Shown here piece by piece: positions 1 through 64,000 of a stretch of 64,000 nt of DNA; the first letter of the stretch is position 1; each line of letters starts with the position of its first letter. Source of the DNA: Candidatus Sulfomarinibacteraceae bacterium (GTDB lineage Bacteria; Acidobacteriota; Thermoanaerobaculia; Thermoanaerobaculales; Sulfomarinibacteraceae); NCBI GenBank assembly GCA_963776765.1, contig CAVZOK010000009.1, positions 60,750 through 124,749 of the forward strand, read 5' to 3'. The position numbers were made by a program, and so were the translations under genes. The notes under the pieces are model-generated. The model saw only the letters and a list, made by a program, of their open reading frames with translations. It made no database searches and was not told the DNA's origin.

Positions 1-253
1 CAGTGGTGGCCTGGACGATGTAGATGTCGCGTTCGAGTTCGCGGGCGGCGGCACAGGCGAGGGTCGTCTTGCCAACCCCTGGCTTGCCGAGAAGGCGGGG
101 GTTGAGCGGTGCGTCGTCCTCCGCGAAGAGCGACCACGCCGCAAGCAATTGCAGCAGCACCTCGCGCTGGCCGATCCAGGGCGGGATCTCTTGCACTGGC
201 CGCGCCAGGTGGAGCTCGATGCCGTCGATTTCGATGACCGGGTTCAGACTCAC
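1..253 (-). CDS. AAA+ ATPase (MoxR/CbbQ-like), N-terminal 84 codons; continues past window start
   Basis: Minus-strand frame is open to position 1 and absent from the ORF track because it has no stop in the window. GTG start at 253. Translation VSLNPVIEIDG...LLGKPGVGKTTLACAAARELERDIYIVQATT carries a Walker A P-loop (GKPGVGKT). Confidence 0.7.
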   Translation of the reverse strand, partial: MSLNPVIEIDGIELHLARPVQEIPPWIGQREVLLQLLAAWSLFAEDDAPLNPRLLGKPGVGKTTLACAAARELERDIYIVQATT

Positions 254-421
254 GGGACCTCCTTAGACGGAGTGGGTATTCTAACGCTCCTCCCGGGCAA
301 AGGAGAAAAGGAGCTGAGGAACGGAGGTCGTGGTGAAGGGACGATCCTCGTTGCTTGATTCTCGACCCTCAATCCACCGTTCCACCCGGATCTGCCCGAA
401 GATGGCGCGAATTGACGGGTT

Positions 422-440
422 GCATCCAGCATCCAGCATC
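422..440. repeat. Heptamer tandem array (GCATCCA x2.7) at left edge of four-helix-bundle cassette copy 1
   Basis: gcatccagcatccagcatc read directly. The same unit recurs at 1406-1419 just right of the cassette. Confidence 0.85.
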
Positions 441-442
441 AC

Positions 443-556
443 TGCTGTCCAAAACAAATCCACAGGTGACGTTGCCCATCTGATAACACAAGGGTTACGG
501 GTCGGTTTTCGGCCTTTCCAAGGCGAGGTTCCCTTCAACCAACTGATGCTGTCCAA
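443..556. repeat. 104-bp segment present only in cassette copy 1, bounded by the 10-bp direct repeat TGCTGTCCAA
   Basis: TGCTGTCCAA occurs at 443-452 and 547-556. Copy 2 has a single TGCTGTCCAA (36356-36365) and lacks the intervening sequence. Confidence 0.8.
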
Positions 557-784
557 GGCGCGGGCGACCGCGACAGGTAACAGCGGCAGTATTCAGCGGC
601 AGCGACAGAAAGCAGCGTCAGGAAACAGCGCAGCCATCAGCGACCGCGTCGGGGGCAGCACAACGCCGAGCCGCGGAGCGGCGACAGATGGATAGCCCGG
701 GGTGTCAACCCCGGATCTGGCTTCAGATTTCCCGTGACGCCAGCATGATCACCTCCGGGTCGTTCAACGGGCGAGATAGCTGCC

Positions 785-855
785 GAGTCGGCCGGTGTCA
801 AGGGCGGGCCGGCCCGGGGCCGGTTGCTTTGCAACCCTTGACACTGGCCGACTCG
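785..855 (+). other. Long leader hairpin (20-21 bp stem, 30-nt GC-rich loop) just upstream of the four-helix-bundle RBS
   Basis: 5' arm cgagtcggccggtgtcaaggg (785-804) pairs with cccttgacactggccgactcg (835-855). The one G.U pair in copy 1 (G794/T845) is G-C in copy 2. Confidence 0.6.
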
Positions 856-893
856 CCAGCTTTGGGGAAGGCATGAACGACCCGGAGGTGACC

Positions 894-1247
894 ATGTCCA
901 ACGCCGCCACGAAGCCAAACCTCATTGCCCATACGAAAGCCCTCGAAGCAGCAGGAATCGCGATCAAGCTGGTGATGAGGGTTCCCGCTCCTCTGAAGCC
1001 GATTGCCGATCAGGTGATCCGGTCGGCAAGCTCGGTTCCAGCTAACCTCGCAGAAGGGCACGGCCGCGTCGGAAGGGACCGGTCGAACCACTGGAGAATC
1101 GCCTACGCCTCGGCCAAAGAGGTCGACAGCCACTTGAAGCTCCTCGCGCACGCCGGGGCGATCAGTCAGACAGCCGCCCGTGACGTCATGAAGGCCTTCG
1201 ATCAGGTCCGTGCCATGACCTGGCGATTGCTCAACCCAAGGTCATGA
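894..1247 (+). CDS. Four-helix-bundle protein (23S rRNA intervening-sequence protein / Avd family, PF05635-like), 117 aa
   Basis: ATG at 894 is preceded by GGAGGTG (884-890). The sequence has family-typical IRSASSVPANLAEGHGR ... EVDSHLKLL helices. The ORF-track start at 795 lies inside the leader hairpin and is unlikely. Confidence 0.85.
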   Translation: MSNAATKPNLIAHTKALEAAGIAIKLVMRVPAPLKPIADQVIRSASSVPANLAEGHGRVGRDRSNHWRIAYASAKEVDSHLKLLAHAGAISQTAARDVMKAFDQVRAMTWRLLNPRS

Positions 1248-1442
1248 TTTCAGTTATATATCCCAGTCAGACTGGATGCTGTCGCTGCCGCCGCCTCTGA
1301 TCGCTGACGCTGATTGCTGTCGCTGGTGGCTGCCACTGCACCTGCCGCTGCAATGCCTCGCCAGTCAAATCTGAGTCGGCTTCCCGAGACGCTGTCTTGG
1401 ACAAGAATCCAGCATCCAGTGAGCACGGGGGTTCCCGATTCA

Positions 1443-2534
1443 TCACTTTCCAATTCGCACTGGCATGCGACGAGATCCCCAATCCCCTGGGGGACCGTCG
1501 AAACGCCCGGCGCACTGGGCTCCACAGTCGAGACAGCGTCCGTGGTCGTCAAGCTTCCAAGTTCCGAGTTGGTACCAGTCACGGCCGATGATCATTTGAC
1601 CGCAGCCATGGCAATAGGTTGAGCCACCAGCTTGATCGACGACGTTGCCGGTGTAAGCGTGGTGGACGCCGTTGGCACGAGCGATTTCACGCGCCCGGCT
1701 CAACGTTTTCGGGGGAGTGGGTGGCAGCTGGTTCATTTTGAAGTCTGGATGAAAGGCAGTGAAGTGCATCGGCACGTCTGGACCGAGGACCTCCACGACC
1801 CAGCCGGTCATTTCATCGATCTCGGCTTCGGAGTCGTTTTCACCGGGTATCAACAGAGTGGTGAGCTCAACCCACACGTCTGTTTCCCTGACCAGGTACT
1901 CGAGAGTCTCGAGCACAGGCTGTAGGCTGCCGCCGCAGAGTCTTTTGTAGAAACCCTCGGTAAATGCCTTGAGGTCGACATTGGCAGCATCCATCGCAGC
2001 AAAAAATTCCTGCCGCGGTTCGGCACAGATCTCCCCCGCGGTGACTGCGACATTGGCGATGCCGTGCTCACGGCATGCGGCGGCGACGTCAACCGCGTAC
2101 TCGAGGAAGATGACTGGGTCGTTGTAGGTGTAGGCAACACTCCGGCACCCGACCGAGGAGGCGGCGCGGGCGATCGCCTCCGGTGAGGCTGCATCGGCGA
2201 GGGTATCGGCCTGACGCGACTTGGAGATCGACCAGTTCTGACAGAATTTGCAGGCCAGGTTGCAGCCCGCGGTGCCGAACGAAAGAACGCTGGTGCCGGG
2301 GAAGAAGTGGTTCAGCGGCTTCTTCTCGATCGGATCGACGCAAAACCCCGATGAACGGCCATAGGTGGTCAGGACGACGCCGCCATTCGAGTTCTGGCGG
2401 ACGAAGCAGAAACCCCGCTGGCCCTCCTTGAGCTTGCACAGGCGCGGGCAGAGCTCGCAGACAACGCGCCCGTCGCCGAGCGCGCTCCAATAACGACCGG
2501 GAACCACGGATTTCACTGATTCTCCATTGACCAT
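1443..2534 (-). CDS. amrS: AmmeMemoRadiSam-system radical SAM enzyme
   Basis: Radical SAM CNLACKFC (Cx3Cx2C), family-typical N-terminus GRYWSALGDGRVVCELCPRLCKLKEGQRGFCFVR, VDPIEKKPLNHF, and C-terminal CHGCG...CLDCG. ATG at 2534 is preferred over TTG at 2552. Confidence 0.85.
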   Translation of the reverse strand: MVNGESVKSVVPGRYWSALGDGRVVCELCPRLCKLKEGQRGFCFVRQNSNGGVVLTTYGRSSGFCVDPIEKKPLNHFFPGTSVLSFGTAGCNLACKFCQNWSISKSRQADTLADAASPEAIARAASSVGCRSVAYTYNDPVIFLEYAVDVAAACREHGIANVAVTAGEICAEPRQEFFAAMDAANVDLKAFTEGFYKRLCGGSLQPVLETLEYLVRETDVWVELTTLLIPGENDSEAEIDEMTGWVVEVLGPDVPMHFTAFHPDFKMNQLPPTPPKTLSRAREIARANGVHHAYTGNVVDQAGGSTYCHGCGQMIIGRDWYQLGTWKLDDHGRCLDCGAQCAGRFDGPPGDWGSRRMPVRIGK

Positions 2535-2570
2535 TGATGATGCCCTCTTCAAGGGATGTCAAGCGTTCTA

Positions 2571-2608
2571 GAATTCCGGAATTCGGAATTCGGAAATCGG
2601 AATTCGGA
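2571..2608. repeat. Heptamer tandem array (GAATTCG-type, ~5 units)
   Basis: gaattccggaattcggaattcggaaatcggaattcgga lies in the divergent region between amrS and the hydrolase gene. It is the reverse complement of the array at 14622-14655. Confidence 0.9.
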
Positions 2609-2687
2609 GCACCCGGAGACTCGCTAAGGCGAGCGATCAATCGAAAAGATCGAATAACCTCGTCAGGATGGAGGTTGCCCACACGAT

Positions 2688-3425
2688 ATGAGTTGCGCCG
2701 ATTTGCACCGAGACGTACCGCTGGACTTCGATTCGAGCGAGCTGAAACCGCCGTCACGTTGGCAGCTCTTGCGCGAGGGCAGGGTCGTCTTCGAGCGTCT
2801 GGCGCTTTCGGCGATGCTCGATAGGATTCGTTCCGAGGCACCTCGTGGGCACGGCGAGCCGATCATGGTGGTACCGGGATTCGCGACCGACGACAGCTGG
2901 ACGGCACGCCTCGTTGGTTTTCTGTCCTCGATCGGCTACCGAGCGGTCGGGTGGGGTCTCGGCCGAAACCACGGCAATGTGCCGAAGATGATTCCAGCCG
3001 TTATTGAACGAGCCGCGCGCTTGGCCGAGGCCGAAGAGCAGACCATTCGTTTGATCGGTTGGAGCCTCGGCGGCTATCTCGTTCGCGAGGCGGCGCGCGA
3101 TCGGCCGGATTTGGTCGAGCGCGTGATCACACTGGGCGCTCCTGTGGTCGGCGGACCGAAATACACGGCTTCCGCTCCGATGTACATCCGACGCGGATAT
3201 GACCTCGAGGAAATTGCCGCCGCCGTCGTCGAGCGCGAAACAAAGCCCATCGAGGTGCCGGTGTTCGCCATCTACAGCCGCTCCGATGGCGTCGTCGCTT
3301 GGCGCGCATGTATCGACCGATTTGACAATCCTCGCGTCGAGCATCACGAGGTCAGCTCGAGCCACCTCGGTCTGGTCAACTCGCCACGAGTCTTTCGCCT
3401 CGTCGCCGACCTGCTAACGCAGTAA
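2688..3425 (+). CDS. Alpha/beta-hydrolase (lipase/esterase-like)
   Basis: Nucleophile elbow GWSLGG, plus MVVPGF and SRSDGVV motifs typical of the fold. Start is uncertain. Confidence 0.7.
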   Translation: MSCADLHRDVPLDFDSSELKPPSRWQLLREGRVVFERLALSAMLDRIRSEAPRGHGEPIMVVPGFATDDSWTARLVGFLSSIGYRAVGWGLGRNHGNVPKMIPAVIERAARLAEAEEQTIRLIGWSLGGYLVREAARDRPDLVERVITLGAPVVGGPKYTASAPMYIRRGYDLEEIAAAVVERETKPIEVPVFAIYSRSDGVVAWRACIDRFDNPRVEHHEVSSSHLGLVNSPRVFRLVADLLTQ

Positions 3426-3564
3426 CGGGTGCCATAACGGGTGCCTAACGGGTGCCACGTTCACCATTGCACCATTGTCAGAAGGCACTCACTCCACGGA
3501 TCCATCGAGGGACAATGGTGCAATGGTGAACGTGGCACCCCGCAGGGTGGCACCCCGCAGGGTG
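3425..3564. repeat. Palindromic element with 29-bp perfect inverted repeat and repeat-built outer arms
   Basis: ggtgccacgttcaccattgcaccattgtc (3451-3479) is the exact reverse complement of 3511-3539, with a 31-nt loop. The arms extend as GGGTGCC tandem units on both sides. Confidence 0.9.
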
Positions 3565-3684
3565 ATAGCAGACATCCTGCCGACGTTGAGGAAGGACAGA
3601 TCCTGATCCTGAGATACCATTGGGGCATAGGATATTTTCCTGAAATCTCTTGATCTGGAGTGCGGATGGCGAAGGGAGAGACTC

Positions 3685-4236
3685 ATGGATGAAGAAATGC
3701 TGGAGCAAATCGAGGTTCCAGCCGAAGACGATCCCGCCCTCGATCCCGCAATGATCGAGGTGGCATTTCAGAAGTTCGAGCAAGAGCAGAGCATCGGCGG
3801 TGGGTTTCTGGCCGGTGGCGTGGCAGCTCTGGTGGGCGCCGGGGTGTGGGCCCTCGTCACCGTCTTGACCGGTTTTCAGATCGGGTTCATGGCGATCGGA
3901 GTTGGCTTCCTGGTCGGGCTCGCGGTGCAGTTCGCCGGCAAGGGCATCAATAAAATCTTTGGTGTTATGGGCGCCGCTCTGGCGCTGGTTGGCTGTCTCC
4001 TGGGGAATTATTTCACGGTGGTTCATTTCGTCGGTGAGGCAGAGGGTCGTGGATTCTTCGATACTCTGACCCGAATCAGTCCGGCCGCGGTTCCAGAATT
4101 GATGTCGATCACCTTCAGCCCGATGGACCTCATCTTCTACGGCATCGCCGTGTATGAGGGCTACAGACTGTCATTTCGCAAGATCACGCACGAGGAAGTA
4201 CAGGCCGCCATCACGGGCATTCCTGCTGGATTGTAG
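3685..4236 (+). CDS. Hypothetical membrane protein (Gly-rich TM helices)
   Basis: 183-aa ORF with an acidic N-terminus followed by 4 hydrophobic Gly-zipper-like segments. I recognise no family. Confidence 0.55.
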   Translation: MDEEMLEQIEVPAEDDPALDPAMIEVAFQKFEQEQSIGGGFLAGGVAALVGAGVWALVTVLTGFQIGFMAIGVGFLVGLAVQFAGKGINKIFGVMGAALALVGCLLGNYFTVVHFVGEAEGRGFFDTLTRISPAAVPELMSITFSPMDLIFYGIAVYEGYRLSFRKITHEEVQAAITGIPAGL

Positions 4237-4242
4237 AGGTCT

Positions 4243-4282
4243 GACGGCTAAACGGCTATACGGGTAGACGGCTATACGGCGG
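4243..4282. repeat. 8-mer tandem array (ACGGCTAT-type, ~5 units)
   Basis: gacggctaaacggctatacgggtagacggctatacggcgg begins 7 nt after the stop of 3685..4236. Confidence 0.85.
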
Positions 4283-4338
4283 ATCGGATTCATCCACTTG
4301 CCCTGTTCCAGGACCTTCCGCCGCGGCCAAAGCTCCGA

Positions 4339-4375
4339 CTGGTGGGCGGCAAATCCGAAATCCGAAATCCGAAAT
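4339..4375 (+). repeat. Box+tail element: CTGGTGGGCGG + (AAATCCG)x3.7
   Basis: Read directly. The box is identical to the one 47 nt downstream. Confidence 0.9.
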
Positions 4376-4385
4376 AGAAAGGGGG

Positions 4386-4430
4386 CTGGTGGGCGGAATT
4401 CCTAATTCCTCATTCCTAATTCCTCATTCA
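4386..4430 (+). repeat. Box+tail element: CTGGTGGGCGG + (AATTCCT/CATTCCT)x4.5
   Basis: Read directly. The last unit contains the fahA stop codon (4428-4430). Confidence 0.9.
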
Positions 4431-5711
4431 TCCCCGTGTCGGTAATAGCGTTCCAGTCACGTCACCGAAGCCGATCTTGACTCCGTCCCTTTCACACCAA
4501 CCCGTCATCGTGACGGTGTCGCCATCGGCCAGGAACTTCCGTTCCTCTCCGTTGGGAAGCTCGACCGTCTCGGTGCCTTTCCAACTCAGTTCGAGCATCG
4601 AACCGCGCTCGTGCTTCTCAGGCCCGCTGATGGTCCCAGAACCGTAGAGATCGCCCGGTCGCGCGTTGCAGCCATTGACCGTATGGTGGGCGAGCTGCTG
4701 ACAGATACTCCAGTACATGTATTTGAAGTTGGAGCTGGCGATGGTGGCCGGGTCGGTCATGGTCTCCGACTGCAGCGCCACTTCAAGATAAATGTCGTAG
4801 GCGCAGTCTCCTGGATTCTTGAGGTACTCGAGGGGTTCCGGATCTATTTGTGCCGGACCGGCGCAACGGAAGGGTTCGAGGGCGTCCATGGTGACCACCC
4901 ACGGAGAGATCGAGGTGCCGAAGTTTTTTCCGAGGAATGGCCCGAGGGGCACGTACTCCCATTTTTGGATATCACGAGCCGACCAGTCGTTGACGAGCAC
5001 CATGCCGAATATGTGCTCCATCGTGTCTGCGATCGGAACTGGTTCGCCAAGGGCGTTGCCTGGGCCGACAAAGAAGCCCATTTCGAGCTCAAAATCCATC
5101 AATCGGCTCGGCCCGTAAGTCGGACTGTCGGCATCGTCGGCCTTGGTCTGGCCCATGGGTCGGCGCACATCAGTGCCGCTCACAACCACCGAACTCGAAC
5201 GACCGTGGTAGCCGACCGGCAGATGCAGCCAGTTGGGCTGGAGGGCGTTGTCGGGGCCGCGAAACATAACCCCTACGTTGGTGGCGTGCTCCCGTGACGA
5301 GTAGAAATCGGTGTAGTCGCCGATTGCTGCCGGCAGCAGCATTTCGACTCCCGATCGGGGATAGAAGGCCGCCTTTCGGACGGCGGCGTCGTCACGCAAG
5401 GTAGGCTCGTCTGCACGGAGCAGTTGGGTCAGCCGGCCCCTCGCTTCGCGCCAGGCGGCGGGCCCGAGGGCCATGAAGGCATTGAGCGTCGGCTCTCGGA
5501 GAGCATCGCCGCCGCCGAGTTTGCGGCCGTTGAGCAGGCCTCGATCGACGAGGAGCGAAAGATCGAGGACTGCGTCACCGATCGCGACTCCGATCCGAGG
5601 TTTGAGCCCGGCCGCTGGCCGAAAGACCCCAAAGGGCAGATTGTGGATCGGAAAGTGCGAGTCGGCTGGAACGTCGACGAAGGAACGAAGATTGAGATCG
5701 ATGGTGGTCAT
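4428..5711 (-). CDS. fahA: Fumarylacetoacetase
   Basis: Near-colinear with eukaryotic FAH: [74 protein letters not shown]. The ATG at 5711 overlaps the upstream stop (ATGA). Confidence 0.92.
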
Positions 5712-6682
5712 TCCTGGTGGGCTCCTTCTCCCATGAATCCGAAGGCCCGCAGATCGTCGCGCGGCTCCGAAAAGCTGCAACTGCCAAAGCTCGTGAGAAC
5801 GGCTTGTCGGGCCTCGGCCACGAGGTCGGAGGTGGCCTCGGTATCGCGCCACGCGAGCCGATCCGGTGCGAGGACAAATGCCTCCGGATCAGTTTCGGCG
5901 ACGATATCGATCAGTTTGATCACAGGCAGATCATGGACGTACGCCAACGCCGAGGCCGCAAAAAGATTGATGAATCCGTGGACCATGGTGTCGAGCTCCG
6001 GGTCGTGGTGCCGGAATGGGTGGTGCAGCCCCTGGGTGGCCTTGAGAGGGACACCGGTTGCCCGACAGGTCGCGATCGCCGCCGCCACCGCCGTAACCTC
6101 GGGTATTGCAGCCGCATCGAGACCCCCGCACCGAATTTTGAGGCCGACGCGGTTTTGGTCGCCGGCCTTGCGGTCGGCATCGCGAACAGCCGCGGCTGCT
6201 GCCGGGAGTCGTGGCCGCCACTCTCCGAGCATTGAAACTTCGAAAAACGGTGTCAACGCGCGAGATCCGTTGCCGGTCAGCCGGAGTGAGGCCTGATTTA
6301 CCGCGACCGCCGCACCGCCGGCCTCCGGGAGGCGAACTTCGAAGGCATCCACCACGACCCGATCTGCAAGGCTTGTGGAGAACGCGGCCATGAGTTTTTC
6401 GTCCTGATCGGCTGCTTCGAGAAAGCTTTCGAGGTTGTCGCCACCGCGTCCCAACACCGAGACGGTGATCGGCAGCTGTGACGTGTCGGCTGCCGAAATC
6501 AGCGGTTCGAGCTCCTCGAGACGGCCCGCCGGACAGACAAAGCGTGCCAGCATCCAACCGTCATCTGACGAGCGGTGTTCGGCAAAACGAGCGAAGGCCT
6601 CGTCCATCGGCAACTTCGCCGGTGGAAAGAGCCCGGCATAATCGATGATGCCGCTGAAGAGGGATTTCGCGCACTCGTTCAT
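5708..6682 (-). CDS. Conserved hypothetical protein, translationally coupled to fahA
   Basis: 324-aa ORF with coding-like composition. Motifs [17 protein letters not shown] and [11 protein letters not shown] do not map to a family I can name. The stop overlaps the fahA start. Confidence 0.65.
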
Positions 6683-6786
6683 GGTTTTGCCCTGCTATTT
6701 CGTGAACTCGAGGCGGTATGGTATCACCCGCCGCTGGCTCCCGGGTTCTTCTTCCTCAGCTACAATGCCGCGGCGGAGGAGCCTCG

Positions 6787-9700
6787 ATGAATCAGAAATC
6801 GCGCAGATTTGTTATTTCATTTTTTGGCCTCGTTGCCATGACCGCCCTGGTTGGGCCGGCAACGGCAACTGAGGTTGCGGTCTCCAACCCCGGGTTCGAA
6901 CAGCTCGAGCCGACCGGCACGGTGGGTGGGTGGCGCCTGGCGACGGACGTCTCCAGCGATGGCTCCTCGTTCGGCGCCGACGGCGAGCAGGCCCACAACG
7001 GTGTCGGCAGCGCCAGGCTGGCGGTCAGGGGCCACGGCACGGTGACCGCCGAGTCCGATCCTGTCGCTCTCGAGGTTGGAAAGCTCTACCGGCTGAGCGG
7101 GTGGATCCGCACCGAGGGTGTGGTCTCGGACCCGATGTCCAAATACCCGACCGCCGTTCCGGCCTGCCTCACCATGGAGGCGCTGCCCTTCACCATCCAC
7201 TCGCCGTCAGTCGGTGGCGACTCCGACTGGTTCCGGGTGGATCTGCCGTTCATCGCCACCTCCGCCTCGGACCGGGTACGGCTCCACCTCGGCTACAACG
7301 GGACTGCCCGCGGCACCGCGTGGTTTGACGATGTGTGGATTGAAAAGGTCGAGGACATCAACGACTACATTCCTCTCGATACTGTCCGCTGGTCCGGCCC
7401 GGGTTTCCGCTACGACGACCAGGGTTGGATCTTCGTCCACATCGAGGGCGAACCCTATGAGCGTGGTTACCAGTACGGCTCGCTGATGCCAGACGAGATC
7501 GTCGAGTACATTCGCAAGCTCGGCGTGGTGCAGCACCGCGATGACCCGGAAGCGGGCTGGGACACGATACGCTTCGAAGCTGACGCGCTTTTCCTGCGCA
7601 AGTACGACCATGAGTATCTGACCGAGATGAAGGGCATCGCCGACGGCGCCGCTGCTGCCGGTGGCGAGGCATGGGAGAGGCCGATCGACCTCCGCGATAT
7701 CGTTGCCATCAACTCGGTGGTCGACATCGGCCAGCTTCACCGTGCGCTCGAGGTGACCCCCAATTCGCTCACGGGGCAGGCCTTTGTTGCTCCGGAGGAG
7801 GAGTTGGACATCGAGGTCGAGCAACACAAGTGCTCGGCGTTTGCCGCCACCGGCCCCGCGACCCGGGACGGCGACATCGTTTTCGGTCAGATTTTCATGT
7901 GGTCCGGCTACACCGGCATGCACTGGAACGTCATCACCGACGTGGAGCCCTCGGACGGATACCGGCTCGTCTACCACACGTTCCCGGGCGGCATCCACTC
8001 GGGGGCCGATTTCTACCTCAACGAAGCCGGCATCGCCTTTGGAGAGACCACGGTCTCGCAAACGCCATATGAGGCGAACTCCACCCCGCAATCGAACCGT
8101 GCCCGCAAGGCCGCCCAATATGCCGCTTCGATCGACGACGTCGAGCGGATCCTGTGGGAGAAGAACAACGGCATGTACACCAACGACTGGCCGATCGCCG
8201 ACTTCGAGACCGGCGAGGTGGCGATCCTGCTCCTCGGGACCCACAAAAAGAAAATGTGGCGGACCTCCGAGGACATGAATCCGTTCGGCACACCCGGCTT
8301 TCTGTGGGCCAACAACAACAACCGCGACCCCGAGGTCCGCAAGGAATACGTGGCCCAGCCGGATGACCGGCCCTTCGACCTCATGTTCTCGCCGTGGAAC
8401 CGGGATGTGGCCTTCAATGAGTTCTATCGCGAGAACAAGGGGAAGATCGACGCCAACGCAGGTGTCGCACTGTGGGCCTCGTCGCCCGTCAACCGCGCCC
8501 ACGCCTGCGATGGCAAGATCACTAACACCGAAATGGCCAACGAGATGGTGTTCCTTGCCCACCACGGCAAGGTGACGCTGCGTGAGAAGTTCCCCACCAA
8601 GGGCTGGCGCTACCTTCCGGCGGATCTGCCGGACGCCGACCCCCACCTCAGCCTCGGTTATTCGGTTGTGAGCCCGATCTTTGTCGCTGATCAGCTCAGG
8701 GCTGCTCGGGCCAACCGAAAAGCCAACATGAGGGAAGACGAGACACCGGACCTCGAGCTCGGGGCGGCGGCCGCGGCATTCGAAATCGACAAGAAGGACC
8801 TGTGGCGCGGCACGGTCGAGCCGGCGTCACCGGCCGAAAGCTGGTTCGTCAGCGCTACCGCCGCATACTGGCGGATTCTCGAGGCGCTCGACTTCGAAGA
8901 TCCAGAGGCCGCATCGGAGGAGCTGGCGAGCGAGCTCGCAGCTCTCGAGGCGCGTTACCTCTACACCGTTTCCCGCGAGCAGGATCTGCCGGCGCTCGAT
9001 GCTCACCGCGCGTACGATCGTTACGCCCCGTATCTGTTGCCTCGGATCAAGGGCACTTTCGCTCTTCACCAGTTGCGGTTGCTGCTGGGCAACGACGTCT
9101 TCTTCGATGTCATGGCGATGGTCCACGACCGCTACCGCGGGAGCGAGATGACAACGCAAGAGTTCACCTCGGTTGCCGAGGAGGTTTCGGGCCGCGAACT
9201 GGCGTCCTTCATGGACCAGTGGCTCAACCGCGTCGGCCTCCCTCATGTACGACCGAGCGCCAGCATCAAGCAAGCTCGCGGTGGGGGATGGGACCTGTCT
9301 GTTGGTGTCGAACAGAGCGGTGAACTCTATCGGTTTGTGACGCATCTCGAGGTCGAGGCTGGAGGCGATCGTTTCCTCCATCGGATCGAGGTAGTAGGGA
9401 AACGGGGCATCTTGCTCCACTTCGACGAGCGCCCGACGCGAGTTGTCTTCGACGCTTTCCATGATCTCCCGGTCGAACATGGAAATTTCTACGAGTGGCG
9501 CAACCTGATCGACGACTTTCACGACACCGTCATCGTCTACGGCACGGCGCGCCAGATCGAGGCCAACCACACCATGGCGCGGCGTTGGCAGGAGAAGGTT
9601 GCCGACACCTACATCGAGATCCTGCCGCCGCTGGTCAAGGACTCAGAGGTTGCCGAGAATCAGGTGCCCAACCAGGATCTGATGGTGATGGGGACTCTGA

Positions 9701-10002
9701 AGGATAACTATTTCTTCAGCCACATGCCGGAGAACATCCCGGTGCGCTTCGGTCGCAACCACTTCGAGTGGATGGGGGAGACCTACGGCGAGCCTGACGA
9801 TGGGCTCTTCCTGGTCGTGCCAAATCCCTGGAACCCGGAGCGGGTGATGTATGTCCTCGCCGCCAACTCGGGCATGGAGCTCTACGACATGACCGAGACC
9901 TATCACCGGGACATTCCACAGTGGGCCCGTTTCAAGGGCGACGAGATCGTCGACCGGGGTTACTACGACCGTCCGGGCTTTGTCATCGAACTGGAGGACT
10001 GA
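6787..10002 (+). CDS. Secreted multidomain protein: CBM-like N-domain + peptidase C45 (Ntn acyltransferase/hydrolase)-like core + M1-aminopeptidase-like C-terminal region
   Basis: GGAGG RBS and ATG at 6787. Signal peptide MNQKSRRFVISFFGLVAMTALVGPATA. C45-like EQHKCSAFAATG nucleophile context. C-terminal KGTFALHQLRLLLGNDVFF...ELASFMDQWLNRVGLP resembles the M1 family, but I saw no HExxH. Confidence 0.7.
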   Translation: MNQKSRRFVISFFGLVAMTALVGPATATEVAVSNPGFEQLEPTGTVGGWRLATDVSSDGSSFGADGEQAHNGVGSARLAVRGHGTVTAESDPVALEVGKLYRLSGWIRTEGVVSDPMSKYPTAVPACLTMEALPFTIHSPSVGGDSDWFRVDLPFIATSASDRVRLHLGYNGTARGTAWFDDVWIEKVEDINDYIPLDTVRWSGPGFRYDDQGWIFVHIEGEPYERGYQYGSLMPDEIVEYIRKLGVVQHRDDPEAGWDTIRFEADALFLRKYDHEYLTEMKGIADGAAAAGGEAWERPIDLRDIVAINSVVDIGQLHRALEVTPNSLTGQAFVAPEEELDIEVEQHKCSAFAATGPATRDGDIVFGQIFMWSGYTGMHWNVITDVEPSDGYRLVYHTFPGGIHSGADFYLNEAGIAFGETTVSQTPYEANSTPQSNRARKAAQYAASIDDVERILWEKNNGMYTNDWPIADFETGEVAILLLGTHKKKMWRTSEDMNPFGTPGFLWANNNNRDPEVRKEYVAQPDDRPFDLMFSPWNRDVAFNEFYRENKGKIDANAGVALWASSPVNRAHACDGKITNTEMANEMVFLAHHGKVTLREKFPTKGWRYLPADLPDADPHLSLGYSVVSPIFVADQLRAARANRKANMREDETPDLELGAAAAAFEIDKKDLWRGTVEPASPAESWFVSATAAYWRILEALDFEDPEAASEELASELAALEARYLYTVSREQDLPALDAHRAYDRYAPYLLPRIKGTFALHQLRLLLGNDVFFDVMAMVHDRYRGSEMTTQEFTSVAEEVSGRELASFMDQWLNRVGLPHVRPSASIKQARGGGWDLSVGVEQSGELYRFVTHLEVEAGGDRFLHRIEVVGKRGILLHFDERPTRVVFDAFHDLPVEHGNFYEWRNLIDDFHDTVIVYGTARQIEANHTMARRWQEKVADTYIEILPPLVKDSEVAENQVPNQDLMVMGTLKDNYFFSHMPENIPVRFGRNHFEWMGETYGEPDDGLFLVVPNPWNPERVMYVLAANSGMELYDMTETYHRDIPQWARFKGDEIVDRGYYDRPGFVIELED

Positions 10003-10024
10003 ATCCCGTCTCCGTGCCCGTAAA

Positions 10025-10058
10025 GGGCTATACGGCTATACGGCCGTACGGCTAGACC
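10025..10058. repeat. 8-mer tandem array (GGCTATAC-type)
   Basis: gggctatacggctatacggccgtacggctagacc starts 23 nt after the stop at 10002. Confidence 0.85.
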
Positions 10059-10116
10059 GCTTCACTAGCCCGCCTTACAAGCGCCTCAGGCTTGTGGGGC
10101 AGCCGTCTCGGCTGCC

Positions 10117-10162
10117 GGGTGGTTGGACGGATCGGGTGTCCAGCATCGAGCATCCAGTATCG
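10117..10162 (+). repeat. Box+tail element: GGGTGGTTGG ... (TCCAGCA/TCGAGCA heptamers)
   Basis: Read directly. It ends 7 nt before the stop (10169-10171) of the minus-strand hydrolase. Confidence 0.8.
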
Positions 10163-10168
10163 TGCGGG

Positions 10169-11032
10169 CTAGCCCTCCGCCTGCTGCAACCCATCAACAA
10201 CCTGCTTCAGAAAATCGTTGAACTCCTCAGGCTTCTCCATCATCAGAAAATGGCCGACGCCATCCATGATGACGCCATCGAAGTCCGGCTGATAGGTGCG
10301 GTTGACTTCGACGTTGGTCGGGTAGGTGGGTGCATTGACGTAGCGCACGGGAACGTCCACCGCCGCCAGCGCCGGGCCCATCTCGTAGCTGAAGAATTCA
10401 CGCAACAGAGCGATCGCGATCTCGGGTGAATGGTCGCACATATCGCTCGTGACGCGCTCGATGAGCTCTGGATCCGCGCTCTCGAGAAACATCGACGTCG
10501 TGAACTGCAAGCAGGTCCCGGCGAAGTCCTTCTCGTACGCCTCGAGGATCTCGTTGAATTGATCCGGATCGTACTTCGCATTGGCGTCCTGGAGCGAGTC
10601 GACGGCGACCACGCCGATGACCCGATCCGGCATCAGCCGCGCGGCTTCGAGGACCGTCGATCCGCCCATCGAGTGTCCAATGAGAACGATCTCGTCGAGG
10701 TCGAGATGCTCGACGACTTTTTGCACGTCGCCACCGAAGGCCAACAACGACCAATCATCGCGGTCCATCCCCGAGAGCCCATGACCGGGGAGATCGATCG
10801 TGATGACTGTGTTCGTCTGGCTGAACTCCTCGACCTGTGCCGCCCAGAACGTCTGGTCGCACATCCAGCCGTGGATGAAGACCAGCGCCGGCGAGCCGGC
10901 GCCCGAAACGGTGTAGGCGATTCCAACGCCATCGGATGCCGCGACCGTGCCCGGACCCGCCACGAGGGGTGACGGATCATCGATCGGTGCAAGCTCATCG
11001 GTTGCGCCGCCACAGGCGAGCGCGAAAATCAA
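10169..11032 (-). CDS. Alpha/beta-hydrolase, probable lipoprotein; 5' end apparently frameshifted
   Basis: GHSMGG elbow and FIHGW. The lipobox LACGG follows only 4 residues after a TTG start. A strong GGGAGG-N5-ATG at 11060 is 1 nt out of frame. Confidence 0.7.
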   Translation of the reverse strand: MIFALACGGATDELAPIDDPSPLVAGPGTVAASDGVGIAYTVSGAGSPALVFIHGWMCDQTFWAAQVEEFSQTNTVITIDLPGHGLSGMDRDDWSLLAFGGDVQKVVEHLDLDEIVLIGHSMGGSTVLEAARLMPDRVIGVVAVDSLQDANAKYDPDQFNEILEAYEKDFAGTCLQFTTSMFLESADPELIERVTSDMCDHSPEIAIALLREFFSYEMGPALAAVDVPVRYVNAPTYPTNVEVNRTYQPDFDGVIMDGVGHFLMMEKPEEFNDFLKQVVDGLQQAEG

Positions 11033-11127
11033 TACACTCGAGCACTGAAACGGATTTCATGAAAGCCTCCCGTGAGGCGGATAGTCTATCCGACCCAGGA
11101 ATGGGCGTGCCGCGTCAACGTTGTTTT

Positions 11128-11226
11128 GAACCGCTAAGAACGTCAAAGACCGCAAAGGCCGCCGCAAAGAAGTTCCTTTACATAGGTCAGAGATGATCTT
11201 TGCGCTCTTGGCGATCTTTGCGGTTC
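11128..11226. repeat. Palindromic element with arms built from CGCAAAG-type units
   Basis: The left arm gaaccgctaagaacgtcaaagaccgcaaaggccgccgcaaagaag faces the right arm atctttgcgctcttggcgatctttgcggttc. Confidence 0.8.
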
Positions 11227-11230
11227 AACT

Positions 11231-11271
11231 GGATGGGTGGGGGAGCCGTTAGGCCGTTTAGCCGTAGGGCC
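11231..11271 (+). repeat. Box+tail element: GGATGGGTGGGGG + (AGCCGTTn 8-mers x3)
   Basis: Read directly. It lies 24 nt outside the pfk stop codon. Confidence 0.85.
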
Positions 11272-11294
11272 GACAAGCCTTCATCGGACGCGGG

Positions 11295-13550
11295 TCAAGT
11301 CGAAGTCTTCGCGCTTCCCGACGGTCCAGTCTGAGCGAGCACCCGTGCGATCGGACGAAGATCCATCCACCACTGTGATTTTGGCCGCTGGTGTTCGGAG
11401 TCGACCTGACGGCGCAGAGTCTCGAGTTCGGAGAACTCGATCTTGCCGTCGTTGAGTCCGATCGCGAGCGCCGCGTCGGTGCCCGCCTCAGCCTCGTCGA
11501 TCAAGCGCTCGACGCAACGTTTGGCAAGACGGGTGGCGAGGATGCGGTCGAAGGGGCTGGGGTCGCCGCCCTGCTGGAGGTGGCCGAGGATCGCTTGCCG
11601 GACGTCGAAGAACTCGCCCCCCTCTTCCTCAAAGAGCGAAACCATGAACTGGGTGTCGTAGCAGGCGTTGGCACCCTCGTTGCGGATCATGAGGCCGAGG
11701 CGTTTGCCGTTCCGGAAACCTTCGATGAGGTCCTGGACGTCTTTCTGGAGGTCGGCGATGGTGACCCCCTCCTCGTTGAGATAGACCCGTTCGGCGCCGC
11801 TCGCGATGCCCGCCATGAGGGCGAGATAGCCGCAGTAACGACCCATCACCTCGACCACGAAGCAGCGCCGAGAGGCGACTGCCGACTGCTTGATCTTGTC
11901 GACAGCTTCGACGATCGCGTTGAGCGCAGTATCGGCTCCGACCGAAAGCTCCGACCCCGGGAGGTTGTTGTTGATCGTCGCCGGCATACAGATGAGAGGG
12001 ATATTGAAGGCCGGAAACGCCTCACGTTTGCGGGCCAGACGGAGCGAAGCGTCATAGCCGGACCAGCCGCCGATCATGAGGATGCCGTCGATCGAGAGAT
12101 CCTCGATATTGCGCGCGATTGCGTAGAAGTCTTTGCCGCTTGGAATCGTGCGGTTGATGCCGAGCTCGCAACCGCCGGCTGTGGTCCAGCCACGCACGCT
12201 CATCCAACCGAGCTCCTCGATATCACCGTCAATCAGCCCTTGAAATCCGCCACGAATACCGAGCATCTGGTGCCCCTCGTCGAGAGCGAGCCGCACGGCG
12301 GCGCGGGTGGCGGTGTTCATGCCCGGCGCAGGTCCGCCCGACGAGACGACGGCGAGGCGGAGCCTGCGCTGACCCGAGCTTGGGGGATTCGGAAGTGACC
12401 GCAGCAGGGTTTGCAGAGTGTCGATGTTGTCCGAGAAGCTGCCGCCTCGCAGTCGGAGGGCCTCGTTGGCGTCTTTGTTGATGATCGCCGCATAGACCTC
12501 GGCGGTGGCCTCGACACATTCGGCCAGGGGCTTCCGGGTGATCCGGTTGTGCTGCACGCCCACCAGTTGGGGTATCGATTCCGGGCCGGCCGCCATCACT
12601 TCGTGAACCGCGGCGTGGCCGAGAAGGGTCCCCATAAGGCGATCGTAGGCCGACGGTGCGCCGCCGCGCTGGACGTGGCCGAGGATGGTGACCCGAACCT
12701 CCTCTTCCATCCGTTCTTCGAGGACCTGTCGGACGCGTTCGGCGGTGATCGGTTGACCTTCGCTGTCGACCGCACCCTCGGCGACAATGACGATGCTGTC
12801 GCGACGCCCAGCCTTGCGACCGGCGCGCAACCGCCGCGGGAGGATCTCGGTCCACGAGCCACCGGGCAACGGCGCTTCCGGGATGAGGACAGCGTCGGCG
12901 CCAGTTGCGAGGCCGCTCATCAGCGCCAGATAGCCGCAATGGCGGCCCATGACCTCGACCACGAAGGTGCGCTGGTGGCTTGCCGCGGTGGCGCCGATGC
13001 CGTCGACTGCCTCGGCGATCCGGTGGAGCGCGGTATCGGCTCCGATCGACATATCGGTTCCGGCCATGTCGTTATCGATCGAAGCGCCGATGCCGGCAAG
13101 CGAAAGGTAACTGTGCCGTTCGGCCGCCTCGTTCTGAATACGGCCCTGCTCCAAGAGCTGAGCAATCAGCCCGGGCCACTCGCGATGGAGGAGATCGGCG
13201 GCGGTCAAACTTCCGTCGCCACCCATCACGATCAGGCGGTCGATTCCTTGTTCGACGAGGTTCTGGGCGGCGCGAAGTCGACCCTCGCGTTCGCGGAATT
13301 CGTCGCAACGGGCGGTTCCGATGACGGTGCCGCCCAGGTGCATGATGCCGCCGGCCGCATCCCAATCCATCGACTTGAAGGCGTCGCCACCCTCAACGAG
13401 TCCCCGGTAGCCCTCGCGGATGGCAACAGCTTCCACGCCCTCTTCAAGGGCCGTCCGTACCGCCGCGCGTAGGGCGGCGTTCATACCGGGCGCATCACCA
13501 CCACTGGTCAGGATGCCGAGCCGGTTTGTTTGTTGGTTCAGATCGTTCAT
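11295..13550 (-). CDS. pfk: 6-phosphofructokinase, tandem-duplicated (two PFK domains, ~750 aa)
   Basis: N-half GILTSGGDAPGMNAALRAAV...MGGDGSL...GHVQRGG. C-half AVVSSGGPAPGMNTATRAAV...IGGWSGY...GHLQQGG. ATG at 13550 (TTG at 13553). Confidence 0.9.
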   Translation of the reverse strand: MNDLNQQTNRLGILTSGGDAPGMNAALRAAVRTALEEGVEAVAIREGYRGLVEGGDAFKSMDWDAAGGIMHLGGTVIGTARCDEFREREGRLRAAQNLVEQGIDRLIVMGGDGSLTAADLLHREWPGLIAQLLEQGRIQNEAAERHSYLSLAGIGASIDNDMAGTDMSIGADTALHRIAEAVDGIGATAASHQRTFVVEVMGRHCGYLALMSGLATGADAVLIPEAPLPGGSWTEILPRRLRAGRKAGRRDSIVIVAEGAVDSEGQPITAERVRQVLEERMEEEVRVTILGHVQRGGAPSAYDRLMGTLLGHAAVHEVMAAGPESIPQLVGVQHNRITRKPLAECVEATAEVYAAIINKDANEALRLRGGSFSDNIDTLQTLLRSLPNPPSSGQRRLRLAVVSSGGPAPGMNTATRAAVRLALDEGHQMLGIRGGFQGLIDGDIEELGWMSVRGWTTAGGCELGINRTIPSGKDFYAIARNIEDLSIDGILMIGGWSGYDASLRLARKREAFPAFNIPLICMPATINNNLPGSELSVGADTALNAIVEAVDKIKQSAVASRRCFVVEVMGRYCGYLALMAGIASGAERVYLNEEGVTIADLQKDVQDLIEGFRNGKRLGLMIRNEGANACYDTQFMVSLFEEEGGEFFDVRQAILGHLQQGGDPSPFDRILATRLAKRCVERLIDEAEAGTDAALAIGLNDGKIEFSELETLRRQVDSEHQRPKSQWWMDLRPIARVLAQTGPSGSAKTST

Positions 13551-13599
13551 CAATTCATTGCCTCAGTCATTCTCATCGAGCGGGCATTCTAACCCGGCT

Positions 13600-14343
13600 C
13601 TACGAAAACGCTGAGATTGCGGCGCGAAATGCGGCGATCAGGACGATGACGGCGAAGAGTCGTTTGAGGGCGGTGGCCGAGAGTTTGCTCTCTGCGAGGT
13701 GGGCGCCGGCGAGTCCGCCGATCAGCACTGCCACCCCCAACGGCAGGGCGATATGGAGGTCCACGGAACCGCGCAGTCCGTGCGCTGCGAGGCCGGCAAT
13801 CGAAAGGATGAGGACGGTGGCCGAGTTGATGGCTGCGACTTCGCGCGGGCCCGCCCAACCGAGGAGCAGGATGAGCGGGCCAAGGAAGATGCCACCGCCG
13901 ATGCCGAGAAACCCGGAGGCGAGCCCGATCGCAATGCCCGAAGGGATGGCCACGATCCACAGTCGGGCGGTTGTGGGTTGCTTCGGGTCATCAGGACTGG
14001 CGGCCGTTTTCAGCATCGCGGCTGCCGCTGCCGCGAGACCGATGGCGAGCACGATGAGAAATACTCGGCGCGGTGCATCTATCAGACCGCCGATAAACGC
14101 GGCGGGGATGGCGGTGATCAGAAATGGCGCGACCAACCCGACACGAAGTCGACCCGCGATGCCGAACCGCAGCAGGGCGGCACTGGTGACGACAATGTTG
14201 AGCGCGAGGGCCGTGGAGGGCATGGTTTCGGTGTCGACGCCAAAGAGGGTCATCACCGCCAGATAGCCGGTGCCCCCTCCCAATCCCACTGCCGCGTAGG
14301 CCGCCGCCACCAGCGCGCAGAGCGGAGCCAGCAGCAACATCAT
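13600..14343 (-). CDS. TauE/SafE (TSUP) family sulfite/anion exporter
   Basis: 248-aa polytopic membrane protein with GLGGGTGYL and GIGGGIFLGPLIL motifs typical of the family. Start taken at the MM at 14343. Confidence 0.8.
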   Translation of the reverse strand: MMLLLAPLCALVAAAYAAVGLGGGTGYLAVMTLFGVDTETMPSTALALNIVVTSAALLRFGIAGRLRVGLVAPFLITAIPAAFIGGLIDAPRRVFLIVLAIGLAAAAAAMLKTAASPDDPKQPTTARLWIVAIPSGIAIGLASGFLGIGGGIFLGPLILLLGWAGPREVAAINSATVLILSIAGLAAHGLRGSVDLHIALPLGVAVLIGGLAGAHLAESKLSATALKRLFAVIVLIAAFRAAISAFS

Positions 14344-14562
14344 CGTCGTCGTCACACCCCGATTGTGCCATGACCCATCTCCGTGCCCGGATGATGCATC
14401 GGGCCGAGTAGCTTGCACGCGCCCTTCTGCCGTCGCGCTACCCGAGAGGATGCCAGGCACGCCGATTCGCCGACACATCCAAGCGACGTCGTTCACTCAG
14501 TGGCGAATCGGGAGCCAGGCACCTCCGGTCAAGGCGCTTGCCTCGCAGAATGAAACGCGGAT

Positions 14563-14606
14563 GGGTGGGTGGCAAATCCGAAATCCGAAATCCGAAATCC
14601 GAAATT
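14563..14606 (+). repeat. Box+tail element: GGGTGGGTGG + (AAATCCG)x4.7
   Basis: Read directly. Confidence 0.9.
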
Positions 14607-14610
14607 CCGC

Positions 14611-14655
14611 GGGGTGGATGGAATTCCGAATTCCGAATTCCGAATTCAGAATTCG
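14611..14655 (+). repeat. Box+tail element: GGGGTGGATGG + (AATTCCG)x4.5
   Basis: Read directly. It ends 19 nt before the HAD start codon. Confidence 0.9.
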
Positions 14656-14673
14656 TCTCGCTATACTCCCTCA

Positions 14674-15447
14674 ATGACATCACCAGCCCTCAAGGCCCTC
14701 CTCCTCGATCTCGACGACACACTCATCGACAACGCGATGGACACGTTCATCCCGGCGTACTTCCGCGCTCTGGAGGCTTTCGTGGCCGGGGTGGTGGAAC
14801 CCGGGAGATTCATCGAAGAGCTCCTGAAGTCGACTCGGGCGATGGATGGCAACGACGGCACCGGACCGAGCAATGAAGAAGTCTTCGCCGCCGCGTTCTA
14901 CCCGGCGCTCGGGGTGCCACGGGAGGAGATGGAACCGCTGTTGGCGCGCTTCTACAATGAGGCATTCCCCCGGCTCGAGCCGTTGATCGGCAAGCGCCCG
15001 GCGGCGCCGAAAGTCGTCGAGTGGGCGAAGGCTCGCAAGCTGCAGGTCGTGATCGCCACCAACCCACTCTTCCCACGCACAGCCATCGAGCAGCGGATGG
15101 CGTGGGGCGAGGTAGGAGTGGATGGTTTCGACTATGAGCTCGTCACTTGCTACGAAAACAGCCACGCCACCAAGTCGAGCCCGGCCTACTTTCGGGAGAT
15201 TGTCGATTTTCTGGGTCGACGGCCAGAGGAGTGTCTGATGGTTGGCGATAACTGGGGGTGGGACGTTGTCTGCGCAGGCCAGGCAGGAATTCCGAGCTTC
15301 TGGATTGCGTCGGACAGAAATCCTGCACCGGAGCCCGCCGTCGAGACTGTTGGACAGGGGGACCTTGATGCATTCCTGGCCGCCGCGGATGCGGGGAACC
15401 TCGAGGAAGAGTGGGCCCGGATAGTGGCCGAGAGGCGCTCGGTATGA
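14674..15447 (+). CDS. HAD-superfamily hydrolase
   Basis: Motif I LLDLDDTL, motif III/IV region VGDNWGWDV. ATG at 14674 follows the repeat arrays. The stop overlaps the next start (ATGA). Confidence 0.8.
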   Translation: MTSPALKALLLDLDDTLIDNAMDTFIPAYFRALEAFVAGVVEPGRFIEELLKSTRAMDGNDGTGPSNEEVFAAAFYPALGVPREEMEPLLARFYNEAFPRLEPLIGKRPAAPKVVEWAKARKLQVVIATNPLFPRTAIEQRMAWGEVGVDGFDYELVTCYENSHATKSSPAYFREIVDFLGRRPEECLMVGDNWGWDVVCAGQAGIPSFWIASDRNPAPEPAVETVGQGDLDAFLAAADAGNLEEEWARIVAERRSV

Positions 15448-17297
15448 AGGTCGAGGAGCTGCGGCGACGGTTTTCGGACCACGTCGTCGTCGGTGACGGC
15501 GGCACGGGATCGGAGCTCCTGCAGCGCCTTCCCGAAGGATCGCGCCTGGACGTTGCTGCGCACGAGCATCCTGAGGAGGTGCTCGCTATTCACCTGGCAT
15601 ATATCGAGGCGGGTGCCGAGCTCATCGAAACCGCTACGTTCGGCAGTTCGCGTCCTCGCATGGTCCGGGGCAGGGTCGGCAACCTCACCGAAAAGGTCAA
15701 TGCCGCGGCCGTCAAGCTGGCCCGCGAGGCGCGCGAGATCTCGGGCCGCGACGTGCTGGTCGCGGGGTCGATCGCGCCACTTGCCGGGGTCCTCGATCTC
15801 GACGAACCCGAAGGTCGAGCCATGATTCCGACCGCCCATGCGGAACAGGCAGCGATTTTGGCGGGTCGAGGTGCCGATCTTCTCATCCTCGAGACGTTCT
15901 TCCGGGTAGATGAAATGGCGATCGCGGTGGCGGCGGCACGCAGCGTCACCGATCTTCCGATGATCGGCATGATGACCTTCGCCCACGAACGGCCTCCCCA
16001 CCCCTATGTGGAGCAGGCGGAAATGGTCGACGAACTGGCTGAGCTCGATCTGGTGGCGATAGGTGTCAATTGCGCCCCGGGGCCGATGGGGGCGATCGAG
16101 ATTCTCCGCCACCTGAGCCAGGACAGGTTGCCGTTGGCGACGTCACCCAACGCCGGGATGATGGTCCAGCGGGAAGGCCGCATCCTGATGCCTCCGGCAA
16201 CCCCCAGCTACCTGGCGCAGTTCGCCCGCCAGGCGGTTGGCCTGGGTGCGGCTCTGATCGGTGGTTGCTGCGGCACCGGGACCGAACACATCCGCGCCAT
16301 CGCCGAGGCTGTTCGTGAGCTCAAGCCAGAGCTGCGCTCCGGGACATCCGTGGTGGTGCCGGAGAGCCCGCCGGCGCCGGAGCCAGTGAAACCCTCTTCC
16401 TCGCTCGCGACCAAACTCGAGCGTGGCCGTTTCGTGCGCCTGATACAGCTCGACCCGCCAAAGGGGACCAATGTCGAGGCGATCCTGGATGCCGCGACGG
16501 CAATCGCCGCTCATCCCGATGTCGATGCGGTCGATATCAACTCCAACCCCCTCGCACGCCTGCGAATGGACCCGCTCTTCCTCGGTCAACTGATTCAGCA
16601 ACGAACGGGCCTCGAGGCGGTGCCACACATCACGCCACGGGACGCGAGTTTGATGGGTCTACAGTCGCAACTCCTCGGCGCCTGGACCGGCGGGATCCGC
16701 AATGTTCTTGCGATCACCGGAGACCCCTCGCAACTCGGCGATCTTCCCGGTGTACACGATGTGTATCACGTGGACATATTCGAACTCGTGCGGGCGTTGT
16801 CGAGGATGTCCGAGGGTTTCGACTGCGCCGGCAATCGGATTGGTGATCCCCCCGGTTTCCTGATTGGTGTCGCAGCCAACCCTGCGGCGGACAACTTGCG
16901 GAAGGAAGCGGATCGCCTCCAGCGCAAGGCCGATAACGGCGCCCATTTCGCGATGAGCCAGGTGTGTTTCGACTGGGAGCTGTGGCAGAGATTCACCGAC
17001 TATTGTGGTGGCGAGCTTCCGATCCCGATGTTGGCCGCTGTGTGGCCGCTGCGGTCGTTCAAAATGGCGTTGCGATTGCACCATGAGGTGCCGGGCATCA
17101 TCGTGCCCGAGGATCTGCTCGCGTCGCTCGAAGCGGCAGGGGCCGGCGCCGCCGAGGTCGGGTACGAGCGCGCGGTACAAATGCTCCAGCAGGCCCCCGA
17201 ACATGCCGCCGGGGTCTACCTGATCGCGCCCTTCAAGCAGCCTCAGGCGATTCTTCCACTGATCGACGACGCACAGCAGAAGAGGAATGAGGAATGA
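15444..17297 (+). CDS. Bifunctional homocysteine S-methyltransferase / 5,10-methylenetetrahydrofolate reductase (YitJ-like)
   Basis: N-terminal Hcy-binding domain (GDGGTGSEL...IGGCCGTG) joined to a C-terminal MTHFR-like domain (HITPRD...LAITGDP...VAANP). The last codons and the stop lie inside a heptamer array. Confidence 0.85.
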   Translation: MKVEELRRRFSDHVVVGDGGTGSELLQRLPEGSRLDVAAHEHPEEVLAIHLAYIEAGAELIETATFGSSRPRMVRGRVGNLTEKVNAAAVKLAREAREISGRDVLVAGSIAPLAGVLDLDEPEGRAMIPTAHAEQAAILAGRGADLLILETFFRVDEMAIAVAAARSVTDLPMIGMMTFAHERPPHPYVEQAEMVDELAELDLVAIGVNCAPGPMGAIEILRHLSQDRLPLATSPNAGMMVQREGRILMPPATPSYLAQFARQAVGLGAALIGGCCGTGTEHIRAIAEAVRELKPELRSGTSVVVPESPPAPEPVKPSSSLATKLERGRFVRLIQLDPPKGTNVEAILDAATAIAAHPDVDAVDINSNPLARLRMDPLFLGQLIQQRTGLEAVPHITPRDASLMGLQSQLLGAWTGGIRNVLAITGDPSQLGDLPGVHDVYHVDIFELVRALSRMSEGFDCAGNRIGDPPGFLIGVAANPAADNLRKEADRLQRKADNGAHFAMSQVCFDWELWQRFTDYCGGELPIPMLAAVWPLRSFKMALRLHHEVPGIIVPEDLLASLEAAGAGAAEVGYERAVQMLQQAPEHAAGVYLIAPFKQPQAILPLIDDAQQKRNEE

Positions 17298-17317
17298 GAA
17301 ATGAGGAATTGCCACCC
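17283..17317 (-). repeat. Box+tail element (reverse orientation): (AGGAATG-type)x4 + GCCACCC
   Basis: aggaatgaggaatgagaaatgaggaattgccaccc overlaps codons for ...RNEE and the TGA (17295-17297) of the preceding gene. Confidence 0.9.
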
Positions 17318-17324
17318 TGTTTCA

Positions 17325-17344
17325 ATTTCGGATTTCGGATTTGC
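17325..17344 (-). repeat. Heptamer array (CGGATTT x2.5), homologous to reverse complement of 4350-4375
   Basis: atttcggatttcggatttgc is followed by agtcgg, as in the reverse complement of the 4331-4375 element, but the box is missing. Confidence 0.8.
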
Positions 17345-17441
17345 AGTCGGCCTCCGGCCGACGCGTCGCACCGTCGCCTGCGGGCGGCTCATGGCCTCCT
17401 CCTTCAGATGAGGCCTGATCCGCCTCAGCAGCCGCCGGCGG

Positions 17442-17469
17442 GTTCGGATTTCGGATTTCCCACCCACCC
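17442..17469 (-). repeat. Box+tail element (reverse orientation): (CGGATTT)x2.5 + CCCACCCACCC
   Basis: Read directly. Confidence 0.85.
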
Positions 17470-17569
17470 GCGCTTCGGAATCGGAAGCGCGTTGAGATGC
17501 ATGGGCGCAGTGACCGGAGGTTGCCTGAAATTGGCGTCTCTCGTGAAGTTTGTGCGTCTGCAGAAAAGC

Positions 17570-17581
17570 GTGTCATGACAC
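17570..17581. promoter_or_regulatory. 12-bp perfect palindrome GTGTCATGACAC upstream of metH (possible operator)
   Basis: Read directly, 62 nt upstream of the metH ATG. No known operator is assigned. Confidence 0.25.
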
Positions 17582-17642
17582 CGGATGGTGGCATTTCTTG
17601 TTGTCTGTCCTGTAATCTCGCTTGATTTGAGGGAGTTTGGAG

Positions 17643-20600
17643 ATGGTCAGACGAATCGCGAAAGATCGCCTGGTCGCTGCCGGGAGTGACCGGACGGACG
17701 AGCTGCGCGCGATCATGGCCGAGCGCATCCTGGTCCTCGACGGCGCCACCGGCACGATGCTGCAGGCGAAGGAGCTCGGGCCCGAGGATTTTGGCGGACC
17801 GGAGCTCGAAGGCTGCAACGAGATCCTGGTCCGTTCCCGGCCGGAAGTGATCCTCGATGTCCATAGGGCCTACCTTGCGGCCGGTGCCGACATCATCGAG
17901 ACCGACACCTTCGGCGGCACACCTTTGGTGTTGGCAGAGTACGGGCTCGAGTCCGACGCACGGGCGCTCAACCGGTTGGCCACCGAGCTCGCGGTCGAGG
18001 CCGCACGGGAAGCCGCGACGCCGGCAAAGCCGCGATTCGTGGCCGGGTCCATGGGGCCGACCACCAAAGCGATCTCGGTCACCGGCGGTATCACCTTTGC
18101 GGAGCTGGTGTGGACCTTCCGCGAGCAGGCGCGTGGGCTTCTCGAGGGTGGGGCCGACCTCCTCTTCATCGAGACCTGTCAGGACACCCGCAACACCAAA
18201 GCGGCCCTGATCGCGGTCGAGGAGGCGTTTGCGGAGGCAGGTGTGCGCCGGCAGGTGGTTGTGTCGGGGACGATCGAAACATCCGGCACGATGCTCGGCG
18301 GCCAGGCCGCCGATGCCTTCCTGGCTTCCATCGAGCATGCCGAGCTGATGGCGGTCGGTCTCAACTGCGCCACTGGGCCCGATCTGATGACCGATCACCT
18401 GCGCACCATCCACGAACGGTCACGCTTCGAGGTGTCGTGTTTCCCCAACGCCGGCCTGCCGGATCAAGATGGCGTGTACCCGGAAACTCCCGAAAGCCTC
18501 GCGGCCGCGCTCGAGCGTTTTGTCGATGCCGGGTGGCTGAACATCGTCGGTGGCTGCTGCGGCACCGATGCCGGCCACACGGCGGCGATGGCTGCGATGG
18601 TCGAGGGCCGGCGGCCGCGGCCATCCGGTGCGGGACCGGAGCGACGTGCGGTCTATACCGGGATCGACCTGATCGAGCCAAATGAGGACAACAGGCCGCT
18701 TCTGGTGGGTGAGCGAACCAACGTCATAGGCTCGAAGAAATTCCGCGAGATGGTCGGCGCCGGCGATTGGGACGAGGCGACCGAGATCGCTCGCCGGCAG
18801 GTCAAGGGCGGCGCCCAAATCATCGATATCTGTCTGCAATCGACCGAGGGCGACGAAAAGACCGCGGTCCGTGAGCTCTACGACCGGGTCGGCCGCGCGA
18901 TCAAGGTGCCGATCATGATCGACTCGACCGATACCGAGGCGATCGAGGTCGCGCTCACTTATTGCCAGGGCAAGTCGATCGTCAATTCGATCAACCTCGA
19001 GGACGGCGAGGAGAAGCTCGAGGCCGTCGTGCCGCTGCTCAGGCGCTACGGCGGGGCGGTGATCTTCGGGGTCATCGACGAGGACGCACAGCAGGCGCAG
19101 GCCTTCACCCGCGAGCGAAAGCTCGAGATCGCCCGCCGGGCGCATCAGCTCGTCACCGAAAAGTACGGGATTTCCGAAACCGATATCATCTTCGATCCGC
19201 TGGTTTTTCCGGCGGCGAGCGGTGACGAGAGCTACATCGGCGGAGCGGTCGAAACCATCGAGGGTCTACGGCTGATCAAAGAGGCTCTCCCCGCCTGTCC
19301 GACCGTGCTCGGCATTTCCAATGTCTCCTTCGGCCTTCCGATCCGTGCCAGGGAGATCGTCAATTCGGTCTTCCTCTACCTGTGCACCAAGGCGGGCCTC
19401 GATCTGGCAATCGTCAACACCGAGCGCCTGGAGCGCTACGCGGCGATTCCCGAGGAGGAGCGGCGAATGGCCGAGGCCCTGCTCTTCAACCATCCGCCGG
19501 CGGCGGGGGAGACAGACGATCCGGAATTGACCACAGCGCCAGAGGATTGGAGACAGCAGTCGCCCGAGCAGCGGGCGGCCATCCATCAGCACCACATCAC
19601 CCACCTCAGCGACCATTTCCGGGGGGCAAAGCGCGAAGCCGTCGTGCGTCCCGAACAGCCGCTTGATGAGCGCCTGGCAGGCTACATCGTCGATGGTAGC
19701 CGCTCCGGGCTGCGCGAAGATCTCGATCTGAAGCTGGCCGAGGGCATGCTGCCGCTCGATATCATCAACGGGCCGTTGATGGCTGGGATGACCGAGGTCG
19801 GACGGCTCTTCAACGCCAACGAGTTGATCGTCGCCGAGGTCTTGCAGAGCGCTGAAGCGATGAAGGCAGCGGTTTCACACCTCGAACAGTTCATGGACGC
19901 CGAGACCTCGGCGGCCCGTGGCCGGGTGGTTCTCGCCACAGTCAAGGGGGATGTCCACGACATCGGCAAGAACCTGGTCGAAATCATCTTTGCCAATAAC
20001 GGTTTCGAGGTCATCGATCTCGGGATCAAGGTCGTGCCGGAGAGCCTGGTGCAGGCGGTGCGCGAGCACCGGCCGGACGCCGTCGGTCTGTCCGGTCTGC
20101 TGGTCAAATCCGCGCAGCAGATGGTGGTGACGGCCGGGGATCTGGCCGCCGCCGGGATCGATCTGCCGATTCTGGTCGGCGGCGCAGCGCTCTCCAAACG
20201 CTTCACGGAAGAACGCATTGCTCCGACCTATGGTGGTTCGGTTATCTACTGTTCGGACGCCATGGCGGGACTCGACACCATGCTTCGGATCGCGAGGGAC
20301 GGGGGCATTGCGGCCCCGTCGGAGGCCCCGAGACCGACGGGCGCGCCAGCGAAGCGACCCGCCCGTCCGCGGCCTGTTTCTGCTGGGCCGGCCATCCGCT
20401 CCGACATCGACCCTCTGCCACCGCCGCGCCCGGATCGCGTCGTGTGGTCACCGGTGGAGGATCTGCGCGAGGTCTGGTCCTGTATCAACCCTCAAATGCT
20501 CTACGGCAAGCATCTGGGCCTGCGCGGCAGCTTTGCCCGGCTCCTCGAGGCGGGTGATGTCAAGGCGGAGAAGTTGGATGCCGTGGTTGAGTCGCTCAAG

Positions 20601-21212
20601 GACGAGGTTGAGGCCTGGATGCGGGTGCGGGCGGTGTGGCGCTTCTACGAAGCCGAGCCGGATGGCGAGGCGATCCGCCTCTTCGAGCCCGGCTCGGAAA
20701 CAGCGGCCCATACTTTTGTCTTCGGTCGCCAAGCGAAGCCTGGAGGCCTGTGTCTTTCAGACTTTGTCGTCAAGCCTTCGGGAAGGGTTCGTGACTCGGT
20801 CGCCCTCTTTGTTGTCAGTGCCGGCGAAGATGTGCGTCAGCGTTCAACAGCCGCGAAGGAGGCGGGGGAGTACCTCGAGAGCCACGCGATCCAGGCTCTC
20901 GCCATCGAGACGGCCGAGGCCGCGGCGGAGTGGCTCCACGCCAGGCTGCGCGAGGAGTGGGGTTTCCCTGACCCGCCGGAGATGGTGATGAAGGACCGGT
21001 TTGCTGCACGTTACCGGGGCAAACGCTTTAGCTTTGGTTACCCGGCATGTCCCGACCTCGATGACCAAGCCGCACTGTGGCGTCTCCTCAATCCGCAGGA
21101 AATCGGGGTCAGCCTCACCGATGGGATGATGATGGAGCCAGAAGCCAGCGTGTCTGCGATTGTGTTTCATCATCCCGACGCACGGTACTTCTCGGTGAGC
21201 GGGAGGCGCTGA
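17643..21212 (+). CDS. metH: Cobalamin-dependent methionine synthase
   Basis: Full domain order is present: Hcy-binding (LDGATGTMLQ...GGCCGT), pterin-binding, B12-binding (GDVHDIGKN) and AdoMet-activation domains. GGGAG RBS 7 nt before the ATG at 17643. Confidence 0.95.
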   Translation: MVRRIAKDRLVAAGSDRTDELRAIMAERILVLDGATGTMLQAKELGPEDFGGPELEGCNEILVRSRPEVILDVHRAYLAAGADIIETDTFGGTPLVLAEYGLESDARALNRLATELAVEAAREAATPAKPRFVAGSMGPTTKAISVTGGITFAELVWTFREQARGLLEGGADLLFIETCQDTRNTKAALIAVEEAFAEAGVRRQVVVSGTIETSGTMLGGQAADAFLASIEHAELMAVGLNCATGPDLMTDHLRTIHERSRFEVSCFPNAGLPDQDGVYPETPESLAAALERFVDAGWLNIVGGCCGTDAGHTAAMAAMVEGRRPRPSGAGPERRAVYTGIDLIEPNEDNRPLLVGERTNVIGSKKFREMVGAGDWDEATEIARRQVKGGAQIIDICLQSTEGDEKTAVRELYDRVGRAIKVPIMIDSTDTEAIEVALTYCQGKSIVNSINLEDGEEKLEAVVPLLRRYGGAVIFGVIDEDAQQAQAFTRERKLEIARRAHQLVTEKYGISETDIIFDPLVFPAASGDESYIGGAVETIEGLRLIKEALPACPTVLGISNVSFGLPIRAREIVNSVFLYLCTKAGLDLAIVNTERLERYAAIPEEERRMAEALLFNHPPAAGETDDPELTTAPEDWRQQSPEQRAAIHQHHITHLSDHFRGAKREAVVRPEQPLDERLAGYIVDGSRSGLREDLDLKLAEGMLPLDIINGPLMAGMTEVGRLFNANELIVAEVLQSAEAMKAAVSHLEQFMDAETSAARGRVVLATVKGDVHDIGKNLVEIIFANNGFEVIDLGIKVVPESLVQAVREHRPDAVGLSGLLVKSAQQMVVTAGDLAAAGIDLPILVGGAALSKRFTEERIAPTYGGSVIYCSDAMAGLDTMLRIARDGGIAAPSEAPRPTGAPAKRPARPRPVSAGPAIRSDIDPLPPPRPDRVVWSPVEDLREVWSCINPQMLYGKHLGLRGSFARLLEAGDVKAEKLDAVVESLKDEVEAWMRVRAVWRFYEAEPDGEAIRLFEPGSETAAHTFVFGRQAKPGGLCLSDFVVKPSGRVRDSVALFVVSAGEDVRQRSTAAKEAGEYLESHAIQALAIETAEAAAEWLHARLREEWGFPDPPEMVMKDRFAARYRGKRFSFGYPACPDLDDQAALWRLLNPQEIGVSLTDGMMMEPEASVSAIVFHHPDARYFSVSGRR

Positions 21213-21214
21213 CG

Positions 21215-21263
21215 ATAATTAGGAGTTAGGAATGAGGAATTAGGAATTCCCATCCAACGCCCC
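21215..21263 (-). repeat. Box+tail element (reverse orientation): (TTAGGAA/TGAGGAA)x4.5 + CCCATCCAACGCCCC
   Basis: Starts 3 nt after the metH stop codon. Confidence 0.9.
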
Positions 21264-21283
21264 AGGGATCTCAACTTCATGCC

Positions 21284-21330
21284 GGGAGGGTGGGCGGCAT
21301 TCCTAATTCCTCATTCCTAATTCCTCATTC
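21284..21330 (+). repeat. Box+tail element: GGGAGGGTGGGCGG + (CATTCCT/AATTCCT)x4.7; inverted partner of 21215-21263
   Basis: The two tails are mutually complementary, giving a potential ~30-bp stem between metH and the REC-lpxC gene. Confidence 0.9.
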
Positions 21331-21386
21331 GAGACCGTACGGTCTCTCTTGACCGGCACGCGACGAAGCTGCACACTTGCACAACG

Positions 21387-22682
21387 ATGAATGAACTCAT
21401 TTTGATTGTTGATGACGAGACCGGGATTCTGACCACACTGTCGCAGATCCTCGGCGACGAGGGGTACCGCACGGCGGTGACGACGAGCGGTGAAGAGGCC
21501 CTCCATCTGTTCCGCGAACAGCGGCCGGACGTCGTCTTCCTCGATATCTGGCTGCCCGATTGGGACGGCCTCGAGACGCTCCAGGCACTTCGGGACGTCG
21601 ATCCGCACGCGATGGTCATCATGATGTCCGGCCACGGAACATCGGAGACCGCGGTCAAGGCGATCAAGATGGGCGCCCACGACTACCTCGAAAAGCCGCT
21701 TTCGTACGACCGCACCCTCAAAGCCGTCAGGGACGCCCTGTCCACAAAACAGGCCAAGATCGAAGCTGAGGGTGCCGGGGTCCTCGAGGAAAGCCGTGCG
21801 AGGATCGAGCCGGTCATGAAGTTCGAGCCCCCACCCGAGCTGCCGATTCTGGAGACAACCGAACGCAACCAGAAGACGATCCGCGACGCCAGCGTGATCT
21901 ATGGGCTCGGCCTCCATTCGGGCGGTCGCACCGGGATGGTGATCCAACCGCTGCCCCCGGACACCGGGATCCACTTCATCACCCTGCCGAGCGGTGTCAC
22001 GATGCCCGCCCACGTAAGCTCGGTGGCGGAGACCGATTATGCGACGACGCTCACCCGTGACGGCGAGAGCATTCGAACGGTTGAGCACCTGTTGTCAGCA
22101 CTGCACGCGTGCGGTGTCACCAATCTGCTGGTAAAGGTCCATGGCGAGATCCCGGTCCTCGACGGTTCGGCCCTGAGCTTCCTCGAGCGCCTCGAGAAGG
22201 TTGGGATTGTCGAACAGGATGCGCCCGTCAAGGAGTTGGTCATCGATCGTCGTTATGAGGTCGGTGAGGGTGACAAATCGCTGATCGTCGAACCGTCCGA
22301 TACCTTTTCTGTCTCCTATCAATTGCGGTATCCGCCGCCAGTGGGTGACCAGTTCTACGACTTCGAGATGTCAGAGTGCGAGGCATTCCGCGAACAGATT
22401 GCGCCCGCCAGGACCTTCGGGTTCATGCGCGACCTCAAGATGATCAACGAACTCGGCCTCGGCACTGGTGGTCGCCTCGACAATTTCATTCTGGTCGGAG
22501 AGGACAACGTCATCAACACGGATCTTCGTTTCCCTGACGAGTTCGTGCGCCACAAGATCCTCGATATCATAGGAGATCTCTACATGCTCGGCTATCCGGT
22601 GCGCGGCAAGGTTACGGCCAATCTCACCGGCCACCGCGACAACATCGAGATCCAACGCCGGATCCTCGCCGCCAACACCTGA
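21387..22682 (+). CDS. lpxC: Response-regulator receiver domain fused to UDP-3-O-acyl-GlcNAc deacetylase
   Basis: Residues 1-~120 form a CheY-like REC domain (DD at 9-10, FLD at D53, S81, K103). Residues ~160-431 are LpxC with TVEHLLSAL (Glu/His), HKILDIIGDL (His/Asp) and GHRDN motifs. Confidence 0.9.
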   Translation: MNELILIVDDETGILTTLSQILGDEGYRTAVTTSGEEALHLFREQRPDVVFLDIWLPDWDGLETLQALRDVDPHAMVIMMSGHGTSETAVKAIKMGAHDYLEKPLSYDRTLKAVRDALSTKQAKIEAEGAGVLEESRARIEPVMKFEPPPELPILETTERNQKTIRDASVIYGLGLHSGGRTGMVIQPLPPDTGIHFITLPSGVTMPAHVSSVAETDYATTLTRDGESIRTVEHLLSALHACGVTNLLVKVHGEIPVLDGSALSFLERLEKVGIVEQDAPVKELVIDRRYEVGEGDKSLIVEPSDTFSVSYQLRYPPPVGDQFYDFEMSECEAFREQIAPARTFGFMRDLKMINELGLGTGGRLDNFILVGEDNVINTDLRFPDEFVRHKILDIIGDLYMLGYPVRGKVTANLTGHRDNIEIQRRILAANT

Positions 22683-22929
22683 CGACCCGGTTCCGACCTG
22701 GACTTTCGAATCTCGAATGTGGTCACAGCTCCAGGCAAATGATCATGGATCGACCCGGGGAACGCCAGTATGACCTGCCGGTGATGGCAAACGATTCGGT
22801 TAGCGAGTGATCCGCGCCACAGACTGACCCAGGACCGAGCACTAGGTTGAGTATCGGAGCGATGGACTCCGAAGGCGGATCGAACCGCAGTACCTGAAGT
22901 GGTCGTGGTTTGATCAGAGGAGGGCGTAA

Positions 22930-25900
22930 ATGTTGACCCGAGGAACGATGTCCGGGAGAGGTGTGTCTTCAGTGCAATGCGGTGTATTCGTGATGTGCGC
23001 ATTCTTTCTGGTGGTGGGTGCTGGATCGGCTCTCGAGGTCGAACATCGTTTTGAATACGGGGCGCCAGTTGTGATTGAGTACGTGGGCGAGTCACAGATC
23101 GTGAGGCAACTCGACAGCGGCGGGACCGGACGAGCATTGGCTCATGGCGATTTTGACGAGGACGGGGTGCCGGATCTCGCCGTGCTCGTATCAACCTCGA
23201 GTGGTGGTGCTCTGGTTGTTCACCGTGGGAATGTCGATGCGATCTATCCGAACACTCTTGAAGCGAAGGCAAGAAGGCCGGGCGGTGACGCAAGGGTTCC
23301 CAAGTTTGTGGCGCCGGCTCGGGTATGGGCTACCGTCGCAGCTGCCGATTCTCTGGCCGCGGGTGATTTCAATGCCGACGGTCATCTGGATCTGCTGGTC
23401 GCTACCGTTGGTCGCGATGAGCTGCGTGTGCACCTGGGTAACGGTCAGGGCGCTTTTGCTGGCGCGGGAGTCGTTCGCCTGCCCGGAGAGCTCACAGCGC
23501 TGACCTCGGGCGAGGTCAATCGTCGAGATGGTCTTGCCGATGTGGTGGCAGCCGTGCGGACCCCGAACGGATCGCAGCTGCTGATCTTTGAAGATCCCGC
23601 GGGGGCGTTCGCCGAAGCGCCGGACGTAGTGGATTTCGAGAGAGTGGCTACCGATCTCTCCCTGGGCGAACTCGACGGGTTCTCCGGGGTTGATCTCGCA
23701 ATCCTCGCGAAGACTGACCTGTTCATTCTTCATGGCAGCGATGGATGGCAAGAGAACGAGCCCACGATTTCGACCGTGGCAGACCCCATCCGACTGCCAT
23801 TCCCTGTCGCGACAATGGTGATTGGCGACTTCGTGAGCAGTGGTTCGCTGCACCGTGAGCTTGCCGTCCTCTCCGATCGCGGAGCGGTTCATCTGGTGAA
23901 CTATTTTGGACAGGAACAGGGTGCAAAGTCTTTTTCGATCGAGGGTGTCGACGAGGATGGTTGGATTCCCCTTGACGCACCGAACTGGAGGCTCAGTCGC
24001 GAGATTGCATGCCTCGAGGGTTCTCCGCATGTGGCCGACGGTGAAAGATATTTACGCGCTCGGCTCGTGGGGGGATCGAGGGACGGTCTCGTGGTTGTCG
24101 ACGCCGATGGTGGACGCCTTCATTTTTTGACACCAGCGACGTCGCCGGCGCCGAAACATACGAGCACCCGGCCATTTCAATTGGTGCCGTCCTCGCTGCC
24201 GATAGCATCGGGCGGATCTGGAGGAGCTCTCAAGAAATTTCGTGAGGCTGACGACTCAGGTACTGAAGCCCTGAAGCCACCGTCACTTTCGGTTGCTGCA
24301 GTTGCCACCATGTCGGCGCCCCGTGGTGCATTGGCGATGCGGCTGAACAGTGACGCTCTCAGCGACCTGGTGGTGGTGGTCGATGGTCGTCCAGAACCGG
24401 TTGTCATGACCTCAAAGGCGGGCGAGATCGTGGTCGTGGACTCGACGACCGATATCGTCGATGGTGGAACGACATCGATCAGTGATCTCAACGCGAGTCC
24501 TGGAGCTGACGGCGTCATCAGCTTGCGAGAGGCGATCACCGCGGCCAACAACACCGTTGGCGCGGATACTGTCAATTTCAACATTCCGGTGGACACCGAT
24601 GCCGGATGTGATGTTGGATCCGGAGTGTGCACGATCCAGCCGGGCGGATATGGTCTGCCGACGATTACCCAGCCGATTACGATCGACGGGACCAGTCAAC
24701 CGACGTTCGCATCGACACCGGTGATCGAAATCGACGGAAGCCTTGCGTTGACTGACGCCACCGGTGTTGCCATCAACGTCGGCAATTCGACGATCCGAGG
24801 ATTGGTGATCAACAGCTTTCTGACGAACTCGGATATCGTCATGTGGGGTGCGGGAAACAATGTGGTCGAGGGCAATTTCCTGGGTGTCGATCCGACTGGC
24901 ACGTCGAATCGGACGACCACAAACTCCGTGCACGTCTACGCGATCTCGAACAACACTATCGGAGGGACAACGACTGCCGCCAGAAATGTCATTTCGGGTA
25001 ACACGAGCCCTGCGGTCGCTCTGAATGCCGGGGCCTCGTACAATTTCGTGCAAGGCAACTTCATCGGCACCGATCTGACGGGCACGGTTGCTCTCGGAAA
25101 TAGTGGCAACGATATCGTAACTCTGGACTCGCCGAACAACACGATCGGCGGCACGGCAGCGGGCGCGGGCAATCTCATCTCCGGCAACCTGGATTCGGAC
25201 TTTGCAAGCGTTGGTCTCGGATTTCCCTCGTCCACTGGAAATCTCGTGCAAGGGAATTTCGTCGGTACGGACATTACTGGGACCATCGATATGGGCGGCG
25301 CCAGCATCGGCGTTTACATTGCCGAAGGTTCGACCAACACCATCGGTGGTACGACGCCGTCAGCCGCCAACCTGATCTCTGGCGGGGACTCTGCGGGCGT
25401 CGGGATCGCTGACGCAAGTGGAAATTTCATCCAGGGGAATCTCATCGGTACTCAGGTGGACGGAGTGACGCCTCTTCCAAATAGTTCGCACGGAGTTTTG
25501 ATTTACTCCGGGGCGGGGAACAACCTTGTCGGCGGCCGTACGGCCGGTGCCGGCAATACCATTGCATTCAACGGGGCGAGCGGGGTCGATCTTCGCGGTG
25601 ACGCAGGAGTCGGGAATGCCATCGCCGGAAACTCCATCTTTGGCAATGCAGCGCTGGGTATCAACTTCTGTTCCGACTATGACGTCGACAACCTGGTCTG
25701 TAACGATGCGACAGCCGTCACACCGAACGACCCGAACGACCCGGACACGGGTGCCAATAATCTCCAGAACTTCCCTGATCTGACCACCGTTCTCAGCGGA
25801 TCCACCGTCCAAGGCTCCCTCGACAGCATCCCGAGTTCGGATTTCACGATTGATTTCTATGCGAGCTCGGTCTGTGACCCATCTGGCTACGGTGAAGGCG

Positions 25901-26130
25901 AAACCTATCTCGGGTCCGATATCGTGACCACCAACGTCGATGGAGATGTCACTTTCTCAGCAGTACTGGCAGCCGCCGCCCCGGAGGGTTGGTATGTCGT
26001 CGGGACCGCCACCGACTCGTCCGGCAGTACGTCGGAGTTCTCGCAGTGCTTCGAGGTTCCTGCGGCTTTGATTTTCGCAGACGGATTGGAAACGGGCGAT
26101 ACGACGAAATGGTCAACTGTGGAGCTGTAA
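22930..26130 (+). CDS. Large secreted protein: FG-GAP/VCBS repeats + CSLREA-type domain + parallel beta-helix repeats
   Basis: Has a signal peptide. GDFDEDGVPDLAV and GDFNADGHLDLLV are FG-GAP-like. ISLREAITAANN is the CSLREA motif. Many NxxxGNxIG beta-helix rungs follow. Confidence 0.75.
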   Translation: MLTRGTMSGRGVSSVQCGVFVMCAFFLVVGAGSALEVEHRFEYGAPVVIEYVGESQIVRQLDSGGTGRALAHGDFDEDGVPDLAVLVSTSSGGALVVHRGNVDAIYPNTLEAKARRPGGDARVPKFVAPARVWATVAAADSLAAGDFNADGHLDLLVATVGRDELRVHLGNGQGAFAGAGVVRLPGELTALTSGEVNRRDGLADVVAAVRTPNGSQLLIFEDPAGAFAEAPDVVDFERVATDLSLGELDGFSGVDLAILAKTDLFILHGSDGWQENEPTISTVADPIRLPFPVATMVIGDFVSSGSLHRELAVLSDRGAVHLVNYFGQEQGAKSFSIEGVDEDGWIPLDAPNWRLSREIACLEGSPHVADGERYLRARLVGGSRDGLVVVDADGGRLHFLTPATSPAPKHTSTRPFQLVPSSLPIASGGSGGALKKFREADDSGTEALKPPSLSVAAVATMSAPRGALAMRLNSDALSDLVVVVDGRPEPVVMTSKAGEIVVVDSTTDIVDGGTTSISDLNASPGADGVISLREAITAANNTVGADTVNFNIPVDTDAGCDVGSGVCTIQPGGYGLPTITQPITIDGTSQPTFASTPVIEIDGSLALTDATGVAINVGNSTIRGLVINSFLTNSDIVMWGAGNNVVEGNFLGVDPTGTSNRTTTNSVHVYAISNNTIGGTTTAARNVISGNTSPAVALNAGASYNFVQGNFIGTDLTGTVALGNSGNDIVTLDSPNNTIGGTAAGAGNLISGNLDSDFASVGLGFPSSTGNLVQGNFVGTDITGTIDMGGASIGVYIAEGSTNTIGGTTPSAANLISGGDSAGVGIADASGNFIQGNLIGTQVDGVTPLPNSSHGVLIYSGAGNNLVGGRTAGAGNTIAFNGASGVDLRGDAGVGNAIAGNSIFGNAALGINFCSDYDVDNLVCNDATAVTPNDPNDPDTGANNLQNFPDLTTVLSGSTVQGSLDSIPSSDFTIDFYASSVCDPSGYGEGETYLGSDIVTTNVDGDVTFSAVLAAAAPEGWYVVGTATDSSGSTSEFSQCFEVPAALIFADGLETGDTTKWSTVEL

Positions 26131-26206
26131 GTGGCACCACAAGATCAACGCGAGATGGGCCGGCCACCCCTGTGACAAGACACTTCGAAAATCGACGAAT
26201 TGTTCG

Positions 26207-26269
26207 TATCGAGCATCGAGCATCGAGCATCTAGCATCGAGTATCTAGCATTTAGTATTGAGTATCGAG
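26207..26269. repeat. Longest heptamer array: 9 units of (C/T)AT(C/T)(G/T)AG
   Basis: tatcgag catcgag catcgag catctag catcgag tatctag catttag tattgag tatcgag. A GGCCACCCC box sits at 26162-26170. The array ends 4 nt before the stop at 26274. Confidence 0.92.
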
Positions 26270-26273
26270 CTGC

Positions 26274-27851
26274 CTATTCGATATATCCCAATGCCCTGAG
26301 CTGATCGACGAGCTCTTCATCGACCTCGGAGGCGCGGTTCTCGCCTCGGGTCGGCGCGCCCCAGGTAGGAATCGTTTGCAGGGGATGAGCATCACGGAAC
26401 GCTCCGGTGAAAAGCTCAATCTGCGCCCGACCGGCGAAGTCCTCGGCCACCGGAAGACCGATGGCGTAAAGCAACGTCGGTGGGACGTCAACGACCCTCA
26501 ACGACTCTGGCAAGGCATTTGGGTCGATGTCGGGACCGGCTGCGATGAAGATCCCGGGAGTCTTGCGGCCGTGAGTTCCCGAAAGGCGGTTGAGCGATCC
26601 GATGGCCCCCGGGAGTGGCACTCCGGCTACTTTCAACGGTTTCCGTGCGCCGTCGGTATGGACTTCGACGACAAAGTCGGCGCCACGTTCACGTTTTTTG
26701 GTGGTCGCATCGCGGACGGTGAATACGGGTTCGCCCCCGGCATAGGTGATGTTTTCGAGGGCTGTTTCGAGACGGTCACGAATTGCTTCCTGATCGGTAG
26801 CCATGACCTTGCCTCCGTCCTCCCTGTCGGCGAGGGCGAAGCGGATTTTCTTGACCAGAGATCGCTCCGGCGAGGCGAAGCTGTAGAGCTCCGTTTGACT
26901 GAAATCCACTCCCTGGTCGGACTTCGTTAGAAAGCCGAGGCGCTCGAGGACAACGTCGAAGTTCAGGCGAATTTGGGTGGTCACGCCATCCATTGCGTCG
27001 AAACCGTGGTCGGACATGACGATGATGTTGATGTCGGGGTTTGAGGCCTCCAACAGCTCGCCAAGGGTGCGGTCGACGAGTTCGTACTCGCGGGCGATGA
27101 TTTCCCTTTCCACCTCGAGGTCAGAGGGGCTGGCGTCCGGGAAGGCCTCCGGCTCGAAGGCCCGCCAGTGGAAATGGCAGGAGATATCAACACCGCGGAG
27201 GTAGAGCAGCAGCAGATCGTAGTCCTCTCGGGCAAAGTCGACCGCAAGGCGACCGAAAATACGATCCGCTTCGATCATCGAGTTTGGCTTGTTCCCTTTT
27301 TCCTCAGCCCGAAGCCGCGCCAGCTTGGATTCGAAGACGGCGAGGTATTCGGGCGGCCACACCCGGTCCGGGATCTTGTGGGTGGCGCGGTCTGAGACAA
27401 TGGTGCCGTTGACCTCTTCAGCCGGCCACGATGCCCACCAGCCCAGTGCCGCCACCCGTCCGCCGGTCGCGGTCACCATATTCCAGATGGCGGGAACCTG
27501 GCGCAGAGTTGAGGATACTGGCTGATCACCATCCGCGGTCGGTACCACGAACTCGGTGATGCCGTGCACATCAGGCATGACCCCGGTTACTACCGAGGTC
27601 CAGATGACCGGAGAGGCGTGGTGGAACGTCTCGAGGGGCGCCGCGACTCCACGATCGGCAAGCCGTTTGAGATGCGGGAGACGGTCCTGTTCCCACATCC
27701 ACTCGACGACCTCCCAGTCGGCGCCGTCAACCCCGAAAAGGATGAACGGATGAACCTGCGCCGGATCCTCGGTTGCTCGACACGATACCGATGCCAGAAC
27801 CAAGGCTGTGGCGAGAACAATCGTCAAGACCAGAGATAGCCATTTCACCAT
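26274..27851 (-). CDS. Alkaline-phosphatase-superfamily enzyme (nucleotide pyrophosphatase/phosphodiesterase-like), lipoprotein
   Basis: GVDGADWE, ASPVIWTSVVTG (nucleophile region) and MSDHGF motifs. Signal peptide MVKWLSLVLTIVLATALVLASVSC. Confidence 0.75.
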   Translation of the reverse strand: MVKWLSLVLTIVLATALVLASVSCRATEDPAQVHPFILFGVDGADWEVVEWMWEQDRLPHLKRLADRGVAAPLETFHHASPVIWTSVVTGVMPDVHGITEFVVPTADGDQPVSSTLRQVPAIWNMVTATGGRVAALGWWASWPAEEVNGTIVSDRATHKIPDRVWPPEYLAVFESKLARLRAEEKGNKPNSMIEADRIFGRLAVDFAREDYDLLLLYLRGVDISCHFHWRAFEPEAFPDASPSDLEVEREIIAREYELVDRTLGELLEASNPDINIIVMSDHGFDAMDGVTTQIRLNFDVVLERLGFLTKSDQGVDFSQTELYSFASPERSLVKKIRFALADREDGGKVMATDQEAIRDRLETALENITYAGGEPVFTVRDATTKKRERGADFVVEVHTDGARKPLKVAGVPLPGAIGSLNRLSGTHGRKTPGIFIAAGPDIDPNALPESLRVVDVPPTLLYAIGLPVAEDFAGRAQIELFTGAFRDAHPLQTIPTWGAPTRGENRASEVDEELVDQLRALGYIE

Positions 27852-27935
27852 GAGGGACCGGAGTTTAACATCGAGATGCTTTGGAAAACGATACTCCACC
27901 ACACACCCACCTGTTGAATTACGCCGAAGAAATTC

Positions 27936-27982
27936 GGGAGGTTGGCGGAAATTCCTAATTCCTAATTCCTAATTCCGAATTT
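27936..27982 (+). repeat. Box+tail element: GGGAGGTTGGCGG + (AATTCCT)x4.5
   Basis: The tail ends at the rubrerythrin stop codon (27983-27985). Confidence 0.9.
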
Positions 27983-28504
27983 TCAGAACTCCATGCACTC
28001 CGGCTCGTAGTACTCGCGCGGGTGCTTACAGCAGGGGCACTCCTTTGGCGGTTCTTTGCCTTCGTGGACATAACCGCAGACCGCGCACTTCCAGCGGATG
28101 GGTTCCTCGCGCTTGAAAACGGTGCCGTTTTCGACCATTTCGAGGAGCTTCTTGTAGCGATCGCGATGCTCGGCCTCGACCAGGGCAATCATGTTGAAAA
28201 GGATTGCCGCCTCCTTGTTGCCCTCCTCTTTGGCCGCAGCTGCAAACTCGGGGTACATGTTCGTGGTTTCGTAGTGCTCGCCGGCGACCGCCTCCTTGAG
28301 GTTGGCGACAGTGTCACCAATACCGCCGAGCAGAGCAAACTCGTCCTTGGCGTGCCGCATTTCGTTGATTGCGGTTTCTTCGAAGATCTTGGCGATATAG
28401 TGATAGCCCTCTTTGCGCGCTACCTTGGCGAAATAGGTGTACATGTTGCGCGCCTGGCTCTCGCCGGCGAATGCAGCCTTCAGGTTTTCCTCGGTCTTGG
28501 ACAT
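27983..28504 (-). CDS. rbr: Rubrerythrin
   Basis: Ferritin-like diiron motifs (ESQARNMY, EMRHA, EAEH) plus a C-terminal rubredoxin CAVCG...CPCC. Confidence 0.9.
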   Translation of the reverse strand: MSKTEENLKAAFAGESQARNMYTYFAKVARKEGYHYIAKIFEETAINEMRHAKDEFALLGGIGDTVANLKEAVAGEHYETTNMYPEFAAAAKEEGNKEAAILFNMIALVEAEHRDRYKKLLEMVENGTVFKREEPIRWKCAVCGYVHEGKEPPKECPCCKHPREYYEPECMEF

Positions 28505-28685
28505 GGATGCCTCCTGGATTCATCGAGTGCGGGTCGTAGATTGGTGCGGAGCGACCCGTCAATCGAAAAGATAACTGTTACGAGTTAGATGTCAATCAAT
28601 CCTGAGATTGCGCACTTTTGCAAACAACTTCGTCGTGATTGGTCTCGATGACTCATGCAAGATCGTTGAACCGATCTGTGCGTGA

Positions 28686-28713
28686 GGGCTATACGGCTAT
28701 AGGGCCAGACGGC
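28686..28713. repeat. 8-mer tandem array (GGCTATAC-type)
   Basis: gggctatacggctatagggccagacggc lies in the rbr/typA divergent region. Confidence 0.8.
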
Positions 28714-28850
28714 AATTCGGCACATGGGCTTGACAATGCCGACGCCAAGCGTGGTTGATTCCGCCGTAAAGGCGTAAAGCCATTGACCTAAGGGTCTCCA
28801 GCTGTTACAACTGCGCGCCCGCTGTTGCGGCCCAAATGAGGACCCCATCC

Positions 28851-30704
28851 ATGACCGAGTTCCGGAACCTTGCAATCATCGCGCACGTCGACCACGGCAA
28901 GACCACACTGGTGGACGCAATGCTGTGGCAGAGCGGAACGTTCCGTTCGAACGAACGCGTCGCCGAACGCGTCATGGATTCGGGCGATCTCGAACGCGAG
29001 CGCGGCATCACGATTCTCGCCAAAAACACTGCGGTGCGACACAAAGGCGTCAAGATCAATATCGTCGATACCCCGGGTCACGCCGACTTCGGCGGCGAGG
29101 TCGAACGCACCCTGCAGATGGTGGACGGGGTGCTGCTGTTGGTTGACGCTGCCGAAGGCCCGCTGCCGCAAACCCGATTCGTGCTGCAGAAGGCTCTCGA
29201 ACTCGGTCTGCAGCCGATAGTGGTCCTCAACAAGATCGATCGGGGTGATGCCCGGCCGGCCGAGGTGTTGGACGAAGTCTACGATCTGTTCATCGATCTC
29301 GATGCAGACGAAGATCAGCTCGACTTCCCGGTTTTCTGCACTGACGCCCGTAAGGGCTTGTGCAGGAGAGGGATCGAGGGCGATTTTGGCGACCTGCAGC
29401 TTCTGCTCGATGAGATTGTCACAACCCTGCCGGCGCCGCAGGGTGACGAGAACGCGCCGTTGCAGCTCCTGGTGACCAATCTCGACTACTCGGACTACCT
29501 GGGAAGACTTGCGGTTGGCCGCATCGTCAACGGCACCCTGCACGCGAGTCGGACGGTCGGTATCGCTCGCGAGGATGGTGTCGGCGAGGCAAAGGTCGGC
29601 ATCGTCTACTCGCACGAGGGCCTCAAAAGGGTCGAGGTGGAGAGTGCGGAGGCGGGGGATATTGTTGCCTTGGCGGGCCTTGACGAGGTGAGCATCGGCG
29701 ATTCCCTGGTCGATCGGGACGATCCGCAGCCACTCAAACGGATCGCAGTCGACGAGCCGACGATGTCGATGGTCTTTTCGGCTAACAACTCACCCTTTGG
29801 AGGCCGAGAGGGTCAGTTCGTGACCGCACGGCAGATCCGCGCGCGGCTCGAGAAGGAAGCCCTCCACAATGTCGCCATCCGGCTCAATATTCTCAGCAAC
29901 GACGCCTTCGAGGTACAGGGCCGTGGTGAGCTGCAGCTCGCCATTTTGATCGAGACCATGCGGCGCGAGGGCTACGAACTGTCGGTGTCGAAGCCGGAGA
30001 TCGTCATCCGCGAAATCGAAGGCGATCGTCACGAGCCGATGGAGATTGTCCAGGTCGACTGTCCCGAAGACTACGTCGGTGTTGTGACCCAGAAGCTCGG
30101 CGGCCGCAAGGGCCAGATGACCGAGATGCACAACCCGGGTCACGGCCGGGTACGGTTGGCATTCCGAATCCCGTCGCGTGGTCTGATCGGTTTTCGATCG
30201 GAGTTTCTCACCGATACCCGCGGCACCGGCATCCTCAACCACCTTTTTGATGGTTGGGAACCGTGGCAGGGAGAGATTCCGGGCCGCGCCACCGGCGCGC
30301 TGGTGGCGGATCGGGCCGGCAAAACCACCACCTACGCCCTTTTCCATCTCGAGCCCCGAGGCACACTCTTCGTCCACCCGGTAACCGAGGTCTACGAGGG
30401 GATGATCGTGGGAGAAAATGCGCGTGACAACGATCTCGACGTCAACATCACACGCGAAAAGAAGCTGACCAACATGCGCGCAGCTGGCGCCGACGAAGCC
30501 TTGCGGTTGGCGCCGCCGCGCAGAATGACCCTCGACCGTGCGATCGAGTGGATCGATGATGACGAACTGGTCGAGATCACTCCCAGCGCGATCCGGGTCC
30601 GCAAGCGGGCACTGGCTGCCAACCAGCGGCCGAAGACCAAGAAGCGCACCGACGTAAGACGCCGTTCGCCCTGCCGGCATCTGCCCACGAGTGGACGCAG
30701 GTAG
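28851..30704 (+). CDS. typA: Translational GTPase TypA/BipA
   Basis: [35 protein letters not shown]. Colinear with BipA throughout. Confidence 0.95.
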
Positions 30705-30779
30705 ACACTGGCCCTGGAGCGTGATCTGGAATACAACCTCTTCCCCTCCGGAACGTTACGGTAAGGATGGGGGTGCTTC

Positions 30780-32938
30780 ATGTTCGGTTCTCGAAGGATG
30801 CTTGCCGTCACGGCTGCCATGGCTTTCCTTTCCGGAGGGTCGATCGACGCTCGTGAGTGGTACGTGGCGCCCGGCGGAGCTGATGGGAGCGCGGGTACCA
30901 CGAGCGATCCCCTGGCAACGGTGGCCCACGCCATCAGCCGCGCATCGGCCGGCGATGCCATCCTCCTCGAGCGAGGCGGGACCTACTTTGCCAGCGATGT
31001 GAACGCGGGTTCCAACCTCAGCGTCGCCGCGTACGGCAAAGGCCCCCGCCCCATCGTCACCGGTGGTCTTCGGGTCAACATCTCCGGAACCTGGGGCTCG
31101 AACCCGAGTCGGTCCGAACTGCCACGGTAGCCCAGCGGGTGGTGGCCTGTTATGTCGACGGCCGCTTCGTCCGACTGGCCCGCTGGCCCAACATCGACGA
31201 CGGTTTCTTGCGCAATGACAATGACAACGAATACAACCGAATTGTCGATGCCGAGCTCGCCACCCGATCGGGCGTGGTGCCCGGCCGGTGGACCGGCGCC
31301 CAGGTTCGTTGGCGCAAGTGGAGTTGGTGGTGGGAGACCCGGCCCATCGCCACCCACGGTCCTGTCGACACCCTGGAGCTCGACCTGGCCGGCGACGTCG
31401 GCATCAACCTTGCGGATCCCGGATCGGGCTATTTCATCGATAACGACCTCGACGAGCTTGACGTGCCCGGTGAGTGGCACTGGCAGGCCGGGGTGCTGTA
31501 CCTGTTCCCTCCCGCTGGGGCCGACCCCGCCACCATGACTGTCGATGTCGTGACCACCACGAGCGCCGATCTCCTGGTCGATCACGAAGCTGAACCGCCC
31601 GGAATGAGGACATCGGGATCCACCTTCCAGGACATCCACTTCTCGCGTTACTACGGCACTGCGCTCGCCATCAACCGGCCTGCCACGATCGAGGACTGCA
31701 CCTTCTCTGAGATCGAGAGCACCGCCGTGCATTTCACCTGGGACTCACAGCCCTTCACCATCCGGCGTTCGGTCTTCCGCGATATCCGAAACATCGCTAT
31801 CCGCGGCTGGGCCGATCCCGCCGATCCCGCCGGTTCGCTCATCGAGCGCAACCTCTTTCTTCGTATCGGTTTCGAACCTGGCTATGGTGGCAACGGTCCG
31901 TGGCACGCGGCCGGGGTCATCGTTGGTCAGGCCACCGCGGCCATCGTTCGCCTCAATCGCTTTGTCGATACCGGTTACGCGGGGATTATTCTCGGCAGCG
32001 ATGGCCAGACGGTGGAAAAGAACGTCTTTGTCCGCGCCATGCACACCCTCAACGATGGCGGCGCGGTCTACACCAATTGCAACGCGTCGATCATCCGCGA
32101 CAACATCATCCTCGATACCATCGGTGACCTCGAATACTCACACGAGTGGTGGCCCCTAGGCCACGGGATCTGGCCCGAATTCCTGTCCGATTTTCACGAC
32201 ACCGTCATCACGGGGAATACAATCTACGGCAGCAACGGCCACGGTGTCTTCCTGCCCAACAATTTCGACTGCACTATCAGCGGCAATGTCATCATGGACA
32301 ACCGCCGCGCCGCCCTCGGGCTTTACATCGACACCAATCCCAACCAGGGCCACGTCATCACCGAAAACACCCTGGTTTCCACCGAACCGACCCGCCGCAT
32401 CGATCGTCCCGAGAACCTCTCCCACTGGTGGCTCCCACCCTACGCTGAACCGATCCCGGTGGCTCTGGAGTACGACGCTCCAGCCAACTACGGCAGCATG
32501 AGCCGCACCACATTCGTTGCGCCGGCCTCGCTGGCAGGGGTCATCCGCAAAGAACCCGCCGGGGCCCTGTTCTCGACTCTCGGCGAATGGACCGCAGATG
32601 CGACCTGGGCGTCGGCTGTGGGGAGTCTCATCAACCGGAACAACGCCATTCTTCTTTTCAACGATACCGAGGAGTCGGCGACGATGCCGGTGCCGGTCGG
32701 CAGCTGGACCCGGCCCGATGGATCAGCGGTGGGAGCCACCATATCGCTGCAACCATTCCGCAGCGCCGTGCTCGTCACCGCAACTGCGGTCTCCCCGGCA
32801 CCGCCGTACCACGCGGCATCCGGGATCAACTGGCGGGCGGACAGCCCGGTCGAGAGCTATCTGGGCGATGACAATCCGATTTTCGCCGATGGTTTCGAAT
32901 CGGGCGGTCTCTTGGCGTGGGCCGCTACGAAACCATAG
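30780..32938 (+). pseudogene. Right-handed parallel beta-helix protein split by a 1-nt frameshift near 31100-31112 (pseudogene or sequence error)
   Basis: ORF 30780..31130 (signal peptide, WYVAPGG...DPLATVAHAI) and ORF 31139..32938 (ARWPN..., beta-helix rungs) read as one protein. The join is the 30780 ORF frame changing to the 31139 ORF frame: ...GTWGSNP / SVRTATVAQRVVACYVDGRFVRLARWPN. Confidence 0.7.
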
Positions 32939-33116
32939 AATTGGTGATGATCTCGAGCCTCCACGTCTGGGAAGTTCAATCAACCGGCCCCTTGTTCTCA
33001 CGTGGTATCCACCGGGCCTGCCTGACGGTCCACTACGTGGAATTCGTGGTCGAGCCATTGTCCCGGTCATTCGATTCCTGATCACCGAGCCTCTGTCCCC
33101 CCATCCACGCGTATTG

Positions 33117-33237
33117 CCCGCAGATGACGCAGATCGCGCAGATAAGGACCCGGACATTTTGTGATGGTATCTGCGTTAATCTGCGTTATCTGCGGGTAAG
33201 AAAAATGGCCTTTCAGTTGGACTCGTGTTCCACTTGC
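33117..33237 (+). repeat. Palindromic 9-mer-armed element, copy a (CGCAGAT-type arms + conserved 40-nt tail)
   Basis: Arms are 33117-33144 and 33168-33196, followed by the tail taagaaaaatggcctttcagttggactcgtgttccacttgc. It is homologous to 34162-34282. Confidence 0.85.
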
Positions 33238-33312
33238 AGCGTGGCGTGCAATTTGGCGGCATCGGACATCGCAACCTGCCAAGGTCATCACCGTAGAATC
33301 CAGTAGACGCGC

Positions 33313-34119
33313 TTGACGCCCGGGGGGCAGGTGAAGATCAGGATTCGTCAGGTTGTGAAATGGTGTTTGGTGGCGTTCGCGGTTGTGGTTGCGCTCTTCG
33401 CCCTCTACCTTTCGGTGTTCTTTTTCCCATATCCGTTGTTTCCGCATCACATGGAGCACGCAGGTTTCAGCGTTTACTCCGATGGAGATATCCCTGGGAA
33501 CTTCGATCTCGTTCTCGAAGACGCCAGGCTCCGGCTGGAAAGGATGGAGTTGTACCGCGGCGCGGCGCCCCCACGCATTTTCATGTGTCAATCACAGCGA
33601 CTCTTCGTCTTTCTTGTCAAGTTGGCCGGCAAGCGCCACGTTGGCCAGGGCTTGCTGATCTCGGTGGCCGGCAATGCCTTTTTCTCCAAAAAGATGATCG
33701 AGACCGTGGGGCGACGGAACAAGGGCCTTCCGCTGCACTCGAGGATGCACGGGTCGTGGGCGGCCGCGATATCTCACGAGGCCGCACATCAGCTCGTCTT
33801 TTCTGAAGTCGGATTGAAAGTGGCTCGCAGGATGCCGGTTTGGAAATCGGAGGGCTATGCGGATTACTCGGCCAATTTTGCGGCCACCGCGGCGGATCCC
33901 GACTACGACTTGCGAAATCGTATTGGATTTCTCCTCGACGACGATTCCTGGAACTCAACCGCGGGGTACGTTGATCGTCGCCACTTCCGATGGCACGTAT
34001 TGGTGGAGTTCCTATGTTCTGTCGAGGGTCTGACCTTCGAGGATCTTATGGATGGAGGCGTCACCGAAGAGGGCGCTGAAACCGCGATGATGTCGTGGTA
34101 TTCGTCTCCCGATTCTTGA
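33313..34119 (+). CDS. Membrane-anchored MA-clan (gluzincin-like) putative metallopeptidase
   Basis: N-terminal TM segment. HEAAH followed 20 residues later by WKSEGYA, which resembles the M1 HExxH...WLNEGFA pattern. Start is uncertain (TTG 33313 or GTG 33331). Confidence 0.6.
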   Translation: MTPGGQVKIRIRQVVKWCLVAFAVVVALFALYLSVFFFPYPLFPHHMEHAGFSVYSDGDIPGNFDLVLEDARLRLERMELYRGAAPPRIFMCQSQRLFVFLVKLAGKRHVGQGLLISVAGNAFFSKKMIETVGRRNKGLPLHSRMHGSWAAAISHEAAHQLVFSEVGLKVARRMPVWKSEGYADYSANFAATAADPDYDLRNRIGFLLDDDSWNSTAGYVDRRHFRWHVLVEFLCSVEGLTFEDLMDGGVTEEGAETAMMSWYSSPDS

Positions 34120-34156
34120 TACTCGATTCTCGATCCTCGATTCGCCCGCCCATACC
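34111..34156 (-). repeat. Box+tail element (reverse orientation): (GATNCTC heptamers)x4.5 + CCCGCCCATACC
   Basis: The array overlaps the last three codons and the TGA (34117-34119) of 33313..34119. Confidence 0.85.
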
Positions 34157-34161
34157 AGTTT

Positions 34162-34282
34162 GCCCGCAGATCACGCAGATCACGCAGATGAAGCCTAGGA
34201 CATTTTGAGATGTCATCTGCGTCAATCTGCGTATTCTACGGGAAGAAATAGGCCGTTTCGATTGGACTCGTATCCCACTGGC
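34162..34282 (+). repeat. Palindromic 9-mer-armed element, copy b
   Basis: Arms are 34162-34190 and 34215-34242. The shared centre ggacattttgNgatg and the tail aagaaataggccgtttcgattggactcgtatcccactggc match copy a. Confidence 0.85.
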
Positions 34283-34324
34283 GGGATGACGACGAGTCTT
34301 GACGAAAAGATGTCATGCGATCGC

Positions 34325-34547
34325 GAGCCGCGGAGCGGCGAAAGATACATAGCCTGGGGCGTGAGCCCCAGGACACGGATGAGGAAAAGAGAGGAAGCCG
34401 CGGAGCGGCGACAGATATATCGCGGTGATACCTGCTGTTCACGCCACAAAGAAATCTGTCGCCCCATTCAGGGGCTTATCTTCTTTTGCCCTGTTCACCC
34501 TGGGGCTCACGCCCCAGGCTCAGAACCTGTCACGCCTCCGGCGCTTC
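34325..34547. repeat. Cluster of four ~48-nt units (GCCGCGGAGCGGCGACAGAT...CCTGGGG-N5-CCCCAGG), two forward then two reverse
   Basis: Units at 34325-34373, 34395-34425 (half), 34451-34477 (half, reverse) and 34496-34547 (reverse). The same unit occurs at 668-717 and 36469-36518 inside the four-helix-bundle cassettes. Confidence 0.85.
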
Positions 34548-34650
34548 TCTTGATCTCGTTGATGCGATGAGAGGGCAGTCAATTCTCAGATGTCTGCCTA
34601 TAGCAGGACGCGATCTTGGGTCGTATCTCGCATGTCGTAAGGAGTGTGGA

Positions 34651-34881
34651 TCAGTAATCCGACCCGTACTTGAGGGGCTTGGCCCTGTAGCTCATGATTG
34701 CCGCCTGGTGGCGACCGATCATTGCGTGTGCCGCAAGGCGCCCGCAGTGGCCGTAACCTTCTATGGGCTCGCACAGCCCGCGGCAGAAGGAAACTTGGTG
34801 GCCGTTGTACGGACACCTGATGACTGTGTATGAGCGGAAGTTCGTCGTGCGGCGCTTTTTCTTTGGTCGGAGCAAAGACAT
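34651..34881 (-). CDS. Small basic Cys/His-rich hypothetical protein (76 aa)
   Basis: MSLLRPKKKRRTT...RCPYNGHQVSFCRGLCEPIEGYGHCGRLAAH. Codon usage looks coding-like. I recognise no family. Confidence 0.4.
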   Translation of the reverse strand: MSLLRPKKKRRTTNFRSYTVIRCPYNGHQVSFCRGLCEPIEGYGHCGRLAAHAMIGRHQAAIMSYRAKPLKYGSDY

Positions 34882-34995
34882 CGAGTACCCCCGATGGTTA
34901 TCTTAGCAGGATTGATTCCTGATGCAGCTCGCGGCCTTGCCAGTACCTGTGCCCGAGCCCGAGATCTCACGGGGCCGTAGGTGTAAACTCACCCC

Positions 34996-35550
34996 ATGAA
35001 CACACAAACGATGGACGAGTCCATGATCTTTGCCATCGAACGGCCGGCCCCGAAACTCTTCAAGTACTACCTGCTCTCGTCGTTCGTGCTCGGACCTCTC
35101 TTCTTCATCCTTCTGATTCCACTCTACTTCCGCTATCACACTCTGCGGTACCGTTTTGACGAGGAAGGAATTTCCATGCGATGGGGGATTCTGTTCCGGC
35201 GCGAGATCAACCTCACCTACGCCCGGATCCAGGACATTCACCTGCGCTCGAACTTTGTCGAGCGCTGGCTGAATCTGGCGCGGATCGAAGTACAGACGGC
35301 CAGCGGCAGCTCTGGGGCCGAGATGACGCTCGAAGGACTGCTCGAGTTCGAGGCGATCCGCGATTACCTCTATACCCGTATGAGGGGAAGTCACGATCGG
35401 CCAAGTGCGACCGCTCGGGTTTCGGCGGCGAGTTCCGGAGACGACTCCGCGGCAATGCGGGACCTGGCCCACACTCTTCGGGAGGTCGCGGCTGAGCTGC
35501 GCGGGGTGCGCGAGGCCCTCGATAGCAGGGAACGGGGAGAATTACCGTGA
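34996..35550 (+). CDS. Bacterial PH-domain protein (YdbS-like)
   Basis: Two TM helices followed by bPH_2-like YRFDEEGISMRWGILFRREINLTYARIQDIHLRSNFVERWLNLARIEVQTA. Confidence 0.8.
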   Translation: MNTQTMDESMIFAIERPAPKLFKYYLLSSFVLGPLFFILLIPLYFRYHTLRYRFDEEGISMRWGILFRREINLTYARIQDIHLRSNFVERWLNLARIEVQTASGSSGAEMTLEGLLEFEAIRDYLYTRMRGSHDRPSATARVSAASSGDDSAAMRDLAHTLREVAAELRGVREALDSRERGELP

Positions 35551-36323
35551 TCGGGGCCGTAAAACGTCTCATGCTCCGACTCCTCAAGGTGCCGCCTGAG
35601 CCGCACCTGCCGGCCGGCACGGCCGATACCGCGAAAGTGTTTCGTGCTTCGAAGCGCTACCTTCAACTCAAGATTTTCAATTGGGGGGTGGGACAGGTTT
35701 TTACGTTTATCGGCCTGGTCGCCGCCCTCGTGGGGTTGCACTTCATCGGCACAGGCGAGATCGAGGTTTTGTCGAATGTTCCCCACCGGCCGATCATTCT
35801 GCGGATCCTGGGATGGTTCGAAGTCATCGGCGTCATCGGTTTTCTGGTCCAGCTTCCGCTATCCCTGGTGCCGGTGATCCTCGACTGGGAGTTGCGGTGG
35901 TATATCGTCACCGACCGCAGCCTGCGCATCCGTGAGGGGGTGTGGAAGGTTAGCGAGATGACCCTCACCTTCGCCAATGTGCAGGAGGTTTCGATTCGCC
36001 AGGGTCCGATTGAACGACTCTTTGGGATTGCCAACCTCAGGGTCCGTACCGCTGGCGGTGGTGGCCGGATCAACCCACAAGACCCCCAGAGCGAGGAGAA
36101 AAGCGGCCACATCGGTTATTTCCGCGGCGTCGACAACGCGCCGCAGATCCGCGACCTGATTCTCGAGCGGCTCAAATGCCTGCGCGACGCCGGCCTCGGT
36201 GACCCCGATCAGCCGCAGACCGAGATCGAAGTGGTGAAGAGCGATGGGTCATCCGTAATGACCGATGCTGCTCGTGAGCTCTTAACAGAAGCCCGCGCGC
36301 TCCGCCGGACGGTCGCCTCCTAG
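35547..36323 (+). CDS. Bacterial PH-domain protein (YdbT-like)
   Basis: GTGA overlap with the upstream gene. TM hairpin plus bPH_2-like YIVTDRSLRIREGVWKVSEMTLTFANVQEVSIRQGPIERLFGIANLRVRTAGGG. Confidence 0.8.
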   Translation: MIGAVKRLMLRLLKVPPEPHLPAGTADTAKVFRASKRYLQLKIFNWGVGQVFTFIGLVAALVGLHFIGTGEIEVLSNVPHRPIILRILGWFEVIGVIGFLVQLPLSLVPVILDWELRWYIVTDRSLRIREGVWKVSEMTLTFANVQEVSIRQGPIERLFGIANLRVRTAGGGGRINPQDPQSEEKSGHIGYFRGVDNAPQIRDLILERLKCLRDAGLGDPDQPQTEIEVVKSDGSSVMTDAARELLTEARALRRTVAS

Positions 36324-36351
36324 GCCGCCCACCAGGATTCAGGATTCAGGG
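36324..36351 (-). repeat. Box+tail: GCCGCCCACCAG + (GATTCAG)x2.3, immediately after the ydbT-like stop and left of cassette copy 2
   Basis: Read directly. The box is the reverse complement of CTGGTGGGCGG seen at 4339 and 4386. Confidence 0.85.
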
Positions 36352-36355
36352 TCAC

Positions 36356-37206
36356 TGCTGTCCAAGGCGCGGGCGACCGCGACAGGTAACAGCGGCAGTA
36401 TCTGACAGAAAGCAGCGTCAGGAAACAGCGCCAGCCATCAGCGACCGCGTCGGGGGCAGCACAACGCCGAGCCGCGGAGCGGCGACAGATGGATAGCCCG
36501 GGGTGTCAACCCCGGATCTGGCGTCAGTTTCCCGTGACGCCGGCATGATCACCTCCGGGTCGTTCAACGGGCGAGATAGCTGCCGAGTCGGCCGGTGTCA
36601 AGGGCGGGCCGGCCCGGGGCCGGTTGCTTTGCAACCCTTGACACCGGCCGACTCGCCAGCTTTGGGGAAGGCATGAACGACCCGGAGGTGACCATGTCCA
36701 ACGCTGCCACGAACCCAAACCTCATTGCCCATACGAAAGCCCTCGAAGCAGCAGGAATCGCAGTCAAGCTGGTGATGAGGGTTCCCGCTCCTCTGAAGCC
36801 GATTGCCGACCAGGTGATCCGGTCGGCAAGCTCGGTTCCAGCTAACCTCGCAGAAGGGCACGGCCGGGTCGGACGGGACCGGTCGAACCACTGGAGAATC
36901 GCCTACGCTTCGGCCAAAGAGGTCGACAGCCACTTGAAGCTCCTCGCGCACGCCGGGGCGATCAGTCAGACTGCCGCCCGTGACGTCATGAAGGCCTTCG
37001 ATCAGGTCCGTGCCATGACCTGGCGATTGCTCAACCCGAGGTCATGATTTCAGTTATATATCCCAGTCAGACTGGACGCTGTCGCTGCCGCGGCCTCTGA
37101 TCGCTGACGCTGATTGCTGTAGCTGGTGGCTGCCACTGCACCTGCCACTGCAATGCCTCCGCCAGTCAAATCTGAGTCAGCTTCCCGAGACGCTGTCTTG
37201 GACAAG
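36356..37206 (+). repeat. Repeated cassette copy 2 (~851 bp)
   Basis: See 547..1405. It is flanked on the right by (ATCCTGC)x3.4 at 37211-37234. Confidence 0.9.
36694..37047 (+). CDS. Four-helix-bundle protein (23S rRNA IVS / Avd family), copy 2
   Basis: Differs from copy 1 at 10 nucleotides: 8 synonymous, 2 conservative (K to N, I to V). Confidence 0.85.
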   Translation: MSNAATNPNLIAHTKALEAAGIAVKLVMRVPAPLKPIADQVIRSASSVPANLAEGHGRVGRDRSNHWRIAYASAKEVDSHLKLLAHAGAISQTAARDVMKAFDQVRAMTWRLLNPRS

Positions 37207-37268
37207 GGTGATCCTGCATCCTGCATCCTGCATCTTGCGTCGGAGTGTCTTGGAATTCAGCTGCTACC

Positions 37269-37856
37269 TCATGGTGAGCTTGGGTTCTCAGGGTTGATTG
37301 CCTCTATCATCACGACGCGTGAGGCACTGCCGGCGAGGTCGCGGATGATCTCGAGATCCGGCGGGAGGGCGCCCGCGACGTCAGCCCTGGCGGGACATTC
37401 GAGACATGCCAGGCTCCCAACGCCCAAAAGACCGACTTCGAAGAGCATCACCAGGACCTCGACACCCTCGCTCCAGATTTCGAACGGCGGATCGGCCCAG
37501 GCGATGTCGAAGCTGTCGCCGCGTTCTCGCAGTTCTTTGGATGCGGCGACTGCAGAGCGAACCAGAAGCTCAGCTCGATCTGAACCGAGGTTGAAAGAGG
37601 CAGCGTTCTTTTCGATCAGTTGTGCGGCAGATCGGTGTCGATCAACAAAAACCACCGACCGGGCACCGCGCGAGAGGGCCTCGAGGCCGACAGCACCTGT
37701 GCCGGCAAATAGGTCCAAGAAGCGCGAATCGATGACCCGGTCTCCGAGAACGCCAAATGCACGTTCACGCATCGAGTCCGGAGTCGGTCGCAGACCCTTG
37801 TTTTTCCCAGGCCCCTGCAGTCGCCGTGATCGCCACTCTCCGGCGGTGATTCTCAC
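37269..37856 (-). CDS. rsmD: 16S rRNA (guanine966-N2)-methyltransferase
   Basis: LRPTPDSMRERAFGVL, DLFAGTGAVGLEALSRGA, ADPPF. The GTG start overlaps the upstream stop (GTGA). Confidence 0.85.
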   Translation of the reverse strand: MRITAGEWRSRRLQGPGKNKGLRPTPDSMRERAFGVLGDRVIDSRFLDLFAGTGAVGLEALSRGARSVVFVDRHRSAAQLIEKNAASFNLGSDRAELLVRSAVAASKELRERGDSFDIAWADPPFEIWSEGVEVLVMLFEVGLLGVGSLACLECPARADVAGALPPDLEIIRDLAGSASRVVMIEAINPENPSSP

Positions 37857-38488
37857 GGATCGTTTTCCACGACGCGGAGAATGACCTGGTCACGCGTGTC
37901 CGGCGGAACCGCCTCACGGATATAGGTCAGATCGTGCTCGAGCATCAGCAGACCTTCTTCCCACACCTCGATCACGGTCGCGGTGGTGCCGTTCATCATC
38001 TCGACCCGATCGCCCTTTTTTGGTTTCCAGGTCCGCAAGGCTTCGGCCGACGGGCTGGCTTCGAGAACCTGGAGCTGGAGGTCATCGAGGGCTCCCTGAA
38101 TTCTCCCGAGCGGCAGCTTGACGATAGACATCGGTGAGAAGCGGATCAGCCGTGGCGCGTCGGGCCCGACGTGCAGCGAGATGATGACTTCAGCCTCTGA
38201 CGTGGCGACCCGCGAGGTGACCGGTTGCTCGTCGAGCTCTGCGGCGGCGGTATGGAAGGCCCCCAGATAAACCATGTACTGGTTTTCGGGAATCGTAATA
38301 CGGCGCATGAAATCCTGTACGCCGCCATGTCGCGTGGTGACCACCACGACGCGGTTTGAAAAGAGCGAAACCCGGGTCGCGACCTCTCCTTGAGTGACAG
38401 TTCTTTCTACGACCGGAACAGGCGCCTGGCCCGAGGCGGTGGATGAAGCCATCACGAGGACAGCCGACAGCAGGGTGCGGACGGTCAT
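37853..38488 (-). CDS. Secreted hypothetical protein
   Basis: Signal peptide MTVRTLLSAVLVMASSTASGQA. ATGA overlap with the upstream gene and GTGA overlap with rsmD. Confidence 0.6.
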   Translation of the reverse strand: MTVRTLLSAVLVMASSTASGQAPVPVVERTVTQGEVATRVSLFSNRVVVVTTRHGGVQDFMRRITIPENQYMVYLGAFHTAAAELDEQPVTSRVATSEAEVIISLHVGPDAPRLIRFSPMSIVKLPLGRIQGALDDLQLQVLEASPSAEALRTWKPKKGDRVEMMNGTTATVIEVWEEGLLMLEHDLTYIREAVPPDTRDQVILRVVENDP

Positions 38489-41124
38489 ACGCTCATCTCC
38501 ACCTCGAGGGAACGAGCCGTCTGTAGGGCCCACCCGAGCGCCTCGTCGGGCGCGATCATGTCATCGATCAACGCGTCGCGGGTCAATCTGAGGGCGCGAC
38601 CGATGTGGGGCCCCGGCGAAACGCCTCCATCGAGGAGGTCCTGCCCACTCACCGGCAGCTGCACTCGTACCGCGGCGACCGCCGCAAGCGCCAAGCTGCG
38701 CCGGGCCTGCAAGGGGAGATCGGACATCGCAAGCAGAAGGGCCTCTGTCGGGTGCTGCTCGACGACCTGTGCCTGTTGTGAAAGCGACAATCCGGAATTG
38801 GTCGCCGTCTTGATCTCTCCGACTGCTGCAGGTAAGGCGAGAAAAAGATCGCGGGTCGGACCTCCAAGCTGGAGGCGTTGGACAAGGTCATTTATCACGC
38901 CTTTCCCGGAGGTAAGCGCCAATCCGCTGAGAAACAGGACCCAGGGCTCCGGCGGCGTACCCATCTGCTCGAGTTGATACCAGGCGAGCTGACCTTCGAT
39001 TTCCATCAGGTAGCTGCGCGCCTCTTCTGACCACTTGAGATCGGGGCAGATTGCCGGCAGCAGACCGAGGTCGGCGATAAGGGCGAGTGCAGGCGTTGGG
39101 TGCGGCTCGGCGAGGAGAATCTCGAGTTCCCGCTGCAGGCGCTGTCCGGAGAGACGTTCAAATACGCGTTCCTCGAGGGCGGTAGAGATCAGATTGCGGG
39201 TGTCGGAAGCGATCGTGAAACCGAGTCTGCGGGCATATCGTACGGCTCGTAGGGCGCGAGTCGGGTCGTCGATGAAGGAGAGCGAATGGAGGACTCTGAT
39301 CTCTTGTCTCTGAAGGTCCATACGGCCGCCAAAGAAATCAACCAATTCGCCGTAGCGTTCGCCGGAGAGCACGACAGCCAGCGAATTCATGGTGAAATCA
39401 CGGCGGTAGAGGTCCTGGCGGATCAACGACGTTGCGACCTCTGGAAGTGCTGCCGGAGTGCGGTAAAACTCGGTACGCGCCGATGCTACGTCGATTCGCA
39501 GGCCATCGGGAAGCGTGATGACTGCGGTCAAAAACGGCAGGTGGGGATGGGCACGGCCATCCAGGACCTCGGCGAGTGCCTCGGCGAAGGCAATGCCGTC
39601 GCCTTCCACTACAAGGTCCACGTCCTCGTTGGCGCGCTCGAGAAGCATATCCCTCACCATGCCTCCGACGAGATAGACGGAGGCACCAAGCCGGTCCGCG
39701 ACCTCCCGCGCGGCAGCGATCAGGCGCTGCACCCAGGGGGGCGAGACCTCACGCAGAATTCGAGAGATCGGTTGACTTGTCGGGCGGGTGCCAGCCATGC
39801 GGTGGTCGAGGGTAGAGCCCGCAGCGTGCTGGTGCTCGAAAAGACGGCGGAAGAGCTCCATTCGCGTGATGATTCCGGCTGGACGGCCGGCCTCGTCGAC
39901 GATCACGAAACGGTAGGAGCGCTCGAGAAAGAGATCGCGGAGTTCGTCGAGCGGAGTCACTGCCGAAACGACTGGCAGATCGGGTTGCATGATGGCGCTC
40001 ACCGGTCGGCCGCCCATACTGTGACTGAGAGCGCGGTCGAGGATCTGGCGGGTGACCAGACCGATCAGCTCACCGGATTGACTGTCGCGAACCGGTAGCG
40101 CATTGACCCGTAGTTGATTGATACGGTCCTTCGTCTCCTCGACGTCGTTGGTGTCATCGACTGAAAAGATGGTGCGGACTGCGATGTCGATCGCGGTGAT
40201 TGGCGGCGGCATTTCGACCGCGAGTGTTTCGAGAAGTGTCTCCCTGAGCTCGACCGGCATCATCCCGGTGACTCGGGCCGAAGCGGCAGTCGGGTGACCG
40301 CCGCCGCCGAATCGTTGCGCCACTCTACCGACGTGGAGGCCTGGGAGGCGAGAGCGCAGGATGAGGTTGATGTTCGGGGGATTGACCAACATCACCGCGC
40401 CGACCGCAATTTCGAAAATCTCGATCCACCGGTGGACCACGAAGGCCGCTTCTTCGTAGTAATGGTCAACCTCGATCATCGATAGCGCCACTGGGGAACC
40501 GGCCACCATCGCCTCTTCGGTTGCCTCGACCATCGAATTCAGGAGTTCGAGCTGCTCGGGCTGGAGAGCTTTCAGTACCCATCGTCGGACCCACTCGAGC
40601 GACGCTTTGTTTTCCAGGAGCCAGGCGCTGACGCGAAGATCTTCGGGGGTCGTCTCACGGTAGGAGAGACCGCCTGTATCTTCGTAGATGCCCATCAAAA
40701 GCAGGGTCGCTTCCTCGCTGGTTGGCTCGATCCCTCGTTCGCGGAAGAGCTCGGCGACGATCGTGCAGGTGGCGCCAACCGGACGTTCGAAGATCTCCTC
40801 AGCAGAAATGTCGTCTGCGTCTTCCTCCATGTGGTGATCGATCAGAGTCACCGGGCATTGGTCCCGCTGCATGAGATCGTAGACTTCTCCGAGCCGCGAC
40901 GGGCTCCTTGTATCGACCACCACCGCGTGCTCGATCTTTTCCGTGCGGGCGCGTCGCAGCCTGATCTCGGGATAACTGACTTCGGATTCAGCGAGGAATC
41001 GGCGAACCGCCACCTCCTGGGAACCGGGAAAGAGGACTTTTGAACCTGGAAAGAGCCGTACCGAGCACACCGCTGCTGCAAATGCATCGAAATCTGCCGA
41101 AAGATGGGTCGTGATGATCCTCAC
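38485..41124 (-). CDS. DHH/DHHA1 phosphoesterase - CBS pair - tRNA nucleotidyltransferase/poly(A) polymerase fusion (CCA-adding-enzyme family)
   Basis: IITTHLSADFDAF and IDHH (DHH). A CBS region. VYLVGGMVRDMLL...DVDLVV (nucleotidyltransferase head). Start is uncertain: GTG 41124 is preferred, and the ORF is open to TTG 41196. Confidence 0.8.
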   Translation of the reverse strand: MRIITTHLSADFDAFAAAVCSVRLFPGSKVLFPGSQEVAVRRFLAESEVSYPEIRLRRARTEKIEHAVVVDTRSPSRLGEVYDLMQRDQCPVTLIDHHMEEDADDISAEEIFERPVGATCTIVAELFRERGIEPTSEEATLLLMGIYEDTGGLSYRETTPEDLRVSAWLLENKASLEWVRRWVLKALQPEQLELLNSMVEATEEAMVAGSPVALSMIEVDHYYEEAAFVVHRWIEIFEIAVGAVMLVNPPNINLILRSRLPGLHVGRVAQRFGGGGHPTAASARVTGMMPVELRETLLETLAVEMPPPITAIDIAVRTIFSVDDTNDVEETKDRINQLRVNALPVRDSQSGELIGLVTRQILDRALSHSMGGRPVSAIMQPDLPVVSAVTPLDELRDLFLERSYRFVIVDEAGRPAGIITRMELFRRLFEHQHAAGSTLDHRMAGTRPTSQPISRILREVSPPWVQRLIAAAREVADRLGASVYLVGGMVRDMLLERANEDVDLVVEGDGIAFAEALAEVLDGRAHPHLPFLTAVITLPDGLRIDVASARTEFYRTPAALPEVATSLIRQDLYRRDFTMNSLAVVLSGERYGELVDFFGGRMDLQRQEIRVLHSLSFIDDPTRALRAVRYARRLGFTIASDTRNLISTALEERVFERLSGQRLQRELEILLAEPHPTPALALIADLGLLPAICPDLKWSEEARSYLMEIEGQLAWYQLEQMGTPPEPWVLFLSGLALTSGKGVINDLVQRLQLGGPTRDLFLALPAAVGEIKTATNSGLSLSQQAQVVEQHPTEALLLAMSDLPLQARRSLALAAVAAVRVQLPVSGQDLLDGGVSPGPHIGRALRLTRDALIDDMIAPDEALGWALQTARSLEVEMSV

Positions 41125-41198
41125 GCGCCCATTGTATTGAATTCGAGCCTTTTGCGAGCATTGTCTTGCAACCGTGCCCGTTCCCGATGGCGACAAAT

Positions 41199-41317
41199 GC
41201 TATACGGCAGTACGGCTATACGGGTGGACGGCTATTTGGCCCACGCTTTTTGCAACGCGGACGCCAAGCGGAATCCTTTCGCTGTATAGCCGCATAGCCG
41301 CATAGCCGCATAGCCGT
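41199..41317. repeat. Palindromic element with 8-mer-built arms (CTATACGG / CATAGCCG)
   Basis: Arms are 41199-41235 and 41282-41317, about one mismatch per unit, with a 46-nt centre. Confidence 0.9.
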
Positions 41318-41400
41318 TGGGCCTCAATGGTCGGCAGATCGAATAAGTCCGATGATGCGCGGCGGAGAAACCCAACTCGGGACCTTTTCGTACTTCTCCC

Positions 41401-42792
41401 ATGCGCCGCCTTTTCATCTTTCTGGTAGTTTTCTTTGTTGCCACTTCCGCCGCAGCCGAAATCGAGCCACTCCAGGTTCCGATCGGTGAGATGGTCGAGG
41501 GCATAACCTGCCATTCCGATCCCACGCAGACATATACGCTCTACATTCCGTCGGCTTATACCAGAGATCGTCGGTTGCCGGTGCTGTTGGTCTTCGATCC
41601 GCGTGGGCGGTCATTGCTCGCAGCCGAGCTCTTTCGCGACGCGGCCGAAACCTATGGTTGGATCATCGTCAGCTCTGACAACACCCGTTCCGACGGGTCC
41701 TGGGAGCCCAACCTGGCTGCGATCAAGGCCCTGTGGTCAGAAGTTCACACTCGCATTCCGGCCGACTTCAGGCGTGTGTATGCGACCGGATTCTCCGGCA
41801 CCGTCGCGGTGGCGACTCTACTTGCGAGATCGACGGGAGAGGTGGCCGGGATCATCGGTTGCGGCGGACTGAACATGGATAACCATTTCGATGACAGCAC
41901 TCTACCTTTCTTCTCAACGGCGGGCGATACCGACTTCAACTTCAGCGAAATGCACCGCCTGGATGAGTTCTTGGCTGAGCAGGGCAACCCACATAGGTTG
42001 GTGATCTTCGAAGGGCCTCACACCTGGATGCCACCGGCTGTGGCCCGCGAGGCAATTGAGTGGATGGAGCTCATTGCCATACAACAGGGGACTCGAGAAC
42101 GTGATCAGGAATTGATCGATGAGCTGTATGACGCGGACCTGGAAAGGGCGCGAGGGCTGGCCGCAGACGGTCGAGCGGTTGTCGCGGCAAGGCGATTCCG
42201 AGAAATGGAGCACACGTACGAAGATCTCCACGAAATCTCCGAGGCGAAGGAATCGGCAAAACGGATCGAGGCAGGTGACGAACACCGCCTTCAGCTCAAA
42301 AAGGCAAAGCGCGCTCGGGGATTTGAGGACAAATGTCTGGAGCGAAGGAACGCCGAACTCACGCTTTTGCGCAACTCCGATGTTCCGCCGCCGACCGCTC
42401 AGATTGCCGGCAATCTCCACATCAAGGATCTGATGCGAACCGCTCGCGATTCGGACGAAGAAGGTCTGGCGGCCCAGCGCTGTCTCAACGGCCTGTATTC
42501 GGCGCTGTCGTTCTATCTGCCGCTGGGAGAGCTGCCCGGCGGCCGTTACGCGCAGGTTGCCGCGTCGTACGAGTTGTCGCTCATGATCCGTGATGACAAC
42601 CCGGTCGTTTGGTACAACCTGGCCTGTTCAAGGGCGCAGCTCGGCCAGAAAAACGACGCGATGGAAGCGTTGGAAAAGGCGGTGGAGAGGGGATTCAGCA
42701 ATACCGAACTACTGGGAAGCGACACCGATCTCGACCCGTTGCGCAAGCGGGAGGACTTTAAAGCGTTTCTGGCAACCGTTTCCGCTTCATAA
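41401..42792 (+). CDS. Secreted esterase-like alpha/beta-hydrolase with C-terminal TPR region
   Basis: Has a signal peptide. PVLLVFDPRG...GFSGT is an esterase-like core. The C-terminus VWYNLACSRAQLGQKNDAMEALEKAVERGF...DPLRKREDFKAFL is TPR-like. Confidence 0.65.
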   Translation: MRRLFIFLVVFFVATSAAAEIEPLQVPIGEMVEGITCHSDPTQTYTLYIPSAYTRDRRLPVLLVFDPRGRSLLAAELFRDAAETYGWIIVSSDNTRSDGSWEPNLAAIKALWSEVHTRIPADFRRVYATGFSGTVAVATLLARSTGEVAGIIGCGGLNMDNHFDDSTLPFFSTAGDTDFNFSEMHRLDEFLAEQGNPHRLVIFEGPHTWMPPAVAREAIEWMELIAIQQGTRERDQELIDELYDADLERARGLAADGRAVVAARRFREMEHTYEDLHEISEAKESAKRIEAGDEHRLQLKKAKRARGFEDKCLERRNAELTLLRNSDVPPPTAQIAGNLHIKDLMRTARDSDEEGLAAQRCLNGLYSALSFYLPLGELPGGRYAQVAASYELSLMIRDDNPVVWYNLACSRAQLGQKNDAMEALEKAVERGFSNTELLGSDTDLDPLRKREDFKAFLATVSAS

Positions 42793-43688
42793 CAACGGCT
42801 GAATCACAGAGGCACAGAGGACACAGAGAGAGCACAGAGCCATCACCCACCCCAAGAGCCCACAGATCACCCAGATAGACCCAGAACCGCTCGCCCACCC
42901 AGGAGAACCACCAAGGCACCAAGACACCAAGGAAAAAGAAAAGGCAAAACGCTGCACCGCTATCCCGGACAAGACTGCCCACAGATCACACAGATAGACC
43001 CAGATTCAGTCACTCATCCCAACAAACCGCGAAGAACGCAAAGCCCGCAAAGAAGCGGACGCTGAGCCTGAAAGGCGGTCGAGCATATTGACGGCAGAAC
43101 GACAGGCGATCGGATCGCCTGTCACCGGTGTAAAGCCGGCCACCTCCGAAAGCGGGCTTTCCTCGATGTCCGACTTCACACCGGCCGACGTGCTCGAAGC
43201 ACGTCGGTTCTACCTCGGCCCGAATCTCCCCCAACCATCAAATAGGAAGAGATGTGGCGAGACCTGCGCTCTTCGAGAGCGCAGGTCACTGGGCCGGAAG
43301 ACCGGCACGAGAGCTCGCTTTCGAAACGGTTTTCCGGCCCAGTGACCCCGAGTCCGTCGTTTGACGGCCACGAGGTTTCGCCGAAAGACGTCAAAAGACA
43401 CATGCCTCCGTTAGACATTCGGGACCTCGCCGCATGAAGAAATTCAGAAAACCTCTCTCTGCGTCTCCGCGACTCTGCGTCTCTGCGTTAAGGGGTGCGT
43501 GTGCGGATCTGGGTCTATCTGGGTGATCTGTGGGAATTATCAGATCGCTGGAATGCTCGGGGCCGAAGGTAGATACGGTGATTCGATCCAACCGGTAAAC
43601 TCCATCTGCGTCTATCTGCGAGATCTGCGGTTTTTCGGGTGGAATGCCAAGCTCTGTGTTCTCTGTGCCTCTGTGGTTCTTCGAGCGT
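42793..43688. repeat. ~900-bp gene-free region: nested inverted arrays of short tandem repeats around a hairpin-dense ~380-nt core
   Basis: (CACAGAG)n at 42805-42841 pairs with 43649-43679. GCCCACAGATCACCCAGATAGACCCAGA at 42858-42888 pairs with 43506-43533. Further arrays lie at 42908-42932, 42977-43009, 43021-43058, 43453-43490 and 43604-43630. Confidence 0.9.
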
Positions 43689-44867
43689 TTAGGCCTCGGA
43701 CAGAATCCGCAGCGCTTCATCGCGGTTCTCAAGCGACTCCGCCTTGCCCTGAAAAATGGTACCGCGACCGCCACCGCGGCCTCCTAGAACCGAGGCGATC
43801 TCCGGGCCGGCCTCTTCGAGGTGCAGACCAGAGGACTCGCCGGCAACGACAACGAAAATCCCGCCGTCATTGCTTTCCGATGTCAGCAAGGCCTTTCGCT
43901 CCGGCGCCGCTTTTACGATGGATCGACCGACCCGTTGCAAAAACACCATGTCGCGGTCTTGCCAGTGAGCGTCCAGCAGAGGAGATGCATCCGCGCACAA
44001 GGCTGCTGCTGCAGCGTCGGCGAGTTCCTCGCCCAGTCGACGGACGGTGCGGGCGAGCTCTTTTTCCCGATCCAACCGCAACGAGACCACCTCGGGAAGC
44101 TGTTCGTCTGCGGTATCGAGCAGTGACCGGAGGTGTCGATTGCGATCCTCGTGGGTAGCCATGCGTCGCCGAACGCGGTCTCCGGCAACGAAGAACAAAC
44201 GGGTTCCGCCACGCATGGGTTCGGTCCCGAGGAGGCACAACAACCCGATTTCCGCTGTGGATCGGCAGTGGGTGCCACCGCAGGTATTGAGATCGAGGCC
44301 TTCAATGTCGACCAGCCGGACTGCACCCTCGAAACCTTCGGGCAGACGACGTGACCGCACGCCGAGGTCTTCAAAATCGCTGACTTCAGCGCTTCGGTAG
44401 GTTACTTTCCGGGCGGCGGTGATTTCCTTGGCAACTGCCTCCTCCAACCGGTCGAGATCGTCTCGATCGAGGCTCGGTACGTCGAGCTCGATGTCGCTCC
44501 ACTCGGCTCCAAGGTGGAAAGCGGTCGTTCTCCAGCTGAAATCTCCGAGGGCGACGGCGGTGAGCACGTGCTGGGCGGTGTGTTGCTGCATGTGGTCCCA
44601 ACGTCGAGCCCAGTCGAGCTTCAGTTGTACCGTTCCCTTGGCCACCGGCTGCGACAGGTAGTGGCGAATCTCGTCTTCGCGTTTTTGCACATCGACCACT
44701 TCGGCGTCACCAAGGCGCCCGTGGTCGGCCGGCTGTCCGCCGCCCTCAGGGTAGAAGAGAGTGTTCGTGAGGACTGCATAAGGCAAGCCGCTCTCTTCGC
44801 CGACTGCCTCGACATCGGATGTGAGCTCGGTGAGGTATGAGTCGTTGTGAAAAACGGATTCACTCAT
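43689..44867 (-). CDS. Alanyl-tRNA editing protein (AlaX-L type, with DHHA1-like C-terminus)
   Basis: LFYPEGGGQPAD, MQQHTAQHVL, CGGTHC zinc/editing motifs. The ATG overlaps the upstream ggt stop (ATGA). Confidence 0.85.
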   Translation of the reverse strand: MSESVFHNDSYLTELTSDVEAVGEESGLPYAVLTNTLFYPEGGGQPADHGRLGDAEVVDVQKREDEIRHYLSQPVAKGTVQLKLDWARRWDHMQQHTAQHVLTAVALGDFSWRTTAFHLGAEWSDIELDVPSLDRDDLDRLEEAVAKEITAARKVTYRSAEVSDFEDLGVRSRRLPEGFEGAVRLVDIEGLDLNTCGGTHCRSTAEIGLLCLLGTEPMRGGTRLFFVAGDRVRRRMATHEDRNRHLRSLLDTADEQLPEVVSLRLDREKELARTVRRLGEELADAAAAALCADASPLLDAHWQDRDMVFLQRVGRSIVKAAPERKALLTSESNDGGIFVVVAGESSGLHLEEAGPEIASVLGGRGGGRGTIFQGKAESLENRDEALRILSEA

Positions 44868-46678
44868 CGTCTCTCCTGTGATTCCGATACCGCCCTTGGC
44901 CCCTCGGCATAGCCGCTGCGCCGCGGATCACCAACGCCGGAATAAACCCCGGTCGCAGGATCGTAGAGGACCGCGTTGACGCCGCCAAAAAAAGCCAGGT
45001 CGCCAGACGGCACCGGTGGAAATTCGAGTCGGAATATGTGGTCGAATCCGTAAGTCTGAAGTTCATCCGCATCCTTCCTGGTGATCGGGTCTGTGATTTC
45101 TATGCAGATCCGAGACGGGTCACTGGCGCTGTTCCACAGCACCCGAGGAGCGACCACGGCATCCCGAATTGCCATGCCACGGTCGATGACGTTGCTGATG
45201 ACATCGACCACTGAGGGCGGGATACGGTCGGAGCCTGCACTTCCCAATACCATGATTTCTCCATCTCGACGGACGATGGTCGGGGCCATGGTCGTCGCGT
45301 AACGCGCACGGGGCTGTAAATAGTGGGGACTGTCTGGGTGTTCAAAGTCGAAGAACTCGAGACAGCTGTTGTATGGAAAGCCCAGACCGGGAGTCGCGAC
45401 TTTGGCACCATACTGGCGGCACAGTGTCTGGCTCAACGCTACCGCGTTGCCTTCTCGATCCACTACGGAAACGTGGGTCGTGTGCTCACCCATTTTTGGA
45501 GTTGGCCCACCTGGGCCAAGAACCTCCTCGGGGATTGCGCTGCCGGGTGTGATCAGCGATGCACGTTCAAGGGCGTGTTTTTCGGACAGATAGTCGTTGA
45601 CTCCCATCGGATATCGTGCCGTGTTGTGAGCGAACTGGTTGGAGTCGGAATGCGCGATCCGGAAAGCCTCGATCATCACGTGCAGACGACTCACCGAGTC
45701 TGCGCCGAGAAAGTCCCGCGAGAAAGTCTGGAGGATATTGAGCGTCTCGGCGACCTCACCGCCACCCCCGGGCCAGGGGAAGGAAATGATTTCTGCGTTC
45801 CGGTATTTCGAATGCAACGGCTGAAGTTCTCGTTCTCGGGCGTGCGCGAGATCGACCGGCTGGATGTAGCCTCCTCGATTGAGAAGGTCGTGCGACATCG
45901 TGCGCGCTATTCCTCCACGGTAGAACGAGGCCGGACCTTCCTGGGCTAACCGCCGATAAACTGCCGCGAGATCCGGGCGGCAGATGACTTCGCCTACCGA
46001 TCCGGGGAGACGGCCTCCGTCGAGGAGGACGAATCGAAGGTAGCGGGATGTGAGGATCTCGTCGAGATAAGCCGTGGTCCAGGCAATGGTGTTGGCGCTG
46101 AGCTGAAACCCCTGCTCCGCGATCTCGATCGATGGCTGCAACACATCCCCGAGGCTCATCGTGCCGTAGCGCTCGAGAGCGTGGTTCAGGGCGGCCAGTG
46201 TCAATGGCACGGCTACCGCTTTGGCGCCCATATGTTCTCCGGAATTTCGGAGCTGGAGGAGCGTGGCGGCGTCGGCGGCAAGCGGCACGACCACCGACCC
46301 GTCGATCGCGATCGCACGACCATTCACAGGCGAAATCAGGATGTAGGTCATCCCGCCGAGCCCGGATCCGCCGGGGTCGGAGACTCCAAGAGCAAACGCG
46401 GCGGCAACTGCCGCGTCAACTGCGTTGCCACCCAATTCGAGGATCTGGATCGCGGCACGTGTCGCCTCCGTCGAACCCGTTGACACCATGCCGTGGTCGG
46501 ATTGCGCTTCCGGCGCATAGAGGGATGGAGGCGGGGAGCTTCGAGATACGCGGTCATGATGAGCGCACCCGTCGGCCGCAACCGCGGCCACAATCATCGC
46601 TGCGCATTCGAGCAGGCGGAGCCTGACGGTATGCCGGGAGTTCTCTACGCTCTTGATGCTGGGCGATTCAGGTTTCAT
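44864..46678 (-). CDS. ggt: Gamma-glutamyltransferase paralogue 1
   Basis: GGNAVDAAVAAAFALGV..PGGSGLGG. Catalytic Thr context GEHTTHVSVVDREGNAVALSQTL. Confidence 0.9.
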   Translation of the reverse strand: MKPESPSIKSVENSRHTVRLRLLECAAMIVAAVAADGCAHHDRVSRSSPPPSLYAPEAQSDHGMVSTGSTEATRAAIQILELGGNAVDAAVAAAFALGVSDPGGSGLGGMTYILISPVNGRAIAIDGSVVVPLAADAATLLQLRNSGEHMGAKAVAVPLTLAALNHALERYGTMSLGDVLQPSIEIAEQGFQLSANTIAWTTAYLDEILTSRYLRFVLLDGGRLPGSVGEVICRPDLAAVYRRLAQEGPASFYRGGIARTMSHDLLNRGGYIQPVDLAHARERELQPLHSKYRNAEIISFPWPGGGGEVAETLNILQTFSRDFLGADSVSRLHVMIEAFRIAHSDSNQFAHNTARYPMGVNDYLSEKHALERASLITPGSAIPEEVLGPGGPTPKMGEHTTHVSVVDREGNAVALSQTLCRQYGAKVATPGLGFPYNSCLEFFDFEHPDSPHYLQPRARYATTMAPTIVRRDGEIMVLGSAGSDRIPPSVVDVISNVIDRGMAIRDAVVAPRVLWNSASDPSRICIEITDPITRKDADELQTYGFDHIFRLEFPPVPSGDLAFFGGVNAVLYDPATGVYSGVGDPRRSGYAEGPRAVSESQERR

Positions 46679-46709
46679 GACGGCGCTATTGTTCCATAGC
46701 GGCGGCAGG

Positions 46710-48485
46710 CTATTGCGATTCAGCCACTACCCGCGCGCCCCGCGCAGAACCCCATCGTCGTCCGTCCCCGACGCCGACGAAGGTCATTTCCTGGGTGTCC
46801 CAGCCGACGGCGTTCACACCGCCGAAGTACACGGCACAGGCCGTGACCTGTGGATAGTGGAGTCGTTCGACTGGGATGTGGCCGACGGCTTCGAGAACAT
46901 TCACATCGGAGTCGGTGATCGGCGAGGTCACCTCGATATAGGGCGCGAGGGCTTTGACGCCGCCAAAAAGCACTCGCGGCGCGGTAACCGCCTTCACGAG
47001 CCCCATCCTACGATCGACAAGGTTGCTGACGACGTTGACGATGATCGAGGGTATGAGATCACTCCCGGGTGTGCCGAGAGCTGCCAGGAGGGAGCCGTCC
47101 TTAGCCAACACGATGGTTGGTGCCGTATCGGTCGCGCAGGGGATGAGCGGCTGCAAATATCCGGGGCATTGCGGTTTGTCGAAGTTGAAGCTCTCGAGCA
47201 GGCTGTTATAGGGAAAACCGAGGCCCGGAGTTGCGACCTTTGCACCCCAGGAGCGGCCGAGAGTCTGGGTGAGCGACACCACATTGCCCCACCGATCGGC
47301 GACTGAGATCTGGGTCGTACTGTCCCCGGCCGGCGCGCAGGCATGGTTTGCCGGTCCGTAAAGATCGGAATCGGCAATCACCTTGCCGGGAATGATGAGG
47401 CCGGCACGTTGACATGCGTGCTCCTTGCTGAGGACAGGAGCGGGTTTCTTCCTCAACGGACCGCCAACGCTCGACACCAGCCCGCGGTCTGCGAGCGCGA
47501 TGCGGAAAGTCTCGATGTGGGTATGGTATCGGGCGACTGTGTCCCCGGCCAAGAGTCCTCTCGGAAAAGTCTCGAGGATATTGAGGGCCTCGATAATGGC
47601 GGTCCCACCTGCCGGTGGAGGAACAGTGAAGACGTGAGTACCACGGTAGGTTGTGTGAAGGGGGCGCACCTCTCTGACACGGTACCTGGCGAGATCGGCC
47701 TTGCGAAGGAAACCGCCGTTCTGGATCATGTCGTCTTCGATCTCATCGGCAATACTGCCACGATAAAAGACCTCGACTCCGTCACGCGCAATGCGTCTCA
47801 GGGTCAGGGCCAGGTCGGAGCGGCAGACGCTTTCTCCCGGTTGTCCGGCACTGTAGCCGTCCTTGAAGGCGATTCCGCGCAGGGAATTTGACGCGAGGAG
47901 TTCTTCCCGGTAGTAATCAGACCACACAATCTGCACGGGGTTGAGTCGATAACCGCTCTCTGCAACCTCGATTGCGGGCGCGATGAGGGCTGCCATCTCC
48001 ATGGTTCCGAATCGCGCGCGCGCGCGGTCGAGAACAGCGAGTGTGGTGGGCACTGCCACCAGGCCATGGCCGACGAGCGTACCGGCCTCTTTGAGTTGGC
48101 GCAGCCGTGCGGGATTCACGTTGAGAGGCGTCGGAGAGGTGCCGTCGAGAACGATGGTTTGGTTTGTGGCAAGGTGGATGACCATCAGAGTCATGCCGCC
48201 AAGGCCTGAGGCGTCCGGGTCTGCGACGGTCAACGTCAGCGCTGCGGCGACCGCAGCATCGATGGCGTTTCCGCCGCTCTCGAGGATTTCGACCGCGGCG
48301 TCGGTGGCCTCTGCTGATCCGGTGGCGACGATCCCGAAGTCCGACCGGGCGTGGGTGGTTCTCGGCTCGGTCGGAAGAACAACCTCCTGGCAAGGAACTT
48401 CCGCAACAACAACTCCGACAACGGAAACTGCGATTGCGAGTACAAACCACAGAGTCGCCTCGACACCACCTTTGGTGTCACTCAC
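46710..48485 (-). CDS. ggt: Gamma-glutamyltransferase paralogue 2
   Basis: GGNAIDAAVAAALTLTV. GDSTTQISVADRWGNVVSLTQTL. The GTG start overlaps the end of paralogue 3 by 8 nt. Confidence 0.9.
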   Translation of the reverse strand: MSDTKGGVEATLWFVLAIAVSVVGVVVAEVPCQEVVLPTEPRTTHARSDFGIVATGSAEATDAAVEILESGGNAIDAAVAAALTLTVADPDASGLGGMTLMVIHLATNQTIVLDGTSPTPLNVNPARLRQLKEAGTLVGHGLVAVPTTLAVLDRARARFGTMEMAALIAPAIEVAESGYRLNPVQIVWSDYYREELLASNSLRGIAFKDGYSAGQPGESVCRSDLALTLRRIARDGVEVFYRGSIADEIEDDMIQNGGFLRKADLARYRVREVRPLHTTYRGTHVFTVPPPAGGTAIIEALNILETFPRGLLAGDTVARYHTHIETFRIALADRGLVSSVGGPLRKKPAPVLSKEHACQRAGLIIPGKVIADSDLYGPANHACAPAGDSTTQISVADRWGNVVSLTQTLGRSWGAKVATPGLGFPYNSLLESFNFDKPQCPGYLQPLIPCATDTAPTIVLAKDGSLLAALGTPGSDLIPSIIVNVVSNLVDRRMGLVKAVTAPRVLFGGVKALAPYIEVTSPITDSDVNVLEAVGHIPVERLHYPQVTACAVYFGGVNAVGWDTQEMTFVGVGDGRRWGSARGARVVAESQ

Positions 48486-50226
48486 GGACCGCTACCACCC
48501 TGGGTCCCATCGCTGAACCCCAGCGCCGCGGATCGCCGATACCGGTGAATTCTCCGGTCTCGGGATCGTAGCCAATTGCGTTGACGCCACCGAACTTGGT
48601 CACTGAGGTGTCTTCAGGTGCGTCCGGTGGCGGGTACCGCAGGACGGTCATGTTCTCGAAGCCCATTTTTTGGAGGGCCAAAACGTCCTCCTCGGAGATC
48701 GGGTCGACAACCTCAATATGAGCCCTCTTCCACGACATGCCGCCCCACACGACGCGAGGTGCGGTGACGGCGTCGCGTACGCTCATCCCCCGGTCCACCA
48801 TATTGCTGACAACGTCGGCGACGAGTCCGGGGATTCGGTTGCTGCCCGGAGTGCCGAGTGCGGCGAAAAACACTCCATCCTTGAGGACGATTGTGGGCGC
48901 GATATCGGTTGAACACGGGCGATTGGGCTGAAGGTAGCCTGGGCACTGCGGTTTGTCGACATTGAAGGATTCGAGGAAGCTGTTATACGGAAAACCAAGG
49001 CCCAGCGTGGCGACCTTTGCACCAAAAGATCGGCTGAGGGTCTGGGTCATCGAAACGACGTTGCCCTGGCTGTCAGCGACCGAAACATGGGTGGTGCTCT
49101 CCCCAGGAGTTTGGCAGTCGGGATTGGCAGGGGAGGTCAATATTTCTTGCGGAATCGCTTTGCCTGGAAGGATGAGGGTGGCCCGATCCCTTGCGTGTGC
49201 CTTGCTCAGAGGATCGGAGCCAGGGCTCCTTTGCCGATTGCCGGCCTTTTGAGCATCCGCGGCGGCGATCCGAAATGTGTCGAGGAAGACATGGTGCCGT
49301 TCAGCCGAGTCCTCGGCAAGAAAATCACTCGGATAGGTTTCGAGGAGATTGAGGCCCACCACGAGACCGGCGCCGCCGCTTGGTGGAGGCAGAGTGTAGA
49401 CATCGAAGCCGCGATATGACGTGTGAAGTGGATTGACCTCGCGGGGGCGCACCCGCATGAGATCGATCTTGCGTACAAATCCTCCGTTGCGGATCATGTC
49501 GGCCTCGATATCATCGGCGATGCTGCCACGGTAGAAACTCTGCACACCCTCGGAGGCGATCCGTCGAAGGGTGCTGGCGAGGTCCGGTTGACAATGACGA
49601 TCCCCTGGGCTGCCAACCGTGCGACCGTCTTCCATTGCAATGAGAGACACGTAATGCGATGAATTTATGATGTTCTCGTAGTAACGGTGGGTCCATTTGA
49701 TCTGAATTCTACTGAGCGGGTAGCCCTGCTCGGCGAACTCAATGGCGGGCTGCAGGAGGGCCGCCATCTCCATGGTTCCGTAGCGTGCTCTCGCATGTTC
49801 GAGGGTCGCCAACGTTGTTGGCGTGGCGACGGCCTCGTAACCGTAGGTTCGGCCGCTTTCCTTGAATCTCCTGAACTTGTTGATGTCTATCGCAATCGGT
49901 GATTGAGAGGTCCCATCAATAGCAAGCGTTCGACCGTCCGCGAGATGGATGACCATGCTCGTCGTTCCACCGATTCCTGATGCATCCGAATCCACAACGC
50001 TCAGAGTCAGGGCGGCCGCGACCGCCGCGTCGATGGCATTTCCGCCATTCTCGAGGATCTTGATTGCGGTCTCTGTGGCTTCGTTTGATCCGGTTGCGAC
50101 CATGCCAAAGTCTGACCGTGCTTCGGGTACGCAGAGTTCTGGGGGCAGGCGATCGTCATGACAGGGGGAGGCGCCTGAGAGCACACCAACCACCAACATC
50201 GCTGCTGTGGCGATGGTCAACCGCAT
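48478..50226 (-). CDS. ggt: Gamma-glutamyltransferase paralogue 3
   Basis: GGNAIDAAVAAALTLSV. GESTTHVSVADSQGNVVSMTQTL. ATG at 50226 gives the signal peptide MRLTIATAAMLVVGVLSGASPC. The ORF is open to GTG 50262. Confidence 0.9.
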   Translation of the reverse strand: MRLTIATAAMLVVGVLSGASPCHDDRLPPELCVPEARSDFGMVATGSNEATETAIKILENGGNAIDAAVAAALTLSVVDSDASGIGGTTSMVIHLADGRTLAIDGTSQSPIAIDINKFRRFKESGRTYGYEAVATPTTLATLEHARARYGTMEMAALLQPAIEFAEQGYPLSRIQIKWTHRYYENIINSSHYVSLIAMEDGRTVGSPGDRHCQPDLASTLRRIASEGVQSFYRGSIADDIEADMIRNGGFVRKIDLMRVRPREVNPLHTSYRGFDVYTLPPPSGGAGLVVGLNLLETYPSDFLAEDSAERHHVFLDTFRIAAADAQKAGNRQRSPGSDPLSKAHARDRATLILPGKAIPQEILTSPANPDCQTPGESTTHVSVADSQGNVVSMTQTLSRSFGAKVATLGLGFPYNSFLESFNVDKPQCPGYLQPNRPCSTDIAPTIVLKDGVFFAALGTPGSNRIPGLVADVVSNMVDRGMSVRDAVTAPRVVWGGMSWKRAHIEVVDPISEEDVLALQKMGFENMTVLRYPPPDAPEDTSVTKFGGVNAIGYDPETGEFTGIGDPRRWGSAMGPRVVAVRE

Positions 50227-50379
50227 GGGACGTGCACCGAACGGACGCAACCGGAAATCCACGGCCTTTCTGCAGATCGCTCCGTGACCGCGCCTTGTGG
50301 CTGCTGGTCACCGAGCGACCGGACATTCAGTCTGTTCATTGTACGACGGTCTCCAGCTGCCGATCGACGGGCTGACGCC

Positions 50380-50443
50380 TTGACAAAATTTCAATCAGAA
50401 TGTATTAATACACTATGACATTAATAAACTAGAACATTAATCC
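50380..50443 (+). promoter_or_regulatory. AT-rich promoter/operator island: TTGACA-17-TATTAA plus three ATTAAT boxes at 16-bp spacing
   Basis: TTGACA at 50380-50385 and TATTAA at 50403-50408. The palindrome GTATTAATAC (50402-50411) overlaps the -10. ATTAAT occurs at 50404, 50420 and 50436. The island lies between divergent ggt and gntR genes. Confidence 0.55.
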
Positions 50444-50469
50444 AATTGGGAATTGAAACGGAGCCTTGG

Positions 50470-50847
50470 GTGACCATCGAATTCAAACTCGACCTCAAAA
50501 GCGGCGTTCCCTTCTACCGCCAGGTGATCGACCACGTAAAGGCCGCCATCGCCACCGAAAGCCTCTCTCCAGGCGACCGCTTGCCCACCGTGAGGCAACT
50601 CGCGGTTGACCTTTCCATCAACCCGAACACCGTGAGCCGCGCCTATACCGAGCTCGAACTGACGGGCCTGGTGGAGACCCAAATGGGTTCCGGCACCTTC
50701 GTCGGCAGCCGACGGGTGAAGCCAGATGATATCGAGCGTCGGAGGGTGCTCGACCAGCTCTGTCAGGAGTTTCTATCGCGGGTATCGACCCACGGCTTTA
50801 CCCTCGACGACCTTCTTCAGAACCTCGAGCAGCGCCGGAAGCGCTGA
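50470..50847 (+). CDS. GntR-family transcriptional regulator (YtrA subfamily, short effector domain)
   Basis: PFYRQVIDHVKAAIATESLSPGDRLPTVRQLAVDLSINPNTVSRAYTELELTGLVET is a winged HTH. GGAG-N6-GTG start at 50470. Confidence 0.85.
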   Translation: MTIEFKLDLKSGVPFYRQVIDHVKAAIATESLSPGDRLPTVRQLAVDLSINPNTVSRAYTELELTGLVETQMGSGTFVGSRRVKPDDIERRRVLDQLCQEFLSRVSTHGFTLDDLLQNLEQRRKR

Positions 50848-50862
50848 GAAAGGGAGTACGCG

Positions 50863-51987
50863 ATGCACAAGGTCAGCCAAATGAAGTTGGACGTCCTGGA
50901 ACGATTCGCGACCTCGTTCCGGGCCGACTATCGGTTCGCGCCGCTCAACATCATGATGCTCGTCGGCATCTGCCTGCTGGGTTTGGTGATCCACCTGGCG
51001 GTGTCTCCATTCAACCTGGACGCGGTGATCACCATGATCGGCACAGCCGTCGTTCTCGCGACCGTGTTTCGGCTTCTGCAGATATGGGAGTCGGTCCTGG
51101 TTTCCACAACCGGCGCTGCGCTATTCATTTACCTGCAGCACCGGCCCGACACCTGGATTCTGGTCTCGACGGTCATAATCGCCGGCCTCCTCAGCCCGTG
51201 TATCCAGATGGCTTACCAATGGGAGAAGGCCGTGGTCCTGCGATTCGGGCGATTCCGGGGTCTCAAGGGATCGGGTCTCTTCACCGTCTTTCCGATCATC
51301 GACAAGGTCGCCAATTACGTCGATCAGCGGATTCGAGTCACCGATTTCAAGGCCGAGACCACCCTCACCAAGGACACAGTGCCGGTCAATGTCGACGCCA
51401 TCGCATTCTGGATGGTGTGGGACGCAGAAAAGGCGGTGCTCGAAGTGGAAGACTTCGACACCGCGGTCAGTCTGTCCGCGCAGACCGGCCTTCGCGACTC
51501 CATCGGCCGCCACGAACTCGGCGATATGCTTTCCCACCGCGACCGGTTGGGCAAGGAAATCAGGGAAGTGCTCGACGCCAAAACCAACGCCTGGGGCATC
51601 ACCGTTCAGTCGGTGGAGATCCGCGACATCATCATTCCCAAAGAGCTCGAGGACGCCATGAGCCGGCAGGCCCAGGCGGAGCGCGAGCGCCAGTCGCGGA
51701 TCATTCTCTCCAAGGCCGAGGAAGAGATCGCCGAGAGTTTTTCGAAGGCTTCGGAACATTACAAGCACAACCAGGCGGCCCTCCACCTGCGCGCCATGAA
51801 CATGGTCTATGAGGGCCTGAAGCAGAAGGGCTCGATGATCATCGTACCCTCGACCGCGGTCGAGACCATGGGCCTCGGGGCGATGGGGGGGCTGACCGCG
51901 TTTGATCGCATTATCGAGGGCGATGATGGAATTGCTGGCGAGGCACCCGCTATTAGCGTACCAGGCGAAGGACCGCGGGAGGAGTAG
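50863..51987 (+). CDS. SPFH/Band-7 (stomatin-like) membrane protein
   Basis: N-terminal TM helices followed by AVVLRFGRF...VPVNVDAIAFW...IRDIIIPKELEDAMSRQAQAERERQ. Confidence 0.85.
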   Translation: MHKVSQMKLDVLERFATSFRADYRFAPLNIMMLVGICLLGLVIHLAVSPFNLDAVITMIGTAVVLATVFRLLQIWESVLVSTTGAALFIYLQHRPDTWILVSTVIIAGLLSPCIQMAYQWEKAVVLRFGRFRGLKGSGLFTVFPIIDKVANYVDQRIRVTDFKAETTLTKDTVPVNVDAIAFWMVWDAEKAVLEVEDFDTAVSLSAQTGLRDSIGRHELGDMLSHRDRLGKEIREVLDAKTNAWGITVQSVEIRDIIIPKELEDAMSRQAQAERERQSRIILSKAEEEIAESFSKASEHYKHNQAALHLRAMNMVYEGLKQKGSMIIVPSTAVETMGLGAMGGLTAFDRIIEGDDGIAGEAPAISVPGEGPREE

Positions 51988-52079
51988 TGCTCTTCGAGGG
52001 ACCGGCCGAGAGTCGCCGACAGACCCTCTATGCGGGGCTGATCCTGCTCATCATTCTGATTGTCGTGGCTGTTCTCTGA
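51987..52079 (+). CDS. Possible 30-aa single-TM micro-ORF overlapping the SPFH stop (TAGTG)
   Basis: GTG at 51987. Translation (M)LFEGPAESRRQTLYAGLILLIILIVVAVL. It is below the ORF-track length cutoff, and I have no independent support. Confidence 0.25.
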   Translation: MLFEGPAESRRQTLYAGLILLIILIVVAVL

Positions 52080-52091
52080 TCTCGAGGAAAT

Positions 52092-55187
<3,096 letters not shown>

Positions 55188-55205
55188 CACCGCACCTCTT
55201 CAAAT

Positions 55206-55308
55206 GGATGCTCGATACTTGATACTCGATACTCGATAAAAGCCAGGCTTGTTTTTGAGGGTGGGTTGGGGATCGAAAATCGAGAATCGAGAATCGAGAA
55301 TCGGATGC
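55206..55308. repeat. Palindromic heptamer-armed element with internal GAGGGTGGGTTGGGG box, between the two RND cistrons
   Basis: The left arm (GATACTC-type, 55206-55237) faces the right arm (ATCGAGA-type, 55272-55308), with about one mismatch per unit. Confidence 0.9.
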
Positions 55309-55329
55309 ATTGGGAGGTCTTCAGAAATC

Positions 55330-58300
55330 TCATGCCGCCTCCGATCCCGAAACCGCGCCCTCGTCCTCTTCAACGCGAACTCTCACCGGTGCAGTTCCCA
55401 GGATTCTGTATATACACGGGATCACGATCAGCGTGAGGAAGGTCGCGACAGTCAGCCCACCAATAACGGTGATGGCCAGCGGGGCGCGAAGCTCGTCTCC
55501 GGCGCCGAGCCCGAGAGCCATTGGAAACAGTGCGAGTACGGTGGTTGCAGTGGTCATGAGGATAGGCCGGAGCCGTTCTTCGCCGGCACCGATCAGCGCC
55601 TCGTCGATATCCTGGCCTTCACGCCGCCGCCGGTTGACGGCGTCCACCAACACGATAGCGTTGTTGACGACGATGCCGGCGAGCATGATGGCGCCGATGA
55701 GCACCAACACGCTGACCGAGTTCGATGTCAGGACGAGAGCGGCGACCACGCCCACAACTCCCAGCGGAACCGCCATCAGAATCACAAATGGGTGGATCAA
55801 TGACTCGAACTGCGATGCCATCACCACGTATACCAGGAAGGTCGCCAGCGCCATCGCGAGCCACAATGAGTTGAAACTGACGGCGAGTTCCTCGTTCTGA
55901 CCGGAGAGCTCGGTTCGGGCACCAGCAGGCAAAACCAGTCCCGACACAGCCTCGTCAACAGCAGTCAGCGCGCCACCGAGGTCGCGGGTGGTAGGCAGGG
56001 CGGTGACCTCGGCAACCCGCGCTCCGGAAAAACGGTAGATCGCGGCTGGACCGCGACCGGTTATCACTTCTGCAACAGCTGAGACCGGCACCGTTGTGCC
56101 TCCCGGCAGGATGATTCGCATCGCCTGTACACCCGAGGCCAGTGAACGGAATCGTTCACCGGCGCGCAACCGGATGTCGATGCGCTCCTCACCCTCTCGA
56201 AACTCGCCGACCACATCGCCGCGGATCTTGGTGCGCATGGCGGCGCCCACGTCCTCTGCCGAAACTCCGAGGGCTGCGGCTCGTTCTCGGTCGAGCTCTA
56301 CCAGAATCTCCGGGCTCCCCGGCTCCGAAGTCGTGGCCACGTCGCGGACCTCGGGCAGCTCTTCGAGGGTTTTGCGGACTACCTCAGATGCATGATCAAG
56401 CTCGACGAGGTTGTCCGAGAAGATCTGCACTGCAATCGGCGGCCGGACCGAGAGCACCGCGGGGCGTACGAGCTCGGATTCCGCGCGCGGAAATCGAGCG
56501 ATCGCCTCTCGGACCCGAATCACTGCGGACGCCTCATCGTTGGCGTCGGCTTCGGCAAACATCCGGAAATTGATCTGGGCCAGGTTTTCGCCCAGGGTGA
56601 GGCGTCCGGACGCGGTCGATGGCAGACTCCCGACCATTGAAAAAATAGAGGCGAAGGCGGAGTCATCCACCAGCATGGCCTCGATCCGGTCGACCAATTC
56701 GGCGGTCGCCTCGAGGGTCGAGCCCTCCGGTAGCCGAAGCTGGAAAGCAAACTCACCTTGAGCCAGATCGGGCACCAGGTCGGTGCCGAGACGCGGTATG
56801 ACCGTCACAGATACCGCAAAGACTCCGATGGCGGCCGCCATCACGATCCACCTTCGCCGAAGGGCATTTGTCAGCGCCCCTGGATATGCGTGACCAACCC
56901 CGTCGAGGGCCTTGCCCAGAGGTGCGGCGAGGATTTGAAAAACGCGACTGAAGGTCCACCACATGGCACCTACGGCCAGCATAGCCAGCAGGAGAACGAA
57001 ACGAATTGGAAACGCTGCAATTGTGATGGCGCGGCTGATCAGCGAACGCCCGTCGCCGATTGGCTCGAGCTCGAAGGACGCCAACCGAAAACTGAAGGGC
57101 AAGGGCTCGTCCTCATCATTGCGGCGGCCCGCAAAACGCGAGGCGCTCTCGAAACCGGAGCGTGCAGAAAAACCGGATAGCGCAGGAATGAGGGTCAACG
57201 AAACAACCAGCGAGGTGGTGAGCGACAGACAGACGGTGACGGCCTGGTCGCGAAAGAGCTGCCCGGCGACGCCCTGCACAAAGACGATAGGAAAAAAAAC
57301 CGCAACAGTGGTCAGGGTTGCCGCGGTCACGGCCCCGGCCACCTCGCCGGCACCTTTGATGGCAGCCCGGGCTCGTTCCAAACCCTCGGCCCGGCGCCGG
57401 TCGATGGCTTCGAGGACGACGATCGAGTTGTCCACCAACATGCCAATGCCGAGGGCAAGGCCGCCCAGCGACATGATGTTGAGAGAGACGCCGGCCCGGG
57501 CCATGAAGAGGAATGTCGCGACAACCGACACCGGAATCGTGAGAGCGATGATCGCCGTTGCCCGGAGATCGCGAAGAAAGAAAAAGAGAACCAGAATCGC
57601 CAACAGGCCGCCGATCCAAGCTGCCGACCAGACCATCTGGATGGCGGCTGTGATGTAGGCGGAGAGGTCGGTGAGGGTTTCAATGTGGAGATCCGACGGC
57701 ATCTCTTCGCGTACCTCCTCGAGCCGCTCTTGAACCGCCTGGGCGACCGCTACTGTGTTGGCGGTTCCCTGGCGATGGAGATCGATCTCCACGACCTCGC
57801 GGCCGCCCAGCCGGGTGATTTCGTCGCGGTCGCGATGCCCGCGAAAGACGCGGGCCACGTCCTCCACCCGCACCCGGCCGGTGGGTGTTTCCCGAACCAC
57901 GGTGCGACGAATTTGATCGAGGTTTTCGAACTCGTGCATGGTACGGACGAGATAGATGGCGTTGAAGTCGCGAAGGGTACCGCCAGGCTGATTGACATTC
58001 TCCTGGCGCAGGGCAACCGCAAGGTCAGCCGGTGTCAGCCCGAGAGCCGCGAGGCGGTCTTCATCGGCCTCGACAACTATCTCAGCGTCGAGCCCACCAC
58101 GGACCTTGGCAGCTGCGACTCCGACCACCGATTCGAGCCTCGGCTTGAGCCAGCGGTCGGCGAGCTGCCGGAGTTCGTCGAGATCTCGGTTACCGTAGAA
58201 ACCGAGCCGCATGATGGGTTCGAGCGATGGGTCGAAGCGGAGGACACGGGGTATTTCCGCCTCGCGTGGCAGCTCGACCAGCCCGAGGCGTTCACGAACA

Positions 58301-58617
58301 TCGAGGCCGGCGGTGTCCATCGACTCGCCCCACTCGAACTCGAGAACCACTTCGGAAAGTGAGGAGCGCGACTGCGATCGCATTTCGCGAACTCCGGGAA
58401 TCACACCGACCGCTTCCTCAACCGGACGGGTCACAAACTGTTCGACCGTTTCCGGCGCGGCGTCCGGGTACTCGGTCTGGATGGTGAGGGTCGGGTAGGA
58501 GAGGTCCGGAAGGAGGTCAACGGGCAGGTTCTGGACTGCGAGAAGGCCGAAGGTGGACACCGCAAGGGTGGCCATGAGCACGGTGACCGGTCGGTTGACG
58601 GCGAAGCGCGGGAGCAC
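55330..58617 (-). CDS. RND efflux transporter permease (first of two, MdtB-like position)
   Basis: ~1095 aa with GMLVDNSIVVLEA and GIVVNNAIVLVDA motifs. GTG start. Confidence 0.9.
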   Translation of the reverse strand: MLPRFAVNRPVTVLMATLAVSTFGLLAVQNLPVDLLPDLSYPTLTIQTEYPDAAPETVEQFVTRPVEEAVGVIPGVREMRSQSRSSLSEVVLEFEWGESMDTAGLDVRERLGLVELPREAEIPRVLRFDPSLEPIMRLGFYGNRDLDELRQLADRWLKPRLESVVGVAAAKVRGGLDAEIVVEADEDRLAALGLTPADLAVALRQENVNQPGGTLRDFNAIYLVRTMHEFENLDQIRRTVVRETPTGRVRVEDVARVFRGHRDRDEITRLGGREVVEIDLHRQGTANTVAVAQAVQERLEEVREEMPSDLHIETLTDLSAYITAAIQMVWSAAWIGGLLAILVLFFFLRDLRATAIIALTIPVSVVATFLFMARAGVSLNIMSLGGLALGIGMLVDNSIVVLEAIDRRRAEGLERARAAIKGAGEVAGAVTAATLTTVAVFFPIVFVQGVAGQLFRDQAVTVCLSLTTSLVVSLTLIPALSGFSARSGFESASRFAGRRNDEDEPLPFSFRLASFELEPIGDGRSLISRAITIAAFPIRFVLLLAMLAVGAMWWTFSRVFQILAAPLGKALDGVGHAYPGALTNALRRRWIVMAAAIGVFAVSVTVIPRLGTDLVPDLAQGEFAFQLRLPEGSTLEATAELVDRIEAMLVDDSAFASIFSMVGSLPSTASGRLTLGENLAQINFRMFAEADANDEASAVIRVREAIARFPRAESELVRPAVLSVRPPIAVQIFSDNLVELDHASEVVRKTLEELPEVRDVATTSEPGSPEILVELDRERAAALGVSAEDVGAAMRTKIRGDVVGEFREGEERIDIRLRAGERFRSLASGVQAMRIILPGGTTVPVSAVAEVITGRGPAAIYRFSGARVAEVTALPTTRDLGGALTAVDEAVSGLVLPAGARTELSGQNEELAVSFNSLWLAMALATFLVYVVMASQFESLIHPFVILMAVPLGVVGVVAALVLTSNSVSVLVLIGAIMLAGIVVNNAIVLVDAVNRRRREGQDIDEALIGAGEERLRPILMTTATTVLALFPMALGLGAGDELRAPLAITVIGGLTVATFLTLIVIPCIYRILGTAPVRVRVEEDEGAVSGSEAA

Positions 58618-58664
58618 TGATCAGGCCCCGTTCCGGGGGACAAGGATTCTCGACAGGAGGACCA

Positions 58665-59819
58665 TCAGCCCTCCTGCTCGACCGGTTCCGGCGCGGATTC
58701 GGCATCTTCATCCGTCATGACGCGAACCGTTGCGCCGTCAGAAAGAGCCGGCGCTCCGACGATGATGACGCTCTCACCCGGTGTGATGTCGACGGAGGGG
58801 TCTGCGGCCGCGGCGATTTCAATGCGATCACCGGTTTCGAAACCGAGCTCGACCTCGATTTGCTCGACCTTCGTACCTTCCTCTGTGAGGCGGTAGAGGT
58901 GCCATCGGCGCCCCTCGGCAACCAGCGCCGAACGGGCGACCACCAGGGCGCTTGCGTGTGTGTCAGTAACGATGTCGACCCGGACAAAGGCGCCCGGCCT
59001 GAGCCCGGACCCTGCTTCAACTGCGACGGTGACCTTGACGGTGCCAGTAGCAGGGTCTACCGCCGGGGCGATGCGCTCTATGATCGCACCTGCCGCGCCG
59101 CCGGTTGCGTCAGCTGTCAAACGCACCTCCTGACCGGGCTCCAGCCGGGTCACGTGGCGTTCGGGGATGTTGATGTCGGCGTAGAGGGGCTGGAGATCGG
59201 CGAGGTCGTAGACCGGGGTGCCGTCGGAAACGGTGGCGCCGACGTCGAGGTGGCGGGTCACTACGATGCCTGCGATGGGGGCCCGGATGACGGTGCGGTA
59301 GAGTTCCAGATCGGCGAGCTCGAGGGCATGAGCGGCATCCTCCGCATCGCGGCGGCTCGCTTCGTACTCGTCGACGCTCACCAGTCCGCGCTGATAAATG
59401 TCGGACAGCCGCTCGTACTCTCTCCGTGCGGTTTCCTCGGTCGTTCGGGCTCGCGCGGCGGCGATCTTTTGCTCGTCGTCCTCGAGATAGGCGAGCGGTT
59501 GCTCAGCCCCGACCCGATCGCCTTCTTCGACGGAGAGACGACGAACGACACCGCGGGTGCGAGCAATGACCGTTGCCTGCCGGTCGGCGCGAAGGGTTGC
59601 GGAGGTCGAGTAGAGGGAGGAAATAGGTTCGCGAACAACCTCGCCTGCGCGCACTGCGATGGCTGGTTCTTCCTTTTTGCCATCTCCGTTTTGCCCGTTC
59701 CCGTTCGTCCCGTGGCCGTTGGCTTCACCGCCGCAGCCGGTTGTGAAAACCGACACGAAAATGGCGACGAGTGCAGTCGCATTGCGTACAAACAGAAAGC
59801 TTGGCCTGACCTGGATCAT
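58665..59819 (-). CDS. RND efflux periplasmic adaptor (membrane-fusion protein), lipoprotein
   Basis: Lipobox FTTGCGG. Contains coiled-coil hairpin and beta-barrel regions typical of the HlyD_D23 family. Confidence 0.85.
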   Translation of the reverse strand: MIQVRPSFLFVRNATALVAIFVSVFTTGCGGEANGHGTNGNGQNGDGKKEEPAIAVRAGEVVREPISSLYSTSATLRADRQATVIARTRGVVRRLSVEEGDRVGAEQPLAYLEDDEQKIAAARARTTEETARREYERLSDIYQRGLVSVDEYEASRRDAEDAAHALELADLELYRTVIRAPIAGIVVTRHLDVGATVSDGTPVYDLADLQPLYADINIPERHVTRLEPGQEVRLTADATGGAAGAIIERIAPAVDPATGTVKVTVAVEAGSGLRPGAFVRVDIVTDTHASALVVARSALVAEGRRWHLYRLTEEGTKVEQIEVELGFETGDRIEIAAAADPSVDITPGESVIIVGAPALSDGATVRVMTDEDAESAPEPVEQEG

Positions 59820-59910
59820 CAGCGTTCATTCCTTTGTTTCACGGATCGGTCCGGATCTCTCCGGATGGCCCCTCGATAGTAGGTGAAAATTGCGTGGGAG
59901 TTGCTTTATT

Positions 59911-59959
59911 CCCCGCCGCCAACCCAACCACCCGATACTAGATCCTAGATGCTGGATCC
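59911..59959 (-). repeat. Box+tail (reverse orientation): CCCCGCCGCCAACCCAACCACCC + (GATNCTA heptamers)
   Basis: Read directly. Further CCCACCC boxes occur at about 59966 and 60001. Confidence 0.8.
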
Positions 59960-60059
59960 GTCTACCCACCCAACAGACGGCTCTACGGGTTCAGCTGCCA
60001 GCCCACCCCCGGCTTTTCGACTCAAGCTCCTGATAATGCCATTGCAATGCCTGGGCGCT

Positions 60060-60096
60060 CCGCCGTACGGCCGCATAGCCGTAAAGCCGTAGAGCC
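60060..60096. repeat. 8-mer tandem array (CCGTANGG/CATAGCCG-type)
   Basis: ccgccgtacggccgcatagccgtaaagccgtagagcc. Confidence 0.8.
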
Positions 60097-60099
60097 CCG

Positions 60100-60128
60100 A
60101 AAAAAAGGACCTGGCCGAAGCCAGGTCC
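60100..60128 (-). terminator. Rho-independent terminator of groEL
   Basis: The minus strand reads GGACCTGGC-TTCG-GCCAGGTCC followed by TTTTTTT, 25 nt after the groEL stop. Confidence 0.85.
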
Positions 60129-60152
60129 TGGTTGATTGATAGGGGAGAGCGA

Positions 60153-61823
<1,671 letters not shown>

Positions 61824-61827
61824 CTAC

Positions 61828-62118
61828 CTACTTCTCGATAATGGCGAGGATCTCGTCCTCGCGGACGATGGTGTGCTCCTCGTCGTTGATCTTGATGTCC
61901 TGGCCCGTGTATTTGCCGATAAGGACGCGATTGCCCTTCTTGACGCTCATGGGCAGACGCTTGCCGTCATCGTCCATTTTGCCGTCGCCGACCGCGACCA
62001 CCTCTGCCTCTTGCGGCTTCTCTTTGGCGGTATCCGGGATGATGATGCCTCCGCGAACCTCTTCTTCGGTTTCGACGCGCTTCAGTAGCACTCGATCACC
62101 CAAAGGTTTAACCTTCAT
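61828..62118 (-). CDS. groS: Co-chaperonin GroES
   Basis: [19 protein letters not shown]...[24 protein letters not shown] before the ATG at 62118. Confidence 0.95.
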
Positions 62119-62150
62119 GTGACTCTCTCCTTTCGAGTTATTGCAGTTTG

Positions 62151-62177
62151 TTGGCACTCTAACTACTAGAGTGCTAA
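62151..62177. promoter_or_regulatory. CIRCE operator (HrcA binding site)
   Basis: TTGGCACTC-N9-GAGTGCTAA matches the consensus TTAGCACTC-N9-GAGTGCTAA at 17 of 18 positions. It lies between the promoter and groES. Confidence 0.9.
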
Positions 62178-62181
62178 CGCG

Positions 62182-62210
62182 AATATAGCTACGGATCGGT
62201 CGATTGTCAA
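62182..62210 (-). promoter_or_regulatory. Sigma70-type groESL promoter
   Basis: The minus strand reads TTGACA (62210-62205), a 17-nt spacer, then TATATT (62187-62182), directly upstream of CIRCE. Confidence 0.65.
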
Positions 62211-62429
62211 CCCCCCTGAATGAATTTTCTTATGAAAGTCGACTAAGATTTCAATTCTATCCCACCTTGGGCCCTTCTTAGTCTCAAAGACTAAGATTAA
62301 TTGGTGGACGAACGCGGTTGGGCGTCTCAGGAGACGTTACTTGCCGAATTCCGGTCGGCGGATGGGAGACCATTGCCTGCAATGCTTTGCCGGGTTACCG
62401 TGAAGAGCGTGAAATCGAGGTTTTCAGAA

Positions 62430-64000
62430 ATGGATTGGGAGGGACGCAGTGGTCTCCCCGAAGGGCCCGGGGACGTCGCCGGTCCGCGTCGCGGTTTAGG
62501 CCGCACCGTCTTTGGTATTCGAGCCGGAGAGGGACCCCTCGCATGGCTGTTCTTCCTCAGCTTTCTGATTCTCACGACCGTTCATTTTGCAGCTAAAACC
62601 GTCCGTCAGGCAGCGTTCATTGACGCTTTGGGTGCGGAAAAGCTCCCCTGGGTCTATCTCGCGGTGGCCGCGATATCGCTGCCGGTTCTGATTGTCTACT
62701 CACGGGTGGCGGCGCGGGTGCGGTTGCCGATGATGATCCTGGCCGCGGCCCTCCTTCACGTGCTCGGGCTTGTTCTCTTTTTCTACCTATTTGGCCTCGG
62801 CCAAAAATGGGTTGCCGTCCTTTACTATGTCTGGCTGGGTATGGCCTTTGCCATCGCGGTATCTCAATTCTGGACCTATGCCAACCAGGTCTTCGATCCG
62901 AGGCAGGCTCGCCGGCTTTTCGCCTTCATCGGTGCGGGTGGTCTCCTGGGTGCCATGTTTGGCGGACTCATGGCCGCAGCGGTGACCCGCTTTGCCGGGA
63001 CCCGGTTCACCCTGCTTGCGGCGGCCGCCCTGCTGCTCAGCTTGCCATTGTTGGTTGTTTTTGTTGAACGCCTGCGGGGTCCCGCATCGCCGACGCCGCG
63101 AACTCGCCGCCGCCTCCGTTACGAGGAAGCTCGCGGCGGGTGGCGCACGCTGCGCGGGTCCCGGTTGCTGGCGATGATCGGGCTCCTGATGTTGGCTTCG
63201 GTCATGATCGGGCAGCTCGTGGCATGGCAATTCAACTGGTACGTCGAACATCACACCGAAGCCCTCGACGAACGGACCTCTGTGTTCGCCCTGGCGTTTG
63301 TCTTGATGGGCATTGCCGGTTTCATTTTTCAGCTCGCGTTCACTGGTCGCATTCATCGCGCACTAGGGGTTGGTGTCGGCATGAGGGTGCTGCCGGGGAC
63401 GGTGATGCTGGCCCAGCTGGCGGTTGTGGTCGCAGTCGTTATGACACCGGTCGCAGCGATAGCCTACCCCCTGGTCTGGTTCCTTTATCTGAGCGAAAAC
63501 AGCCTCCGACACTCTGTAGACCAGGCGACGCGTGAGCTCCTTTTCATGCCTGTTGCCGAGGAATTGCGGGTCAAGGCCAAAGCCTTCATCGACGTCTTTA
63601 TCCAGCGCTTTGCCAAGGGTGCTGCCGCGATTCTGATCCTCGTGACTTTGAAGTTCCTGTCCGCCGGCTATGTCAGCGTCCTGACCTTGGTACTGGCGGT
63701 CGGTTGGATGGCGATCACGCTTCGCACACGGCGCGAGTATGTGACCGCCTTCCGCGAGGGTTTGAAGTCAGGGTCCATTCAGCCGGAAACCACAATCGAT
63801 ACCCAGGATGTGACGACGGTAACCACTCTGATGCAATCGCTCGGCAGCTCGGATCCGCGTACGGTGCTCCACAGCCTCGAACTCCTGTCGGCGAGCGGAG
63901 AAGGTCGGTTGGTACCGCCGGTACTGCTCCACCATGACAGCGCCGAAGTGCGGCGCAAGACTCTCGACATCCTGGCCGACACTGGACGCAAGGATGCAGC
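62430..64000 (+). CDS. ATP:ADP-antiporter-family (Npt/TLC-like) MFS-type transporter with C-terminal HEAT-like repeats; partial, runs off window end
   Basis: The frame is open from 62301 to 64000, so it is absent from the ORF track. ATG at 62430 follows GAGG. Translation ...VFGIRAGEGPLAWLFFLSFLILTTVHFAAKTVRQAAFIDALGAEKLPWVYL...SQFWTYANQVFDPRQARRLFAFIGAGG... then ...LMQSLGSSDPRTVLHSLELLSASGEGRLVPPVLLHHDSAEVRRKTLDILAD. Confidence 0.75.
   Translation, partial: MDWEGRSGLPEGPGDVAGPRRGLGRTVFGIRAGEGPLAWLFFLSFLILTTVHFAAKTVRQAAFIDALGAEKLPWVYLAVAAISLPVLIVYSRVAARVRLPMMILAAALLHVLGLVLFFYLFGLGQKWVAVLYYVWLGMAFAIAVSQFWTYANQVFDPRQARRLFAFIGAGGLLGAMFGGLMAAAVTRFAGTRFTLLAAAALLLSLPLLVVFVERLRGPASPTPRTRRRLRYEEARGGWRTLRGSRLLAMIGLLMLASVMIGQLVAWQFNWYVEHHTEALDERTSVFALAFVLMGIAGFIFQLAFTGRIHRALGVGVGMRVLPGTVMLAQLAVVVAVVMTPVAAIAYPLVWFLYLSENSLRHSVDQATRELLFMPVAEELRVKAKAFIDVFIQRFAKGAAAILILVTLKFLSAGYVSVLTLVLAVGWMAITLRTRREYVTAFREGLKSGSIQPETTIDTQDVTTVTTLMQSLGSSDPRTVLHSLELLSASGEGRLVPPVLLHHDSAEVRRKTLDILADTGRKDA

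Follow-up and report, generated by a model that had tools for sequence, protein, structure and literature searches.

Acidobacterial cassettes with IS4-type ends around a four-helix-bundle gene: probable non-autonomous transposons with a cargo resembling an rRNA intervening sequence

The window, a stretch of 64,000 nucleotides from a Candidatus Sulfomarinibacteraceae bacterium, harbors two copies of a cassette, each located between protein-coding genes: element A occupies positions 440-1406 and element B positions 36353-37210 (Table 1). The initial annotation had described two near-identical copies of about 855 bp, which agrees with the alignment of A and B (860 vs. 855 nt, 97.5% identity, 21 substitutions and 5 indel events comprising 15 gap columns). 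The substitutions fall in the leader (5 in 337 nt), the ORF (10 in 354) and the trailer (6 in 159); those in the ORF are, as first noted, 8 synonymous and 2 non-synonymous changes (K7N, I24V). The true ends lie further out than first reported. Copy A had been given a start at 547 and actually begins at 440. It includes a 107-bp 5′ module, which is also found in three relatives (L001, L005, L058) and is deleted in copy B. Similarly, the termini, initially described as TGTCCAAG alone, are imperfect terminal inverted repeats (TIRs) of ~17 bp, CACTGCTGTCCAAAACA...TGTCTTGGACAAGAGTG, at both elements. Similarity between A and B stops at these TIRs, and the flanking DNA and flanking genes of the two copies are unrelated. 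The window contains no rRNA (Rfam scan) and encodes no IS4-type transposase, in accordance with the initial annotation. Of the location in convergent intergenic gaps that had been proposed, only the half concerning copy B holds, since the left-hand neighbour of copy A, a minus-strand gene at 1-253 (GTG start at 253), is directed away from it. The heptamer arrays do adjoin both copies, but they are an intergenic feature genome-wide and not specific to the cassette.

Table 1. Positions of the cassette features within the window.
Feature	Copy	Position	Strand	Sequence, basis or remark
Left 9-bp target-site duplication	A	431-439	.	ATCCAGCAT, read directly; identical to 1407-1415
Left TIR	A	440-456	+	CACTGCTGTCCAAAACA; identical 17-mer bounds IS4-family elements in L109, L121, L124, L125
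107-bp 5′ sub-terminal module	A	451-557	+	Bracketed by direct TGCTGTCCAA at 443-452 and 548-557; A/B alignment
Leader arm	A	558-743	+	CAGCGNN-type 6-7-nt repeats; complementary to trailer arm
Solo Acido-Lenti-1 (RF01687) unit in leader	A	669-715	-	Rfam
Central hairpin	A	744-893	+	RNAalifold
117-aa PF05635/TIGR02436 gene	A	894-1247	+	Profile HMMs
Trailer arm	A	1248-1392	+	NNCGCTG-type repeats; complementary to leader arm
Right TIR	A	1393-1406	-	TGTCTTGGACAAGA; lacks the terminal GTG of the family consensus TGTCTTGGACAAGAGTG
Right 9-bp target-site duplication	A	1407-1415	.	ATCCAGCAT, read directly
Left TIR	B	36353-36365	+	CACTGCTGTCCAA; 107-bp deletion joins TIR straight to leader
Leader arm	B	36366-36543	+	Acido-Lenti-1 unit inside, 36470-36516, minus strand
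Central SD-sequestering hairpin	B	36544-36693	+	
117-aa PF05635/TIGR02436 gene	B	36694-37047	+	Profile HMMs
Trailer arm	B	37048-37193	+	
Right TIR	B	37194-37210	-	TGTCTTGGACAAGGGTG

The gene in the cassette belongs to a known family. Both proteins pass the curated cut-offs, with 55.9 bits for PF05635 (cut-off 33.8) and 58.8 for TIGR02436 (cut-off 24), and the HMM and structure checks proposed in the initial annotation thus agree with its assignment to the four-helix-bundle family: the AF2 model (pLDDT 93.5) consists of four helices (residues 8-27, 35-56, 60-86, and 92-113) and has a four-helix-bundle fold like that of Xcc0516, BT_0352, and Avd. The Foldseek matches include 2GSC (E = 7e-6, TM 0.81/0.85), 2RLD (TM 0.82), and Avd 4DWL (TM 0.78/0.85). 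The pI of the copy A protein is 10.95. The family motif (G)xxRxxxSxxxNxxE (PMC3936711) is represented by R43/S47/N51/E54, with Q40 at the G position; among 36 relatives S47, N51, and E54 are invariant and R43 is nearly so (at least 90%). Profile HMMs and Foldseek reveal no recognisable catalytic domain in the protein. The substitution pattern indicates that the ORF is under purifying selection, as had been argued from the two copies, with a dN/dS of about 0.13 in pairwise comparisons, 0.14 on terminal branches (473 synonymous and 197 non-synonymous changes) and 0.12 on internal branches. A dN/dS of ~0.9 from a crude singleton count was discarded owing to homoplasy bias at synonymous sites, the tree-based count giving 0.14.

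As modelled, the core of the cassette comprises the ORF, the two arms of complementary repeats, and an unvarying hairpin that sequesters the Shine-Dalgarno (SD) sequence, and thereby mimics an ORF-bearing 23S rRNA intervening sequence (IVS). In the predicted MFE fold the whole cassette forms one long stem, leader pairing with trailer (z = -9.8), and the energy of the leader/trailer duplex is -128 kcal/mol, compared with -89 for shuffled sequence. The arms display no copy-specific covariation (cognate -128, non-cognate -127 kcal/mol), and their pairing could simply follow from the composition of the repeats. Folding is equally good for the two strands and does not tell RNA and DNA structure apart. 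The outer stem of the hairpin is predicted to join 750-765 (CACCTCCGGGTCGTTC, anti-SD) to 875-890 (GAACGACCCGGAGGTG), which includes the SD sequence GGAGG (885-889), and the inner stem is predicted to be a near-perfect helix of ~26 bp. Across 71 copies (RNAalifold) the outer stem is essentially invariant and compensatory changes occur at 7 inner pairs. The Acido-Lenti-1 units in the two leaders are borderline matches (37.2 bits, gathering threshold 37); a third match to RF01687 in the window lies at 34326-34372 (46.9 bits), and the unit is missing from the cassette copies of MAG CAWCLO01. Scans for a sigma-70-type promoter and an intrinsic terminator gave nothing above chance.

The ends of the cassette point to DNA transposition. 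Target duplication at the exact ends, a check suggested in the initial annotation, is perfect for copy A (9/9) and is shared by many relatives: among 23 related cassettes the 9-bp target-site duplication (TSD) is perfect in 6 and matches at 8/9 or better in 11, vs. 11% in controls. The 9-mers flanking copy B, ATTCAGGGT (36344-36352) and ATCCTGCAT (37211-37219), match at 5 of 9 positions and do not form a clean duplication. Because copy B lacks a clean TSD and the right end of copy A is 3 nt short, the two may have lost their mobility, or B may derive from recombination. Arrays with a period of 7 flank 10 of the 23 related cassettes, vs. a background of 0.6%. The preferred insertion target is the near-palindromic ATSCWGSAT, which the genome's heptamer arrays offer repeatedly; the arrays are thus preferred insertion targets and lie outside the cassette proper. 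A reading of the arrays as accumulated footprints of a transposon with a 7-bp duplication was dropped, because they are merely rich in the 9-bp target and the autonomous insertion sequences (IS) show ends CAC...GTG with 9-bp duplications. The cassette end also bears a likeness to Tc1/IS630 termini; identity with these was rejected, as a TA duplication is lacking and the transposase belongs to the IS4 type.

The end motif CACTSYTGTCCAARACA bounds complete IS4-family elements at four loci (L109, 1-1376; L121, 3792-5135; L124, 6512-7907; L125, 574-1946), the cassette TIR being common to all of them. In these autonomous IS copies the end motif recurs a third time internally, and 9-bp TSDs are seen at two of them (GATTTATGT and ACCTATAAT; L121 and L125). 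Their ORFs are of the DUF4372+DDE_Tnp_1 type and match the IS4 family transposase model NF033592 (E = 1e-77). A transposase of this type adjoins the end motif in ~20 loci from several phyla (tblastn); L171 and L175 show that this IS type is also present in other Acidobacteriota, and L124 comes from a different bin of the same sample. Since complete IS4-family elements in other phyla share the termini and the 9-bp duplications of the cassette, the latter is interpreted as a non-autonomous IS4 derivative. The parent IS (1344-1396 bp, ends CACTGCTGT, 9-bp direct repeat) appears to fit the IS4Sa subgroup in size, ends, and direct-repeat length; in Table 1 of PMC2266710 this row comprises elements of 1150-1750 bp with ends CA------T, direct repeats of 8-10 bp, and a DDE transposase with YREK. 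A tblastn search of the window and of ~2.2 Mb of fetched loci, ~0.9 Mb of them from the host lineage, yielded no IS4-type transposase, and no contig of the host MAGs is among those bearing the best 120 transposase homologues.

Cassette relatives number at least 324 in Acidobacteriota MAGs (Thermoanaerobaculia/'Holophagae'). MAG CAWCLO01 alone holds 46 of the best 80, in unrelated contexts; the 80 analysed loci are the best tblastn hits and are biased toward intact ORFs. The family has thus multiplied in Acidobacteriota of the Thermoanaerobaculia type, where a genome may hold dozens of copies, and it is a repeat family that fragments Thermoanaerobaculia genome assemblies, many database copies lying on contigs shorter than 2 kb. 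An identical protein is encoded at another locus (L001), and viral contigs contain no close relatives. Empty sites, which the initial annotation had suggested looking for along with copy number and context, exist as orthologous gaps free of the cassette in L085 and L087, from species ~77% identical at the flanking protein; an exact-protein look-up of the flanking genes for strain-level empty sites returned no record. ORF-less derivatives with the same TIR and TSD occur, including one of 456 bp, and a subfamily without a start codon has still multiplied; therefore, multiplication does not depend on a protein made in cis. Some other genomes carry this core within a second inverted repeat of different sequence (TIR2, GGYTCATCCGGRAWWNCGTG). 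Its target is about RAACGTTY, and its 8-bp duplications are perfect in 16 of 73 cases and match at 7/8 or better in 37 of 73, vs. 0.7 and 6.4% in controls. All of the well-preserved copies that were examined end exactly at TIR1 or TIR2 and have a TSD of matching length, and no cassette copy was identified that had neither TIR1 nor TIR2. The larger TIR2 pairs examined offer no candidate partner: L308 contains an unrelated IS3-type transposase, L282 a degraded four-helix-bundle ORF, and L290 unannotated ORFs. The hits of TIR2 beyond the Acidobacteriota fall by chance in coding sequence (VHPExR), their number being near the ~70 expected at random, and an ISL3 affiliation of this repeat is unsupported. 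Because the same cargo lies between two different sets of transposon ends, with 9-bp and 8-bp duplications, respectively, the cargo is either captured repeatedly or favours the spread of its carrier element.

Each copy is probably a non-autonomous DNA transposon of the IS4 family with a cargo module between its IS ends. In the vocabulary of mobile DNA, the cassette would quite likely be classed as a mobile insertion cassette (MIC), or as a MITE with a passenger gene. The proposal of the initial annotation, a mobile module that lacks a transposase and relies on an activity encoded elsewhere, is supported by the IS4 TIRs, the TSDs, the unrelated contexts, and the cassette-free gaps; ORF-less deletion derivatives have transposed as well. 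Movement would occur by a cut-and-paste mechanism, with the DDE transposase (DUF4372+DDE_Tnp_1) supplied in trans. Read-through transcripts or transcripts of the element's own would fold into the long stem via the complementary arms. As long as the hairpin is intact, its anti-Shine-Dalgarno strand would cover the ribosome-binding site and keep translation off. The site may then be freed by double-strand processing (RNase III, as for intervening sequences) or, alternatively, by a transcription start inside the hairpin, after which the protein would bind nucleic acid, most plausibly the structured RNA or DNA of the element itself.

Other explanations differ as to which part of this arrangement is primary. 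The cargo module, i.e., arms, hairpin, and four-helix-bundle gene, might itself be the primary selfish entity, spreading by RNA- or recombination-mediated insertion, a route also suspected for rRNA intervening sequences, with the IS-type ends as a secondary, second route. The occurrence of one core within two unrelated TIR/TSD frameworks favours this account, and so does purifying selection on the ORF in dozens of copies; furthermore, PF05635 genes turn up at many different rRNA insertion sites and cas loci with no known transposase (PMC3936711). However, the uniform termination of the well-preserved copies examined at one of the two TIRs, next to a TSD of matching length, the failure to identify any TIR-free copy, the movement of ORF-less derivatives and the absence of a recognisable catalytic domain from the protein make it improbable. 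Conversely, the transposon may be the vehicle only, with the protein kept because the host gains from it, for instance in its RNA metabolism, its stress response, or its defence, and with dosage selection setting the number of copies. A dN/dS of ~0.14 even on terminal branches, the invariant translational control element, and the recurrence of PF05635 genes in CRISPR-cas loci (PMC3936711) are consistent with such a role, but host-level selection could hardly maintain dozens of near-redundant copies individually, the start-codon-less subfamily and ORF-less derivatives have spread equally well, and the orthologous site in related species is free of the cassette. Host benefit is thus an unlikely main explanation.

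The remaining two alternatives concern the identity of the genes. Avd accessory subunits of diversity-generating retroelements (DGRs), or remnants thereof, come to mind since the fold resembles that of Avd and of the DGR ribonucleoprotein (TM 0.77-0.86) and PF05635 membership is common to both. Yet identity to Avd is only 6-8%, the stand-alone proteins 2GSC and 2RLD being much closer, neither copy has a template/variable repeat pair in its vicinity, neither cassette encodes a reverse transcriptase, viral contigs have no close relative and transposon ends bound the copies, all of which renders this assignment highly improbable. Two similar copies within one 64-kb window might also represent an ordinary paralogous gene pair or a piece of a larger segmental duplication, the latter having been named beforehand as an outcome that would speak against a mobile module. 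Such an origin can be given virtually no weight: it is refuted by the limits of the A/B alignment, which coincide with the TIRs between unrelated flanking genes, by the TIR/TSD ends, with the TSD of copy A, and by the hundreds of copies elsewhere.

A speculative and rather doubtful suggestion is that the basic four-helix-bundle protein may be an element-level accessory factor that, in the manner of Avd in the DGR ribonucleoprotein, binds the long-stem RNA or DNA of its own element and makes mobilisation or retention of the latter more likely, and that cassettes in rRNA helix tips may be the progenitors of intervening sequences. This would account for purifying selection in dozens of copies and for the two unrelated transposon frameworks. 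If it is true, cassettes landing in an rRNA helix tip, with RNase III excising the stem harmlessly, would be the long-sought progenitors of ORF-bearing IVS. PF05635 proteins are widespread in rRNA intervening sequences, cas loci, and as Avd in DGRs, and those outside DGRs are still described as functionally uncharacterised (PMC3936711, PMC4990558); whether IVS descend from transposons has been a standing question since ~1990 (PMC4990558). The cassette supplies a missing piece, a PF05635 gene in an IVS-like stem with explicit DDE-transposon ends and target duplications, and its family makes the long-standing idea of a transposon origin for rRNA intervening sequences concretely testable. Movement of the cassette by an IS4 transposase, assistance of this movement by the protein, and RNase III processing of the stem can now be addressed, the natural ORF-less and start-less variants serving as built-in controls.

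Among known systems, the IS4-family IS (DUF4372+DDE_Tnp_1, NF033592, IS4Sa-like) share with the cassette the same or nearly the same 17-nt TIR, the 9-bp TSD, and a further occurrence of the end motif in the interior, but the cassette has no transposase and the interiors are unrelated. Classical bacterial MITEs, such as the Correia elements of Neisseria, are likewise non-autonomous, intergenic TIR elements that form long hairpins once transcribed. Correia-type MITEs are non-coding and 100-160 bp long, whereas the cassette measures 860-970 bp and includes a selected ORF with its own predicted translational control hairpin. Avd of DGRs (PDB 4DWL, 8UB7) is small and basic and has the same four-helix-bundle fold as the cassette protein, from which it differs in sequence (6-8% identity) and in its setting, reverse transcriptase and template or variable repeats being absent from the cassette. 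The MICs (e.g., MIC231) and passenger-carrying IS231-subgroup members of the IS4 family in Bacillus cereus s.l. also combine IS4-family TIRs around non-transposase cargo, mobilisation in trans, and a target duplication of IS4 length (PMC2266710). In contrast, the cassette ends appear to fit another IS4 subgroup, IS4Sa, for which no passenger DNA is reported in PMC2266710; its cargo, a PF05635 gene embedded in a long, self-complementary and RNA-like module, also occurs in a second TIR framework, and copies reach at least 46 per genome, compared with a few for MICs. The ORF-containing 23S rRNA IVS of Coxiella burnetii and Leptospira, which are regarded as selfish, horizontally moved elements and for which a transposon origin was proposed in 1990-1993 (PMC4990558), carry a PF05635 ('S23p') ORF in the loop of a long stem with complementary termini. 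The cassette is alike in this organisation, its stem being predicted; unlike these IVS, it is inserted neither in 23S helix 25 or 45 nor elsewhere in rRNA, and its ends are explicitly those of a DDE transposon, with target duplications.

The cassette that the initial annotation had recognised twice is one element: in a global alignment, 547-1405 and 36356-37206 are 97.5% identical and differ by 21 substitutions and 5 indel events (15 gap columns), with 5/337 differences in the leader, 10/354 in the ORF and 6/159 in the trailer. The leaders are 1.5% divergent, less than synonymous sites (dS 0.098). Because the similarity stops sharply at both sides and the adjoining genes are unrelated, the copies are not part of a larger segmental duplication, the alternative that the annotation had itself raised. 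The start proposed for copy A, 547, needs correction: the copy begins at 440 and includes a 107-bp module, also present in three loci fetched from other genomes or metagenome contigs (L001, L005, L058) and deleted from copy B. Copy A (440-1406) lies between perfect 9-bp duplications (ATCCAGCAT/ATCCAGCAT, 431-439 and 1407-1415), its right end lacking the final three bases (GTG); copy B occupies 36353-37210, and the 9-mers at its flanks match at 5/9 positions only. Both cassettes had been placed in convergent gaps, which holds for copy B but not for copy A, whose left-hand gene points away from it. The genes flanking copy B have orthologues in MAGs of Ca. Sulfomarinibacter and of Thermoanaerobaculia, at 76-79% identity; in two of these (L085, L087) the same gene pair encloses a cassette-free gap of 64-140 bp.

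Coordinates of cassette parts, neighbouring gene and other repeats in the window
Feature	Position	Strand	Remarks
Left neighbour of copy A	1-253	minus	MoxR-like ATPase; starts at 253, directed away from copy A
107-bp module	451-557		in copy A; bracketed by direct TGCTGTCCAA
ORF, copy A	894-1247		117 codons, intact
ORF, copy B	36694-37047		117 codons, intact
Array example	4351-4429
Array example	14574-14654
Array example	17282-17459
Array example	21217-21330
Array example	26208-26270
Array example	27950-27981
Array example	33119-33194
Array example	34110-34189
Array example	41199-41316
Array example	55207-55303
Two Acido-Lenti-1 (RF01687) units, inverted	34326-34545	minus; plus	46.9 bits (minus), 33 bits (plus)
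Inverted-repeat element	42858-43534		arms 42-43 nt, 84-90% complementary, 471-592 nt apart

Junction alignment of the Sulfomarinibacteraceae copies yields constant termini, CACTGCTGTCCAAAACA...TGTCTTGGACAAGAGTG. In a motif search across genomes, the terminal motif occurs in more than 114 stretches from many phyla, often at contig ends. Four of these are complete: each element is 1,344-1,396 bp long, ends on either side in inverted copies of the motif, has 9-bp direct repeats (GATTTATGT in L121, ACCTATAAT in L125) and contains a single ORF, DUF4372+DDE_Tnp_1, that matches the NCBI IS4-family equivalog NF033592 (E = 1e-77); tblastn places this transposase beside the end motif in ~20 loci. The complete elements agree with the IS4Sa subgroup in length, ends (CA------T) and repeat length (PMC2266710). 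In the 23 related cassettes whose left and right ends can both be recognised, perfect 9-bp duplications were found in 6 and matches of at least 8/9 in 11, vs. 11% in cross-locus controls, and the target is the near-palindrome ATSCWGSAT. Shorter elements that share these ends and duplications, a 456-bp type that keeps the ORF's last codons only (L026, L060) and a 254-bp type (L001), are ordinary MITE-type derivatives. Sequence comparison thus shows the cassette to be a non-autonomous IS4-family derivative that has undergone many transpositions, with duplication of 9 bp at a palindromic target that it prefers. Period-7 arrays abut 10/23 insertions vs. 0.6% of background positions, and therefore heptamer arrays are insertion hot spots; arrays of the ATSCWGSAT type act in this way. 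The heptamer arrays noted earlier at the cassettes are not cassette-specific: dozens of 7-, 8- and 9-mer arrays occur across the window's intergenic gaps.

That the module is moved by an activity encoded elsewhere, as first suggested, is supported by the IS4-type ends and 9-bp duplications. A DUF4372+DDE_Tnp_1 transposase was found neither in the window nor in the ~0.9 Mb of host-lineage sequence retrieved, and 0 of its best 120 database homologues lie on contigs of host MAGs; for this reason we only infer a partner transposase in the host genome, acting in trans. Other Acidobacteriota (L171, L175) do have the IS type, as does a different bin (L124) of the source sample of CAWCLO01, a MAG carrying related cassettes.

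In 'Holophagae' MAGs and in the MAG CAVTEP01, the same core lies between a different inverted repeat, GGTTCATCCGGGAAAGCGTG...CACGGAATTCCGGATGAGCC (TIR2). The 73 TIR2 pairs comprise ~46 cassettes of 800-900 bp and ~26 ORF-less elements of 300-700 bp, and no transposase was identified among them. The duplications flanking them are 8 bp long and of no other length, perfect in 16/73 and at least 7/8 in 37/73 (controls, 0.7 and 6.4%), at a target of roughly RAACGTTY. Matches to the TIR2 motif outside Acidobacteriota lie in coding sequence and are due to chance. IS4-type cassettes may keep a decayed TIR2 remnant, of weak similarity, ~60 nt inside their left end.

With one genome per species, a search by back-translation gives at least 324 loci that encode relatives. 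Among the best 80, a single Ca. Sulfomarinibacteraceae MAG, CAWCLO01, accounts for 46, and three 'Holophagae'-labelled MAGs for another 15, 10 and 5. Relatives number more than 4,000 in the protein database; many of them come from contigs shorter than 2 kb, as expected of an assembly-breaking repeat; no close relative was found on viral contigs. A metagenome contig (L001) encodes the identical protein at another locus. Among the matches listed, the genome nearest to the window's cassette is CALOEL010000007.1 (L005, L058), with a protein identity of 98%. It carries the database name 'uncultured Alphaproteobacteria', a label that is probably wrong because its cassette content matches Thermoanaerobaculia-type Acidobacteriota. 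Between the window ORFs, 8 of the 10 changes are synonymous and two are K7N and I24V, exactly as annotated. The ORF is intact in 71/80 fetched copies (the best 80), with a family-wide dN/dS of 0.13; an NJ tree with parsimony reconstruction gives 0.14 for terminal branches (473 synonymous, 197 non-synonymous changes) and 0.12 for internal ones. One subfamily in the MAG CAWDGW01 shares loss of the ATG and an in-frame stop (...GGDQS*AVTN...), with the rest of the ORF intact, and has multiplied to at least 5 copies (L077, L079, L082-L084; lesion at ~2470-2500 in each).

Assignment of both window ORFs to the four-helix-bundle family is clear, with PF05635 at 55.9 bits (curated threshold 33.8) and TIGR02436 at 58.8 bits (24). 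An AlphaFold2 model from 36 relatives likewise has four helices (pLDDT 93.5). Its top structural match is Xcc0516 (2GSC; TM 0.81/0.85, 27-28% identity), the only match in a sequence search of solved structures, and a further best match, BT_0352 (2RLD), is a stand-alone family member like Xcc0516; next comes Avd of the Bordetella phage diversity-generating retroelement (DGR; 4DWL, 8UB7; TM ~0.78/0.85, 6-8% identity). The family motif RxxxSxxxNxxE (PMC3936711) corresponds to R43/S47/N51/E54, of which S47, N51 and E54 are invariant among relatives and R43 nearly so (≥90%). With a pI of 10.95 the protein is strongly basic, and because of this charge, the Avd-like fold and the element-level conservation, its most plausible activity would be to bind structured nucleic acid of the element itself. 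Derivatives that lack the ORF or its start codon show that it is dispensable in cis.

Between the ends, the cargo consists of arms, a central hairpin and the ORF. The leader and trailer arms consist of degenerate 6-7-nt repeats (CAGCGNN vs. NNCGCTG). Since each arm is complementary to the other, the element as a whole is predicted (MFE) to fold into a single long stem (z = -9.8). The predicted leader/trailer duplex reaches -128 kcal/mol vs. -89 with shuffled trailers; non-cognate arms pair equally well (-127), and the complementarity thus derives from repeat composition, not position-by-position co-evolution. The minus strand is predicted to fold as well as the plus. Across 71 copies, both strands of the outer hairpin stem, CACCTCCGGGTCGTTC with GAACGACCCGGAGGTG, are practically invariant, and the Shine-Dalgarno sequence GGAGG lies within GAACGACCCGGAGGTG, 4 nt upstream of the ATG; the inner helix has compensatory double changes at seven pairs (e.g., G-C in 49, A-U in 19). 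In L001 (2499-2658) and L005 (2353-2480), whose cassettes are otherwise near-identical to the window's, an unrelated sequence takes the place of the hairpin interior (762-876 in the window), and only the outer anti-SD:SD stem of the hairpin is retained; therefore, the loop tolerates or attracts insertions. Cassette scans detected no sigma-70-type promoter or intrinsic terminator. A conserved TTGACA in the 3' strand of the hairpin, for which no -10 element was found, is a possible internal start signal.

Given what is established for IS4-family DDE transposases, the cassette would move by cut-and-paste through a transposase in trans. Predicted structures, together with the analogy of rRNA intervening sequences, whose terminal stems around a PF05635 ORF are cut by RNase III (PMC4990558), suggest that transcripts would fold into the arm stem, with the hairpin holding the ribosome-binding site paired; translation could then be freed by processing of the double-stranded regions or by initiation inside the hairpin.

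The window has other repeats as well. In its cassette subfamily, a solo Acido-Lenti-1 unit lies within the leader, on the minus strand (37.2 bits, threshold 37); this unit is absent from the CAWCLO01 copies and is thus a secondary insertion. A ~220-bp palindromic element without an ORF has the inverted pair of such units as its ends, and one unit lies downstream of the L014 cassette; together with the solo units in both window cassettes, these make the Rfam 'sRNA' motif behave here as the end of a small dispersed repeat would. Tandem 7-, 8- and 9-nt arrays in gaps are often inverted pairs capable of forming hairpins, and GGTGGGCGG precedes several of them (CCGCCCACC at 36326-36334). The 9-mer array motif CGCAGATCA (GTTTGCCCGCAGATCACGCAGATCACGCAGAT), together with its inverted partner, is present at 34155-34189 and 33119-33194 in the window and again at 1979-2013 of L001, an unrelated metagenome contig, and is a further dispersed repeat family. 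The inverted-repeat element at 42858-43534 has a third, direct copy of its repeat at 42977-43034. At 45273-49131, a 245-nt segment in three diverged copies (60-71% identity, ~1.8 kb spacing) presumably represents tandem paralogous genes.

In the literature covered, no account was found of an IS-bounded, highly amplified cassette that has a PF05635 gene as its cargo. Within the IS4 family, it is the IS231 subgroup for which mobile insertion cassettes and IS with passengers are established; for other IS4 subgroups no passenger DNA was noted (PMC2266710). PF05635 genes have a scattered distribution among rRNA insertions and cas loci. They have been called functionally uncharacterised (PMC3936711), and a transposon origin of intervening sequences is still a hypothesis (PMC4990558). 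The cassette is built like an rRNA intervening sequence, yet is not one, nor is it a DGR component. While its cognate IS was not found in the same genome, by all testable features it belongs to the MITE/MIC class.

Follow-up and report, generated by a model that had tools for sequence, protein, structure and literature searches.

What are the short tandem arrays that recur at gene boundaries in this stretch of DNA, and what might they do there? The window analysed (64,000 nucleotides) covers a region of housekeeping genes in the chromosome of a member of the Acidobacteriota (Thermoanaerobaculia, Ca. Sulfomarinibacteraceae-like) from a marine-sediment lineage. An initial annotation, made from the sequence alone, had described numerous intergenic arrays of short units, most of them adjoining a box, GGTGGG(C/T)GG, and had read them as a single element family with a constant head and a locus-specific tail. 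The observation is real and partly confirmed here, and its interpretation is partly supported. TRF finds 25 non-redundant tandem arrays of period 7-9 with at least 2.5 copies in the window (37 once periods 14, 16, 18 and 21 are included), almost all of the 25 intergenic, as against 0-3 and typically about one in each of 30 dinucleotide shuffles. The units listed in the annotation occur where it had placed them (Table 1), and array density reaches 15.9 per 100 kb in the lineage compared with 0.6 per 100 kb in other Acidobacteriota. The elements are neither CRISPR, as had already been concluded, nor classical terminators.

Table 1. Repeat elements of the window, in order of position (strand given where one applies; stop, stop codon; rc, reverse complement).
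Position	Strand	Element and context
2571-2608	-	GAATTCC/GAATTCG-type heptamer tail, 5.3 units, head weak; divergent intergenic region
3423-3564		Palindrome from stop of gene 2688-3425; arms are tandem 11-12-nt and 15-nt units with common 9-nt core, plus 8-mer pairs; -81.2 kcal/mol, z -7.7
4244-4280		8-mer array (ACGGCTAT/ACGGCTAA)x4.6, no clear head; 8 nt past stop of gene 3685-4236
4340-4375	+	Head CTGGTGGGCGG + (AAATCCG)x3.6; first half of direct-tandem composite
4382-4429	+	Head GGGGCTGGTGGGCGG + (ATTCCTA/ATTCCTC)x4.6; tail overlaps stop of fumarylacetoacetase gene 4428-5852(-)
10026-10054		8-mer array (GGCTATAC)x3.6; 24 nt past stop of gene 6718-10002
11130-11222		Palindrome, 9-mer arms (ACCGCAAAG x3.6 / GATCTTTGC x3.1); -42.4 kcal/mol, z -5.9
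11230-11265	+	Head GGATGGGTGGGGG + 8-mer tail (AGCCGTTA)x2.8; tail 30 nt from stop of phosphofructokinase gene 11295-13553(-)
14559-14606	+	Head GGATGGGTGGGTGG + (AAATCCG)x4.6
14611-14654	+	Head GGGGTGGATGG + (GAATTCC)x4.9; tail end 20 nt before HAD hydrolase ATG 14674, just upstream of TATACT
17282-17317	-	Head (GGGTGGCA) + (ATTCCTC)x4; + strand of array is last codons and stop of gene 15411-17297
17324-17354	-	(AAATCCG)x2.6 tail, headless
17443-17472	-	Head GCGGGTGGGTGG + (GAAATCC)x2.4
21217-21264	-	Head GGGGCGTTGGATGGG + (AATTCCT)x4.6; left arm of metH 3' hairpin, begins 4 nt past metH stop
21284-21330	+	Head GGGAGGGTGGGCGG + (CATTCCT/AATTCCT)x4.6; right arm of metH 3' hairpin; hairpin -61.2 kcal/mol, z -7.5
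26208-26270		(ATCGAGC/ATCTAGC)x9 array, no adjoining head; 4 nt from stop of gene 26274-27902(-)
27936-27981	+	Head GGGAGGTTGGCGG + (AATTCCT)x4.6; tail end 2 nt from stop of rubrerythrin gene 27983-28504(-)
28687-28721		8-mer array (GGCTATAC)x4.4; divergent region upstream of typA
33119-33194		Palindrome, 9-mer arms (CGCAGATNN x2.8 / rc), C-rich box before; -52.7 kcal/mol, z -9.4
34110-34157	-	Head GGTATGGGCGGGC + (GAATCGA-type)x4.9; overlaps stop of gene 33313-34119(+)
34165-34237		Second CGCAGATNN palindrome copy; C-rich box in common with element 34110-34157
36325-36350		Atypical order: stop, C-rich box (GGCCGCCCAC), (CAGGATT)x2.6
37211-37238	+	(ATCCTGC)x4 array; 31 nt from stop of gene 37269-37856(-)
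41199-41316		Inverted doublet of 8-mer arrays (GCTATACG x4.6 / ATAGCCGC x3.9), headless, divergent region; -51.1 kcal/mol, z -2.4
42805-42853	-	Head GGGGTGGGTGATGG + (CTCTGTG-type)x3.8; tail 13 nt from stop of gene 41401-42792(+)
43636-43676	+	Head GGGTGGAATGCC + (CTCTGTG)x3; tail 12 nt from stop of gene 43689-44867(-)
55207-55303		Inverted doublet between two AcrB-family genes: (GATACTC)x4.6, spacer, head GAGGGTGGGTTGGGG, (ATCGAGA)x4.6; -29.4 kcal/mol, z -4.4
59934-59980	-	Head GTTGGGTGGGTAGAC + (GGATCCA/ATCTAGG-type)x3.7; extra G-rich stretch past tail; upstream of gene 58665-59819(-)
60062-60096		8-mer array (GCCGTAAA-type)x4.4; downstream of classical groEL terminator (about 60100-60135)

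Some entries are related to one another. The elements at 17324-17354 and 17443-17472 are apparently one, parted by an insertion of about 100 nt (17343-17442) that is absent in the relative L031. The element at 43636-43676 is the inverted counterpart of that at 42805-42853, about 800 nt away, and nested 42-nt inverted copies occur at 42859-42900 and 43493-43534.

The box is also in real excess, with eight exact GGTGGGYGG occurrences in the window against 1.7 expected (none of 100 shuffles reached eight) and six of the eight adjoining an array. To say that most arrays adjoin a box is nevertheless too strong. Across the window and its relatives, and under a strict criterion, the box lies beside 53 of 135 intergenic arrays (null, 5%), a share that amounts to 47/100 for period 7, 6/25 for period 8 and 0/10 for period 9; one supposed box, at 26162, is 45 nt away from its array. 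The association is concentrated in the largest family, in which a G-quadruplex-like head, GGGNGGGNGGGYGG, is fused to (AAWTCCN)x4.6 in a unit of about 46 nt. When orientation is judged from the tail alone, the head of this family is upstream in 33 of 48 cases and downstream in one, and the constant head with a periodic tail proves to be a true composite of fixed polarity in the heptamer families. A profile made from the relatives alone independently recovers 11 members in the window. Tail length has a sharp mode at 32-34 nt (38 of 100 period-7 arrays), and main-family elements are arranged singly, in direct tandem, or as head-to-head inverted doublets (tail-head-spacer-head-tail). Sibling families with units ATCNAGN, GCCGTNNN, CGCAGATNN and others have the same layout, mostly without the head, which is likewise absent from most 8- and 9-mer arrays. 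The single element family first proposed therefore gives way to at least four unit families with a common layout.

The head itself contains four G-tracts with single variable positions between them (consensus G3-N-G3-N-G3-Y-G2), and the tract positions are constant while the loop positions vary. A strict G4 motif has 22 matches in 396 kb, 15 of them intergenic and 12 adjoining an array, so that it is nearly limited to array-flanking sites. Such features favour a G-quadruplex-centred polar element, in which the head would fold, helped by melting of the AT-rich tail, on the template strand of the ending gene or in antisense RNA, and serve as a structural roadblock or regulator. On a bolder form of this view, the neighbouring tandem repeats would themselves be products of polymerase stalling there. 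Relative to the G-rich strand, the tail is always on the 3' side, where a polymerase that copies this strand arrives. As a lead, the head (e.g., GAGGGTGGGTTGGGG at 55257-55271) is presumably a close likeness of the Neisseria pilE G4 motif. The pilE G4 promotes gene conversion, which would suit homogenisation of copies, but it exists at one locus only, in connection with antigenic variation, whereas hundreds of copies occur here at housekeeping gene boundaries. Many heads have merely GG in one or more tracts, the head of a doublet base-pairs with its C-rich partner, the headless 8- and 9-mer families fall outside the scheme, and identical tails at unlinked loci speak against purely local generation. 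Even with the observation that related Xanthomonas arrays form G4 in vitro (PMC4692102), this reading is rather improbable.

The tails are not locus-specific, as had been supposed. The element at 4382-4429 matches 21289-21330, at an unlinked locus, with 97.6% identity over 42 nt of head and tail; the composite at 14559-14654 is 82% identical to 4341-4422 over 84 nt, the palindrome region 33119-33194 is 82% identical to 34160-34279 over 122 nt, and an alternating TA/TC pattern is identical over 32 nt between unlinked copies. These copies count against a neutral by-product of slippage, that is, long simple-sequence repeats of 5-11-nt units with no function and no dispersal mechanism. Heptamers are the commonest class of such repeats in many bacteria and are attributed to polymerase slippage (Mrazek 2007, as relayed in PMC4679880), and the units do drift in sequence between relatives. 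Against this stand the sharp length mode, the fixed head association and polarity, the matching doublet arms, and the conservation of positions next to randomised spacers, which leave the explanation already disfavoured and very unlikely. Slippage as a process, suggested initially among several origins of the tails, does fit the data in the form of concerted tail evolution.

Inverted partners accompany 16 of 53 elements (about 30%), always on the head side, and about two thirds are partnerless; no complementary sequence was detectable near the heads of the latter. The doublets form hairpins with stems of 30-45 bp that lack a U-tract. The inverted pairs noted initially are real: three of the four (21217/21298, 55207/55272 and 33119/33168) are much more stable when folded than shuffles are (z -4.4 to -9.4), the fourth (41199/41286) is marginal (z -2.4; 3 of 200 shuffles equally stable), and 55207/55272 has one mismatch per unit, as claimed. 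Further pairs occur at 11130/11195 (z -5.9) and 3423/3564 (z -7.7), and two direct-tandem composites are less structured than their shuffles (z +0.7 and +2.2). At the orthologous site 3' of metH, seven genomes carry a hairpin (-45 to -89 kcal/mol, z -4 to -12.5) of one of three arm types, with both arms of each hairpin always of the same type, unconserved spacers and intact tails. Comparison of orthologous intergenic regions, as the initial annotation had advised, places elements at the same positions: upstream of metH, relatives have equally placed arrays whose unit variants are one substitution apart and whose first unit contains the stop codon, and array positions are syntenic over genomes with MetH 72-88% identical.

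These doublets lend some substance to the suggestion of REPIN-like hairpins, since doublets exist in a REPIN-like layout, but the REP/RAYT hallmarks are missing. In its full form, the doublet would be a non-autonomous mobile unit without host function, copied by a single-strand transposase, of RAYT/IS200 type or other, whose gene lies elsewhere in the genome, with singles as decayed halves. Near-identical copies at unlinked loci, including the TA/TC alternation, argue for such mobility, as do the side-by-side families limited to one lineage, the equal occupancy of every intergenic type (see below), the unexceptioned head-side partner and the insertion of about 100 nt that splits one array; the joint switch of arm type is expected if a whole doublet is replaced. 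Conversely, the single units are non-palindromic, neither a conserved GTAG-like end nor a target-site duplication was seen, and positions are syntenic. The single-substitution steps between unit variants at one site, together with mixed arrays in L031, suggest change in place. The recommended search for RAYT, which covered the window and the loci fetched from relatives (Acidobacteriota sequence, about 0.9 Mb), found none, nor was any enzyme for dispersal found; the one true RAYT, in a Holophagae relative (L043), is flanked by unrelated and quite different GCGCGCAT-type REPs. Mobile DNA of this kind is therefore an unlikely explanation. Compared with REP, BIME and REPIN sequences in general, the elements are likewise short, dispersed, extragenic, lineage-specific, present as several families per genome and often arranged as inverted doublets that form hairpins at gene 3' ends, and differ in having tandem repeats as arms.

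With respect to genes, arrays occur in about 60% of the intergenic regions above 60 nt in length (co-directional 62%, convergent 61%, divergent 57%). The tail faces the neighbouring gene, either its promoter or its stop codon, which it often touches or overlaps, while the head points inward: in 23 of 52 cases a stop lies no more than 30 nt from the tail end, as against 2 of 52 for the head end. About 15 stop codons of the window are overlapped by an array or have one within about 30 nt, in agreement with the 15 or more claimed at the outset, and the sense strand of the gene ending at such a stop carries the box in its C-rich form, again as described. The arrays are not confined to 3' ends. A terminator-only role fails because no gene 3' end lies in divergent regions and these are nonetheless occupied equally often. 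Stable hairpins a few nucleotides past stop codons recall intrinsic (Rho-independent) terminators, which differ in having a U-tract and far shorter stems; moreover, most elements are unpaired and also lie between divergent genes. Three counts of classical terminator-like sites found no enrichment (8, 12 and 20 against 13, 15 and 15 expected), and the sole clear case, after groEL, matches the single locus reported earlier.

A Rho-dependent signal, another candidate of the initial annotation, fits poorly. Here the periodic YC tail or C-rich box would be a loading site at gene ends for Rho or for some other RNA-binding protein, of OB-fold or oligomeric type (cold-shock protein, S1, Hfq-like). Compatible features are the unusually unstructured direct-tandem elements, a TC/CC dinucleotide in each AAWTCCN unit, the C-rich box on the sense strand past stops, and units built of a constant core with variable linker positions; the ligand best suited to E. 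coli Rho is also a tandem repeat, and heptamer repeats are bound by CspB according to work cited in PMC4679880. However, each protomer of E. coli Rho takes 10 nt, for a total of 60 nt, with a YC spacer of at least 7 nt, as against a period of 7 nt and a length of 32-34 nt here. Past stops, it is the purine-rich and not the YC strand of the tail that is sense, each of many unit sequences would require its own specificity, and divergent regions are occupied equally. Factor loading is thus highly improbable.

The closest known systems are the heptameric arrays of Xanthomonas (GGGAATC) and Nostoc (GGGGA(C/T)T), whose function is unknown (Rehm et al. 2015, PMC4692102). Those arrays share with the present ones tandem heptamers of NGGAATN type in excess between genes, a clear tendency towards about four units, and the purine-rich strand as the coding strand 0-50 nt from stops, some overlapping, or as the non-coding strand upstream of starts. 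They also share many convergent inverted pairs (21-67 nt apart), intergenic positions kept in related species while length and sequence vary, and housekeeping genes as neighbours (PMC4692102). The initial statement that no described family matches is to that extent superseded. It stands for the head, which is new relative to known heptamer arrays at gene ends: a separate G-rich block on the opposite strand in fixed polarity, which accompanied none of the 75 metagenomic (GGGAATC)n arrays that were retrieved. Further differences are the phylum, the coexistence of 7-, 8- and 9-nt unit families, and units with GG instead of GGG, because of which an array here has no classical G4 motif by itself. 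Cyanobacterial STRR heptamers, Beggiatoaceae TAACTGA repeats and 5-11-nt long simple-sequence repeats are also short, tandem and mainly intergenic; they are sporadic in phylogenetic distribution, have been ascribed a slippage origin and post-transcriptional roles, and have no reported conserved head, strong doublet architecture or 32-34 nt modal length (Mrazek 2007; MacGregor 2015, PMC4679880). TAACTGA arrays have one unit and lie mainly just upstream of start codons, unlike the elements here.

The elements form families of short intergenic repeats that are dispersed and specific to this lineage; in kind they match the Xanthomonas and Nostoc gene-end arrays, with a new head added. They are most likely a copy-propagated boundary structure. 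The whole explanation, in which dispersed repeat families are homogenised by slippage and copying and act, we infer, as boundary structures, has roughly an even chance of being correct; the outward-tail polarity and fixed tail length do not follow from the mechanism proposed, and selfish-repeat homogenisation, not host benefit, could be the reason for persistence. According to this mechanism, replication slippage would keep each array uniform, and template switching, gene conversion or some transposition process would keep doublet arms and separate loci alike, which would explain both the identical copies at unlinked loci and the arms that switch type together. As the elements would be transcribed along with flanking genes, their most likely cellular effect would be a structural marking of transcription-unit boundaries. 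Doublets may form long hairpins, in RNA or DNA, that halt transcripts or shield their ends, and heads may provide G-rich/C-rich structure-forming blocks beside an easily melted AT-rich tail. In this lineage, such boundary structures may substitute for classical terminators, which are not enriched here.

Tandem arrays of 7-9-nt units are a genuine and pervasive feature of this DNA. Tandem Repeats Finder (TRF) recovers 25 non-redundant arrays with at least 2.5 copies in the window, or 37 when double and triple periods are added, against about one (0-3) in each of 30 dinucleotide-preserving shuffles. Nearly all lie between genes in a gene model based on codon usage, in agreement with the initial annotation, which had placed them at gene boundaries. 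When the window is pooled with 17 related loci (396 kb), 135 of 225 arrays fall in the non-coding DNA that makes up 18% of the sequence. An assembly artefact is ruled out by 16 independent MAG assemblies, all of which show this architecture at syntenic positions.

Other elements of the original description required adjustment. Its exact box, GGTGGGYGG, occurs eight times where 1.7 are expected, a count that none of 100 shuffles reaches, and six of the eight touch an array. The statement that most arrays adjoin such a box was too strong, as a strict criterion finds it at 53 of the 135 intergenic arrays of the pooled set (null 5%), distributed as 47/100 of period 7, 6/25 of period 8, and 0/10 of period 9. 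The tails, thought to be specific to each locus, belong instead to a few unit families that each occur at several loci, namely AAWTCCN, ATCNAGN, GCCGTNNN, CGCAGATNN/CGCAAAGNN, and CTCTGTG. About 15 stop codons do have an array overlapping them or within ∼30 nt, but arrays are not confined to gene 3' ends, since, among intergenic regions of more than 60 nt, divergent ones are filled about as often (57%) as co-directional (62%) and convergent ones (61%).

The window has a G+C content of ∼60% and contains, besides metH, housekeeping genes such as a duplicated-domain phosphofructokinase, typA, and groES-groEL, together with an MTHFR fusion gene, two AcrB-type pumps, and the further genes in the table. 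The nearest relatives of its MetH (72-88% identity) come from MAGs named Candidatus Sulfomarinibacter(aceae), Thermoanaerobaculia, or Thermoanaerobaculales, with identity to the remaining Acidobacteriota at ∼60%. Three matches to the Acido-Lenti-1 RNA are in keeping with the phylum, and these lines of evidence, with the gene content, identify ordinary chromosomal DNA of an acidobacterium of the class Thermoanaerobaculia. Elements consisting of a G-rich head and a tandem-repeat tail number 15.9 per 100 kb in Sulfomarinibacteraceae-like loci and 0.6 in other Acidobacteriota loci, and are thus restricted to one lineage.

Several features of the window stand apart from these elements. The open reading frames (ORFs) of a duplicated segment are not transposases but encode PF05635 (23S rRNA intervening-sequence/four-helix-bundle) proteins; the CAGCGNC/CTGNCG-like repeat that flanks them is also found downstream of metH in the relative L008. 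One member of an inverted Acido-Lenti-1 pair scores above the gathering threshold and the other just below, and the pair constitutes a large hairpin adjoining a CGCAGATNN palindrome. Unusually, one gene fuses LpxC with the receiver domain of a response regulator. An AT-rich direct repeat looks like an operator and lies outside the repeat families.

Features of the window, with coordinates and accompanying measurements
Feature	Position	Remarks
metH	17637-21212	
Response-regulator-LpxC fusion gene	21387-22682	
Gamma-glutamyltranspeptidase genes	44864-50262	three paralogues in tandem
GntR-family regulator gene	50446-50847	
16-nt direct repeat (ATTAATAAACTAGAAC x2.4)	50404-50441	directly upstream of the GntR-family gene
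861-nt segment in two copies	547-1405; 36356-37206	96.4% identity
PF05635 ORFs (150 aa)	795-1247; 36595-37047	one in each copy of the 861-nt segment
Acido-Lenti-1 matches	669-715; 36470-36516	just upstream of the PF05635 ORFs, opposite strand
CAGCGNC/CTGNCG-like repeats	599-630; 1277-1352; 37075-37152	TRF periods 6, 13, 19
Inverted Acido-Lenti-1 pair	34326-34372 (-); 34499-34545 (+)	∼130 nt apart
TATACT	14662-14667	7 nt before ATG at 14674
Promoter-like arrangements	14662-14676; 21336-21389	
GC-rich segment (∼100 nt)	17343-17442	own small hairpin (GTCGGCC-TCC-GGCCGAC)
Inverted pair	41199/41286	z -2.4; 3/200 shuffles fold equally well
Inverted pair	11130/11195	z -5.9
Inverted pair	3423/3564	z -7.7
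Dispersed copies	4388-4429; 21289-21330	97.6% identity over 42 nt; same alternating TA/TC pattern
Dispersed copies	4341-4422; 14564-14647	82% identity over 84 nt
Dispersed copies	33114-33234; 34160-34279	82% identity over 122 nt

The main family is polar. When AAWTCCN arrays are oriented from the tail sequence alone, at least eight G residues are found within the 14 nt directly 5' of the tail in 33 of 48 cases, and on the opposite side in one. The position profile of this head averages G3-N-G3-N-G3-Y-G2, a pattern predicted to be of the G-quadruplex type. Its G-tracts are conserved while the three single-base ‘loop’ positions vary, which suggests a structural rather than a sequence-specific requirement. 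In its strict form the motif has 22 occurrences across the 396 kb, 15 of them intergenic, where it is about tenfold denser than in coding DNA; an array follows immediately 3' in 12 cases, so the head is seldom found without a tail. The tail is likewise fixed in register at both ends, reading (AAWTCCN)4 followed by AAWT(C), and 38 of 100 period-7 arrays share the modal length of 32-34 nt, equivalent to four full units plus 4-5 nt. A profile HMM built from the relatives' elements alone finds 11 members in the window, every one of them within the stretch from 2.5 to 28 kb. Neutral slippage, with no role for the arrays, is one of the less likely explanations; slippage itself would even out units within an array.

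A second dispersed intergenic motif, CGCGTGCGGCGGAGGTGCC, reaches up to nine copies per 23 kb in some relatives. It occurs in L004, L005, L007, L035, L039, and L042 (at 9673, 9715, 9790, 13654, and 13716 of L004, for example), and at least two of the L004 copies immediately follow a G-rich head on its 3' side, in the place of the tail. None is present in the window, and the motif has no Rfam match.

Placement relative to genes follows this polarity. Of 52 elements, 23 have the tail end, and two the head end, no more than 30 nt from a stop codon. Tails near stops read NGGAWTT on the sense strand, and those facing a start read AAWTCCN, ending 19-56 nt before the start codon, a promoter-sized gap exemplified by a TATACT hexamer. 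Promoter-like arrangements at two sites, this hexamer among them, would yield mRNAs with no leader or almost none; at the other site, TTGACC-N17-CACACT stands ∼9 nt upstream of the start codon (ATG) of the LpxC fusion gene and is kept in the relatives L001, L003, and L030. An inverted partner accompanies 16 of 53 elements, on the head side every time, in the order tail-head-spacer-head-tail. All inverted pairs reported initially are present; three fold well (z -4.4 to -9.4) and one only marginally, and two further pairs fold as well (see table). Among the remaining elements are direct tandems, and the window has three instances of a composite that reads head-(AAATCCG)n-head-(AATTCCN)n. No complementary partner was found near the heads of unpaired elements at a rate better than the control.

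The intergenic regions on either side of metH offer an orthologous series. Most Sulfomarinibacteraceae-like loci have the same architecture after the metH stop codon, consisting of a purine-strand tail, a C-rich box, an unconserved spacer, a G-rich head, and a tail, and the full hairpins of seven genomes fold with -45 to -89 kcal/mol (z -4 to -12.5). The arms at this single position come in three types (AATTAGG, ATTTCGG, and the 8-mer GAGGGCCT). The two arms of a genome never differ in type and match at 19-24 of 24 positions, compared with 9-18 of 24 across types. L031, the closest relative of the window, has another arm type than the window, and its arrays mix intermediate units. In at least ten genomes, an array upstream of metH starts at or includes the stop codon that closes the preceding gene; its units (GAATGAG, GAATTAG, GAATTCG, and GGATTTC) are one substitution apart, and the first is often GAATTAG, which provides a TAG stop. 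This comparison of flanks implies old, maintained positions, tails evolving in concert, and freely drifting spacers. Separately, an ATTTCGG array of the window is split by a GC-rich segment that may be another small element, inserted there. Elements at different loci of the window can also be nearly identical (see table), so some process that copies between loci is at work as well.

The closest known counterparts are the heptamer arrays described in Xanthomonas (GGGAATC) and Nostoc (GGGGA(C/T)T), which are over-represented in intergenic DNA and in Xanthomonas typically measure 28 nt, or four units (Rehm et al., 2015; PMC4692102). Their G-rich strand is the coding strand when they lie within 50 nt of a stop codon, overlaps included, or alternatively the non-coding strand upstream of starts. 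They include 70-75 convergent inverted pairs, with a spacing of 21-67 nt among the Xcc rows examined. Positions are shared by the same intergenic regions of two species while length and sequence vary, and the neighbours are housekeeping genes such as groES-groEL and atp genes; no function was assigned (Rehm et al., 2015). The arrays studied here share the 7-nt tandem units, the strong over-representation in mostly intergenic DNA, the preference for about four units (32-34 nt), the strand geometry around stops and starts, and the inverted pairs that converge across a short spacer and form stable hairpins. Their units on the purine strand, AGGAATT, CGGAATT, and CGGATTT, are near kin of GGGAATC. 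Unlike the Xanthomonas and Nostoc arrays, however, these units contain GG only and lack the G3 tract per unit of a G-quadruplex-forming array; the G-tracts are located in the separate head, on the opposite strand from the purine-rich tail strand, a feature of this lineage. Rehm et al. (2015) attributed the preference for four units to a requirement for four G-tracts, an account that fails for tails devoid of G3 tracts. The arrangement seen here argues against G-quadruplex formation by the array as the reason why four units are favoured.

Perfect (GGGAATC)4 arrays are also common in environmental contigs (L048-L127) of 34-73% G+C, where at least 120 stretches matched, many of them, among the matches listed, directly after stop codons. 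The Xanthomonas-type array thus extends far beyond the two genera in which it was first described. Neither a C-rich nor a G-rich box stands beside any of the 75 metagenome GGGAATC arrays with both flanks readable among those matches, which marks the head as an addition specific to the lineage studied here. More loosely related are the STRR heptamers, the TAACTGA repeats, and the long simple-sequence repeats of Mrazek, and a literature search found no papers on repeats in Thermoanaerobaculia. The elements are better described as a head-bearing variant, in a new phylum, of known and functionally unexplained gene-end heptamer arrays; the novelty first proposed holds for that variant and not for a wholly new kind of element (compare PMC4692102).

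Other known systems fit less well. A CRISPR array is ruled out, as had been supposed, by head-to-tail units without unique spacers and by the absence of cas domains among the ORFs scanned. Rfam covariance models at gathering and lenient thresholds match no element; the sole family matched in the window, Acido-Lenti-1, lies away from them, and five relatives gave no match. Classical terminators are rejected at element sites: terminator-like sites do not exceed expectation in a consensus scan, which agrees with their reported scarcity, the only textbook example follows groEL, and no T-run follows the doublets. Nor do the arrays act as an all-frame stop signal, since 18 of 53 sense-strand arrays stop three frames and 20 stop none. 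A Rho-utilization (rut) site is an unstructured segment of the transcript, some 60-80 nt long, rich in C and poor in G, with a YC dinucleotide roughly every 10 nt. Structural work on Escherichia coli Rho gives 10 nt per protomer, an optimal ligand of 60 nt, and a YC spacer of at least 7 nt. Loading sites for Rho or another protein are less likely. For Rho, a period of 7 nt over 32-34 nt fits poorly with six steps of 10 nt, the purine-rich strand is the sense one downstream of stops and the YC strand usually the antisense one, and the C-rich box covers only 10-15 nt.

The main rival reading is a REPIN-like selfish element mobilized by an as yet undiscovered enzyme. Inverted extragenic doublets are shared with REP/REPIN-RAYT systems, but single units of head and tail are not short imperfect palindromes and, like the direct tandems, fold no better than shuffled sequence (z +0.7 and +2.2, direct tandems folding worse), and no GTAG-type ends were seen. 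The Holophagae relative L043 does carry, at 9140-9930, a RAYT-like Y1 transposase gene (166 aa, PF01797) between its MTHFR-fusion gene and metH, with GGCGCGCATCYTATGCGCGC REP hairpins on both sides that are not head-tail elements. A tblastn search with this RAYT found no match in the window or the relatives' fetched loci (∼0.9 Mb). These two results tell against RAYT/REP for the loci searched, and the broader REPIN-like reading is unlikely.

The element is a composite of head and tail with fixed polarity and length, forming doublet hairpins, persisting at orthologous positions with co-changing arms, and dispersed in near-identical copies. One account of the whole, given about an even chance, holds that such elements are homogenized by slippage and conversion and serve as structural boundary marks of transcription units, the most plausible role. 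Template switching between arms would keep doublet arms alike, and gene conversion or some transposition process would do so for copies at different loci. Doublets could form long hairpins at transcript ends, with heads as structure-forming, G/C-asymmetric blocks adjoining an easily melted tail. The weak points of this boundary model are that the majority of elements are unpaired, that divergent regions are equally occupied, and that outward-tail polarity and fixed tail length do not follow from it. A polar mechanism centred on a G-quadruplex is doubtful, ranking next after the REPIN-like rival. Within the window, heads exhibit no strand bias relative to the likely direction of replication (eight on the plus and six on the minus strand). 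A joint reading, rather improbable as it stands, envisages either a new boundary module, a polar DNA or RNA structure delimiting transcription units through a compact G-quadruplex- or i-motif-forming head and an easily melted, periodic, AT-rich tail, or a new non-autonomous mobile element whose enzyme would recognize the G-quadruplex and whose tail would be made or reset by stalling-induced slippage.

If either form of the joint reading is true, the four-unit rule would be independent of a G-quadruplex within the array, and the case of Xanthomonas and Nostoc would be reopened. Gene-end heptamer arrays have long been catalogued in Xanthomonas, cyanobacteria, and Beggiatoaceae with no function found. 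The present lineage offers a natural control in which unit type, four-unit preference, geometry, and inverted pairs are kept while the G-tracts have moved to a separate head on the opposite strand. It also defines testable parts, namely a 14-nt head, a 32-34-nt tail, and their polarity, and the metH site adds a clean orthologous series in which hairpin arms switch type together. Should ∼60% of intergenic regions be filled throughout, an extrapolated several hundred copies per genome would affect gene-end annotation and short-read assembly, as well as operon and terminator prediction in Thermoanaerobaculia MAGs. The finding is valuable chiefly as a natural test of the G-quadruplex explanation and for the orthologous series at metH.
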